Of a stretch of DNA of 64,000 nucleotides, positions 1 to 64,000 are shown in pieces. Origin of the DNA: Lytechinus pictus (lineage: Eukaryota). The notes under the pieces are model-generated. The model was not told where the DNA came from and did not search any database. It saw only the letters and a list, made by a program, of their open reading frames with translations. The stretch spans positions 24,368,001 to 24,432,000 of the forward strand of contig NC_087245.1 of NCBI RefSeq assembly GCF_037042905.1. Reading direction: 5' to 3'. The first letter of the stretch is position 1. Each line of letters starts with the position of its first letter. Position numbers and translations under genes: made by a program.

Positions 1-351
1 CCTCATTTAATTGTGAACAATAAGTCATTTGTGCATTTGATTCTGCAGTTTTTAAAACGTTTTACCCATTATAGGGGATGCTTTATGATGTGAAATATAC
101 AATATTGGCAAGTGTTGCTTTTAACTGCTTATTTTTTTATTAAAGTACTTACTTGATAATTTCTTTATCAAGTTTTGTTCTCAGAAACAAGGGAGGGGTT
201 GATGTCTCCACTTTTAAAATTGAATCTATAAGATTTCCATGCATACTTATGTTGATTAGTTTGCTTACGCATGAAAATTTTGAGAAAATGAAATTAAAAT
301 CAAACAAACACGCGACCGTTTTATTTTATAACAAAAATATCGTTATTTGTA

Positions 352-421
352 ATACATACATACATACACACACACATATATATATATACATATAGATATA
401 TATATATATATATATATATAA
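352..421. repeat. (TACA)n(CA)n(TA)n compound microsatellite
   Basis: Directly visible in the sequence. Confidence 0.9.
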
Positions 422-2013
422 GACATCAGAAATGCGAAACAAATTCACGAGTAATGCAGTTTTTGAAGTGCCAACAATTAAGTTATATATATATATATAT
501 ATTTGTTCTAAACTGATAGACTATTGCATAATTTTTCAGAATTTTGACCAACATCGCTTATTGTTTCCTTTTTTTTTATTCAGCAGTATTATAGACCCAT
601 GCGTGCGTGTACCATCTAAAAAAATAGTGTCGAAAAAAAAAATGAGATACGGGCTTGAAAAAATAAAAAAACATAATATTGTTCGAACTAGAAATCAGAA
701 AGAGAAATCCTTCAAAATTAATTTTGCCCTATTGATCGTGGGCCTGACAGCCACTGAGCTGAGCCAGAATTCAGATCTGTTGTTGAATAAAATTTGTACT
801 TTACAATTTAATCTGCGGTGAACATGGTGAGCTGTAAATTGATTCTGAGAAGATGTGTGATAATCATGATCGTATAAAAAAAAACATTACAGGTTTTCAA
901 TAGTATTGACATTTCACGTTGTTGATATAGACCTTTATACAAATAAATACCCTCCTTGAAAATAATGTCTATCTTGACGCGACATGTAACTTTCAGAGTT
1001 ATCCTAGGTTTTTGGCGGGTTGTTTTGAACACGGAGGTAAAACGAATGGAGTGACAACGAAAAGCAAGCCAGCTTCCAGTTACTAAAGTAAAAAGAATAC
1101 ACAAGTGTACTGTAGCCTTTGCCGGCGGCCAGTGATACCGCCACTTTCATGAGAAAACTGAAAAGTGATTTGTGTTGAAAATTATATTATAATATTGGGA
1201 ATATTTCCAACTGTATTTCATGTGAAGTCATGACTAAAGATATATCAAAGCCTGTATGTCCTGAAATTGGGCGAAATAATGTACGACGACACTTTCAACA
1301 TTTTGAAAAAAAAAAGTATCCTCACTGGTCAGATATGAGAGGGGAATGAGTATCATTGGTTCTTTCACAAAGGAAGAGGGGGTCATAATTATCAAAAATA
1401 ATTTTAGGGGGCCTTTCAGAAAAATAGATTACAGGGCATCACATACCACTGACAATAAATCTTCCTCCAAAGTGATAATAGCAAAGAAAACAGGCAGGAG
1501 GAATGGGGCCAGCCATATCGGAGAGGATTTGCTTACATCGTTAAAAAGATAGAAAATAGTACACTTATCGCAACATTTTTTTTTTTTTTATTTTTTTTTT
1601 TGGGGGGGGGTCTTTTTCATGCAAATTAAGAGGAAAACATAGCAAAAGGGAAATATTTTGAATAACCTTGAGTATGACATTAAGAGTTTGCGTAATTATG
1701 TAAAGATGAACAAAATTCATGTAGGCCTACGTTTGTATCAAATCATTACAAAATATCTAGGACGTTTTGATATACTAAGAATTGTAACGTAGGTAATTGA
1801 ATTCAGAAAATATCATCAGTAACTCAAATTACTTTGCCTTGAAACATGGGGAAGCAGAAAGTGAAGGGAAACAAGGGCCTCCTACCTGAAGGCAAGGGTC
1901 CGGTATTGTCCGGTATTGTCCATCCTTGCAGACCTCACTTTTGCCTGATCGGCTACTCAAAGAGCAAAAAGCTTGGTGGGTTGTTTATTTTTTTTTTCCG
2001 GGGGAGGGACGCT

Positions 2014-2630
2014 TTAAAGGTCAAGTCCACCCCAGAAAAATATTGATTTGAATAAACAGAGAAAAATCAAACAAGCATTATGCTGAAAATTTCATCAAAA
2101 TCGGATGTAAAATAAGAAAGTTATGACATTTTAAAGTTTCGCTTATTTTTCACAAAACAGTGATATACACAACTCAGTGACATGCATATGAGACAGTCGA
2201 TGATGTCACTCACTCACTATTTCTTTTGTTTTTATTGTTTGAATTGTACAATAATTCATTTTTTTACAGATTTGACAGTAAGGACCAACTTGATTGAACC
2301 ATATACTATTAAACAATGCTAACTGCACATGTTCAGGGAGGAATTAATTGTTGTTTTACACGACAACAGGGAGAAAATTTGAATATTTCACATTTCATAT
2401 AATAAAATAGTATACAAAAGAAATAGTGAGTGAGTGATGTCATCAGTCTCCTCATTTGCATACCGACAAGGATGTGAATATAACTGTTTTGTGAACTAAG
2501 GGAAACTTTGAAATATCACAACTTTCTTATTTTACATCCGATTTTAATGAACTATTTTAAGTGTTTTGCTTGTAAGATTTTTCTCTTTTTATTCGAATCA
2601 ACTTTTTGTTGGGGTGGACTTGACCTTTAA
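2014..2630. mobile_element. Kolobok-like non-autonomous DNA transposon (MITE), family K1
   Basis: TTAA on both sides. Termini AGGTCAAGTCCACCCCA...TGGGGTGGACTTGACCT with long imperfect inverted arms. A second copy lies at 20734-21343. TTAA TSD with RR..YY ends fits Kolobok. Confidence 0.85.
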
Positions 2631-5600
2631 GGAAATAGTAAGTATCTCATCAAACAGACAATGCAAGCGTAAAGTGCGAGTTGCCTTATGATGATAAACT
2701 GACAATTTTGGAGGGGACCGCCTATTATGAAGGTGCTTGAATATGACATTCCCTCCACTTACACCAGGATATATTTAATTCATATATTCATCGTTTAGGA
2801 TCAAATTTTTAATTAAACATAATTCAAAAGTCATTGGAATAAGATTATCATTCACAAATCATGAATTTTAACAATACTCTCGTTATATAGGCAGTTGATA
2901 CAATATACAACAGTATGGCCTTATGTAGATTTGTAGGGCCAAAATTAGAATAATGGTTGCCTATCTATGTATATTACGATGAAAATATTTGTTTATTGCA
3001 TGTTATGTTGAAAAGTGACTATCCTTGTATAAATTTGTTATTTAAATGTGGAAATGAAGTAAAATATAATAATAATAATGTCCTAATTGTTGCGGCGAAA
3101 AATCACAGCGATCGAAAGAACGAGGAATCATGATTCTGGGAAGCGAGGGTGCTGGGGTATTATTGGTTGGTTGGTTGGTTCATTTATTTCTTCTTTCACA
3201 ACATTTGTACATAACATTAGTTAACAACATCATAAAAAATACTTTCTTAAGTACATCGATTGTCGCGCACACTTAAAATTTACAAAGATGAGATCATATT
3301 AAAAAAAAGTATATACATGTATGTCATGAAAGAGGAGAAGACCTTCAAGAGGAGACCTTTTCCATTGGCAGCATCGCCTACCCTGGACATCTATTTTTTA
3401 TGTGTGCCAAATTGGAAAATAAATTCTAAAAGACCTACATTTTATAATGAAACCTTTTTTTCCTGCTTGTCAAAATCATGGGGACCAAAAATGACCTTCG
3501 GTTTGAAACGCAAGTCTTTTTTTTGCCCGTCAAATTCATAAGGACCAAAATGACGTTAATTTTGAAATGTATGGGCCACTCTATGAATTATTTTGCTTCC
3601 AAATAATTATACAGAAATAGATTGAAACACTAAAATGATTATGACGGCTGGTGGCGCTACAGAAATTGTGACTTGTTATTTACGTTTTTGGTGAGTGATG
3701 GCCTCTGATCCACATCGGCGATGAGAATGAGATACACCTCATCTTAATCTTACTTTTTGTTGTATTTGGGAAGTCGTCAGGATTTCTTCAGGAGGATGAT
3801 TAATATTTGAAAATTTCCTCGATTGTCAACCAAGTGGACCACAAAATTATTTGTAAGTTACAGAAAATCCCGGTATTTGTGATGGATTTCAGATTGTTTG
3901 TTTCAGCGCATCGAGGCGAGCAGTGCGATAGCTTGTTTGTACGCCAGCGCACACGGCCACGCAAGCATGTAAATTGTGTGAAGATGAATGGGCTGGAGCA
4001 GCTGATATTCGTGTACGATGAGAATGAAGAATAGTGTGGCTGCTGTGTACATGTGAGGCATGGTCGTGGGTTTGTGCCGTGGCCGTGCATCTTTGAGTTG
4101 TAACTCGTTAGTTTGTGTGTGGTCCCTTGTCGACTTATATTGCGAATGTAACTTGTATTGTAACTGTATAAAGCTCTGTCTCATAAAATGCCTTTATTAA
4201 ATTAATACTACATGGTGTACATCATTTAGTTTTACTCCTTAACTTAACACAAACAGGCCCACATTAAAAGTCAATTTACTTTTTTTAAAGATAGATTAGA
4301 AAAAATAAATCATGTTCATATTTTGATCTACTTTTCATGTTCATAATATCATGAATATTAGGTTTGAAAATTTGCCCTACCAATTGCATGTTGCTGCAAA
4401 TTATCATCATGACCATTATCATCATCCTCATCATCATCATTTTCTCAACTTTGACTTTATCCCCCTCCTCCTCCTCATATTTTATTATTCTCCATCTTCT
4501 GCCTACCCTCCTTCTTTTCTTCAGCCCAGGGAATAATTTTGCTTTAGAAATTTGAATATCATGGTTATATGTATACCCAGTTGTTGTGTGTCCGGACGAT
4601 CAATTTTTGAAAGTCATTTGGAAAAAATTATAAGCGAAGTTTCATCAATTTTTAGTACAAAAATAATGTTAGAAAATAATTATAAAGAACAAAATAGAAG
4701 ATGATTATAAGTATTGAATTCATATTTTTAGTGTAATCCAAAGACAAAAAAGAAGGCTTCAAAAAGATAACTGTCCGGACACCCGAACCCCCCCCCATCC
4801 TACAGTGTAAGATACATGTATGTAAATGCTCTCAACTAAAAAGTAATGTGTAGTCCTATGTAAAAATATGCTAAGAAATTTATGCATAGCAGTCTTTCAG
4901 AAATGTGGAGCAAATCGTGATTCGATACCAGGAAAATTATTCCCTGTTCTTGTTCTTCTCCTTCTTTCGATCATCTTCTTTCATAATCTTCTCTCTCTCA
5001 CTCTTCCTGTTTGTTCTCCTCTTCCTCTTAATCCCTACTGTTTCCTTCTGATCTTCCTCCTTCTCTTTATCAGTTGAGTTCAGTCCTCTTTAATACTAAT
5101 AGTCGCAATGCACAGTAAAAGAATAGGAGAATTAGATAATTTTTTAATCCACCAATGCCTACTTTATTGCATCAGTTTATCTTTTTTGTTGTCTTAAAAT
5201 AATAATCAGGAACATCCATAAATTTGCAATGCAGTCACAGTGGAAAAGAGGAAATATAAAAATTGCCATTTTCACCATCAAAAAATTTGAAACTTCTAGA
5301 TATTCTGTTTGAACCTCCAATTTATTTCTGAAACTTTAAAAATGAAGTGGATCAATGAAACTGAGACTCTGCCTAATTCAACTCTTCATAAGTTGAATAA
5401 ATGCGTTACATTCTCAAAGTGCTCATTATTTCAGACTAGAATATGACAAACATGTGTTGATAATTTACATCTTCTTAATACCGGTAGTCGAATTATCCCT
5501 AATCCAATAAATTTTGTTGGTTGTACTGAGATTTTTTTAAAATGCATACAGTAGTCACCTGTATACTGGCTAATATGAAGAAGAAGAAAGAATGGTCAAA

Positions 5601-7441
5601 GTAAGTGTTAAATGTCCGAAAGGATCGTGTTTATGTACATTTCTGTCAAGCACTAATTATTGAGAAAGAAAGAGAGAGAGCGACCAGGGGGAAGGGGGAT
5701 GGGAGTAAAATAATGCCAATATTATTTTACAACAAAATTTAGGCATGTGCATTACTGGAAAATGTGCTACTACTTTATACCTGGATGCATACATGTCTAC
5801 ACATCCTTTTTTAAGTGAACACAGTGAATATGATGATGTAGTCCTGAAAAAAGTCTAACCCAGTGATGGTGGTTTGTGTGGTATACCTACGTTCAATCCA
5901 TGACCTAATGTATTGGAACTAGGTGATCCATGAGACAAAGTTTTTGGAAACTTCACATTTTCAATGAATTCCAGTAATTTTTTGTTAGTTTTCCCCATTA
6001 TAAACTAAAAGGATTGTGCTACACCTGTACACATCTAGAATTCCGTCAACTGTATTTTGATTGAAAAGGGGAAATGCAAAATATTTAAAAGTGTCACTGT
6101 CCCCTCAGAATGTATACATATAATGCAGTTTGCAATGGGAATATTATGTGCCCTTTTTTAAAAGCCTGTATGAAATCGATCGGTGAAGGTTTTACTTTTG
6201 TGAGATTACTGGAATACCTTCCATTTTATTCTCGCAAAATAGTAATATTTAATCACTGAAATTTTCTACCTGTATCCATTGATTCTTTTTGATGTGATGA
6301 TATTTTAGAGGATATCCTTTTGGCAATGTAAATTATTTATTTTGAAAAGGACCTTTGATTATAGAATACAAGTAACTATAATACCAGAAATGTACTTGAA
6401 TTTGAATGCTTGAGGAAAGGTTGCTTGCAAAAAAATGAAAATAAAAAAATAATAATTGGGGGGGGGTACCAAATAGGTCCATAATGATGTATGAGAGACT
6501 TTGGTTATTTGGTAGCTCTAGACAGAAAATAAGAGGAAGTGTGATTAACATTTGGCAGTGATTTAAAAATACAAGTTTTGGAAATTGGAATGGTTTGATA
6601 TATTTTTTTTAAATAAAAAAAATAGTTGAATGCAAATAAATTTCACCGTTGTTTGTATTTCAAGGAATAAATCTATAAACATCAATTACTTTGAACACAA
6701 CTGATTTGTTTAGTTTTATATTCAGTGCTTTCGGTTTCTTAGTAAAAAAAAAAAGTAGAACCCGTGACCCAGCTACTTTTTGCACTACTGAAGTTGATGC
6801 ATGTGCTACATAAAGTATTGGAATTAGGATAAAAAGGGCTGAAATCATACCATATTTTGTTACTTGGCGACATCTACAGAACTGAAGGCAGACGAGGTGT
6901 TATTATTGATAATGGTTAATACCTCTATCTTGAAGTACAAATTCTGGTGTAAACTGGATTGATCAAATTCCAAGTGCATGAATGCTATGCTTAAGGTACA
7001 GATGTTTATCAGGGCTGTGTTCACACAGTCACCAAGATTTTAATTCAAGGTTCACTCAAAGTTTGTCATGTATTCTATTGTTTGAGTCATTGGCCCATAT
7101 TCTGAAACTCTGGTTTAAATTAATTAAACTCTGGTTTAAACTGGTTTGACATGGAGAGCCAATTGGGGTACGAATATCTATTAAACAGTACACATTCAAT
7201 AAAAAGACACCCAAATTGTTCATAATTGTCTGGGAATGACAAATTAAGTATTTTGAAGTATTTTTCTTCATCATCATGAAAGCAAAATATTAAACATATA
7301 AGATAGAAACATAATTTTTTATTGTTTGACTCCCTATAACTTTAGCACAGAGTTAGACCATGGTCTAAGTTAAACCTGACTTCAGAATATGGCCCATTGT
7401 GTAAATACATGTAAATATGTATGTGGGTTTTACAATGTCCA

Positions 7442-8189
7442 TAAAGGCTTGGTCCTACTGCACTTAAATATGCTTTTCACACTGCACTTTCTCTTAACCC
7501 CAGGAAATTGGTGGGGCTAAGGGGGGGTCTTAGCCCCACCAATTTCCCGGGGTTAAGCTTAGCCCACTTTGTTTTCACACTACGCTTTAGCAAAGTGGGC
7601 TAGCACGGTAAATAGTACGGTACCATCTGGCCCTGCAAAAAAGCAGGGTTAGCCGGCCTATTGTGGTAAGAGATGCAGTGTGAAACGAAACAGGGCTAAG
7701 CAAAAGTGGGGCTAAGCATTAGCCAATCACAGAAGTCGAAATTGCATGTTAATCGCGCTCTGTATGGTAAAATCATCAATATTTATGAGCTGTGTGATTG
7801 CCCGGGGTTAAGGCGTTAACCCCGGCTAAGCAAATAGTACGGTGTTAAGAAAGACAGTGTGAATCGAAAAAAAGATAGTATGGGGTTAGGGATAGTCCGG
7901 GGTTAAGGATAGTATGGGGTTAAGGAAATGCAGTGTGAAAAGCATATTAGGGATTCAGAGAGGATGTAAAACGGAAAAGAATCAGAAAAACGTTATGTAT
8001 CCGTTGTGTACTCTGCATTATAGTATTTTATACGCTCTATATCCATCGAGCATCCATCCACTGTGATATCATTGTTCGCCCAATTTGTCCATTGTCTGGA
8101 GCGGATGGAGCCACCTTGTAATTTTACTCGTCCGCTGTATCTGTTTTGGATATGCTTTGTGTCTGAAGACCAGTGGGACCAGGCCTTTA
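7442..8189. mobile_element. PIF/Harbinger-like MITE (outer element) interrupted by a nested MITE
   Basis: TIRs TAAAGGCTTGGTCCTACTG / CAGTGGGACCAGGCCTTTA (17/19 match). Confidence 0.65.
7468..7947. mobile_element. PIF/Harbinger-like MITE nested in 7442-8189
   Basis: Perfect TIR ATATGCTTTTCACACTGCA / TGCAGTGTGAAAAGCATAT, flanked by TAA/TAG, with internal GGGGTTAAG and CAGTGTGAA repeats. Confidence 0.8.
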
Positions 8190-8503
8190 TCTAGCCTGAT
8201 TCCTTCAAAGATTTGGCATTTGGGGATATGTGAAACCTGAAACACAGGTCTTCATTCCTGCTCACCGTTTCGTGTATTTCTTCAAGTTCGTAAGGCCTAC
8301 ATGTACCTCATGTTATCTTCAAAGTCTGTATGAGGATATCTAGGCGGAGGCTACAGCTTTTTTCATTGCCTTTGAGTTTTGTGCTGTTACAATGTATGTG
8401 GAACGTCAGTAATGTCTGATGCAAGAGACTACTAATAGTGGCTGCTTCATAGCCTTTACACTCCGGTCTTGCATTAGTTGTTGTTTTCTTTGTAAAATCA
8501 ACA

Positions 8504-9117
8504 ATAGAGACTTTTAGGAGCAGTGAACGAGAACGACGTAGCAGTCGTCTGATCGCACGAGTCAACGTCGTCGTCTGCCCTTGTTCACTACAGATGCAAA
8601 TACTTTAGATATCACTCGACTTGTACGTGTACGTACGTCCACGTGAAACAGCGCGATAACCAGTGGGTCATGACACGCTGCCCGACCCGGAAGATCTGGC
8701 GTACCGTCGCCTGGCGACCCGGTCGGGTGATGCGAAGGTGCAACTTGTGCACACTTGCCCTTTCACTTGCTTTGATTCCTTTTTACGCGAGTTAGGATAT
8801 ATATTTTGGAGATCAGAAAGCAATCTCAAATATGATAAACATAATGCACTGTACAACTTACATTAATTTTGTGAAAAGTCACTGAAAACTGTTTTAAAAG
8901 GGAAAGGTTGATCTTCATGCTGGGCTTGAACGGTTAAAATGACGTCACTCACGTGCATGTCGACTATGATTTTGGAGAACCGCAAAATGGATGTGGTGAG
9001 GTTCTCGATTCTGATAGTGGACGTTTGTGAGGACCTGAGGCATATGGAACGGCAAAAAATGACGTCATCTCGTATCAGTCGTCTATGTCGACGTGCATTT
9101 TTAAAAGTGCTCAATGT
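8504..9117. mobile_element. CpG-rich segment, possibly a MITE with degenerate TIRs
   Basis: ATAGAGACTTTTAG at the left versus TTAAAAGTGCTCAAT at the right (weak). Sharp CpG-rich boundaries against AT-rich flanks. Confidence 0.35.
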
Positions 9118-10427
9118 CCGGTGGCAGTTTTCCATAAGAAAAACCTGTACTCCTCAGGCGTGGATCCAAAGTCAGAATGTAAACAGGATGTGAATGTGCC
9201 AGAAAACTTTGACAAGCAAAAAAAACGAAAAAAAAAGAAGCATTTTATGCCTTCTACTGTACATGCTTCATGTGTAATTTTTCAAATTCAGCCCCCCCCC
9301 CCCCCGGCCCTGGCTCCACGCCTGATCCTGGTCGAAAAAAAGAAAGCAAAGGGAAGACCGGGTTGTGTATAGGTGGTGGTTCCTTTCGCAGACTCACAGC
9401 ATTGTCAACTTTTGCATTTTAGCATCAGACTCATAAAAGGCAAAGTCTGTACATTGTTTTGTAGCAAGGAGCTGCTTGATTGTACATGTAGGCAAAAGCT
9501 GCAGTCTCTACATTGATTATAATGTACATACATGTAGGCTAGCTAGGAATCTGAATTTAAGTTTCATTCTGAAATGGTTCTATGACGTTACTGACAGTGC
9601 TCAGGACTGGTACTCACAGTCACTGGTAATGCATGATGAATATCACAGATTGAGTTTGGTCATATGATTTTCTCATTTCTATTACCATTCACTCACAAGA
9701 ATTGTTGCGTTCTGACTCAGCAGGGAGTCACATGGATGGAACAGATTCCACTTCATTCAAATTAGACCAACTTTCTCTTTGGTTTGCCACAAGAAGAGAT
9801 GACTTGTCTTTGCCAGACATGTGTTCATATTTTTACATCATTATTAAAACAATATTCATTTCTTTGTGTTGTGTTTGCAATGTGAAAAAAAATATTTCAT
9901 AAGAGCTACTTAATGTTCTAAAAGTACACTATGACCCATGGGCAGAAATATTATTTGATGGTGATTCTTTTTGTTGTTTTGGGGTTTGTTTTGTTACATG
10001 TATTTTGTGCAGTTTTACTCTGTTTATTTATAATTTGTACATCATTCATTTATAATTTATTAGTAATTTATTTATTTTTATTTATTTTTATTTTTTGAAT
10101 TTCATTATTTTTTATTGCATTTTTTGTTCATTTATTTTTTTATTTTAAAATTGTAAATTATTTATTATTTATTTATTTATTAATTCATTTATTTATTTTT
10201 TGGGAGGGGAGGGTGATGGCTAATTGAATTGCCCTTAACCTCAGCTAGTACATGTACATGTTCACTTTGCATGTACATGTACACCGTGTAGGTCTACATT
10301 TCCTTGTGGTCATTTATTAGTTCAAAATTAGATTCATTTATATTCTAGAGGCTATTATCAAACTGCCAAGAAAGGATGTTTGAATTGATATAAAGTTCAC
10401 ATAAACTAGAAGACCAATGGCTTTAGG

Positions 10428-10596
10428 TAGTCTGCAGGCACAGACCCTGATTGAAACTTTGATGAGCAAGTGTGTCTCGACACAAAGACTAGCACATACA
10501 AAACTTGCTGGAGAGGGCCTTCAGTATGTCACAAGGCATGAGTAGGCTGCACATTCAGACCCTTAACTTGAGTGAAGGGTTTTGCACAGCAGACTA
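10428..10596. mobile_element. AcademH-like MITE (TAG..CTA ends, 9-bp TSD)
   Basis: TAGTCTGC...GCAGACTA, flanked by GGCTTTAGG / GGCTTAAGG (8/9). Second copy at 16989-17149. Confidence 0.7.
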
Positions 10597-11543
10597 GGCT
10601 TAAGGTCTCTTCTGAAGGGGACTGGTTATCCTTTTAAATACTAAAGGGGTCATGGCTCACGCGCACACTGACATGGGTTTTGAACCTGCACTAGATCTAC
10701 TGGATTGCGAGACCTCTGCTCTGCCAAGTGCCAACTGAGTTTAATCGTGTTTGTGACTGGTAGGCCCTGGTACCTTTATAAAGCATTACTGGCAGAATTG
10801 AAATCTATGCAATCATTTGTGAAATGCTGAAAAAAAGTTATATTGGTGAGACCAATATGATAAGTTTTGATACTCAGTGATTGACAAAATAGTGTACACT
10901 GTACAAGCCACCACAAAAAAAAACTGTCATAAAATTCATCATTTGTGTAGACTTTACATGTATTCTTCTATGTACAAAGTATGCACATGTGTATTTGCCT
11001 GTGTGTTCAGTTTTCTTATCAACTGTGTAGTTATTGTTTGCAGGCTATTGTAGAACATTGTAGCTTTCTGCTCTACCCCCAAGAAAAGCAAACAAACACA
11101 AACATAATACAAACAAACAACACCAGAACCCAGAGTGGACTTTCTCTCATTGCTAGGCATACTTGTTATAAAGTACTCCACATTGCTTGCCAGTATGGGT
11201 AGAAAACAGGAGAAAAAAATGAACAATTGTACTTTTTCAATGTTTTTCACAATTTTCTTGTCTACATGTACATGTATGTATGTTAGTGTTGACCTTTGAC
11301 ACCGTTGATTTGAATGCTCTAGTTCACTAGGTAGGGTTGGTTAAAAGAATTCATTTTGTTGTTTTAATGTACAAATTAAAGTGGCCAAAAGAGTACATTT
11401 TCCTTTTTGAAAATATACCTTTCACTACATGTACTACAGTATTCAGTAGGCTCATAAAATGATAAATTTCTAATTGGTCTATTGTTCACTCTTTACCCTC
11501 TTTTGTGCACTTTATTTGGTCTCCTCCTGCATGGTTTACAACC

Positions 11544-11698
11544 CTGGGGCCCGTTGCAAAAAGAGAACTTTGCAATCAATCGCAACTCTAAAAATCATGC
11601 GCAACTTGATTTTCAACCAATCAAAAGTGCGCATTTGGGACTTGCGATGGATTTTTTGGCTTGCGTTTAAACGCAACTCTTTCTGCAACGGGCCCCTG
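11544..11698. mobile_element. Small MITE with CWG target site (PIF/Harbinger-like)
   Basis: CTG-GGGCCCGTTGCA...TGCAACGGGCCC-CTG. Confidence 0.75.
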
Positions 11699-13844
11699 GG
11701 GTCATCTGCTCACCATTTTGTCTAACTTCCAGCTAGGCTACGCCATTCCGTTCAATGCATCCCTTTCTAAAACTAAAACTGATTTATGAACTGTTTGCAT
11801 TTTGGCCAAGTGAAACATGTAGGCATGTACATTTATAGACAAATTGGAAATGAGACCAACTGGGTGTTAGACTGCATGTAAATGAGAATTAGACTTGATA
11901 GACCAAATAGCAAGTAGATTGTAAAATGAGTTTAGTCCAAGTGTTATGGAAGTAGACTAGTTGCTCGTAGACAAAGACCAAGTGAACATATATTTATCAT
12001 CTATTTCTCTGCTCAACTTGTACAGAGTCAGAGTGGGCAGGTGCTGTGTGGGCATGTACATGTAGGCCTTAAGTTGTTTGTGTAAACACATCCTCAGATG
12101 GGATGGAGAGGAAGTGCTTGCTGGGATTGTTGTTTGAATTGATTATTTCCTGTGTGCTGGGTTGTCTTCACCACACACCCAGTTATTGCAGCAATGAAAA
12201 AAAAATGGTTTGTTGAAGACCTCATCATGGTGATGTTTCTACATTGACATGCACTTTTTTGTAAAGCTGAGCACTTTAAATGTTAAAGTTAATGTATGTA
12301 CAACTTTACGCACAACATACATGTGATGTGAACACTAATTTATTGCAAGACTGGTATCTGTTCTTGGTTACCAAAACAGATTCTCCATCACTTTGATTCT
12401 CAGCAGCTATTGTAGCATTAAAAATGAAGTATACAATTTATATCATTTTGTGAATACATGTATACAGTATATATATTTCCCCAAAACCTATGTGTAAGCA
12501 GGCCTGTACTGTCACGTCAAACATTCCAATAAAGTCAAGGATGTGAGATACATACGTGTACGTTATGATTCTACACTTTCATTTTTCATGTTTTCTTGGG
12601 GTTAACACCAATCATCAACATATTTCATGCTTAGTCTACTCTTAGAAATGCAGATTTGATGGAAAAATTTCTGACCTTTTTTTTTTCGTTTTGTTTTATT
12701 GAGCTTGTCCACTATAGACATGATGTGAAAGTATGTGTGATTTTAGTTATCTTGAATTTGCCCAGTATACAGAATTTTAGTTCTTTTAAATCAGGAACAT
12801 AAAATAAAATCCATGGCTCTCGATAATATTCAAGTTTCCGAGAACCCTTAATCACAATCCATCCGCTATTAGACGCCATTGAATCCAGAAAGAAAGGTAT
12901 CCGACGTGGCTCGGCCCTCGTCTAATTGAACTGAATAATGTCTGAATAGTCAGACTACTGCAGAAGATGTTTGTTGCAATCCTGTTTACCATCTTTGGTG
13001 CGAAGTATGGGGTCTGAAGTGAAAAGCTAACCCTCAAGGAGTCCCCCAAGGGTGCTCTCAGTTGAATGTCAGGCTGGATATGGGAGTAAAATCACACAGA
13101 CATTGGGATACAGGTAACCAGTGCAGGCATGACAAAAACACGTTTTGAAGACACAGAGCCCTGATATTGTAGCACCCCTCTTTTTGTAACGTTTAGTTGT
13201 TTTTAATGGACACCTTAATAACAAAAATCAGGGTCTGTGTTGAATCATAGAGCTATTAATAACAATGATGTTATCCTGACAGTATCCACCCATTTCATTT
13301 TGATATGAAAAAGTATTTTATTTTTAACTGTAGACAGGATTTTAACCAAAATCAATTTTCATATTAATACATTATATATTTCATTTCATTCCATCAAAAC
13401 TATAAACAGTGTTTGGGGACATATAACATACAGCATATAGGCCTGTAGACAACTTCAAGAAAAACTAGAAGAGTGAGGGTTATTTGATTGTGAACTAGGA
13501 GAGACTTTAAGAATCTAGAACAAATTGAAGGGATTCTCCACTAAAAAAAACAAGTGAGAAGAAATGATCAATAAAGGTTACTTATAAAGAAATTTTAGTC
13601 TATTTGTTAATAGATAAAAATGAGGACTTTCAGAATGTAATCCAGATCCATAGATTGGACCTAAAATAATCAAGAACCACGGAATGGATACCAGTATTAT
13701 GAATCGAGAATAAGTGATTGGATCCTCAAACAATTTTTTAAAGTCATTGAATGGATTCTAATATTATGAATCTCGAAGCAGTGAATGGAAAATTAATACT
13801 GCAGGAGCCCTTTTGCAGAAAGAGTTGCGATCAAACGCAACTAT

Positions 13845-14199
13845 TAATTGCAGCAAACAATTATTTAATGAGAAAGTCTTTTAAATCAAGGTTAATTTTC
13901 AAAATATTATAATACATCTAGATCTGGTAAACTTATCTTTGTAAAATCATGAATAGCTCAAAATCAATAATTTTGATGATCACTATTAAATACAGAAAAG
14001 CATATGTGGGACAGTGTATCAATATTGCGTCGAAAAATATCAGACACTTGATGGAATTCCGTGCTTATTTTCTCAGTAATTACGCATTTTCTTCCAGAGC
14101 TATTTGGCACATATTTATGCAAACACTTTGGTGGTAATTTCATTGGATTCTGTTCGAACTCATTTTGAGAACGTTACCACAACTGGTATTTATCTTTAA
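13845..14199 (-). mobile_element. Family K2 copy (reverse, partial)
   Basis: Ends CTCATTTTGAGAACGTTACCACAACTGGTATTTATCTTTAA, the reverse complement of the 21843 start. Confidence 0.65.
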
Positions 14200-14433
14200 A
14201 ATAAATCAAACAACTTGATTTTCCACTGATAAATGTAACACACATATTAGAGCTGATATGCATACATGTACCGGTACTTGATTTTTTTTTAGTTGTGATT
14301 AAGGACCCTGATCCATCAAATGGAAATAAAGACCAACACATGTATGATGGCGAAGTTCAAGAGAAATTATGATGAAATGAAGAGGATGAATGAAAATTGC
14401 ATTCATGATCAGAGAGATTGTATAACTTTAAAC

Positions 14434-15265
14434 CATGGACCTATCACAAATGGACATTCAACGAATCCCCTCCTTTCGGCCGAAGACTGTCACCGCTAAT
14501 CCTTTTATAAACGGAGCGCTGGCAGCTGACGCCCATCAAGCCGGTCGTAAAACACGCTATCACTGATGGACAGCGGAAATCAATTGTACGCTGCTCCTAC
14601 CCATTGTAATGTTGTTGGTTCACTTTATCAAAAGGAACGCACAGCAGCAAACGTTAGCGCTATGAAAATGATTGCAGAAAGAAGAAAACAGGCGTGCATA
14701 AACATATGTGTTAAGTACATCGCAAACAACCGCACATGAAATGCATTGACATCACCTTGCAGATCAGTATATCTACAGCAAAAAAGCAGTTGAAATTCGA
14801 CGGAGAAATGTGCGTAAAAATGTTTAAAATGCATCTTTTTCGGACAGTATTGGTGTCGATAGTAGCGCTTACCTTCGGTCAGAAGTTGATTTTCATTTGG
14901 GCGTAAAATTCCAGAGGATTGGCAAAATTTAATAGGATTTTTTGTGATGATCAGACGACAATTGCACAGTATTGACACTTGACAGCGTGAAATACTAGTA
15001 ATGTATTGAAAACAATAGGTAATGCAGGGACTTTCCCTGATCGCAGCAATCGAGCTTACATGACCGCATCTGGTCGAAAGAGGGCCAGAAATCGGGCGTT
15101 GACTGTCAATGTCCGAGAAGGGAATGAGTAAACAACCGCCCCGGGCGCTCGTCGTAAAAAAAGCGCAAAGAGAAAGTTGACTGTGAGACAGCAATTTTGA
15201 CAGCTGGAAAAGGGTGGTGGCCATAAAATGCTCTCGTTGAATGTCCATTTGTAAATAGGTCCATG
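14434..15265. mobile_element. P-element-like non-autonomous transposon
   Basis: ~31-bp TIR CATGGACCTAT(C/TT)ACAAATGGACATTCAACGA, CA..TG termini, and an exact 7-bp TSD TTTAAAC (14427-14433, 15266-15272). Confidence 0.8.
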
Positions 15266-15335
15266 TTTAAACCATGCATGGTCAAATTGCTTTGTTTGTA
15301 TTAAAAGTGTTAACCCATGGATCGTGTAGCGCTAC

Positions 15336-15498
15336 CTGGGGAGAATTTCATGAGAGGACTTGTTGGACGTTCATCCAACAATTACTGTTTTATCCGAGAT
15401 TTACTGTAGTAACATTGCTTCTCAGCCAATCAAAATGAAGGAAAGTTGTCAGATCTGACAACATGTCGGACAGAAAATGTTGATGAAATGCTCCCCTG
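15336..15498. mobile_element. CWG-target MITE (X-box/CCAAT family)
   Basis: CTG-GGGAGAATTTCAT...ATGAAATGCTCCC-CTG. Homologous to 20581-20719 and 40982-41144. Confidence 0.7.
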
Positions 15499-15516
15499 TA
15501 CATACATGTAGCTGGT

Positions 15517-15684
15517 TAGTCTAGTTCTAGACGATTTCAATTGATTCCTATTCTCCGTCGTATCGTACTATCCCTTTCGTGCGTACGCCCCAGCCGAGTG
15601 AGCGTGCAAATCAGAGAAATAGGTTCTGGAAAGTACAATACGACGGAGAATAGGAATCAATAGAAATCGTCTAGAACTAGACTA
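15517..15684. mobile_element. AcademH-like palindromic MITE
   Basis: Long TIR TAGTCTAGTTCTAGACGATTTC...GAAATCGTCTAGAACTAGACTA, with 9-bp flanks GTAGCTGGT / ATAGCTGGT. Confidence 0.8.
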
Positions 15685-16988
15685 ATAGCTGGTTGAAAAC
15701 CCTCTTCATTGAATGCTTTCAAACTTCAACATGAACCATGATTTGACTCCATGTACTCAGCATGCAGCATACATGTGTAGACCTCCAGTCAGACTCAAAG
15801 TGACCCTGTGAACCTTGTGAACTTGGCTTATCTCTCTCACATGGGTATGCCAGCCTGCCTGCCTGTCTTGCCTGCTTGTGTATAGCTTGCCTAAGATCTG
15901 GGGCTTGAAAACGAGATGTTGACATGTTTGGCTGGTCAACCAGATGATGGTTTTCCCAGTAGAGTGAGTTTGGCAAAAGAAGGTATTTTCCCTGTGCCAC
16001 TTTACTATGGTTTAAAATAAAACCCATTTTTTGCTGTGAATAGTCCCTTGAGCATTTGAGCCCACCACCATCCATCATTTTTTTTATTCATTGAAAAATG
16101 TGATGTGGATTGTGGAAAGTCACACTGTCCACAAACTTTTCAGCCGTCAAACTGAAAATACTGTGCAGTTTAAAATTCCTATCCACTAGTTATTTGCGAG
16201 CATCCTTTTTTTAGAGAACGTATTTGATTCAAATTTATGAATTGCTATGGTTTGAATGATACTCCAATAAAAAAAAAAAACATTATAATTTAGGGATAAT
16301 ACTTTAATGTCTTCAAACAGCCTGTATTTATCTTGTCATGAATTACTATAAAATGTTTGTTTTTTTTTTGGTTAAAACGGTATTAGATAATTAGGGTTGG
16401 GAATTTTGACAAAATACTTGTTTTGGGTTTTTAAAAAAATATTTAAAAAGAATATTGTGGATGGTTACCAGTCCTGTTTAAAGGCCATTTTCATACCATG
16501 ATGAAAAATTGATAGTCTACATTTTGTTAAAATAGCACCGTCCCCCCCCCCCCCCCCAGTTTTAAAGGCAACAAATAACAGAAAATTGCTTAGAATGCAT
16601 GCATGGTTTGAACTATAAAATAATTTTTTAGAGCTATTAAACCTACCATACATACAGTAATAGTATATGCAACCCTGCATGCAGGCTTGACTTGAGTTTC
16701 GTTTTGTTTTTTCATCATTAAAATTCTCAGTCTCAAATTCAAAACATTGGTATTAAGCCCTATAGTTCTTCTTTTCTTGTTTTGGAGGCGATTCATTCAT
16801 GGCATCAATGTGGTATTTCTTTTACCTACGGTGCTATTACCATGGTTTGAAAGCAAAAGTTTGTTGTGAGGTTACATGTATAGCGAGGCAAGGTTATCCC
16901 GGGATAGTTTATCGTGATCCGAGCATTTACACTGATGCCAACACCGCTATGTCCAGTCTCAGGACAGTCCCGGGACTATACATGTAGT

Positions 16989-17149
16989 TAGTCTGCAGAC
17001 ACAGACCCTGATTGAAATTTGATCAGCAAGTGTGTCTCCACGCAAAGACTAGCACATACAAAACTTGCTGTTGAGCGAGAGGGCCTTCATTACACGTAGG
17101 CTGCACATTCAGACCCTTAACTTGAGTGAAGGGTTTGCACAGCAGACAA
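16989..17149. mobile_element. Second copy of the 10428-10596 MITE
   Basis: Near-colinear sequence (CACAGACCCTGATTGAAA...GTAGGCTGCACATTCAGACCCTTAACTTGAGTGAAGGG). TSD not recognisable. Confidence 0.7.
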
Positions 17150-17709
17150 GACTGTATAAGTGGTAGAGGCCAGTGTGCATGTGATGCAAGATTCATGAGC
17201 AAGCAGCTCTTTCTACATTTTCTACTCCCCCCCCCCCTGTATTTGCCAAACATCCCATTTTTATTGTTCAGGGCATCCACCAGGAAAATCGTTTCCAGTT
17301 GTGCAGATACAGTTAGTATATTTTACATGTACATGTATAATTTTTATTGCCAAGAAGCTATTATTTTACCTAAATATAGATTTTTTTTGTCTGCAGACAC
17401 TACACTGAGAATGCTGCTGCTACTGCCAACAGATGTTGATTTGTAACAAAAAATGGAGAAGGATTCTGTTCCCATGATCCCATCCATCCCATTTCCATCA
17501 ATTTGTAGAGTCTTGCCATTTGTGTGATAAAAAAATAAAATCAATACTTTGAATTTGAGTTTTCTGAAAATATGATAAGGATTTTTAATAATGATGTCAC
17601 ATTACCCTACCCATCAAAATCTTTGGATAGTACTTGGGAATATAAAGACAGAGCCAGTACGTGTACATAGGGTATTCATTGATATAGTCTTAAAACATTT
17701 TAAAAAGAA

Positions 17710-20279
17710 GAGCATGATCGGTTAAGGGTTAGCATTGAGGTGAAATTTTTTTTTTTAGATATTTCTATCAAAATTGCTTTTAAGATAATCTTTGATATCT
17801 CAGGTTTCAAAGAATTCAGTTTCATGAAGATTGATAAATCCGAAAGTACTGGAATAGTCCATTTTATTCGTGGGGGTGCTATTACCTCTCATCACGGACG
17901 GACATTTTTACTTAAATTAAATTCTCTCTAGTTTTATTGTTTTTAAAGTTATTCTAATTTGGTTTGGATGTTCTTGCACTCTGAACATTAATCTATTATC
18001 AAACATAAATTAGTAGAAAAAAAATATTGGGAAGTAATTTTTTTTGGTAGGTGTGAACATTTCCATTTTGAAATTTCCGTCCGTGATGAAAAAAAATATA
18101 AAAAGTTTTTTTATTTTTTATCAGAATAGAAATAAAAAATAAAAAGGTGTAGAGGTATCTCACTAAACACTGTACATCATTTTATTTGAACATAGCTGAA
18201 ATCCATACTTTTTATCCATATCATAAACTCAATCAAAAATGATCACGGACGGACATTAATTTCATCACGGACGGACAGTGTAAATTCACTCAAACTCAAT
18301 TCACTCTAGTTTTATTGTTTTCAAAGTTACTCCAATTTGGTTTGGATTTTCTTGTACTCTGAACATTAATCTATCATCAATAGTAGAAAAAATATGGGAA
18401 GTAAATTTTTCTGGTAGATGTTAACATTCCATTTTGAAATTTCCGTCCGTGATGAAATTAATGTCCGTCCGTGATCATTTTTATTGAGTTTATGATATGG
18501 ATAATCTGTATGGATTCAGCTTTTTATTCTTTATCAGAATAGAAACAAAAATAAAAGTGTGTAGAAGCATCTCACTAGACACTGTACATCATTTCATTTG
18601 AATATAGCTAAAATCCATACATTTTATCCATATCATAAATCAATCAAAATAATCGCAGACGGACATTAATTTCATCACGGACAGACAATGAGCAAATACT
18701 GAGCAGATTATGAATTTAATTTTAGTTCCAATTTGCAGTGAAAAATGGTACTGAGAATTATTCAGAACTCAAATGGATGGAAACCTACAACTCTTCACAA
18801 TTTTTTGTGAAATCTTTCTTTGGCTGTTATTGGGGCTTAATTGTTGTCAGGAAATTTTTTTTAAACATAAATGGAATGCAGATAGAGTTGGAAGTTACAT
18901 GTATGCCAAAAAGCTGGAAATGAAATAGAGCAAGAATAAGTCAAAAGCTGTATATTTCATCAATTGAAGCTTGCAGAAAGTGATGGAAAAGAAGAAAGTA
19001 GAATGCATATTCTGATAAGCAGAAAAAAAAATCATTGTTTTTTTTCCATGTACAAACCTATGGATTCACAATGCTTCTAATAGAACATGACATCACGTCC
19101 CTGAGGCTTGTGAAAAGTACAAGAATTCTTTTTCTAAGTCCATTTTGGAGCTAATTTTGGGCAAATTGCTGATCTGGTAATCTGAAAATGCATACAATTC
19201 ATATAAAGCTTGCACTGCAGTGTTTAGAAGTTTAATTGGTATCTGATTTCAATTTTGGATTCGGTCAGGGCCTAAATACATGAGGGCTGTTGATGTGAAG
19301 GGGTGTCTCCTCTTTAATATGGACAAAAGATGAATTTGAAGAGAGCCTGGACAAGTGTTGTGGTCATACTTGATCTACCAAACAAGCATAATGATCAGCA
19401 ACCTGTGTATCTTTTGGATTTAGTCAATGGACATAAAAAAAAAAATCTGTGCTCTTCGAAAATTAATGCCTAAAAATGTATGAACATGTATCATCATGAT
19501 GTATCGTAAAAAGTATCAACATGATCATTGATCCACTGGATGTTGATTTGGTACCAACTATAGTATTCTCTAAATTGAAAAGAAGACAATGTGCATTTAA
19601 TAGGATATTTGATTTTGAAAAGAACTGTGTTTAAAAGCAATCATATGGCTACATTATTTTGTGTGTCTAGCATAGAAATCATGTTGCTACAACTCAAATC
19701 AAGTTGTAGCAACTTGATTGAAGTTGTAGCAACTTGATTGTGCAACTAATATTGTTTAATCATATAAAAAAATGTACAAATTATCAATACAATAGCATTT
19801 GTTCCCCCAAACAAGTAATAAGAACTTCTTACAAGGTACTTCCAATGTATTTTAATTGTGTCCGTCCGTGATGTCCGTCCGAGATGTCCGTCCGTGATGG
19901 AAAATATTTGCAATTCTCTCAGAAGTTTGATATTGGTTGAGAATTCAATATGCTGAACATAGAAGCTAACATACCTGAGTGTAAGTTGCATTAACAATTA
20001 TTGGTCAAAGTTAAGCTATTTAGATAGAAACAATAAAAATGTTCAAAAATTCTGAAAACCACATTTCTATCATGTCCGTCCGTGATATGGCACATTTAGT
20101 GGCTACCTATGTTTGTAGGTAACCATGGCAACAAACTTTTTTCATCATTCAGCATACTTTGTCCTACCCTTCACTATAAAACAAAAAGGAACCATGTTCA
20201 TCTTATTCCTAATTTGTTACAAGCCTTCAAAGTTTTCAAAATCTATCAAATGTCCGTCCGTGATGAACCGATCACGCTC
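17710..20279. mobile_element. Sola2-like non-autonomous element, 2.57 kb, with arrays of ATCACGGACGGACA
   Basis: TIR GAGCATGATCGGTT / AACCGATCACGCTC (13/14), GAG..CTC ends and 4-bp flanks AGAA/AGTA. About a dozen copies of the motif in both orientations. Confidence 0.65.
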
Positions 20280-20580
20280 AGTATTGCATTAATTCAATCT
20301 TCAAATGCATGTTTTGAGCGCAGAAAAGGCCCACACCATTAATCCATGTAGGCTTATAATCCCTTCCCAAGCAGGAAAATACTGTTACGATTTATGTTCA
20401 CACAGGAATATCATTGCTTGAATTGTCTAGCTCAAGTACATGTACATGAACAGTAGCTGCCAAATTTGTGTTTATATCCCTTTTGTACTGATCTTTTCCC
20501 TTTTCCTCAGCGAACTTTGCAAGCACGCATTCCCCGCTGCCCCGGCGACGAGAAAAATTTGTGGCCATCCGCATTGACAT

Positions 20581-20719
20581 CAGGGGAGCCTTTCATCTGA
20601 CAAGTCTTGTTTTATCCAACAGTTTATAGGAACTGTGCTTTTTTCTAGCCAATCAAAATCAAGGAAAGTTGTCTGATCTGACAACTTGTCGGACATATTT
20701 GTTGATGAAACCTCCCCTG
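20581..20719. mobile_element. CWG-target MITE (X-box/CCAAT family)
   Basis: CAG-GGGAGCCTTTCATC...GATGAAACCTCCC-CTG. Shares AGCCAATCAAAAT.AAGGAAAGTTGTC.GATCTGACAAC with 15424-15462. Confidence 0.7.
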
Positions 20720-20733
20720 ATCCATGGGGAAAG

Positions 20734-21343
20734 TTAAAGGTCAAGTCCACCTCAGAAAAATGTTGATTTGAATCAATAGAGAAAAATCAGACGAGCACAA
20801 TGCTGAAAATTTCATCAAAATCGGATGTAAAATAAGAAAGTTATGACATTTCAAAGTTTCGCTTATTTTTAACAAAATAGTTATATGAACGAGCCAGTTA
20901 CATCCAAAGAGAGAGTCGATGACATCACTCACTCACTATTTCTTTTGTTTTTTATTGTTTGAAATATACAATATTTCAATTTTTACGGATTTGACGATTA
21001 GGACCTCCTTGCCTGAAGCACAAAATGTTAAAATAATGGAATTCCACGTGTTCAGGGAGGAATGAAACTTCATTTCACATGACAATGACGAGAAAATAAA
21101 AATATTTCATATTTCATATAATAAAAAACAAAAGAAATAGTGAGTGAGTGACATCATCGACTCTCTCATTTGGATGTAACTGGCTCGTTCACATAACTAT
21201 TTTGTTAGAAATAAGCTAAACTTTAAAATGTCATAACTTTCTTATTTTACATCCGATTTTGATGAAATTTTCAGTGTTATGCTGGTTGAATTTTTCTCTT
21301 TTTATTCAAATCACGTTTTTGTTGGGGTGGACTTGTCCTTTAA
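20734..21343. mobile_element. Kolobok-like MITE, family K1, second copy
   Basis: TTAA-AGGTCAAGTCCACC...GGTGGACTTGTCCT-TTAA, with inverted arms of >200 bp. Homologous to 2014-2630. Confidence 0.85.
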
Positions 21344-21842
21344 TAACAAGCGATTGAGATTGGACAGAAGTATTAGCCACTGCCTGTACACTCTGGTTTT
21401 GCATTCCTTGTTTTCTTCTTATCAACTAGGATTCAGTGCGGGTTTTTGCGTAACAAAAAAATATGAAAATTTTCAATAAAAGGAAAACAAGTATTAATGC
21501 AAGAGTAGAATGTACTCTTTGCTGCCACTGTACAGTCTTTTTTCCCCCAATTCTTGCCAGAACTTTCCCCATATCATCAACATCTTTGGATTCAGATCCA
21601 AAATGTGAAAAGTTGTAGATCCTATCAAAATGCTTTCCATTGTAGATGCAAATCAATTTTCTGGAAACTTCCACAGTATCCACTGCACCTGAAAATGACA
21701 AATGTCTAGACTTTGCAAATTGCAATGAAATATCTTATTCCATTTTCTCATGTTCTCCATAGAAAATGCAAAGTTAAATTTCATTTTGATGAAAAGTGTA
21801 TTCCGCATCCCCCACTTCTGAATTTTCTCAAAACAATACTAT

Positions 21843-22208
21843 TTAAAGATAAATACCAGTTTTGATAACAATCTCAAAATGAGTTCGAACAGAATCCAAT
21901 AAAATTACCACCCAAGTGTTTGTATGTACATGTATGAATAAAACATACGTGCCAAGTGGCTCTGGAAGAAAATTTGTAATTTGTAAATCAAATGTCGGGT
22001 ATTTTTCCGAGCAATGTTAATACACTGTCCCACATATGCTTTCCTGCGTTCAGAATTCAGAATTATCGGTTTTCAGCTGAAATTTCATGATTTCACAAAG
22101 ATAAGTTGATTTCAATGTACCAGATCTAGATCTATGATAATGTATTGTATTTGTGACAACTGTCTCATAAAATAATTGTTTGCTGCTACTACTATCTTTT
22201 ACCTTTAG
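21843..22208 (+). mobile_element. Kolobok-like MITE, family K2
   Basis: Begins TTAAAGATAAATACCAGT. Homologous reverse-orientation copies at ~13845-14199 and ~56060-56277. Confidence 0.65.
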
Positions 22209-22704
22209 TGTTGGTGTTCTGTGCAAAGCAGTGCCATGTGAACATACAGTAGCATGAGCCATCCAGATTTGGTTGTTTACATCGTGAGTTTCACGGCAAT
22301 CCCCAGGGACCTGGTTAACAAGGCTAACCATTTACATATATTACATTTAATTGCTTTCTGCTACACACATAGGGTTATTAGCACTTTAGCTACTCTGTGG
22401 AAATTAAGGAGATGTTATTGAGTGAGCTGAGACTGTCTGGTAATTGTCTCGCTGCCATTTGGCCACTTGAGTTAATTTAGAGACAGGGACATGGTGGGTT
22501 CATGCTCTTAGTAATCAAAGCATTTCAATTATGAAGTCAGTGATGAGACAAATTGAGAGCAGGCTTTTAATTTGGAAAGGTGTACTACAGTGTAAGTACT
22601 TGCATTATGTATTCATTATTTGTCCCATATTTTTTCTTCTGTGAAATTTTGTTGAAATGCTAAATTTTGATGATAAAGGTGTATGGTGAGCATTCAGAGT
22701 GCTG

Positions 22705-23283
22705 TTTTTGTCTCACCTGCATAGCAGAGTGAGACTATAGGCGCCGCTTTTCCGAAGGCGGCGACGGCGGCGTCAACACCAAATCTTAATCGAAGGTTAA
22801 GTTTTTGAAATGACAGCATAACTTAGAAAGTATATGGACCTAGTTCATGAAACTTGGCCATAAGGTTAATCAAGTATTACTGAACATCCTGCCTGAGTTT
22901 CATGTCACATGACCAAGGTTAAAGGTCATTTACACGTAGGGTCAATGAACTTTGGCCAAATGGGGGTATCTGTTGAATTACCATCATAACTTTGAAAGTT
23001 TATGGATCTGACTCATGAAACTTGGAAATAAGAGTAATCAAGTATCACTGAGCATCCTGTGCGAGTTTTAGGTCACATGTTCAAGGTCAAAGGTCATGTA
23101 AGGTTAATGAACTTTTGCCATGTTGGGGGTATTTGTTGAATTACCATCATATCTCTGTAAGTGTATTGGTCTACTTCATAAAACGTGGACATCTTGTGCG
23201 AGTTATAGTAGTTTTCAAAGTCAGCACTGCTGCTATATTGAATCGCGTGATGCAGGTGAGACCGCCAGAGGCATTCCACTTGT
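22705..23283 (+). mobile_element. Helentron-associated (HINE/DINE-1-like) element, copy 1
   Basis: Starts in a T-run. Subterminal IR GTCTCACCTGCAT / ATGCAGGTGAGAC, a 5' partial IR (GTGAGAC), a short (GGC)n tract, central ~165-bp tandem units, and a 3' tail ending CCACTTGT. Confidence 0.75.
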
Positions 23284-23469
23284 TGTCTTAAGTTGCTTCA
23301 TCCATCAATATTTAAAGAGATTGTCACTAGTACCTGTATATTTTATCATCAGTGCAGTACTGTCTACATTTGTGTATGATGTACTTCCGTGTATATCTTG
23401 GAAAAATAGGGCCTCGAGCAATTGTTGAAATTCTGTCTCCCAATAACTCCTGATTTTTGAAATCTTAAC

Positions 23470-24070
23470 AGAGATCCTACTACACTGTAGTTTGAAATTT
23501 ACTGGGAGTCCATTATAAAAAAAACTGGCTCCAATATAGGAAAAACGATTGTCTTTTAAATTCTGTCTTTGCATGGGGAAGTTGGACGGGGCAATTTAAA
23601 GAATAACGGGTTCTATAATTTGGGGTTCGTTTTGCATATCAATGATACTACCGGTAGATAAGTCGGTAATAGATTGTTTAGTATTTTAAAAACAAGAACA
23701 CAATAATGCACTGCTCAACTGATTGCCATTTCAGTGTGTAGGAGTGTAGAGCTATATGATAATCTTTATTCAGAATCATTCTGACATATTTATTTTGGAG
23801 TTTTTGTATCTTACTGAAATGAGTGTTTGCACAGCTTCCCCAAGATACATGTATACCACAATAATCAACATAAGGCAAAAATCATAGAAAAGTACAGATT
23901 CTTCATAATTTTAAAAGACAGTATTAATGATTTATCCTCCGTATACAACCAATTGCCCGAGATATTTTATAAACAATAGTAGAAACATGTTCACACCAAG
24001 TCAAACCACAAAGTCGAGCATACAATGTACAAAGTAACACCTAAAGTATTTTACCTTTACATTTTCCAAA
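23470..24070 (-). pseudogene. Decayed LINE (CR1/L2-like) ORF2 C-terminal fragment
   Basis: Minus-strand peptides GLTWCEHVSTIVYKISRAIGCIRRI, PYVDYCG(IHV)SWG...IQKLQNKYVRMIL and FSYIGASFFYNGLP follow the order of post-RT motifs in CR1/L2 ORF2. Broken by frameshifts and stops. Confidence 0.75.
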
Positions 24071-25074
24071 GGTAAGTTTCTAAAGTTTATTGACAAAATA
24101 GTATTTCCCAATTTTTCTTATTACGAAATCCCATGACTTAGTTTTTTGTGGGTGCAAACGCATATTATTCAAATCTAATCATTTGCATATTGAAACAAAA
24201 ATCATCTTGCAGGTGTTTCTGTACATCCAGTTAATTATAAATTTTGATTAAAAAATTCACTTTCCTCCTTTGTTTTACACATGGAATTATTTGCACGACA
24301 TCTTTTATCTATAAGGTTGTAAAATATTTGCTATGTTTTGTTTCATTGTATACTATTATAGAAATAGTAAAACTTAACTTACTTTGGTTTACAACCAGTT
24401 AATTATAGATTTTGATGAAATTTCACTTTCCCCATTCATTTAACACATGGACAAAATGACAAATGTCCTGTACGTCACTGCGTGGATGTTTACAGTTCAA
24501 GCTATTCCATAATAACAGTGAATTCTGTCATTTAAAATATAGCTAATACTATCTAGATGAAAACATGATAAATGAGATATTTCAAGCTTTTTCCAATTCA
24601 CAGAGTTTAAATGACAAAGTATTTTTTTAATTCAATTTTTGTCCGGTCCCGTACATGTAAGTCACAGAGCATATTAATTAAAATATTACATTGTTAATGG
24701 AATTGCAGATAACTAATGTTTTTATCAAAAAAGAGGTCACAACTTGTCTTCCAAAATCCATAAAAGATTCTCTGTTGTGTCTTTTATACTTTTATGTTAT
24801 ATAAAGTCTCTAAATTTCTGTACATCACGGGTCAAATAGCTTGGAACTGCCCATGCAAGTTTAGTTTAATCCAAATTCTTAAAAAGGAGATTGAGAATTG
24901 GGATACATTTTCAATGCACGTCTGAATGCAATATTGGGCTGGCTAGATCTGGTACTGGGTACATTCAGTATCTGAATTGATACCAAATAAGATCAAAACA
25001 TTCAGGCCAAACGGGTAGCCTGAAATGAAGAAGGCTTTCCCATCTTCTTGACTTGATGACAGAGAGGTGGTAAA

Positions 25075-26720
25075 CAGGGACTCGGTTTTATAATTATAAG
25101 GGGAGCAATAAAAAGCTCTCCTAGAACTTTTAAGGAGAGCGGTAGAGGAGCACTTCAAAAAGCTCTTCTTCAACATACAAGGGGAGCTTTTTGCCCAATT
25201 AACAAAATGGATGGAGGAAATGTATGTACTATAAAATTACAATCAACAACCAAAGGAAGTATTTATAATTGTTTTACAATGTATTGTAATTAGATTGTGT
25301 GTTGTAAAACCTGTTTTAGTTAGGTTTTGACTTTGGCTAAAAGTTAAGTCAAAACTTTTTTTTTTTTTTTTTCGGGGGCTCCATTTTAATTTTTTTGTCA
25401 AATTTCGGGGGCTCTTTTTAAATGCTATTTTTTTGTATTTTGAGGAATACCTGTTCACTTATTAAGGAATTATTACTTTTGTTTAATATTGTATGATTTT
25501 TAAAGTTATTTATCATGTTTAGAATCTTGGATGTGGGTGTGTGTGGATGGGTGGGTGTGTGTGGGTGTGTGCGTGTGTGTGTGACTGTGAGTTGGACTTG
25601 GATATAAATGAATTCAATATCTAATTTCTACTCCATTTATTCCAGTACAATACCCTAGTCGTACAGTACATGTAATAAAGGCCCATCACATACCCTAACT
25701 TTTCCTGAAGTTCTTTGAAAACGCAGATCTCCATGAAAATTTAATTTCTCTATGGGGGAGTCTAAATTTGGTGAGAATGTATTCATTAAGAACTTAAATA
25801 TACATGACAATGAAGAAATCATCAAACTTTATTGGCAGTTTTGAATAATATTCCTGAAATGTAAACTCTGTCTGAAACAGAAAATCACCATCATTGAGGC
25901 CTTTACTGAGCGAATTGTCCCCCAGAGCTCTGGCAGAGAGACAGAGCTCCAACTGGCTAGCTAGTAAAAGCGCCAATGCGTGAGCCTGCCGCCGTCCTTG
26001 TAAAAAAGATGGAGCTTTGTTTGATGATTTATTGTCTGATATAATACCTCATCCCCTAGAAAAAGAAAACAAATGATTTTTTAGTTATAATTGATAAATT
26101 AGATAACTTATTTTGGAAGTTAATAAGCCGTTTTGAAAAGCAAAGCCGAATGACAACTCACCAATGCTAGGTTACTAGACTCTGGGATTTATTTCCTGTG
26201 TAATTCGAATTATTTTATCACAGAATTGTGATATCTGTAGGGGAAACATGTGCATTCGAAATGGCACACGGTGGTAGTCATAATGGACCCCTATACATGC
26301 AACTCTTTCCCGACCGTTGCGTTGATTTTTTTTTCCATACCTGGTACCATGTGTATGGAAATACGTGGTACAGAAAAAATAACGCAACTTCGGAATTTGA
26401 AACTGCGCTACTCGCTACTTTTAAGGCTTATTCGTGATTTTGAGTGTGGATTTTGGATGGTTTTTAAATGGTAAGCGGAGCTCGAGCATATGGCACTAGT
26501 GGGCCGTTGAGTTGTTATCACTCTGCAATAATTTCGGGGGCGACATTCAGATTTTATGTCGCCCCCGAAAGCATGATTTTGGGTGATTTCGAGGGCGACT
26601 TTGGGCATTTTCGCGCAGGTCAGCTATCGCGAGGCGCGCTATTAATCGCGCTACCAAAAATGGATTAAGGCGCGCATGTAGCGCGCGATCGCTCTCGCGC
26701 GCCTTAAAATCGAGTCCCTG
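25075..26720. mobile_element. Non-autonomous DNA transposon (P- or hAT-like), 1.65 kb
   Basis: TIR CAGGGACTCGGTTTTA / TAAAATCGAGTCCCTG, exact 7-bp TSD TGGTAAA (25068-25074, 26721-26727), and a CpG-rich right end. Confidence 0.75.
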
Positions 26721-26917
26721 TGGTAAAGCAAAATATTTAGTTTCTTTTCAGAACTTATTACCCCTTTATTCTTTTTGAACAAGAATGGAATGCATCCCTG
26801 GGTATAAGATCTCTGCTTGCATCGGCTTTGGAACATGGAATTGATAAGAAGGAGACTGAAGTTTAATAAAAGAATACAGAGATATGTTTGAAAGGAAATG
26901 AGTTGTTCAACAAGCAC

Positions 26918-27936
26918 TTTGTCTCGCCTGCATAACAGAGCGAGACTATAGGCGCCGCTTTTCCGGCGGCTGCGGCGTCAACATGAAATCTTTTAAAACC
27001 AAGGTTAAGTTAATATGGAAATGCCATCATAACTTTGATAAATAGTATATGGTGCTAGTTCATGAAACTTGGACATAAGGGTAATCAAGTATTATTGGAC
27101 ATCATGCCCGAGTTTCAGATCACATGACCAAGGTCAAAAGTCATTTCGTCAATGGACTTAAACCGTGTTGGGGTAATCAACATCGAAATCTTAACCAAGG
27201 TTAAGTTTTTGAAATGTCAACTTTGAAAGTTTATGGATCAAGTTTGTGAAACTTGGACATGAGGGTAACCATGCATCACTTAATAATCCTGCCTTAGTTT
27301 CAGGTCACATGACCAAGGTCAAACTCATTTATGGTTGACAAACTTTGGCCGGAATGGCCATAATAACTTTGAAAGTTTATGGATCTAAGTTATGAAACTT
27401 GGACATACATGTAAGGGCAATCAAGCACCACTATGACATCCTTTGCTAGTTTCAGGTCACATGACCTAGGTCAAAGGTCATACAGGGTCAACAAACTTTG
27501 GCTGTGTTGGAAATAGTTGTTGAATTGGTATTATAACCTTGAAAGTTTATGGATCTAGTTCATGAAACTTAGACATAAGAGTAATAAAGTATCATCCTGC
27601 GTGAGTTTCAGGTCACATGACCAAGGTCAAAGGTCATTTAAGGTCAGTGAACTTTGCCCATGCTTGGGGTATTGTTGAATTGCCATCATTAATTTTGAAA
27701 GTTGATGAATCTAGTTAAAGACATTTATGAGGGTAATCGAATATCACTTAATTTCCTCGAATCTACATGATAAAGGTCAAAGGTCATTAAGGATAAATGA
27801 ATATAGTCTTTTATTGTTATGTGAATGGTATTTTTTGTGAATAATTATCAAAGAGTCGTTTTCAAAGTCAACACTGCTGCTACATGTATATAGAATCGCA
27901 TAATGCAGGCGAGACTGCCAGAGGCGTTCCACTTGT
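26918..27936 (+). mobile_element. HINE/DINE-1-like element, copy 2, with more central tandem units
   Basis: GTCTCGCCTGCAT / ATGCAGGCGAGAC subterminal IRs. About 5 units containing ATAACTTTGAAAGTTTATGGATC...CATGACCAAGGTCAAAGGTCA. Same 3' end as copy 1. Confidence 0.75.
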
Positions 27937-28837
27937 ATAGATATTTTTTTGTGATATATCTCATACGAAAGAAGGAGACAATTAGGACGATTCCTTGTTT
28001 CTTGCCTTGGCCCGGAATTTGTAAACAAAAATTCATCCCGGACTAATTCCGGTCAACACCTCAGTATGAGCAGCTTATAAAAGCCTATCTTTACATGTTG
28101 TTTTGTTGCACCCAAAAGTGAATGTCACTATTCCACTTCATTTCTATTAATGCGGTGTCCCCAAAACGATTGCGGTGTGAAGGATAACACCTCATGCTTG
28201 GAATGGGCTGAAAACTTTATAATCTGTTTCAGTAGCTTTTCTAATACTCAATATGTAAAGTATCGTAAGTGCTCAAGTGGCTTTTTAAGGTAAAAATGAA
28301 ATCATTTCCGAGAGGGGGCACTACATGTAGATTCAAATTCAAATCCTAATTGGCAGAAAAATGTTGTATATATGTAAATTTCAATTGGTAAAGAAATTTT
28401 CTACCCTGAATTACATAATCTGGACAAGGCAATTGGGAAAGTGTCTGTTAAGACGGGGCTTGAGTCTGAATTTTGCAAACAATATACAAATACATTCCGT
28501 ACTTTCCTGGTTTTTATTGAACTCTCAGACTTCTCATTTTGAAAAGTAGATATTGGCCGTACATGTATGTAAATTTGACTTTTAACCCTCTAGCTACTGT
28601 ACAATGTATGTTAGCTTTTTAATACAAGCCCCCTAGAGGAAAATGTTTTATGTAGTAACGAAGCCACTGCACTTAGTAAAATTGCATTTGTGGCTTCTCC
28701 ATATTTTCCTCACACTTGTTTATGTTCTTTCTTCCTTTCGTTCTTGCATAAAAATAGTATCCAGCACTTGATTGTAAACCTCGGCGGACACACTCCGATT
28801 TTCTCATCCATCCGGTTACAAAGTAAATAGAGAGAAA

Positions 28838-29286
28838 GACACCATTCTCACTACCTTCCTAAAACTAGTTTACTGGAAACTAGTTTAACGTGTAATGAGA
28901 ACGGTCGAAGCGATCTTGAAAGCGATCTTCCAAACCAATTCATAAAACCACCTCGCGATGTAGTTTTCAAGATCGCTTTGCCTTGTTAAACTGGTTTTAG
29001 CGTAAGTGAGGACACAACTGTTCTTCGGGAAGCGATCTTCGCACATTTTGAGTGCGCTACTCTACATACTCTGTAGAATGCCTACGATGCCGTTTCGAAT
29101 TTTGCGCGAAACGTGTCACCCCCACTGACAGCGCTGCCATAGCAACAAGAATGCTTTACGTATAAGTGATTTTGAAAAACACTTTCGGGTGATCGAATGG
29201 GAACGCTAGCAAAGCAATCTTCCTAACTGGTTTCCTGAACCGGTTTCCAGTAAACTAGTTTTAGAAAGCGTAATGAGAACGGGGTC
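28838..29286. mobile_element. PIF/Harbinger-like MITE
   Basis: TIR GACACCATTCTCA..CTAAAACTAGTTTACTGGAAAC / GTTTCCAGTAAACTAGTTTTAG..TGAGAACGGGGTC, flanked by AAA on both sides. Confidence 0.75.
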
Positions 29287-29575
29287 AAAGGGAGAGTAGG
29301 CCTCATCTTGTATGTTTGAACCAGTTCTGTACTCACTTTCCTGTATGGATTTGATTAATACTAGACAGATTATTATAGAACTGGTCCAATTTTGTTTCTG
29401 GTCACAGTCACATCATCATTGAGCTTGATTGATTTTATTGCTATATACATGTACATTGTGAACATTTGAAGCATTTGGCAGTAAGGACAAATTTTCTTGA
29501 AAAATATGAGATTATGTAGTTTGTCACGGCCTCCCTCAACAAAGTGGAGTGCAATTGAGAAGATCGCATCGAGAT

Positions 29576-29747
29576 GTGGGCACCATTTCATGCAGCTTGT
29601 CAGCACTGACAAGTTGTCATTATCTGACAGTTACCATAGTAACAGTCAGAGACCAGTGATTCTTAGCCAATGGAAACCAAGGGTTTCAATGAAATTGTCA
29701 GAACTCACTATTTAGTCAGCACTGACAAGTTTCATGAGATGCCCCTG
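29576..29747. mobile_element. CWG-type MITE (related family)
   Basis: Inverted arms TTTCATG..CTTGTCAG / CTGACAAGTTTCATGAGATGCCCCTG, with an internal GTTACCATAGTAAC and AGCCAAT. Confidence 0.6.
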
Positions 29748-30019
29748 TGGTCTCTTGACATGGTCTCTTGATCTTTTTATTACAGAGAGGAAAAGGAAAG
29801 AAGGGGGAGGGGGTAGAGGATTTGAGAGGGGGAGGGGGATGGCATGCGAGGGATATGGCCTCTGATATCGATTGCACAGAATTTGAGCATGAGGAAGGGA
29901 AGTACATGTAGAAGAGCGTGGAAGGGATACAAGTGTCTGGTGGGGGGGGGGGTGTAAAAGTAAAAGGAGGGAGTCAAGATTATTTCATAGAAAATGTGAT
30001 ATGACCTGGAAGTGGTACA

Positions 30020-30442
30020 TTTAGTTTCAGCAAATTGCCTATACGTCTACTGCCAACTCGTTCACTCACCACATGGTGTCTACCTTCATTTAGCCTAATG
30101 CCGTTCTGTCCATCAACATATCGTGTAAACAACCATTTGGTCCAATCATCACTTCGTCTAATCACCAGTTCCTCTATGACCATTTCGTCTCATAACAAGT
30201 TGTTCCAATATCCAACTTATTTTCTTTCTATTTTTTTGTAATAAACACTTACTAGTAGTCTAATTAGACCAAATGATATGGACTAAATGGCTAGTGGACC
30301 AACTTGTTATTTAATAGACAAAATGGTGAGTGGACGAAATGGCAATAAGATCATGTGGATATTGGACGAATTGATGGTAGACCAAATGATAGTAGACGAG
30401 ATGGCAATTGGACGAAAAGGCATTAGACCAAATGGAAATATA
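30020..30442. repeat. Foldback-like element made of ~20-bp degenerate units in inverted arms
   Basis: The left arm repeats CATTT(C/G)GTC(T/C)A and the right arm repeats T(A/G)GAC(C/G)AAATG. A related decayed copy lies at ~11710-11985. Confidence 0.6.
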
Positions 30443-30854
30443 TTGTAGTTTTTCATGCATGCATGCGTTCGGTACATTTTAGGAATTTATTCTTGTTCTC
30501 CAATATTTTGATGTAGACATTCAAATAATAATATGTCAGTCAATATTGTCAAAAAGTCAACAGATATTTCTTCATTATGAAGGTTCTTTGTTGTGCTTGT
30601 ACATAAAATTAAACAAGCCCACATTTAAGTTCATTGGTTCTTCTTTCACTGTTTATTGGCAATGAACTAGGAAATAGAAAATATTTTCCATAAAAAAACG
30701 TATCTCTTTACAATCTACATGTATTTTAAAAGACAATGAAAAAAAAAAGAACAGTGCTATTATTGCCAATTTGAAGATTGGATGAAGTAGTCCTTATTAA
30801 TAGATCATGCCCTGTGGTTGTGTTGAATGTGATTTCTTATGTGTTTTCTTGCAG

Positions 30855-31091
30855 ACGGAGCATGCTGATTGTCATCTAGATAAGATGTGGACTCACTGCC
30901 TGGGTTGATGCATTTCTTCAAGATCCTTCGTCTCCAGATGAGAGAAAAACAAGAGCTTCATTTCTTCTCCAGACGTGCTGTTATCCAGGGAATATAAAGA
31001 ATCAAGGGACGAGGCTTACAGTCGGACGGAGGACATCCTCTCTGCTCTCTCTCTCTCTCTCTTGCTGGAGGATCAGCAGCAAAGATAAGAG
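30855..31091 (+). other. IRS: Probable 5' UTR part of the first coding exon of IRS, containing uORFs
   Basis: Strong acceptor GTGTTTTCTTGCAG| at 30841-30854 upstream of the ATG implies an upstream non-coding exon. Three short ATG-initiated ORFs lie in this segment. Confidence 0.6.
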
Positions 31092-31184
31092 ATGTCTTCG
31101 CAGAAGGAAAACGTCCCCATTCCTTGTGGAGTTGAACTGTCCGTAGGGGACATCGAGAAATCTGGTTATCTGCGGAAGCTTAAG
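31092..31184 (+). CDS. IRS: Insulin receptor substrate (IRS/chico-like), first coding exon (start of PH domain)
   Basis: ATG at 31092 with an in-frame TAA at 31086. Translates MSSQKENVPIPCGVELSVGDIEKSGYLRKLK, then donor AAG|GTTAGA (phase 0). Joined to the next exon it gives GYLRKLK-TMRKKFFVLR, the IRS PH beta1-beta2 signature. Absent from the ORF track because it is short. Confidence 0.9.
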
Positions 31185-34100
31185 GTTAGATTTGATTTAT
31201 GAATTGCCTTCAAGCTACATTATTGAAGTTGTTAGGCTCTCAAGTATATATCTTTTTTTCTTTACATTTCTTTTAATACTTTAGAAGTAGGATTAAAATA
31301 TCTTTTCAAGAACAGGACATTAGGTGGCAATATGCATGTAACATGAAAAATTGAAGGAGTCTCAAGTGATGAATTTAATTCTAATATCAAGATTAAAAAT
31401 ATTTCCTCTTGGAACTTGACCACACACATATCTTTTATCAGTCAATTATCTTGTCCTTGCTGTCATGCTCTTTTGCTATTGAAATACATGAAGTCTCTTT
31501 TAATACTTGTTGTTTAGAATCCCTTTGCCCTTATGCAATTGATAAGAACCAAATTTGTGAAGACAGAAATTCAAGCAAAGATGAACCATTCCATTTTATT
31601 CTGATAACAATAACAATAATAATAGAGATAAGTACACACACCGTCCAGAGACGCTCATGGCGCTCGCGCAGCAACAGTTCTTTTGGATAAACATCATGTA
31701 ATTGCATGACTTCAAAGTTCAGATAGCGTTTAAATGTCGAAGTTATCGTATGATACAAGTGGTAGGGAAAATTATAGTATAATTTCCAAATTTATTTGGT
31801 TGATATTTGCAAGAAAGTATCCTTTAATTTTTTTTTTCTATTTGTGTACCTTTAAAAAGTTTTTTTTTTCTATTTGTGTAAAATCCTATCCTAAATGTCC
31901 TAGGCATACATCAATATTTGAAATCAACCTACTGAATTGTGAGGACCTAGAAAATGTGAACCTTTAGGGAGAATGCAGGCATTCTGATTTGCCAATTGAA
32001 ATCACTTGACTTTATACAGTATTTACGCTCAAGATTAATTTCTTTTTTACTGAATACATCATGTACTATGAAGTTGCAATCATTGGTACATGTAGACTGA
32101 ATAGGCTGCTCTAAATCTTAATAGACCATAATTTTTCTCATGACATGATTTTGATGTTGATCTTAATTTGACGGTGTGCACCATGGATTATTATGGTGCC
32201 TGTTTTCCCACCTCTATTTGTGCTGAACAATACTTCTTAATATTGAACTCTTCAGCAAACTACGAGGTCACACTTTGACAACCTGGTGCCGTGGTCATCG
32301 GCGATTGGTACCTACATTATGTATGATACATACATGTATAGTTTGGACTCTGGGGTCATGAATGGCAATTCATGCCTCTTCGATGATGATATTATCATCC
32401 AGTTAATAGTCCCAAACATAATAAATCATTTATGATTGATTCACAAAATATCCCCCAAACACGCATACACACACAAAAAGAAAACTAAAAACCTTTTCTC
32501 TTTTTTTTTCCTGGGGGGGGGGAGGGGGTGGTTGCATGTGCCCCTGTGTTTTTTCCACCGTGTACTGTTCAGAGAGGTACACAGGTTTCATACATTTATA
32601 GTGTACAGTGTACATGTATGTTCTATTATTAAAATGACTTTCTCTAAAGCATGTCCTCAAGAGAACGTACGTTACATATACAGTAGTGCAATCAATCATT
32701 TCTGAGATCGTCCTTGCCATTGACTGCCTTTGAATACATGTGCTTGTTGGTGTGCTTTTGCATTCTGCATATTGGGCAATGTACATTGGCATGTAGATTG
32801 CACTAGATTGTGAATAATTAGAAGTTAGAACAGACATGTAGATATGCAAATTCAAATTTCCGAAACTACTGTATTTGATCCATCATTTTAAATCCATTGT
32901 GTTGTGAATAACACAAGTCATCTTTGTGTTGTGTATCATACACATAAAGGTGCGCACCATACGCTACACAGTCTAAAAGCATAAAGTTGTTATGAAGATC
33001 TCTCTCTTTTTCAGAATGGTATCTGAATTTCTGAAAAGGTACACCTTTTAGGTAAATATTGAGGATACATGCTCTGCATCTGAATTTGAAATTCCGCAAT
33101 TTTAATTAGATTTGGCTCAATTTGTCAGACCTCAATTGCAATTACTTCCCGATATTCAGAGAACACATCAAATTTTCTCCTCATGGTTGTTATGAAAAAA
33201 ATAACCTGCGACCTGTGAGGGTATCATTCTCTCTCTCTCTTTATCTTTAAGCTTTTGCTGATATTTTTACAAAATCATGTCAATGGAATTTTTAAATCAA
33301 ATTTATTCTTACAATGACATGAGCTGTGATAAATAGATAATGTCATACAAGGTCCTCTACATTACCTAATCCTACTTTTCTTTTCTACTGTTATATTTCT
33401 ATACTAAAATTTTAAAGATTCACTTCCAAATTTTTTGTGACAATGATCTTGATTGGTCAGTAACATTATTTGATTGATTTGCAAACTTTAGACGGTGCCA
33501 TGGTATTGAGATTAACTTCATTCAGGATCTAAAAAAAAACATTCTCTTGCAGCTGTAATCATATTAAGCGCAAACTTTTTTTTAGGTTAGACCAGAATCA
33601 GCTGAGATTTTTAAGCTAATTAGTCCCTTTATCAATTGCTGCGATAATGATTACCAAGGTTTTAGCATTCCTTGGAACACTAGGCCGTGGAGGGAAAAGT
33701 TATACATGTACATGTGTATCTCTAATATTGCGAAGCATGTAATGATTCTTTGTATTATACAAATTTCAGGGTTTCCTCTTGAAACAATATTGCATGCACT
33801 GAGATTGAGAGCAAACATAATGGACCACTCAGCTCACAATTTTGTGAACCTCTAAAAGCTACTTAGTCCTTTAAATCTTGAAGCAAAAAGTACTACCAAA
33901 ATTGATTTTTATTTTCTATTCAGAAAGGGGAAAATTGGAAAAGATTAGATTGTACATTGTACCCGGAAAAAAGGAAAGATTTTGCTGGTATCATCGGTGG
34001 AAACCGTGTGAATGCTCTTGGGACAAAATCGTCTATGACAAAACATGGTTAATACCGTTCATCATCAAGATGCACAATACAAGTAGTATCTTTGGCAGAA

Positions 34101-34675
34101 AATTTGCACAAAGGCCGTCCATGGATATGCAAGGATAGATAGAGCGCGCCTCCTCTTGTTTTTTGTAGGTGTTTTCTTGTTTCAATCGGATGGTACACTA
34201 ATGAGGAGGATTCATCACAGTGTCTGTGTCATCTGCCGAGATGGTCTAAATACCTTGGCTGGTAAACATGTTGTTGACATGTCCAACGCGTCCTCATGAG
34301 AAACAACTAATCATCTATCAGGGGGCGCATGCATGCTATGAATAGGCCGAAGACAAACTATGTCGGCAATTAGTCTCTTGGTGCTCATGTGTTCTTGCAG
34401 GAGGTCTCCGACGACGATGGAGGCGGGTAGGAATGACGGATGCTGCCCAGGTTGGAGATATTTCAGATACATTTACAACATGTCTGCAGCATCTCATTTT
34501 CTTGCGAAATGATGAGCATGCTCTTAATCTAATTATTTTGAATAAACAAGGAAAATGCAGGTAAAACAAACAAGGGAAAATTTGTTGTGTACAGGTATAT
34601 GTACACTGGCAAGTAACAATTAAATGATAATTTGGCAATATGCGTTTGAGATGTACATGTATACAATCTACACAT

Positions 34676-34945
34676 CTAAGCGCTTCACAGATTTATCATT
34701 ACCCCGTCATTGGATTCAATCAGTCATTCTCGCGCACAGTGTATGCGCATCCTCCACTCCCAGGGAGTATTCCAGCCACTTGCCGTTGAGGCACTACACA
34801 TTACTGGACAAGCTACAATGATCTTCAAATCCTACCAGGTACCCAAAAAAATAGCACCTGGGTGGAGAGTGGCAGAGTGAAACAATTTGCCAAAGGACGC
34901 TATTGCCGCTCTGATTACAAAGCAAGAGTGAGAACCGCTACACCC
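34676..34945 (-). mobile_element. tRNA-derived SINE (degenerate)
   Basis: The minus strand reads a GGTGTAGCGGT A-box-like head, then CCTTTGGCAA...CACTCTCCACCCAGGTG...TGGGTACC, a central motif shared by many metazoan SINEs, and ends in an AAGCGCTTAG tail. Confidence 0.6.
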
Positions 34946-37574
34946 TGGCTCTTCCAGTGGTGTTTCATAATACGCCATCTGCTCCTTGATATTTAAAATG
35001 GACACCAAAATACATTGTAGATAATAACATTTTGAAAATAAATACAACTAGGCCTTGCATATTGCTGTTTTCCGTATTTTATTTTAAAAGTCATGTGCCT
35101 ACCCTGGTCACCACCTTCCCTCCTTCCCCTACTCCTACCCCCCCCCCCTCCTCTCTCTCTCATTCTCTATGTCATTCTTTTTAGATGTGATTTGCTGTCT
35201 TTTCTCTCTGGTTTTCTCTGTACATGTATTGTATGTCACTCCTTGTCTCACTTTTTAGTTTTCTGAATATAATATAGTTTTCTCTCCCATTGACCATCTC
35301 TCTGCGTTTCATAGTGGACTTCATCACATTTCCCCTTGCGATGCCACACAACAGATAAAATGTCTGGTTTCTTGCTGAGGGGGAGGGGGGGGGGGGAAGC
35401 AATGAATTTCTCAAAACGGTCTATCGGTTCAGCTTCTCAATTGGCCTGAAAGAAGATACCCAGCCGCCGGGCACAAACCCTGCACTGAATTTTAATGACT
35501 TGTTGAACTTGATTTCCTTCGGCCACCCCGGGTTCATTTCACACGCAATAGTTCATTAAAGGTGTTGGATAACTTCTCCATGTTGTTAACAGTGTATTTA
35601 CTATCATAGAGTCAAGGGAATTCCCAGAAAAAAAATTCCTACAAACTTTGTAACCATCCTTTGAATATCAAGACATGTTTTGTAAAAAGTAAACAAAAAA
35701 TGGTGAACAGAAATGCTTCACTTTTTCCTCTTAATGCATACACGTGAGGTGCATATAGCATGGGGTATACCATACCAACTATTAGATGGATCAAATGAAA
35801 AGGAATTATTAAACGTGTGTATGAGTAAATGCTGTACATGATACAAATTTTGAAGACCATTTTCCCTGCCTGTTCGACACCGAAAGTCAAGTAATACAAC
35901 ATATACTTGAATTGATTCTCGAAGGATTTCCAATCTCTTTAAAACTCCATGCACACTTTCTGTGTGGCCCTATTCAAATACACTCTTCCAAGCCAGTATT
36001 TACAATGCTATTTACAGATGGTAAGATGATCATGAAAGGAGTGAAGATGAGATGGAAAATTAGATTAAAGAACCGAACGAAGACCTGTATATATTAAGGC
36101 CTTACAATCTAGTTCAAAAGTTATATTTTTTAGCATTCGAGGACCTCAGTGATTATTTTTTTCTTTCTGGATTCTGGTTAACACTTTCACCGTTTTTTTT
36201 TATTCAAATTTCACTGTTAATTCAAATTTTAAAATTTAGAATAACAAACAAAAGATATTTTTGTCGGAAGGGATTTAAATCATACTGTTTACCCTTTATT
36301 TATTTTATTTATTTAATCTCGAATATTTATACAGAGTGACCTGATCAGCATAAAAAACATACAATATACGAAAAACATAGAAAAACAGGACATTATGAGA
36401 TACAAGAAAAGGCAACAAATACAAAGTAAAAATACGAGAATATGTTACGAGGTGGCAAGCCCACCCACCCCACATCTCAGATCTGATCAGTTTGACCCAG
36501 GAAGTAAATGTCATGCAATTTTAAATTGTACGGTGTCTAGGTCTGAAGTGAAAGAAGGCTCGCTATCCCTGGCAGATTCTATTGATTTTTGTCATCACAC
36601 ACTAAAAATAAATCAGTCAAAAATGACTACTGTATAAGTTGTTATTTTTGCGTATTTCATGAAGGGCCGATATGATCGGCCACAAATTTAACAACGCGTG
36701 AAAATATTGACACATTTTAGTGCCAATGTCCCCGACAGGAAAGCTAAGCTTGCTGTCATTAACATTCTGTGTGGTGAAAAATGGAGAAAAAAATGGAAAA
36801 TTTTATACAAAAAATAAGGTTGAGAAAATATGGTTAGTAATTCAAAAAGTTAGCTCGAATTTCACAGTTTTATTTCTCAGTTTTATTTCTCAAACAAAAT
36901 CAGAGCCTAAATTATTTCCTAACATATTTTTATCAATATTTATTCACTCACTGTAATATTACAATGTATTTTCCATGCAATTATTTGATTTTATTGTCTA
37001 CTGATTGACTCTATATACAGGTACATTGCCACATTGGCAGCTATTTGCATACTCATTAATATTCAAAAGTCACATGACCATAGGTTTTAGAGGTGTGAGA
37101 TTCTGTTCACAAAGAAGAACATTTTTGCACTTAGACCAACTAAAAAAAAAAATGAATATAACAAAACACAACTTTCAAAGATTGCTTTTACAGATCACAC
37201 TGTGACAAGACATGATGAATTTTCAGATCTAAACGTACAAAAAAATGACATTTAAGCCACTTTTTTCACACTTTGTAACATATCTATGTACAAAAGACAC
37301 ATCAGCATTGGGGCTTCGAGGAGCATACTTTTGCACATGTTTTGCACTATTTTTGCTTCTCTGAAATGTGGAGTGTTTGGTACATCTTCTGGTCGAAAAT
37401 TCAGCAACCCACGAAAATGGACCCTGTGATTCGTGAAAATAACATAAGGGTCAGCTCGGTGCAACTGTTATGTCATATTTGACTATTTTCTAGTGGTATT
37501 TTTAATACTAGAACAAAGTTATTTCTGACTCTAATATACATGTACATGTGTCAGAAATGTGACTAGACATATCA

Positions 37575-38009
37575 CAGGTTGCTACATAACTTTTTAGAAG
37601 CGCTTGTCCGGTCGGGCAAGTAAAATTTTAAATAGTTGGGATATACTTGCCCAAAAATCTATTTCACTTGCCCGAAAAAATCCTTGAAAAAAAGGGTTAC
37701 CTCTTCAAAAGAAAGTGTTACGGTTTTATAAACTTTTGACATTTCCTCTCTTTTAACATGAACTGATCTACCTTGATATTGCATTTATTTTTCCAAAGTG
37801 ATTTTGTCTTTCCTGCCATGACCAAATTGAGGGTCAATATCATATCGACCCTAATTTTAGTCATCTATCTGTGAGAATTTTGCTTTCTACTGTGTGAATT
37901 TTGCTTGCCCAATTTGGGCAAGTAGTTTTGGTCTTTACTTCAAAACACTTGCCCAACTATAACTTTTACTTGCCCCGGGCAATCGGGCAAGTGCTTATGT
38001 AGCACCCTG
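37575..38009. mobile_element. hAT-like MITE
   Basis: CAGGTTGCTACATAA / TTATGTAGCACCCTG termini and multiple (A)CTTGCCC/GGGCAAGT subterminal repeats. TSD degenerate. Confidence 0.7.
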
Positions 38010-39043
38010 CATGATATCAGTTGCACCTATAGCTTTCAATTTTTAAGAGTGAAATGGGATATATATGAACATGAGTTCCGAGCTCCTCTAATAGCGTGGG
38101 CTGAATGGGATGACCAGACACAAATCGGTGTTTGGAAAAAAACGTGCAGATGGTCAACAAGAGGTTCTATGTATGCAAAAATGAAACAATAACCTAAAGA
38201 TCAGAAGTCGTACACATTTTAACTAGTCGATTGCATTGATATATTTCGCAGCCGGCAGTAACAACACTCAGAAAAATTTATCTAAAAAGTGTGGGCATAG
38301 TGTGACCTCTCTTCCGGGTCAACAGAATATCATCCCGCGATCCGAAACCAGCTACAGATCGTGATTTCACCTTGAAAAAAATTAAGCGTAAACAGCACTC
38401 TCAGAACCATGATTGCGATTGGTGTTCTGAAGGAGCATTTAAAAATGCTGATTTTGTCTTTGCAATGGAAGCATAAACACATAAAGAGAGAGACATAGAA
38501 GGGGGGGTGTTGAGCTGCAGTTAGTAATTTTGCCTTTCATATTATAGTTTCCCCGTTCTTGTTTAGAAAATGATAACTTATACTTCTTTGCTTGGATAGT
38601 GGGCAGTGTTGATTGTCATTTTAGAAAAAATGAATTTTTATTCTCTAGATTGTTGGTATTGAGCTGATTTGACAAAAAAATATCCAACAAATCCCATGAA
38701 ATGAGTTTCCAATTTGTTTGAAGAGTAGATCAGCATTTTTTTCTGGGTGGCAGTCCAGCAAATTAATCTTTTTTTCTGGAGAGTATGGTGTAGAATTATA
38801 TCCACAGGGCATAGGTAATTGCATGTTAATACTTTCATCTAATTTCCAAGTACTCTGGAAATATATGAATATTTTAGAAGGCCTCGGCTCTGTGAGCATG
38901 CCTATACAAAAAATATAACGTTAAAAAACAAGGTATAGCAAATACAATCTCAAAACTCTTCTTAAACCATTACAGAGTTCTTTAGAATCCCTATCTTTAT
39001 GTACTTTTTGTCAGGCACCATTGCCTTTTTCATATGCTTGCTT

Positions 39044-39445
39044 TAAAAGGGAAGTTCACCCTGACAAAAAGTTGATTGTAAATATAATGGTGAAGGTTTG
39101 AGGGAAATCCATCAATGATTCAAAAAGTAGAATTCTAATTTGTGACATCGAATGCGAGCAGCTTTCCATGTATCATGGATTTAAAAATTTAACGAAATTC
39201 AATTTTCTAAAAAAATTGAAAATGACTTTTATTGGACGTTGATTATATCAACAAACAAATGATATCACACCCACTCCTGAAAAAAAGAAATGTTTTAGTC
39301 ATCATGAATCGTTAAAAGATTGAAATTTATGCATTTCATAAAATTTAACATAATTATATGGGGCATCTGGCATCTGCTCGTATATGATGTCATACATGTA
39401 TGTAAATAAAAAGCTTAAAATTCTATAACTCTCCAAATCCTTCAT
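39044..39445 (+). mobile_element. Truncated Kolobok-like element
   Basis: Starts TTAAAAGGGAAGTTCACCCTGAC. No matching right terminus is found before the (GAT)n tract. Confidence 0.4.
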
Positions 39446-39451
39446 GAATTC

Positions 39452-39570
39452 ATGATGATGATGATGATGATGATGATGAAGGTGATAAAGATGATAATGA
39501 TGAATGCAATACAAGATGATGATGGTGATGAATGACGATAATGATGATAATGATGAATGCAATACAAGAT
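39452..39570. repeat. (GAT)n microsatellite, degenerate
   Basis: ATGATGATG... run with a duplicated ATGATGAATGCAATACAAGAT. Confidence 0.9.
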
Positions 39571-40981
39571 AAAATTATACAATTTTTGTTTTATGGGCAA
39601 GACCAAGAAGTTTTGTATACAAGGTCCAGAGTGGACAAAATAATAATGAGGGAGTGATTTGGAGAATGGCAATTCAGAAAAGGGAAATATACAGAACAAT
39701 GCTGTATGACTCTTTATATTGAACACGTTTTTTTTTTCATTAAAGAAATATGATAATGCATTTGCACTTCATGTTTCTTCAAATGTGTAATAGGTAAAAG
39801 TATACCGTAAAAAGATTTCTTCATTCTAAATTGGTTTCCTATACTGTAAATGGACCTGTATTTCATATTTTGTTGAAGCTCTTGTATGTACAAGTGTTTC
39901 GGCAGTGTCCTGTTACTGAATATATATTTTTTTCTAAATAGGTATTCTATTTGAAGTACACAAACATGTTGTAGCATAAACCTGGACTTTATATTTACTA
40001 TTGTAAATGAATGTGCTTGCACATGTCTTTGCAGCTCGTACTTGAGAAGGCAATTTTTAGCTGCGGTGAAATTTATTTTCTCAACTTCTCAAGATATTTA
40101 GGAAAAAACAACAACAAAATGACTGATGATTATTAAAAGTGATGTAAATAATTTTGATTTAAAGATGAGATAATGCCATAGAACCTTTACCGGTATACCA
40201 AATAACAATACAAGCTTTCATTTGATAGGCAAACATTTTTTTATCTTTTTTCTCCCTTTTGTATGTTTCATATAATGCAATGTCATCATATCACCTCTTA
40301 TTACATGTACACTGTATGTTATTCAGAACTTTTGTATATCTAATTTTGGTTAAGATTTCAGTGTTTGCAAGCTTCTTTGGAGCTCCAAGGAACTTGACCA
40401 ACTCGTTGATCAACACGTAATGTAGGCCTTTAAGATCAAATGAGAGTATTCCTGATCAGTCTTGACGAAAATGTATTGAAATAAGCTTGGATTAAATTGT
40501 TATTGTTACAGGTATAAGAGACAGCAATGTTTTGAATAGAGATGGCAGTTGTCTCAGGAAGCTCCAATATTTTTATTCTTATAAATCTTTACCTTTTGTA
40601 TCATGCCATTTAAAAAAAAATAATGGTTTTCAAGAAATTATCGGGTGCTCTGTCCCACCCAAAAGAATGTAATTGATCAATCTTTACAATCTTTTAAAAG
40701 GAGATTTATGATTAGCGTATCAAAAAATGCATTCTGCTTCTGCAAAGGTAGCTATGAAAAAATGGACCCTATGATTTGCCCAGCATCTCATTCATTTTTT
40801 ATGACTTATCTAATATTTTTGCTATTTCACTCAATGCTGTAAGAGGGGAGAATGAAAATTCAAGCAAATATTTGTAATCAAGAAGAAGGGTACTACCACT
40901 ACATGTATATGTACCAGTCTAAATGAATTATGCACAGCCATCCTGGCATCATGTATCTTGATGGTGACATGAAGGGGACTT

Positions 40982-41144
40982 CTGGGAGGGTTTAATCAAC
41001 ATTTTTGTGCGACAAGTTGTCAGATCTGACATCTTTCCTTGATTTTGATTGGCTGAAAGGCACTGTTACTATGGTAACTTTCAGATGAAATGGGACTTGT
41101 CGGGAAAAAACGTCTGACAAGTGCTTTCATGAAACACACCCCAG
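40982..41144. mobile_element. CWG-target MITE (X-box/CCAAT family, reverse orientation)
   Basis: Reverse complement of the 15336/20581 family (GTTGTCAGATCTGACA..TTTCCTTGATTTTGATTGGCTG). Confidence 0.7.
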
Positions 41145-42223
41145 GTCTAAAAGGGGCCGGGGAATAATCCAATACGGGAGAGATAAAAAGTTTTAAAATT
41201 CTTTAATCAGTACAATGCATTAAAGGCAAGAATGTGAATGTTTGTCGCATGTTTGTTCAAAGGGATGTCAAGTCAGAATCGCGATGTACATGTAGCACTC
41301 TGTTTGATCTTGACATTGATGGTTTTGAATGGCGTGATGATCACCCAACCATCTCTGCTCCATGTTGCTTTGACATTACATAAGATACTTGGATTCCCGA
41401 CTCAGGATTTTATGGTTCTTCCAACTTCTTCTTTTTAATATACATGTAAAGTCCCCTTGAATGACAATACCTGTGTCTTTCAAACAGCATTGATTTGTCA
41501 CAACTGCACATTGGCCTCCATTTCTTCGCTTGAATCTCTCCTTTTTTGTCAACGGCACGCTTTCTTGTTGTTACTTTATCTATCTGATGAGAATGGTCAA
41601 AAGCTTTGGTTGGCATACAGTGTAGGCTACATGTACATACATGTATATACCTCATAAAACTTTGCGTTAAAATGCTATTCATTATTAAAGATTCAATGTA
41701 TGTATTTTGATTGCTGAGTATAAAAAGAATAAATAGATTTACATATAAAAGTCAGGTTGCAGAAAAATTAGGGTGTTAAAATTGATTTCATTTCTTGAGG
41801 GAAATAAAGTGCCATGAGCGCCCAGCTGAGGTGGATACCAGCGCTTTTATACAAGAACACATCATCATCAAATGCCCAATTTTTCAAAAACATGTATGTC
41901 TGTCTGTCTGTGAATGAAGTACAGAATACACAATATACACGGTCTGGAAATCAGCCTAAAACTATGCCAGACCCTCCCTCCATAACAGGACCTACCACAA
42001 TGCAAGCTCAAGGCCTCCCAAGTGTGCTTCTATGAAATTCCTGTACTTTGCCCCGTGACCTTTGACCTCATATTCATGACCCCTTGGCATTCACTGTTAC
42101 TCTGACTCTGTCCTGAAGTAACCTCTTTTCTTCATGAACTTGTCATTTGTTTTCTTTATTTTTTTCTTCCTTGCGCATTCCTTCCAGCCTTCAAATAATT
42201 GGTAGGACATGATGAATAAAAAA

Positions 42224-42406
42224 CAGGGGTGTGAGAGTTCAGATTTTTATCTGATTTCAGATTTTTTTCGTTTTGATTTTCAGCTTAATTTCAGCTTATT
42301 TTTGGCTTTCCTCTGTACAAAAAGTATGGGAGCTCTTTCTATTTCAGACTTTCTACAAGTTTCAGCTTTTTTCAGATCTTTTTATTTGTGACCACTCACA
42401 CCCCTG
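42224..42406. mobile_element. hAT-like MITE
   Basis: CAGGGGTGTGAG / CTCACACCCCTG, flanks ATAAAAAA / ATAAAATT, and internal TTCAG(A/C)TT repeats. Confidence 0.7.
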
Positions 42407-43650
42407 ATAAAATTGAAATTAAACTGAACGTGAACAATTTTGGATTCAATTAAAGAAAGTACATGTAAGGTGCAAAATTTGAAGAAGAGTACATGTAGTT
42501 GTAATAGCTAAACTTTGCTGTAATATTTCATCACCAATGTTCTCCCTCTATCTGACTCAAATACATGTATATTGTTGTTGGTGATATACTTTTGTTGTTG
42601 AGTTGAAAATGTCCATCATTTGGTTCATACTGTAGGTTCACAAAGGGAAAAATAAAGCAAATAACGTGTTTTCACTTTATTGCTCTTCTGCTACCCTGAA
42701 TTTCTTACTTGAATATCAGATTCTACAATTTTACATAAGAATTTAAATGTCATAGATGTCGAAAATAAACATGCATTTATAATCAGTAGGGAATATTTGT
42801 ATTAATGGCAAGTGCTCATTAGGCCAAGTCTGTTCTTGTTAAGTTATACGGAATAAGATGGATCACTTTTCACAAACAAATTAATCAGAATTTGGAGTGA
42901 CATTGGGGTTTTTTTTGGCTCATCAATTTTATGCCCCAGTTTTGTAACCCTAGATCCTTTATTTGAATTTCAAATTCCACCCTCATACTGTACTTGGGAA
43001 TTTGAATTTCATGTTTGATACGAATAGTCAGGAAAAATATGTAAATGGCAGTTGTTAATAGCTCTGGAAAACTATGGGTGTTCTGGCGTTGAAATATTGT
43101 TACTGGATAAGCTGTTGAAATTAAAGTCCTTTTGCTTTACTCCACATTCAAATATATTTGCCAGCTGCATTCATTGTTTTTCAAACATGTATTCCTTGAT
43201 CATAGTTATTAGTGCTGTAGAATTATTTGGGTTTTTATTGCAATTTCTTTTAATAGTTCACTACAAAAATTTGTCATTTTTATACTACTGACTGTTAAAA
43301 TATTCACCATGTACAGTAGTTTTATTTTATTAATACATGTAGGGACCCAATTATAAGCATATTTGATATAGTTATGAGGCTTTCCTGTAGACTTAATACA
43401 GGAAATAAACTTGTGACATGAAATATTATTTATTACTCTGTATACATGTATATCTTTTCAAAGTCATTGATTGGTACAGTGCGCATGCAGGATTTATTTT
43501 TCTTTAAAAAAATTGCATTCACTCCCCCCCCCCTTTAATTACATGTAGTTCAAAATCTTCCTTTATACTTTGTCCTAATGTAAATCATGAAAGTTGAAGA
43601 AACCTTGCATTTCAATATTTCTTTTTCATTCTTTATTTCACCCTCTATAG

Positions 43651-43954
43651 ACGATGCGGAAAAAGTTCTTTGTCTTGCGTTCCGAGAGCAACACCGGCCC
43701 ATCGCGACTCGAGTATTACGACAACGAGAAGAAGTTTAGACTAGGCGGAGAACCCAAGCGGACAGTGCCTCTCTCTGCTTGCTTCAACATCAACAAAAAA
43801 TCAGACGCTAAACACAAGCATGCCATTGCCCTGTACACAAGAGATGACTGTTTTTCGTTGGTTGCTGATGATGAGGAATCGCAACAGGAGTGGTTGAGGG
43901 CGCTGCTGGAGCAGCAGAGGGCCGGAGGAGATGGCAAACTCATTCCTGCGTTCG
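43651..43954 (+). CDS. IRS: IRS coding exon 2 (PH domain)
   Basis: Polypyrimidine tract and TAG acceptor at 43648-43650. Encodes TMRKKFFVLRSESNTGPSRLEYYDNEKKF...CFNINKKSDAKHKHAIALYTRDDCFSLVADDEESQQEWLRALLE. Donor TTCG|GTAATG, 304 nt, phase 1. Confidence 0.96.
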
Positions 43955-44394
43955 GTAATGTCTTGAATTTTTGATCCCCGTCAGGTAACAAGAATTAAAC
44001 TTTTTTGCCAAATATCAGTATCACCGAAGTTGCATGGCAAATTTAATTCTCCCAATTTAGCTTGTGCATTACTATGAGCTGCAGCCATTACTAATGTAGA
44101 ATAAGTTTTGGAAACACACATTATTATCAAAACAAGGAAACCTTTTACTTGTCACCCATCATGTGCATTGTATGGCACTTCTTATCAAACTTATTGGAAA
44201 GTCATGCACAAGGCAGGTTAAGCTGTTGACTACTGAATTCTGTAATTCCCTTTATATGCTTTGTACAGAGAACATCCGGTCCAGTAGACAACGGGTTTAT
44301 ATAACGAAGAGTAATGTGAAACACCCAAGGCACCATTTCTCCATTTTATTTTATTCCACTCTTTTTATTTTTTGTGTACATACCACTTTGACAG

Positions 44395-44534
44395 AGCATG
44401 TCTGGCAGGTCACGGTGAAGCCGAAAGGGCTGGGATCCAGTCGACAGCTCAGTGGCATCTACCGACTGTGTCTCACAACGTCGACTATCAGCCTTGTCAA
44501 GATGAACTCAGAGAATCAAGGATTGGAGTTTTCA
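44395..44534 (+). CDS. IRS: IRS coding exon 3 (PTB domain, N-terminal half)
   Basis: Acceptor TTGACAG|AG completes GAG, giving F-EHVWQVTVKPKGLGSSRQLSGIYRLCLTTSTISLVKMNSENQGLEFS. Donor TCA|GTAAGT, 140 nt, phase 0. Confidence 0.96.
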
Positions 44535-44569
44535 GTAAGTCTAAGAATTATTTTCTCAATCCTCTAGCG

Positions 44570-44986
44570 TGACCTGCCAACCAGTACGTTTTTGCAACCA
44601 AAATACGGCAGTACGTTTTTTCTTTAAAAAATACGTTTTTTTTTTTTTAATCGTTATTTATTGAGAAAAATCATCTCTATATGTCTCTATTCATTAAAAC
44701 TTACACAAATATGGATATTAGATCAATCTAATTTCAGGTAACTTGTTTTTTTTTTTTTATCAGTTTGTTAAAACCAGGGTGAGATACATGTTTAAATGTT
44801 TTTTTTTTCATCTGCAAGACCAGTGCGCATTTTAGCTTGCATGCAGCTTGAGTGCCGCGATGAGCGAGTGCGCTATGCATTTTATTATGAAATACACTTT
44901 TTTTGGGAAAAATACACTTTTTTTGGGAAAAATACACTTTTTTTATCACAGAATACACTTTTTCATTCCCAGAGGTTGGCAGGTCT
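44570..44986. mobile_element. MITE ~35 bp downstream of the IRS exon 3 donor
   Basis: Inverted termini GACCTGCCAACC / GGTTGGCAGGTC, with internal AAAATAC(G/A) repeats. Confidence 0.6.
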
Positions 44987-46662
44987 GCTCTGGACCTTTT
45001 TATAGAATTTCTCTGTTTTGATATCCTCCTTTTGTAATGAAGCAAAATAGTGTAGGCTCATTTTCCCAATCAAATTTTTTCTGAGAATCACTTCAGAGAT
45101 AAGAAGGAAAAGAAAGAGAGAGGGGGGGGGAAGGGGGAAGAAAGAAAGAAGAATGTGGGGGAGAGAGAGAGTGAGTGAGTGTCCTATTAGTATGCAAGAA
45201 GACATTGACAGAGTAAAGTCAAATGACATGCACTTAGCGTGTGAAGTAAAATATTGTCTTAATGGAACATGGTTTCGGGCTAGTGCAAATGTACTCCATC
45301 ATAAGCCGGCGATAGGAACACGTTTACACTCTCAGGATGTCTGGAGTATTAGTGTTTGCTAGTGTGAACGCACTATTGAAGGTTGAGGAGAAGGTTCAAA
45401 GCAAAGATGCAATTGCCTTCCTTCAATAGATGTCCTGGATTGTCCGCATAATGAATAACAGTACTGCATTTGTGAAAGTAACGAGTTGATTGCTTTGGTT
45501 TTTGTAATTAGTGGAATTTCCTACATTCTTATGGCAGGTACATGTACATGTATTGCACCAAGCTGGAGCATAGAGTATCTGCTATGTTAACTGAACTGAA
45601 GTTTCTAGTATGAACATTCCTAAGTATCATGTGTACAGAGATTTGTACGTGTACCAAGTATAATTACCCTCACATTTGAATAGTGTGAACACAACAAGAC
45701 TCAGTAGTAATTAAGATTTATACATGAAATTGTAATCTCTACAGATGAGTCAGTTTCTTCTGTCAGCAAACAGAGAGAAAATAGAAATTGAAAATTGCCT
45801 AAATGAGATTGGAAGATAAAGATAGCAGTCATCAATTACTAGAATGAGGGGAAAAGCAAGAATGTCAAAGGCAGTGCATGTCTGAATAGATCATGGTAGT
45901 GAAAAACAAACAATCTAAACCTGTAGAAGTGTAGAAAGAAGGAAGATGAATTGAAACAAGGCTCAGAACCTTTTTTTCCCCCTGATCAAATTTCTAATAG
46001 GAATCCTAGGATTACTACAGAGATGACATTGAATGAGAATGAAAAATATTTCCTCTTGTAATATCATTGTTCATCTAGAATGTGGTTGTTATTGAAATAA
46101 TAATAGTGGCAAGATACATGTAGTCTTGATTATCCATTAAGGGTGTTTTGCAAATAATTTTCTATTTTTTTTAAACCAGCTCTTCTTCGCATCAATAGGA
46201 TGATCCTCGGTTGTCCATATTTCCCTAGGATTATCATTTTATTTCATTTATTTATTTATATTTATTTATTCATATATTTATTTACTTATTAATTAATTCA
46301 TTCATTATTTATTTATTTATATCTTTATTTCTTTTTTGGGGGGTTTGAAACTACCTAGTAAACAAGAACTTTTCCTTTCTTTCATGGGAATACAAATGTT
46401 TACAGTCAAGTGTCTGATACATAAAGAGATATTCTGAATGTTACTGAGAGTTATGAAGATTAGATACTAGATGAATACAGATATTTACATCTTTATATTC
46501 TATATATGATTTGATTGCTTATTTGAGTTTTTTTCCTGTTTTATGTGTTCTCGTACTCCTTTTCTGAAGGGATTTGATATCTACATGATATTTTTTTCAG
46601 ATTATTAGTATTATCGCTATCTTCATGAGATTTTTGCCTGCCGCTCTCTCTCCCTCTTACAG

Positions 46663-46805
46663 TTGTCAGCGATACGTCGCTGCGGTCACTCTGACTGTTT
46701 CTTCTTCATGGAGGTTGGCCGGCAATCTGTGACTGGTCCTGGAGAACTATGGATGCAGGTTGAGGATACAGTGATAGCTCAGAGCATTCATGAAGCCTCC
46801 TTGGA
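46663..46805 (+). CDS. IRS: IRS coding exon 4 (PTB domain, C-terminal half)
   Basis: Acceptor CTCTTACAG|. Encodes [47 protein letters not shown](E), with the IRS PTB hallmark IRRCGH...EVGR..VTGPGE.WMQV. Donor GA|GTAAGT, 143 nt, phase 2. Not in the ORF track. Confidence 0.96.
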
Positions 46806-46902
46806 GTAAGTATTTCACCAACCCTCTTGTACTATGAACCTGTTGCTTTCTAAAAACCACATGGTAAGTGAGTTGTCAGTGCCATACATTCATGTAGATA
46901 TA

Positions 46903-47561
46903 CAGCCCGACCTCTCTTATCCGGACATGTTGGGACTAGCACCAATCCGGATAAGGGATTTATACAGATCTGTGAGACCCAATATTGAATACATGCAGCT
47001 GCCTCCCCAATGGTAGCTACATGTACACATAATCTATTGTAGTGGGCGTACACAGACAGTATTTCACTGCTGTCAGTGCAAATTATAGGAGTTTTTTTAT
47101 GGAAATGAAATTGATTGGTTGCCAAAACTCTTGGATAATTTACCTACTGAAATGATTGATGAACACATCGAGCATACCTCAAAAGAAAGAGAATGACTTG
47201 AAACTTGGTTTGAAAATTGGATCATTGCAGCTTGTCCACAATGCAAGACGAGGTCTAGCGAGACATGTTTCCAACCCCCCCCCCAAAAAAAAAGAATGTG
47301 ATAAAATGTTTGCGCTGTGCCCTGATTTATTGGAAAATTATTCTTTTGATGATTTTGGTAAGATATTTACATAAAGAATAGGGTTGAAGGAAGGCTAAAA
47401 ATGAAAATGTATGTAATCAAACTGAGTTTGTGTAGGGATTTTGATTTTAGATTGAAATCTCATTTCCCCACTTACGAGATTAAAAAAAAATCTTGGCAAA
47501 TGTGCGTCCGGATAACAGAAAGATCAGGATAAGGGGAGGCCGGATAAGAGAGGTCGGACTA
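46903..47561. mobile_element. Tc1/mariner (Tigger/pogo-like) MITE
   Basis: TA-CAGCCCGACCTCTCTTATCCGG...CCGGATAAGAGAGGTCGGACTA-TA, with repeated CGGATAA subterminal motifs. Confidence 0.75.
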
Positions 47562-49889
47562 TAATTGATGATGTGCACTTTTGTATAATTTTCAAACCAT
47601 TTTCCAAGAATTTAGAGGCAACTCCTTTAATCTGACTTAATACAGTATGTAAGTGACACTGATATAAAAGATACTGTCACAAATCCTGTTTCCATTTTAT
47701 ATCATCCTTCTCTCCTAATCCTAACATTGCTTCTCAAATCCCAGATGTAACTTGACGTCTTCCCTTGCCCCTTGCTGACAGAATTTTCAGTAGCAATGGT
47801 TGATATACCCTACTCTCATTAAGGGGCCAGAGAAACACTCGACACAGGGAATCCATCATTTATTTCCCTTGATGGTGTGTTGGTATTTAGAGAGGAAATT
47901 AGAGAATCTAAAATATATTCTGAGTAGCTGATTTTGGTCATAGAAATAATGAAGTCTAGTATCCAATATGCACTTGATGCTTCTTGGAGAATACTTGAAG
48001 ATCCTCTTTTCTCCCAGACAGTGTTCTTGCGAAACTCAGATAATGTTTAATAGCATTCATTCTTTTCCAACTTATCTTTTCAATTTCATTCCTTGTTGCT
48101 TTCTTTACCTATTCCTTGCAGTTTTTTTTTTTTGGGGGGGGAGGGGGGTGTGAATGTCGTGTTTATGTTGTGATTTCAAGTGACTTTCCAAAATCCCCTA
48201 TGACTTGGCGTATCAACGTTGAGTGGGTTCCCTCTATAAAAAGCCCTTGCTGAATATCACTCAGACTGTACCTGAAGGAACCTAGAAAATTCCATTTAAA
48301 GAAAGAGAACATATGGATTCTATACTTTTTATTTTTATTTGTGGTTATTTTCATCAACATTTTTGTCAATTAACTCTTTGCAAACAAAGTATGTAATGTA
48401 CCTGTTGGAAATAGAATTTCATTTCATTTATTGGTTTCTGCAACACTTTTTCATAAACACATTTAATAACAGAGAAAATACAATAATATATGTATAACTG
48501 ACAAGCAAAACATTGAACAAAATTGCATTTTCTATTGATATATATTGCTTTTTACAAGGTTGCAGGGGTTGCCACTATAAGCTAAGCTTGACTGCATGGC
48601 AATCCATGACCATGGCCATGCTCATACCAAATAAAGCTTTCATATAACTTGCAGTTTGAAAAAAAATAGCTCCACCAAAAACGACGGGAGTAAAAAATAT
48701 TGAGTATTATCAAACCCACTATTTCAAAAGCTGTTCAATAGCATCAACAAGTTGTTTTTCTCTGGCAGTTACCATAGCAACAGTGACCAATGCTTCATAG
48801 CCAGTCCATAACAAGCTATCACTGCTAATGGCCAAAGCTGATTAATAATTCATTCAGTGCAGAAAACTTTCATGTAATGGCGCCTGGCTCATTTGCAAAA
48901 TCTCACTTTTTATCAGCAGAGGGTTAAATTTTGATTTAAATATTCTTGACATTAAAAGAATATTAAGGTTTTTTTTTAATCTCATTCGTACATGTATTTT
49001 AGTTTAGGCCCAAGTGATCAAAAGTGACTCTAGGAATCCTGTTTTGTTTTAGAAATTTGATAGTCATATATTTTATGTAACTTTTTGTGATGCATAGTCA
49101 TGGGATGATGTGTTGCGCATGCTTGTTAATTTTTTTTGTAGTTTTACATCAATTATACAAAATTAGTAAGTTTTACTCTCCCCCCCCCCTCTCTCTCTCT
49201 CTCTCATGATAGTGGTCCAAATATTTCATTTTCTGATTTCAAAATTGTATTGAAAAAGCTGACTATTTTACGATATTTGGTTAAAACTGCCTTCTTAATT
49301 TTGCACCCAAAAATATTGGAAAGAAGGAGAAGAATATTTAGTTTCTTTTTTTAGAAAGACAAATTATTTGTTTAATTCCATTTGTAACAAAAAGATATCA
49401 AAATAGTTTTAACTCTATGAATTTCAATTTATATACCTTTTTTGTGTTCTATTTCAAAATCAGAATAACAAATTATCTTATCATATTCTGAATCCCTCTC
49501 CCCTCTCCCTCTTCCCTGCTTTGCCTTAAGCCCCCCCCCCCCCCCATGGTCAGTAATTTTGTATTTGCTTCATGGTATTCAAAACTAAATGGAAATCAGA
49601 CACAAACCAACCTTTGACAGAAGAGTGAAGATGGACAGATGACTTACACCTTGTGGGCAAAACACTTACATGCCAAGTATTATATACATCATTCATGGAT
49701 TATTGCTTTAAAAGATTATGTTGGAATAGATTTTTCCCCCATTTCTTGTTGCTTGTTATACCATGGGACCAGAAAATGAAATTGGTAGCTGGTGAATTTG
49801 AAATAAGACACCGCATGGAAATGCCATGATTCAGGTGTTATTGTTCTTTTAATACGAAAAATTCCTTTTTTTTCTCAATCTTCAATATA

Positions 49890-50186
49890 CAGTGCATCCC
49901 AGAAAAATGATACCAAGAATTATTGATGATTTTTTTTTTATCTTAACTACACAAATACAACACAAACACAATGCAATACAATGCTCTGCAATACAATACA
50001 ATACAATACAATACATTACATTACATTACAATACAATACAATACAATAAAACACAATACAATACACAATACAAGAGGAAGATTCTAAGCTTTACAATGAT
50101 AGGTCATTTGTCTATTGTATTTGTGATTAAGTTATGAGAAATCGTTGATAATTCTCAGTTTTCGTGTTTTTTTCTAGGACACACTA
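49890..50186. mobile_element. Tc1-like MITE containing a (CAATA)n microsatellite
   Basis: TA-CAGTGCATCCCAGAAAAA / TTTTTCTAGGACACACTA imperfect TIR. (CAATA/CATTA)n at ~49950-50070. Confidence 0.55.
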
Positions 50187-50194
50187 CCGTATAA

Positions 50195-51090
50195 TACAGG
50201 TGTCACGCGCGTAAAACATTCCCCATAGACTTGTGTGTTAAAATGGCACTTTTGAAAAATTCATAAAAAATAAATGTGAAATTAGAGGGTGGAATGTTTA
50301 CTACCAATGGATAGGATATATATCTGACATTCCAAATCTGACCAGGAAAGGGTACCGTAGCCAGCTCATTTTAAACATAAATCGCCATTTATGAAGATAA
50401 CTATGAATCGATCGAATTCATCAACTGAAACAGTAAAATAGCCCTAATTATTCCGCCAGTCAAAAAATAGTTCCAAATTACTTATTTATCTTCCCAATTT
50501 GGGCGAAGTAAGTTCAGTAGTTACCATTTCTAGAATCAGTGTTAGATTTTGAATCACATTCATACATTTTTGTCAATCAGCAATATCAAATTGACAAAAA
50601 TTCGAATGGGTTGGGTCGAACGAATATCTTTAGCCCTCCTGATGTAATTAGGCTCGTGGAACCTATATTATGTGACTTATGTATTTTATTTTTTTGAATA
50701 GCTACTTTTCTATTCTTTTATATCTGTACACTCACACTAGCACAAAGAAATACATTGAAAATGCCTATTTTCTATGCAATGACCCATTTTAATGTGTTAC
50801 CCATACATGTTATTTTCACTATTTATGGATGTATACAAATCCTACCTGCATATAGCCCAACAGTGAATGCAATGACAATATAGGTCCCTATCAATTGTAA
50901 TATAAAAGTGTATGTAAATTCTGTGTAGATATCAGGATACCAGAACTGTCCCAAACATAATTACCAAATATACATGAGATTGGATGAGGAAACAATAAAA
51001 GAATGAGATACTACTTTAGTATATTTGCATTTGACCTATTCAAAATCTTCCTAGGGCTGTTGCCTCTCAGATGTAAGAAGGAAGAGATAC

Positions 51091-51125
<35 letters not shown>

Positions 51126-53628
51126 AAAATAATTTTATAGATGGCATGGCTTAATAAAGAGGGGGGGGGGGGGCTATACTAAGATTGCAGCACACAGCCA
51201 CCCCCCCTCCCTCCTTAGTTGAGCACTATTAGATACCTTACCTTACTCTGTGCCCCTTTCTAAATACCTTCTTGAAGGCACCACTCTAGTTCTCTTTAGT
51301 AAAGTTCTCAAAGTTCTATCTCCTCTCTACCTACCCCCTTCCTAAGAACAATTTTAACATGATGAATTTCTAAAGGTCTTTCTAATGCTAAGTAGGTGAT
51401 GTACACTAACACAAAACAATGATAAATCAGAACATAAAGAGGCCTTGACTCTATACCAATGTATAGACAAATGACTCTGTACCAATGACCAATATACATA
51501 TACATTCCTAGGCTACACAGACCTACTAACTTTACCTGATGTAGCCCTGCTAGCCATTAAATCCATTTTTTTTGCACCACTTCTGATGACTAAACATATT
51601 GATATCAGTGAGAAATTGTTTGCTACTGAAGAGTTTGGCCAGGTATTCCATCCGGCTACTAGGGATTTCCCATATTACTTACAGGTGTCACGCGCGTAAA
51701 ACATTCCCCATAGACTTGTGTGTTAAAATGGCACTTTTGAAAAATTCATAAAAAATAAATGTGAAATTAGAGGGTGGAATGTTTACTACCAATGGATAGG
51801 ATATATATCTGACATTCCAAATCTGACCAGGAAAGGGTACCGTAGCCAGCTCATTTTAAAAATAAATCGCCATTTATGAAGATAACTATGAATCGATCGA
51901 ATTCATCAACTGAAACAGTAAAATAGCCCTAATTATTCCGCCAGTCAAAAAATAGTTCCAAATTACTTATTTATCTTCCCAATTTGGGCGAAGTAAGTTC
52001 AGTAGTTACCATTTCTAGAATCAGTGTTAGATTTTGAATCACATTCATACATTTTTGTCAATCAGCAATATCAAATTGACAAAAATTCGAATGGGTTGGG
52101 TCGAACGAATATCTTTAGCCCTCCTGATGTAATTAGGCTCGTGGAACCTATATTATGTGACTTATGTATTTTATTTTTTTGAATAGCTACTTTTCTATTC
52201 TTTTATATCTGTACACTCACACTAGCACAAAGAAATACATTGAAAATGCCTATTTTCTATGCAATGACCCATTTTAATGTGTTACCCATACATGTTATTT
52301 TCACTATTTATGGATGTATACAAATCCTACCTGCATATAGCCCAACAGTGAATGCAATGACAATATAGGTCCCTATCAATTGTAATATAAAAGTGTATGT
52401 AAATTCTGTGTAGATATCAGGATACCAGAACTGTCCCAAACATAATTACCAAATATACATGAGATTGGATGAGGAAACAATAAAAGAATGAGATACTACT
52501 TTAGTATATTTGCATTTGACCTATTCAAAATCTTCCTAGGGCTGTTGCCTCTCAGATGTAAGAAGGAAGAGATACATAGAGAGAGAGAGAGAGAGAGAAA
52601 GAAAAATAATTTTATAGATGGCATGGCTTAATAAAGAGGGGGGGGGGGGCTATACTAAGATTGCAGCACACAGCCACCCCCCCTCCCTCCTTAGTTGAGC
52701 ACTATTAGATACCTTACCTTACTCTGTGCCCCTTTCTAAATACCTTCTTGAAGGCACCACTCTAGTTCTCTTTAGTAAAGTTCTCAAAGTTCTATCTCCT
52801 CTCTACCTACCCCCTTCCTAAGAACAATTTTAACATGATGAATTTCTAAAGGTCTTTCTAATGCTAAGTAGGTGATGTACACTAACACAAAACAATGATA
52901 AATCAGAACATAAAGAGGCCTTGACTCTATACCAATGTATAGACAAATGACTCTGTACCAATGACCAATATACATATACATTCCTAGGCTACACAGACCT
53001 ACTAACTTTACCTGATGTAGCCCTGCTAGCCATTAAATCCATTTTTTTTGCACCACTTCTGATGACTAAACATATTGATATCAGTGAGAAATTGTTTGCT
53101 ACTGAAGAGTTTGGCCAGGTATTCCATCCGGCTACTAGGGATTTCCCATATTACTTACAGGTGTCACGCGCGTAAAACATTCCCCATAGACTTGTGTGTT
53201 AAAATGGCACTTTTGAAAAATTCATAAAAAATAAATGTGAAATTAGAGGGTGGAATGTTTACTACCAATGGATAGGATATATATCTGACATTCCAAATCT
53301 GACCAGGAAAGGGTACCGTAGCCAGCTCATTTTAAAAATAAATCGCCATTTATGAAGATAACTATGAATCGATCGAATTCATCAACTGAAACAGTAAAAT
53401 AGCCCTAATTATTCCGCCAGTCAAAAAATAGTTCCAAATTACTTATTTATCTTCCCAATTTGGGCGAAGTAAGTTCAGTAGTTACCATTTCTAGAATCAG
53501 TGTTAGATTTTGAATCACATTCATACATTTTTGTCAATCAGCAATATCAAATTGACAAAAATTCGAATGGGTTGGGTCGAACGAATATCTTTAGCCCTCC
53601 TGATGTAATTAGGCTCGTGGAACCTATA
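50195..53628 (+). repeat. Near-identical A-B-A-B-A tandem array (A = 473-bp TA-flanked MITE-like unit, B = ~1.0-kb spacer)
   Basis: A at 50195-50667, 51680-52152 and 53156-53628. B at 50668-51679 and 52153-53155. Periods 1485 and 1476 bp. Confidence 0.95.
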
Positions 53629-54138
53629 CCTTATAAGCTGAACTCCATCTTCAGTTGGCTTCAAATCCAACTTTTAGCTGGTCATTATAAAATATAAATG
53701 CAAAATGAAATACTATTAATCTCTTCCTCATCAAAATCTCTTTTTCAAACGATTCTTTTTACTTAGTTTGTGTATATTATCCATGTAGATGAACATAGAA
53801 ATGATTCTGTCTAATTGTATGAATGCAATTTTGTGCAAAGTTTAATCATCATATTAATGGACTTGTTGTTATCACTGGAGCTAAAGGAAAGTGGAAGAGA
53901 GAGGGCAAGAAAAGGTGCTTGTTCTAGTTAATTCATATCTATGTTTTCATAGACTGGGGCTTACCAATAATTCCATCATTAAATATGTAGGCTGTTTTGA
54001 TCATAGATTTTTTTTTAGATCCATTAGTCAATGCCATGGCAATAGAAATTAAAGTGCAGTTTAACCTCTCTTGATGCAGCAAAAATGTTATACCAAGAAA
54101 AACAACGGAAGCAATAAAATTGTAATTATGTGGGTATG

Positions 54139-54340
54139 TGAGAGAGAGGGGGGAGAAAGGGGCATAAAGAGAGAAAGGAATAAAAACAAAGAAGAAAAAA
54201 GTTGAAGGTAGAAAGGAAGAAAGAAAAAGAAAGGAAAAAAAAAGAAATTAAAGAAAGGAAGGAAGGAAGGAAGGAAAGAAAGAAAGAAAGAAAGAGAATA
54301 AAAACAAGATTTAAAGAAAGGGGGAGAAAAAGAGAGAGAT
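54139..54340. repeat. Polypurine low-complexity tract, (GGAA)n/(GAAA)n
   Basis: Directly visible in the sequence. It explains the spurious F/L/S-rich ORFs on the minus strand. Confidence 0.9.
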
Positions 54341-54617
54341 TTTGCCTTTGATGGGATGAAGTAGAGAGGAAAAACAAGGGACGGGAAACATATGACAATT
54401 ATTTTGTATTTTTCTAGTTCCGTATTGCAGTCTATGAATAATTCAACACCCACATTTTTATGCCATCACAAGCACAATACAAGATAAGCAATTATATTTA
54501 GCTGAATGTTACAACAACGCTGCCTCTCTGCTTAATGTTTGTTTTTGTCGTATTACAAATCAGATAAGAGATGGGGATAATAGAATGGTAGGCAGCAGGT
54601 GCTTTGCATCCCTTATT

Positions 54618-55027
54618 AGGTGGTTTCAGACCGCCTCAAAGTTCGTCAGTTCCAGGTATTTTCTAATTGGGAAATGTACCCTGATCAGAAAATAGGTAAT
54701 ACTGTAGGTAAACAGGTAATATTGGCAATGTGAAAGCAAATTACGCGTAATCTCCCCGAAAGAAAATACCCACTAAATAGTAGGTACTTGTCAAAATTAC
54801 AAGAACTTTCGCGGGGATTTTTCCAAGGTCGAGCTAGTGATTTTGAATCTCGCGCCTTGTTTGCTTATCAGACCATACTGCGCACGCTCGTAACTTCAGG
54901 AACTTATCCCGAAGGGTATGTTTCGGGGCGGTGTGAATGCAGGAATAATAAATGGGTATTTTTTAGCCTAAAAAAGTTCTCGTAATTTAACAGGGATTCG
55001 TATGATCGAGGCGGTTTAAAACCACCT
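54618..55027. mobile_element. PIF/Harbinger-like MITE
   Basis: AGGTGGTTTCAGACCGCCTC / GAGGCGGTTTAAAACCACCT, with ATT on both sides. Confidence 0.75.
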
Positions 55028-56059
55028 ATTTTCTCTTGTCTCTAAATCTTACACAGCAATTAGCAATCGAGAGGAGAATAAGTGATCAGCTGTCAAAGCC
55101 GTGTTATTACGAGAAGTAACACTCGTCATTACCCAGTTTGTATCTCTGTTGTGTTTTTCAAGGGGGATATAACCCCCCAAAAATACATGATTTATATTGC
55201 AGGTGGTCATCAAGGCTCTGAAAAACTGCATTTTTGACATATTTATGATACAAAATTATTCTTATTTCTGGAAACGGAGAAGTAATAGTATTTAGAGGTG
55301 CTTTGCCTGCTGTTGCAATAAAAGAAAAAAAAGTTGTTTGTTCTGCATTTGTAATGAGGGCTAGAAATAGCTTTTGGTAATTGAATATTCTGTTGGTGGC
55401 TTATGGGAATCCACTGGTCCACATATTAGGTAATACAGCATTCACATTATAAATTTCAGTCACAAGTTCACAACATTCCCAAGATCTAAATTTACATACT
55501 GAGTATTTCATGGAAGGATTCCCTGACTCATGTGCTCTCAGCCAATCAGGTGAAAGAATTTGCAGTAGCTTATAACAAGAATAAGTGAAAATCACTGACT
55601 ATCTAATTTTTTTAAATGCTCCCTAGAAGAATGACTGACTGCTACATGTAGGAGATGGAAGGGGGGGGGGGCTATTCAGGTTTGCTGACCTGGTTTTACA
55701 TGTACTGTATGACTGAACCTGCCCCATTTTTTTTTAGGTCAGTGTGATGGAAAATGGTCCTGATTTTACTTATGGAAATATAAATCTGTTGACATACGGG
55801 AAAAAAAGTAAGATTTCATAATCATACAAAGGTATTGTTTTGTGTTGAGTGACATATTATGGCAAGACATTTACCTTATTAATTTTGCTGCCCCTACTAT
55901 CCCCTGCTTAATGGATATCTTAAAAAAAGTGTTGTCCAAGGACAAAAAAGTAATAATCAAATCCATAACATATGGCATTAGTATTCAAATTCATTATTTA
56001 TTACAGGTGGATAAATACACGCTCTTGAATATAAAGATAATGTTGCTTAAGTGATTTCT

Positions 56060-56277
56060 CAACATCTTTTGAAAAAAATATTCCTTGCTTGAAGTACCAG
56101 ACATTTGATGGAACTTCTGGCTTATTATGTTCATTTCACAGCAATTGCAAATTTTCTTCCAGAGCTATTTGGCACATATTTTTTTTTCATTTATACATAC
56201 AAACACTTTGGTGGTCATTACATTGGATTCTGTCTGAACTCATTTTGAGATTATTACTACAACTGGTAAAATTTAAA
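56060..56277 (-). mobile_element. Family K2 copy (reverse, partial), ~90 bp upstream of IRS exon 5
   Basis: Shares TTTTCTTCCAGAGCTATTTGGCACATA...CATTGGATTCTG...CTCATTTTGAGA with 14086-14170. Confidence 0.65.
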
Positions 56278-56362
56278 CACCATTTTTAAAGGATTATTGC
56301 ATTTGATTATTCCTATTGTTTTCTATCCTTGCATCTCTCTTCCACTCATCACAAACTATTAG

Positions 56363-56653
56363 AGCCATGCGTTCAGTTCGACAACAGGAAGAAATGCGTC
56401 CACGAAGCCACAGTAGCACCATGAGCTCTGGCAATCCTGGCTCCGAAGCCAAGTCTCACTCGGCCTCGACGAGCAGACGGCAGTCCAACACACTTGGACC
56501 ATCTTGGAGGACCAGATGTGACAGCATGCCTGTGCCAAACCGTGCGATGCCCGGGTCCAGGTCCGGCTCCAGGTCCCGAGGGAATAGCGAAGGGGAGGAT
56601 GGGCAGCCGAAGGAAGAACAGCATGCCATAGCGAGCAGCAGCAGTCCAGTGAG
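56363..56653 (+). CDS. IRS: IRS coding exon 5 (end of PTB helix and Ser-rich regulatory region)
   Basis: Acceptor TATTAG|A completes GAA, giving EAMRSVRQQEEMRPRSHSS...RTRCDSMP...RSRGNSEGE. The 3' end is uncertain: candidate donors are CCA|GTGAGG (exon end 56648) and GAG|GTTGGT (exon end 56653). Confidence 0.88.
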
Positions 56654-58368
56654 GTTGGTATTGAAGAGCACACTTCATAACTTCTGTTTTATCTCTCAAT
56701 CATCTGACTGTTTGGTAAAATATTCAGTCTTCTATTCATTATTCTTTACAGGATGTATTTGTCTTCTCACACATTTAATTTCTATATGTGCAGTACAGAT
56801 GCTTTAAATGACATGTAAAGGCTCTTCATGTTGGGATTTGGAAAGGGAATAAATGTCAGGAGGTAACCAAAAGCTGAAAGGCTAGGATGGAGGTGTCTTC
56901 TGCTTCTACATGTAATACCCCCTTTCCACCGACTGCCGAAAGACCAGGGCTCTCACTATCGGAAAAAAATAGTAGTTGATTACCAAAAAATTACAATGGC
57001 CAATGAGAACCATTATGAATTGTTTCAAGTTTACAGTTGGTAGTTATCCTTTGTCTTTCGTACATAGACAATTCTAGCCAGGTTACAATGCCTCTTCAGA
57101 TCAGGTGGCCATATTGTTTTTACACAACGTTGGACCTGCTCAAAGTATTGTGTCTTTTCTTGCTAAATCTGCCTCTGGTTGTAGGGGCCCATATTTCATT
57201 ATAGTCTTACATTAGTCCTCTGTAGATCCCTATTGTCTTTAACGATCGTTCAGAGTTTGCTTTGGTCTTGTTAAATGGCTAACGTGGGTATCGTGGAGCA
57301 AATCGTGAAACACTTTTTTAATGGAATAGAAAAGGTGTTATACCAAATACATGTACTCAATGAAATGGCTGAGAACAATTGTTGATTGATCTGGAAGAGT
57401 ATTCCAGGATTCTATCAACTGTTGAGTCACTATTCTGCGATCTCCCAACATTCTTTCCGCATTTCCTGCATGTGAGCAACTCTCCAGGGTCTATCGGGCA
57501 TTTATGTGGTGTCATAGAGATTGCTGAGAGATCAAACAAAATTTAGGTGTCCCAACATTTGAACATTGGTCTTCAGTCTGTGGAAAGGGGATCTAGAAAG
57601 CGGAACATTATCTTGTTTTCCTAGTTTTTGTTAGGTTTTTTCTCTGTATCGTCTATCTCATCATCCCATGTCTTATTGCCCCTACTCTGATTATTTCTTT
57701 CTTTTATTTGCACACAATTAAAAACCAATGATTATGAGTGAGGGGTCAATTTTCCCAATATTACACCATCATTTCATAATCATTGCCAGCAGCTTGTGTT
57801 CATGACTAACCATGTAATTGCAAATGTGGGCAATCATCAATAAGAGAAGATTCGTACATAAGAAAAGTGCTATTCGAATTACATTATCTTTCTTCTCTAC
57901 CCAAGTGGCCTTAATTAGGAACTTGAAATTTATCAATAAATGCATATACATTTATGCTGAAGTAGGGAATATAAAGTTGCCAAATACTTCTTGGGTTTCT
58001 TTGAAATTCAAGACTTCAGCCCTTATCCTTGGCAAAGAAGATTCTTGCGGATTCCTTTGTAGTGCGATACTTTACCAGATTGGCTTTTAGATCTGTTTTT
58101 GAAGTGGCTACTTTATATTGGAGGCAACTGTATTTTGTAAAGATTTTTTTCAGTGTCTTTTGCCAACACTCACATGCATTTGATTAGATATTCACTGCAT
58201 GTTTCCTCTGCGTATGATTTCTACAGTGTTTAGCAAGTGCACATGACACATATAGAACTAAACGCTGCCCTGCCAAGGGTTCTTGCTATCCTGCATAGAG
58301 GAAAGTCAGAATAAATTTCTCTTACATTTAGGAGAACGGAATTGTCCTCAGTTGAATTTCATAATGTT

Positions 58369-58610
58369 AAGGCCCTGTCACATTGTTCGGTGCAAGCCTT
58401 GCGTGTGACTTGCGGATGACAATTTTTACTACCCACAAGTCACCCGCCTTGACTGTATCTCGCACACGTATCTCACAGGCAGTTGCTCCTAGAAGCGCAC
58501 TCGAGTCTAATTTGCACGCAGAAAAGTGTTGAACATGCTTGCGGATGAGTTGCGGGTGATTGACCGCATCTCACCCGCAAGACTTGCACGGAATGATGTG
58601 ACAGGACCTT
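58369..58610. mobile_element. PIF/Harbinger-like MITE
   Basis: AAGGCCCTGTCACAT / ATGTGACAGGACCTT, with internal TTGCG/CGCA repeats. Confidence 0.65.
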
Positions 58611-59839
58611 TCATTCTTAATAAAGCAAATCATATGTACATTAAGTATGCAAAATCATTTCCCACCATTTCAAATTTCCTTTCAAGCCTATCAAGTCAAA
58701 TTGAACATCTTTCATTTTGCCATCAAAATGAAGATTGTGCACACATTGTGTTCCAGAATATATGACTGGGTACTAATGTATATATCTGTTTAGTGCTTGG
58801 AAACAGTTATGATGTACAAAGCAGAGTATTATTACATTTATCAGGCCTTTGTCTGGAACCTTTATGAAGCTCTATAGTAGGGAATAGTTGTACAGTTGTA
58901 TCTTAAGTTTATTTTTGTTGTTGTTTTGCTGCTCCCCCCCCCCCCTTGGTGTGTTTATAATAGATTAGTGGTTGCAGAATACTCCGCATTTGGGCCTACT
59001 TGTACTTTTCTTTTCATGCTACATGTAGTCACATTTCACAATAATCACCTTTTTTTTCTATTGTATTTGTGACTTTATATACAACCTCAATTGAAAGCTC
59101 GCTTGTGACTCATTTGAAATGGTGTAGTAACTATATCGGGACATATTTTGGGTAGGTTTTACTCTTATTTCAAAGTTCAATCTTGGTTGGAAATTGTGTT
59201 GTATTTTCTTCATTCTCATTGGTCTGCATGATGTATTTTTTTTCTCATTCACTGACATAGTTTTGTCTGATGTTACATTTCATTGTTTCTACAAATTTGT
59301 TTTTCAGCCACAATGCACTTGCTTTTGGTAGCTTATGTGCACTCACGCACTAAATATCAATGTGAGAAAGATTGCTGAGGAATTTATCAGGATCTGTTAA
59401 TCAAAACTTCCAACTTTATACATGCAGATACTACCATGGCAACCTTGGTTATAATTTTGTATCCAATGTTATGGGATGTTCAAGAAGTTGAATTGCGATC
59501 TATAGGTTAGAGAAATGTCTCAGTCATCGTAGCCCATTGTGGTATAAGTCACAAGGGTGCCGATGCCATCTTAGGCTTTGGATGGATACATATCTATGGG
59601 ATGAATTAGTTTTGTCAAAAGAAATGCTTCTGATGGAATGAGAAGTGTAACATCGGGGCCCTATTTCTTAAAAGTTACTATTACTTTACCATCAATGGCA
59701 TTCTAATGTACCATGGTAACATTGCTTATCAGCCAGTCAGAATCAAGAGTTCATTAAAGTTACCATTGGATGATGAAGATACCATAATAGTTACTTTTAT
59801 GCACCAGGGCCATGTACGTTTAAGACAAATGGTAGTCAT

Positions 59840-60431
59840 TTATAGGAGAATGAAACTCTTGGAGCAAGTTAGCTTTTGTGAAAGCAGAAAAATCAAAGAA
59901 TAAGATCAACAAAAGTTTGAGTATAATAGGACTAGCAATAGAAGAGTTATGAGCATTTGAATGTCGATATCACTAATGCTATGGAGATCCTCCCATTGGC
60001 AATGCGACCAAGATCTATGATGTCACAGATGAACAACTCTCCCCTTTTGGACACTGAAAATATACCCCAAAACATCTCTTTTTGCTCATTCTAATCATAT
60101 GACAAACGATTCATCAGTGATATAATGTTGTGAAACCTCTGTAATTGTCCTCTCATAAAGAGAACACCTCACCTTGTGATAGACTCTATAAAAGTGAGAA
60201 TATAAGTGAAATAAGTACTAAAGTAGTGAGGGAGTTGTACGTGTGTGACATCACAGATCTTGGTCGCATTGCCAATGGGAGGATCTACATGGCATTAGTG
60301 ATCTCAATATTCAAATGCTCATAACTTTCTTATTATTCATTCAATCTTCCTCAAACTTTCAACAATATGTTTCTTTGATTTTTCTCTTTGATATGGATTC
60401 AGCTGGTTTCAAGGGTTTCATTCTCCTTTAA
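59840..60431. mobile_element. Kolobok-like MITE, family K3
   Basis: TTAT-AGGAGAATGAAAC...GTTTCATTCTCCT-TTAA. Long inverted arms include CTCCCATTGGCAATGCGACCAAGATCT and its reverse complement. Confidence 0.8.
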
Positions 60432-61001
60432 TAAGGAGACAAATAATGGAGGTTCACCTGAGAACGCCCTGCAGTCAGACTGCGTGTAAAGTGTTCCAGT
60501 TGATGGCTTGCTATGGTGCTTTATGTATCTTGAACATGCAAACTGTATTGCTGATTCCTGAGCACAACAGAAGTCTTGAGTTATGTCTGTTTGTTAGTAG
60601 GGATAACCCTCCACAGCATCTCCCTCAACAATCCCTTCAATTCAGCTCTGACAAAAACAAATGGGGAATCCAAGAAAATATAAAGACACTGAGCAGGATC
60701 TCTGAGTAAAAGCTCAAGTCCAACCTTAATGTGGCCTTTAGCAAAAAAATTACACTCGGGCAGCTTGTCAAAGAATTGTTATAGATGCGTTATCAAAAAG
60801 TTCATTGAACTATGTATGTTCATCTTCATGTTTCATGGAAAATGCAGATGTGCACCAAGAAGACATCGGGACACCTGGCAGGGTTTAAACTTTGTATGAA
60901 TCTATGCCTTTAATACTGGGCTATCACAAGACATGTTTCCAGCATACATGTACATGTATGTCGATATACAAGTCACACTTACATCTTTGTGAAATATTCG
61001 C

Positions 61002-61266
61002 CAGGGGCCCGTCTTACAAAGAGTTAGCATTGGTCCAATCAAATTGTAACTATGGAAATCGATCAGTGTCATAATTTTTTCTGCAGGAAATTTGCAAAAT
61101 GTCAATTGTAAACAAACGAGAACACACCAAATTGTTTAAGAAATCAATGAATTCATGGATATAGAATTTTTTTTGAACAAACATGCATTTTATATGTTGA
61201 CTTTGCTGGCTTTCCCTAGTTGCGATTGATTGGATCAATCGCAACTCTTTGTAAGATGGGGCCCAG
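61002..61266. mobile_element. CWG-target MITE
   Basis: CAG-GGGCCCGTCTTACAAAGAGTT...AACTCTTTGTAAGATGGGGCC-CAG. Confidence 0.75.
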
Positions 61267-61490
61267 GTGTGACAGCTTCAAGCTTGTGCACATATCCTCT
61301 AAAAAAATATTTCTATAGTTAAATGCAAAATATAAAGAGAATAACATTTCGTTTCAGGCAATTGGACTTGATTTCTTTTCTCCGAAATATTCTCTTTTGC
61401 CCTCAGAAAGGTAGTAACAGTAACTTTGGAAATGATGTTGCAGTACATGTATATGTGACCAGTCGCCTCAAAAGCAACAATCAGTTGCCA

Positions 61491-62230
61491 TTAACCCTTA
61501 TTAAACTGGGGGAGGGGGTCTTTTTGACTGCGCCGCTCTCAGACTTTTTACTTTCAAGTCTTGCGCACCAAATTTGCGACGCCCGGGTACGCGGTTTCCA
61601 AAATTACGCAACGTTTTGTAAGTGCATGTCAGACAAGAAATTGCTCAAAAACGTGATTCCGTGTAAAAAATCAATGCAAATTGTGTTTTTCAACCAAAAA
61701 TCATAAATGTATGATTATTTTTAGTTTTGTTGGTTTAAATGGATTTTATGCTATTTATAATCGCAAAAGGGTCCTCGACAAAGTTCATCGGGAAAAACAA
61801 TAAAAGACAATGGTTTGAAAAAACAAAGAAATACATAAGAATTTTAAAAACAATAAAATACATAAGAAATTAATTATATTTTTGCTATTTTTTTGTAGAT
61901 ATTTGTTAGAAATGTAATAATTGATACTCCCACCAAAAATTAGCATTCTACTAGCTATATAAATTGAGTTAAAGGCAAATACATACACAAAAAACCAAAT
62001 TTATGGCAAATTTCATATGCTTATTTGCATAATTAATTAATAAAAAATTTTTTTTTTTTTAATTTTGAAAATTTTACTATACACTCTTGTAGTTTAAATC
62101 CGGCTCTCCGCACTTGCAAATTTTCGCGGCGATTACGCAATCAGCGGCCGAGATCTGAGGGGGGGTCAAATTGACCCCCCCCCCCCCCAGTATATACTGG
62201 TCCGAAATAGCCCAGTTAAGATAGGGCTAA
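61491..62230. mobile_element. piggyBac-like MITE
   Basis: TTAA-CCCTTATTAAACTGGG...CCCAGTTAAGATAGGG-CTAA. CCC..GGG ends, a TTAA-type TSD, and subterminal GGGGGTCAAATTGACCCCC. Confidence 0.75.
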
Positions 62231-62716
62231 GGTTGTCTATAAATGATTTGGTCTTTAAGGAATAAAAATTAGAAAAATAGGCTTATCTGAAAGAATATAT
62301 GTACTTCTTCTTCTTTATACTGTCAAAATGTTAAGGTGTCAAGTTGGGATAAAAGACAAGATAAAAAGAGTTTCTGTGACACCCTATTTTGCAGACTGCC
62401 TGAAAGTTTCACTGAGATTGCATAGCATGCACATCCCATGATTGAGTAAACCCCAAACTTTAAACCTTGATCTCTCCTTAATTTTTGAAGCTCTATGTGA
62501 TATTCTTCTGCATTCAATCAAGCACTAGTATGGGTATTTAAATTGTTGATTAATTTTAACAAATCATATATAATTTCAAAGCTTGGGATGGCTTTTTTTT
62601 TTCAAGCACAATAAAAATATCAAATTTCAGTTTGGGCAGCTTACTGTGGGTTTTGAGGTGGCAGGTCACATATACCGTACTTCAGTCATGTGTTCTGGGG
62701 CCTATAACATAAATCT

Positions 62717-63123
62717 TTAAAGGAAACCAAAACCCAAGAAGAGAAACAATCTTATTGGAAAGAGTAAAATGAGAGGAACAATTTTAAGTTTTATTACAAT
62801 CGGTTATAAAATAAGCAAGTTATGGACGTTTAAAAAGTCTTGTTGTACTTTCTGTGGGTATCCTTAAATTGGCAAACTTGCTTCAATTTGTGGACAACTC
62901 TCCATTTGTTTTTTACACAAATTTTCAGATTTTCCTTATTATCTTTCAAATTGCATCTTGCCTCCTGAGCACAACAATTGTCATGAGAAAATATAATTCA
63001 CACCACATATGTCAAAGTCAGGAGGAGATAATGTGAAATTTTGATGAAACTTTTTAAATTGTTCCTCTCATTGTACTATTTCCAATAAGATTGCTTCTCT
63101 TCTTGGGTTTTGGTTTCCTTTAA
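62717..63123. mobile_element. Kolobok-like MITE, family K4, nested in a CWG-type MITE (62695-63223)
   Basis: TTAA-AGGAAACCAAAACCCAAGAAGAGAA...TTCTCTTCTTGGGTTTTGGTTTCCT-TTAA, a perfect 25-bp TIR. Confidence 0.85.
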
Positions 63124-64000
63124 TAGTAATGGATCATGGGTCTGATTTTTAGATAATCGATCAATGCAATCAATGAGATAAATTCGCCCTGTGATCCATT
63201 GCTAAGCTTTTATGTTGGTCCTGGTCGTCATTGTCAGCAGTGTTAGAATATGCTATGCTTCCGAACACAAGCAAAAAGGTGTATCTTGCAACTGAACTTG
63301 GAATTACCTATTTTTTTTTTCCATTATTCTGTTGAAGCTTGTTGATGTTAGATTCTAAGATGCCAATCTGCATATGTTACAAGGGCAAAGAGATGTTTAA
63401 AAAAAATAAAGCCCAAAATTTCTGCTTTGCCACATTCAACCACTTAGTTTTGGGAATTTTGATGCACCAAAGTATTCATAACACCACTTTTCACGTGCAA
63501 TGCTATATGAAAAGATAATCATATACATGTAGCTGTTTATCTCTAAGAGTGGAGTTGTGCTTGCAGATCAGTGTAATGTAAACTAAATCTTGTGGATATA
63601 CATGTATGCACTGTATTATTCTTTAAAATATCTCTGAATAGTTACTAGAGATCGGGCACTGTTTTTGTGTTGCTTCTCAGCACTGACAAGGTGTTGTTCT
63701 CTGACTAGAAACAGACAGATTCTCGGCAAATCAAAACCAAGGATTTCACTGAAAATTTCATGAGCAATCTGTACTGGCGCCAAGAAGGGATAGGAAAGAG
63801 GGAGGGGATCAAAGACAACATTTAATCCAAGATGTGTTATATCAACATTAGACATTATCCTTTGAATGTTTGGCTGATATTAATACCGTCAACCCATATC
63901 CATGGAATAAGGGTTTTTGCTATGATCTTATTTTTGATTATTTTTGTTTTCACATCAGCTTACTTGTTTCAAGGGTCTAATTTTCCATGAAAGCCACTTT

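Follow-up and report, generated by a model that had tools for sequence, protein, structure and literature searches.

A TA-flanked palindrome over-represented in Lytechinus pictus is probably an excision scar of TA-duplicating transposons

The TACATGTA words that crowd the analysed window (the whole 64-kb stretch of DNA) are probably excision scars of a cut-and-paste element with CA..TG ends that duplicates its TA target. Where this can be checked, the word usually reflects the gain of six bases (CATGTA) at a TA that was already present: polarised six-base insertions in repeats take the form TA to TACATGTA in 12 of 41 cases, and these, together with an empty orthologous site at 42562, point to insertion at TA, most likely as an excision scar. 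The likely best candidates for the maker are miniature elements of the form CACT(G/C)..AAAAA rather than the Tc1 family of this genome; that this CACT clan makes most of the scars is a proposal in which we place somewhat less than even confidence.

The window contains 69 copies of TACATGTA, compared to 1.40 +/- 1.20 in 100 shuffles (maximum 5) and 1.5-5.6 expected from Markov models of order 1-3, in good agreement with the roughly 60 copies against about 2 estimated in a preliminary description of this DNA. These palindromes, to which no strand is assigned, extend from 3314 to 63599-63606 (starts at 3314, 4813, 7406, 8298, 9483, 9529, 9995, 10249, 10274, 10955, 11263, 11269, 11426, 12057, 12455, 14263, 15503, 16873, 16979, 17324, 17330, 18896, 20437, 21927, 23846, 24652, 25667, 27406, 27881, 28322, 28560, 29446, 29903, 30716, 32087, 32331, 32611, 33703, 34654, 35221, 37537, 39393, 40302, 40900, 41287, 41441, 41628, 41638, 42460, 42490, 42562, 43334, 43443, 43540, 45539, 45545, 46115, 47018, 48989, 55643, 55697, 56907, 57348, 59020, 60945, 60951, 61444, 63524 and 63599). 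Genome-wide, there are 224,046 copies. The window is a hot block with four times the mean density of the genome (1.08 versus 0.276 per kb), so that the described saturation of the locus is real but local: the 100 kb upstream hold 16 copies, or 0.16 per kb. Density peaks in CpG-poor, gene-like blocks. The host gene is IRS-like: an open frame at 43651..43971 (plus strand) contains its PH-domain exon (PF00169, E 3e-10) and another at 46609..46806 (plus strand) an IRS-type PTB exon (PF02174, E 2e-11). The noted avoidance of the IRS exons is literally correct, with no copy in the approximately 1,005 exon bases delimited by eye, but carries no power given that 1.1 copies are expected (P = 0.34).

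The four internal comparisons from which an insertion at TA was originally proposed all hold. The copy at 27406..27413 lies inside an interspersed repeat, in an internal unit whose sister unit at 27071 has a plain TA, and 85 aligned segments lack the six bases; in the same repeat, the copy at 27881..27888, compared with about 23233, is missing from 50 aligned segments and shared by none. In a second repeat, the copy at 21927..21934 corresponds to an empty site in the reverse copy near 56190, and a six-base gap is the most frequent state in 12 of 22 alignments. The copy at 23846..23853 adds two codons to a LINE-like relic on the minus strand, which reads DYCGIHVSW; alignment with a LINE-like frame from the same genome places a two-residue gap at the insertion point, and 2 of 1000 shuffles reach an equally good score. 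A related organism, A, has an empty orthologous site at 42562..42569: its samples X1, X2 and X5 yield contigs that omit the six letters. The nearby word at 42460..42467 is single in the window and in X2 and doubled in X5 (loose end); as judged from the size of assembled pieces, it is probably doubled in X1 and X4 as well.

More broadly, 56 TACATGTA sites lie within aligned repeats; the sister copies most often show a six-base gap at 25 of them, another gap at 19, a substitution at 6 and the same word at 6, which favours insertion over substitution. The 12 polarised TA to TACATGTA events represent 9 non-homologous sites, with four of them on one homologous TA, and some copies may have inherited the insertion. 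Measured against the ancestral state, both in repeat alignments and in the contigs of the related organism, the word is an insertion that duplicates its TA target. Decay of CpG in TACGCGTA or TACACGTA was considered as the origin of TACATGTA and rejected because both words are rare and the sites are gaps rather than substitutions.

The genome encompasses several families of the structure TA|CA..TG|TA, including an intact young Tc1 family, so that the middle letters of the scar are the terminal bases of resident elements. The lack of any such TA-targeting family, named in the preliminary description as a refutation, is thus not borne out. An element of this kind would insert at TA and duplicate it, as the TA on both sides of these families shows. 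By the precedent of Mariner-type elements, the cuts at excision would fall two bases within the element at either end, so that one flank keeps CA and the other TG; end joining would then fill both overhangs and yield TA-CA-TG-TA, in some cases with additional bases in the middle. Products of this form are observed. TACA-N-TGTA is counted 508 times with N=0 and 140 times with N=1, compared with about 53; polarised insertion variants carry 1, 2 and 18 filler bases, and both half-ends are kept while only the middle varies. Six-base variants at TA are found at 22931..22938 (TACACGTA; 109 segments without it, 1 sharing it) and at 30250..30257 (TACTAGTA; weakly polarised, with 4 lacking and 2 sharing).

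The CACTG pattern yields 8,086 matches versus 237 for the control, and the CACT(G/C)..AAAAA sequences are miniature elements with CAC..GTG ends and TA on both sides in most of the paired copies listed (L236, L248, L255 and L192 depart from this pattern). In an unbiased sample of 0.99 Mb, the CACT clan provides the most frequent TA|CA end (24 ends, versus 5 and 0). The base preceding TA is distributed nearly identically in scars (A.38, C.18, G.31, T.13) and at CACTG ends (A.40, C.16, G.33, T.12), and scars match CACT(G/C) ends at positions -1, -2 and -3 (p 0.81, 0.98 and 0.86; n = 43 ends, many of them from the initial 10 Mb of a single contig). Compared with ordinary TA sites, CACTG ends deviate at -1 (p 0.013) and -3 (p 0.047); a looser CAC pattern (68 ends, including non-elements) is unlike the scars (p 0.003 at -1). 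A mixture fit of the scar flanks assigns 38-80% to CACTG, 0-12% to Tc1, 0-10% to a CAGTG-ended family and 15-56% to background.

The CACTGC element contains subterminal repeats, which are a hallmark of CACTA transposons. The CACT elements combine the CAC..GTG ends, short duplication and subterminal repeats that characterise the CMCT clade (end and duplication criteria as in PMC12730594). No transposase tied to the clan was found. The genome has 12 Transposase_21 matches, with ends lying beyond the probed sequence, and probing of two EnSpm-like copies revealed some 10 kb or more in common without fixing either end; among 80 metagenome loci with relatives of the intact EnSpm-like frames, paired ends were detected in two, both CCC, and scanning metagenomes for the pattern of the CACT end gave 0 matches. 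The EnSpm-like alignment, searched against PDB, had no informative match.

The same footprint mechanism could have been driven by a Tc1/mariner or pogo family, present, extinct or unsampled, as the preliminary description proposed; we regard this as a minority possibility, somewhat unlikely, which forms part of the probability given above to excision scars as a whole. The anatomy of the scar fits: the young Tc1 family has an intact frame (PF13358 and PF01498), copies more than 99% identical and TA followed by CAC at 44 of 44 ends, pogo-type DDE_1 frames have 76 matches in the genome, taCATGta has been reported as a footprint of Tc1 (PMC3520976), and Mariner-type elements leave end bases along with the duplication (PMC4561436). 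The families themselves fit less well. The Tc1 family has 551 exact ends and about 275 copies for some 200,000 scars, and A precedes TA at 40 of 46 ends, unlike in scars, so that it is rejected as the sole maker (p 2.5e-8 at -1). The CAGTG family (5,000 exact ends; no transposase in the four long copies checked) has T-A before TA at most ends, again unlike the scars, and is likewise rejected as the sole maker (p 3.9e-9 at -2); the pogo-type families, whose target preferences are barely sampled, are still candidates. Moreover, the principal Tc1 scar in Caenorhabditis elegans has four bases (78%, PMC12632400), whereas none of 62 polarised four-base insertions here is TACATA or TATGTA, and that word is not enriched.

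A transposon-independent process, in which a break at TA gains two bases that are copied by snap-back or a hairpin to produce CATG, GGCC, CCGG or GATC, with slippage extending the stacks, is distinctly unlikely. This process would account for the enrichment of several TA-XY-Y'X'-TA palindromes: TAGGCCTA (17.8x; at 1722 in the window), TACCGGTA (7.0x; at 14269..14276, with its TA common to the scar at 14263, and at 5479, 23649 and 40188) and TAGATCTA (6.5x), next to TACATGTA itself (6.9x). The word TACATATGTA is absent from a genome sample and has 3,004 copies genome-wide. The flank profile of TAGGCCTA nearly equals that of the scars, and no GG..CC family that could make it was found in about 2 Mb of the genome; the flank signature therefore does not single out the CACT clan. 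Stacked scars (TACATGTACATGTA at 11263..11276, also at 17324, 45539 and 60945) comprise 33 of 508 (6.5%), while in rich blocks the corresponding share of TA sites is 1.3%, and scars cluster away from living elements, with only 2 of 17 ends of living CACTG elements in the blocks that hold 62% of the scars (p 2.6e-5), a point that also counts against the CACT clan as the maker. Against such a process, the inserted letters are independent of the flanking bases, the variants hold both half-ends and differ only in the middle, and at a scale of 2 kb the abundance of TAGGCCTA does not follow that of TACATGTA (rho -0.03), the two words showing opposite relations to CpG. Furthermore, an enzyme that would add CA two times is not known to us.

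It is quite improbable that TACATGTA is a selected binding site, for an Irx homeodomain or a MYB-type factor, which transcribed regions have retained or acquired. The word is among the sites preferred by Irx and is abundant as a promoter motif in Phytophthora (PMC3520976), it appears in the abstract of a paper on a MYB-related protein (PMC11134190), and its density is highest in CpG-poor, gene-like blocks. Selection could explain part of the clustering. This explanation does not fit the recurrence of one exact insertion within decaying repeats and the LINE relic, rising with repeat age, or the rarity of substitution, the usual origin of binding sites. An artefact of assembly or sequencing, for which no favouring evidence was found, can be practically dismissed given that in independent public runs of the related organism the word is present at 42460 but missing at 42562, X2 is gap-free over 42440-42545, and the density follows repeat age.

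If, as we prefer, the words are excision scars, they would drift to fixation, accumulate with age and become densest in CpG-poor blocks such as the host gene. Within motif-rich blocks, the density indeed rises with repeat age; elsewhere it is flat, so that the suggested use of scar density as an age clock holds inside these blocks and not in general. The enormous flux of insertion and excision envisaged previously shrinks to a modest one, about one scar per 500 substitutions, which requires approximately 1.6e-6 events per element per generation at an assumed mutation rate of 1e-8, an ordinary value. No element-filled allele at a scar TA was detected among the listed read alignments of the related organism, one set of which was swamped by repeats and covered no motif site. 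Tentatively, and on balance rather doubtfully, the roughly 200,000 words, some 1.2 Mb of inserted DNA, might be a fossil record of excision mainly by CACTA-like, TA-specific miniature elements, each TA family leaving its own palindrome (CATG, GGCC, CCGG), with excision far commoner or far more often retained where transcribed blocks are poor in CpG, and with abundant promoter motifs like motif-1 of Phytophthora arising by the same process. In the life cycle of a DNA transposon, excision is the half of which normally nothing countable is left behind. If these words are scars, excision becomes countable, mappable and datable from a single genome, its rate could be compared across chromatin domains, and makers could be identified by their flank signatures. 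One of the most over-represented words of a genome could then have a mutational origin, which calls for caution when motifs are sought in marine invertebrates and oomycetes.

Among known systems, motif-1 of Phytophthora promoters is the same word, TACATGTA, present in 12,070 upstream regions; in contrast to the present interpretation, its authors read it as a transcription factor site, having weighed and rejected a footprint origin (PMC3520976). Plant Mariner/Stowaway MITEs are similarly non-autonomous elements at TA that leave the duplication and short end sequences, but no genome-wide dominant word is mentioned in the available text of PMC4561436, and the candidate elements here are distinguished by their CACT(G/C) ends together with subterminal repeats. 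The CMCT clade (EnSpm/CACTA, Mirage, Chapaev, Transib and ESTA) has mostly CA..TG ends and duplications of 2-5 bases, and ESTA elements, described in rust fungi, have TA duplications and start with CAC in all listed supplement rows (PMC12730594); no transposase could be tied to the CACT elements here, and hairpin-type excision, as stated for Ac/Ds in PMC4561436, would copy flank rather than end bases. A limited look-up of the literature revealed no description of scars left by CMCT-clade elements; if the makers are indeed CACTA-like, this scar type is so far undescribed for that clade. The closest parallel is Tc1 of C. elegans, with the same TA target, CA..TG ends and scars consisting of the duplicated TA plus end bases. 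The preliminary description was not aware of this explanation for the motif; taCATGta is already in print as a rare footprint of this element (PMC3520976, citing Eide and Anderson 1988). The four-base scar that prevails there is somatic (PMC12632400), and the germline of C. elegans produces varied deletions via polymerase theta (PMC4490562). Here, by contrast, a single symmetric six-base scar dominates, inherited and present in about 200,000 copies, which, if these are scars, suggests that germline repair in this animal proceeds by clean end-joining.

The palindromic word TACATGTA is the second most frequent 8-mer in the window, after poly-T, with 69 copies compared with a mean of 1.40 and a maximum of 5 in 100 dinucleotide shuffles. 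The genome assembly searched (G000, 811.7 Mb) contains 224,046 copies, or 0.276 per kb; the reversed control of this search (85,448) is a poor one, since stacked and flanked copies of the word contain it. Sampled DNA totalling 1.46 Mb has TACA directly before TGTA 508 times against about 53 expected from the two halves, so that about 90% of the copies, roughly 200,000 genome-wide, represent an excess. The window contains an IRS-like gene on the plus strand (PH and PTB frames); the absence of the word from the IRS exons, emphasized in the preliminary description, has no statistical power (P = 0.34).

The word is a real insertion. A gain of CATGTA at a pre-existing TA had been read from four comparisons within the window (27406, 27881, 21927 and 23846), and all four hold. 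An all-against-all alignment of the window and 170 genome stretches, in which an event was kept if absent from at least two other copies and from at least twice as many copies as carry it, yields 362 polarised insertions after merging of duplicates. The change from TA to TACATGTA accounts for 12 of the 41 six-base events (nine distinct sites, given that within a repeat unit four events fall on the same homologous TA, where three further copies have TACATGTA, perhaps inherited). TACACGTA, TACAGGTA, TACCGGTA, TACTAGTA and TAGGCCTA were each recovered as a single event. None of the 62 polarised four-base events is TACATA or TATGTA; about ten are recurrent ATTAA/TTAAT insertions (window positions 48463, 30311 and 13985, and other loci), possibly scars of TTAA-targeting elements. 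Of the 56 motif sites under at least two alignments, sister copies most often have a six-base gap at 25, another gap at 19, a substitution at six and the same word at six. In contigs of a related organism (three samples, about 7-8% diverged), exactly six letters are missing at 42562, and 42460 looks doubled in sample X5 and, by length, in X1 and X4, but single in X2; the indels listed for these contigs include no element-filled allele.

The insertion is likely an excision scar. TACA-N-TGTA is found 508, 140 and 55 times for N of 0, 1 and 2 (about 53 expected), and TAGG-N-CCTA 130 and 31 times compared with 8. Polarised variants keep both halves around a middle filler of 1, 2 or 18 bases, and what is inserted is no copy of the flanking sequence. 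If two element-derived overhangs were joined, such anatomy would result; the available text of PMC4561436 provides a mariner-type precedent for an end-derived footprint. One locus (L159, contig C6 of G000, 4990001-5000000) carries 38 motifs in 10 kb, with stacked chains of up to four units and GGCC, CAG and CAWTG variants.

The density of TACATGTA is blocky: across 60 evenly spaced stretches it runs from 0 to 24 per 10 kb, and adjoining a rich stretch it reaches 38. The window belongs to a low-CpG block of about 76 kb, with 16 copies in the 100 kb upstream; across 500 two-kb bins, density is genuinely but weakly tied to low CpG (rho -0.19). No TACATGTA is present at 49.0-55.6 kb of the window, which harbors a near-identical (99.5%) tandem duplication (50195-53628, period about 1.48 kb). 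The proposed use of scar density as an age clock works in rich stretches, where density increases with repeat age (0.22, 0.45, 0.54 and 0.95 per kb; 1.30 in unique DNA), but not in the remaining ones, where it is flat (0.07-0.18 per kb), so that the clock is local. The enormous insertion and excision flux once envisaged gives way to an ordinary rate: 200,000 scars at steady state correspond to about 500 substitutions for every new scar and, assuming a mutation rate of 1e-8, to each element excising about 1.6e-6 times per generation.

Scars are expected to inherit their maker's preference for certain target sites; in their flanks, T is under-represented at -1 and A over-represented at -3. Tentatively, the more probable makers are the CACT clan, miniature elements with CACTG or CACTC ends, rather than Tc1/mariner/pogo. 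The CACTG end pattern has 8,086 matches (237 in the control), and CACTC-ended relatives are present in the genome. The flanks of 43 CACTG ends match scars at -1, -2 and -3 alike, and at two of these they depart from ordinary TA sites; those of 12 CACTC ends fit the scars, yet are indistinguishable from background. A mixture fit gives 38-80% for CACTG and 15-56% for background (5th-95th percentiles, 60 bootstraps), with ceilings of about 12% for a young Tc1 family and about 10% for a CAGTG-ended one. An unbiased 0.99 Mb sample contains 24 CACT ends versus 5 and 0 for these rival families, and the clan would total about 10,000 elements. A 574-base satellite (L099, contig C10 of G000, 15000001-15010000) includes a whole CACTGC element in each unit, 17 copies in 10 kb.

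Several observations speak against the clan. Genome searches found no CACT-clan transposase; the 12 Transposase_21 matches, some of them long intact frames, were traced outward to points short of the element ends. Loci L312-L321 hold several EnSpm-like transposases that remain intact in a single frame (650-910 residues); some come as pairs, 99% identical, with the two members on different contigs. Among 80 metagenome relatives of these frames, two have paired ends, both CCC, with subterminal repeats: an 11.5 kb complete element that is TA-flanked (L377:124-11664) and one of 12.9 kb (L381:36-12908). As makers, such CCC-ended relatives would suit TACCGGTA rather than TACATGTA. Living CACTG ends show no concentration where the scars are (stretches with 62% of the scars, picked on the motif itself, hold 2 of 17 ends), and flanks of the looser CAC end pattern do not match scars. 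The flank profile of TAGGCCTA is almost equal to that of TACATGTA and no maker of TAGGCCTA was found in sampled genome DNA, so the signature may be common to several families or to a transposon-free process. In the genome sample, TAGGCCTA stands at about 0.09 per kb, a 17.8-fold enrichment; it occurs as a polarised insertion and leans to CpG-rich DNA. TAGATCTA enrichment comes mainly from a few stretches (L063, L078).

The original attribution to Tc1/mariner footprints retains the insertion at TA and the likely excision scar, but its maker fares worse. A young Tc1 family is indeed present in the genome, its copies 1.9 kb long, more than 99% identical and with an intact transposase. It has 551 exact ends, and in 44 of 44 ends TA is followed by CAC; A occupies -1 in 40 of 46 ends, unlike in scars, and this flank mismatch rules the family out as sole maker. 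Overall, a Tc1/mariner/pogo origin appears rather unlikely. Many copies in this family are palindromic dimers in which the left end is replaced and two right halves meet head to head (L031, L034, L037, L042-L044, L047-L050 and L054-L059 in G000, e.g., C6:20051860-20055291); they measure 2.2-3.1 kb and each has its own breakpoint. The CAGTG-ended family, with 5,000 exact ends, is excluded as sole maker by its flanks (T at -2 in 41 of 46 ends, unlike in scars).

In the accessible parts of the respective papers, taCATGta is on record as a rare Tc1 footprint and a footprint origin is weighed, then rejected, for an abundant Phytophthora motif (PMC3520976); C. elegans Tc1 scars are mostly 4-base (PMC12632400), with varied germline deletions (PMC4490562). 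The accessible literature outside subscription journals and Repbase, with the supplements of one paper included, yielded no animal in which TACATGTA is described as a genome-wide scar, nor any account of scars of such CACT elements. The CACT elements, the favoured makers, are 80-860 bases long, with TA on both sides in most and subterminal repeats in one, and resemble the CMCT/EnSpm description in the available portion of PMC12730594.
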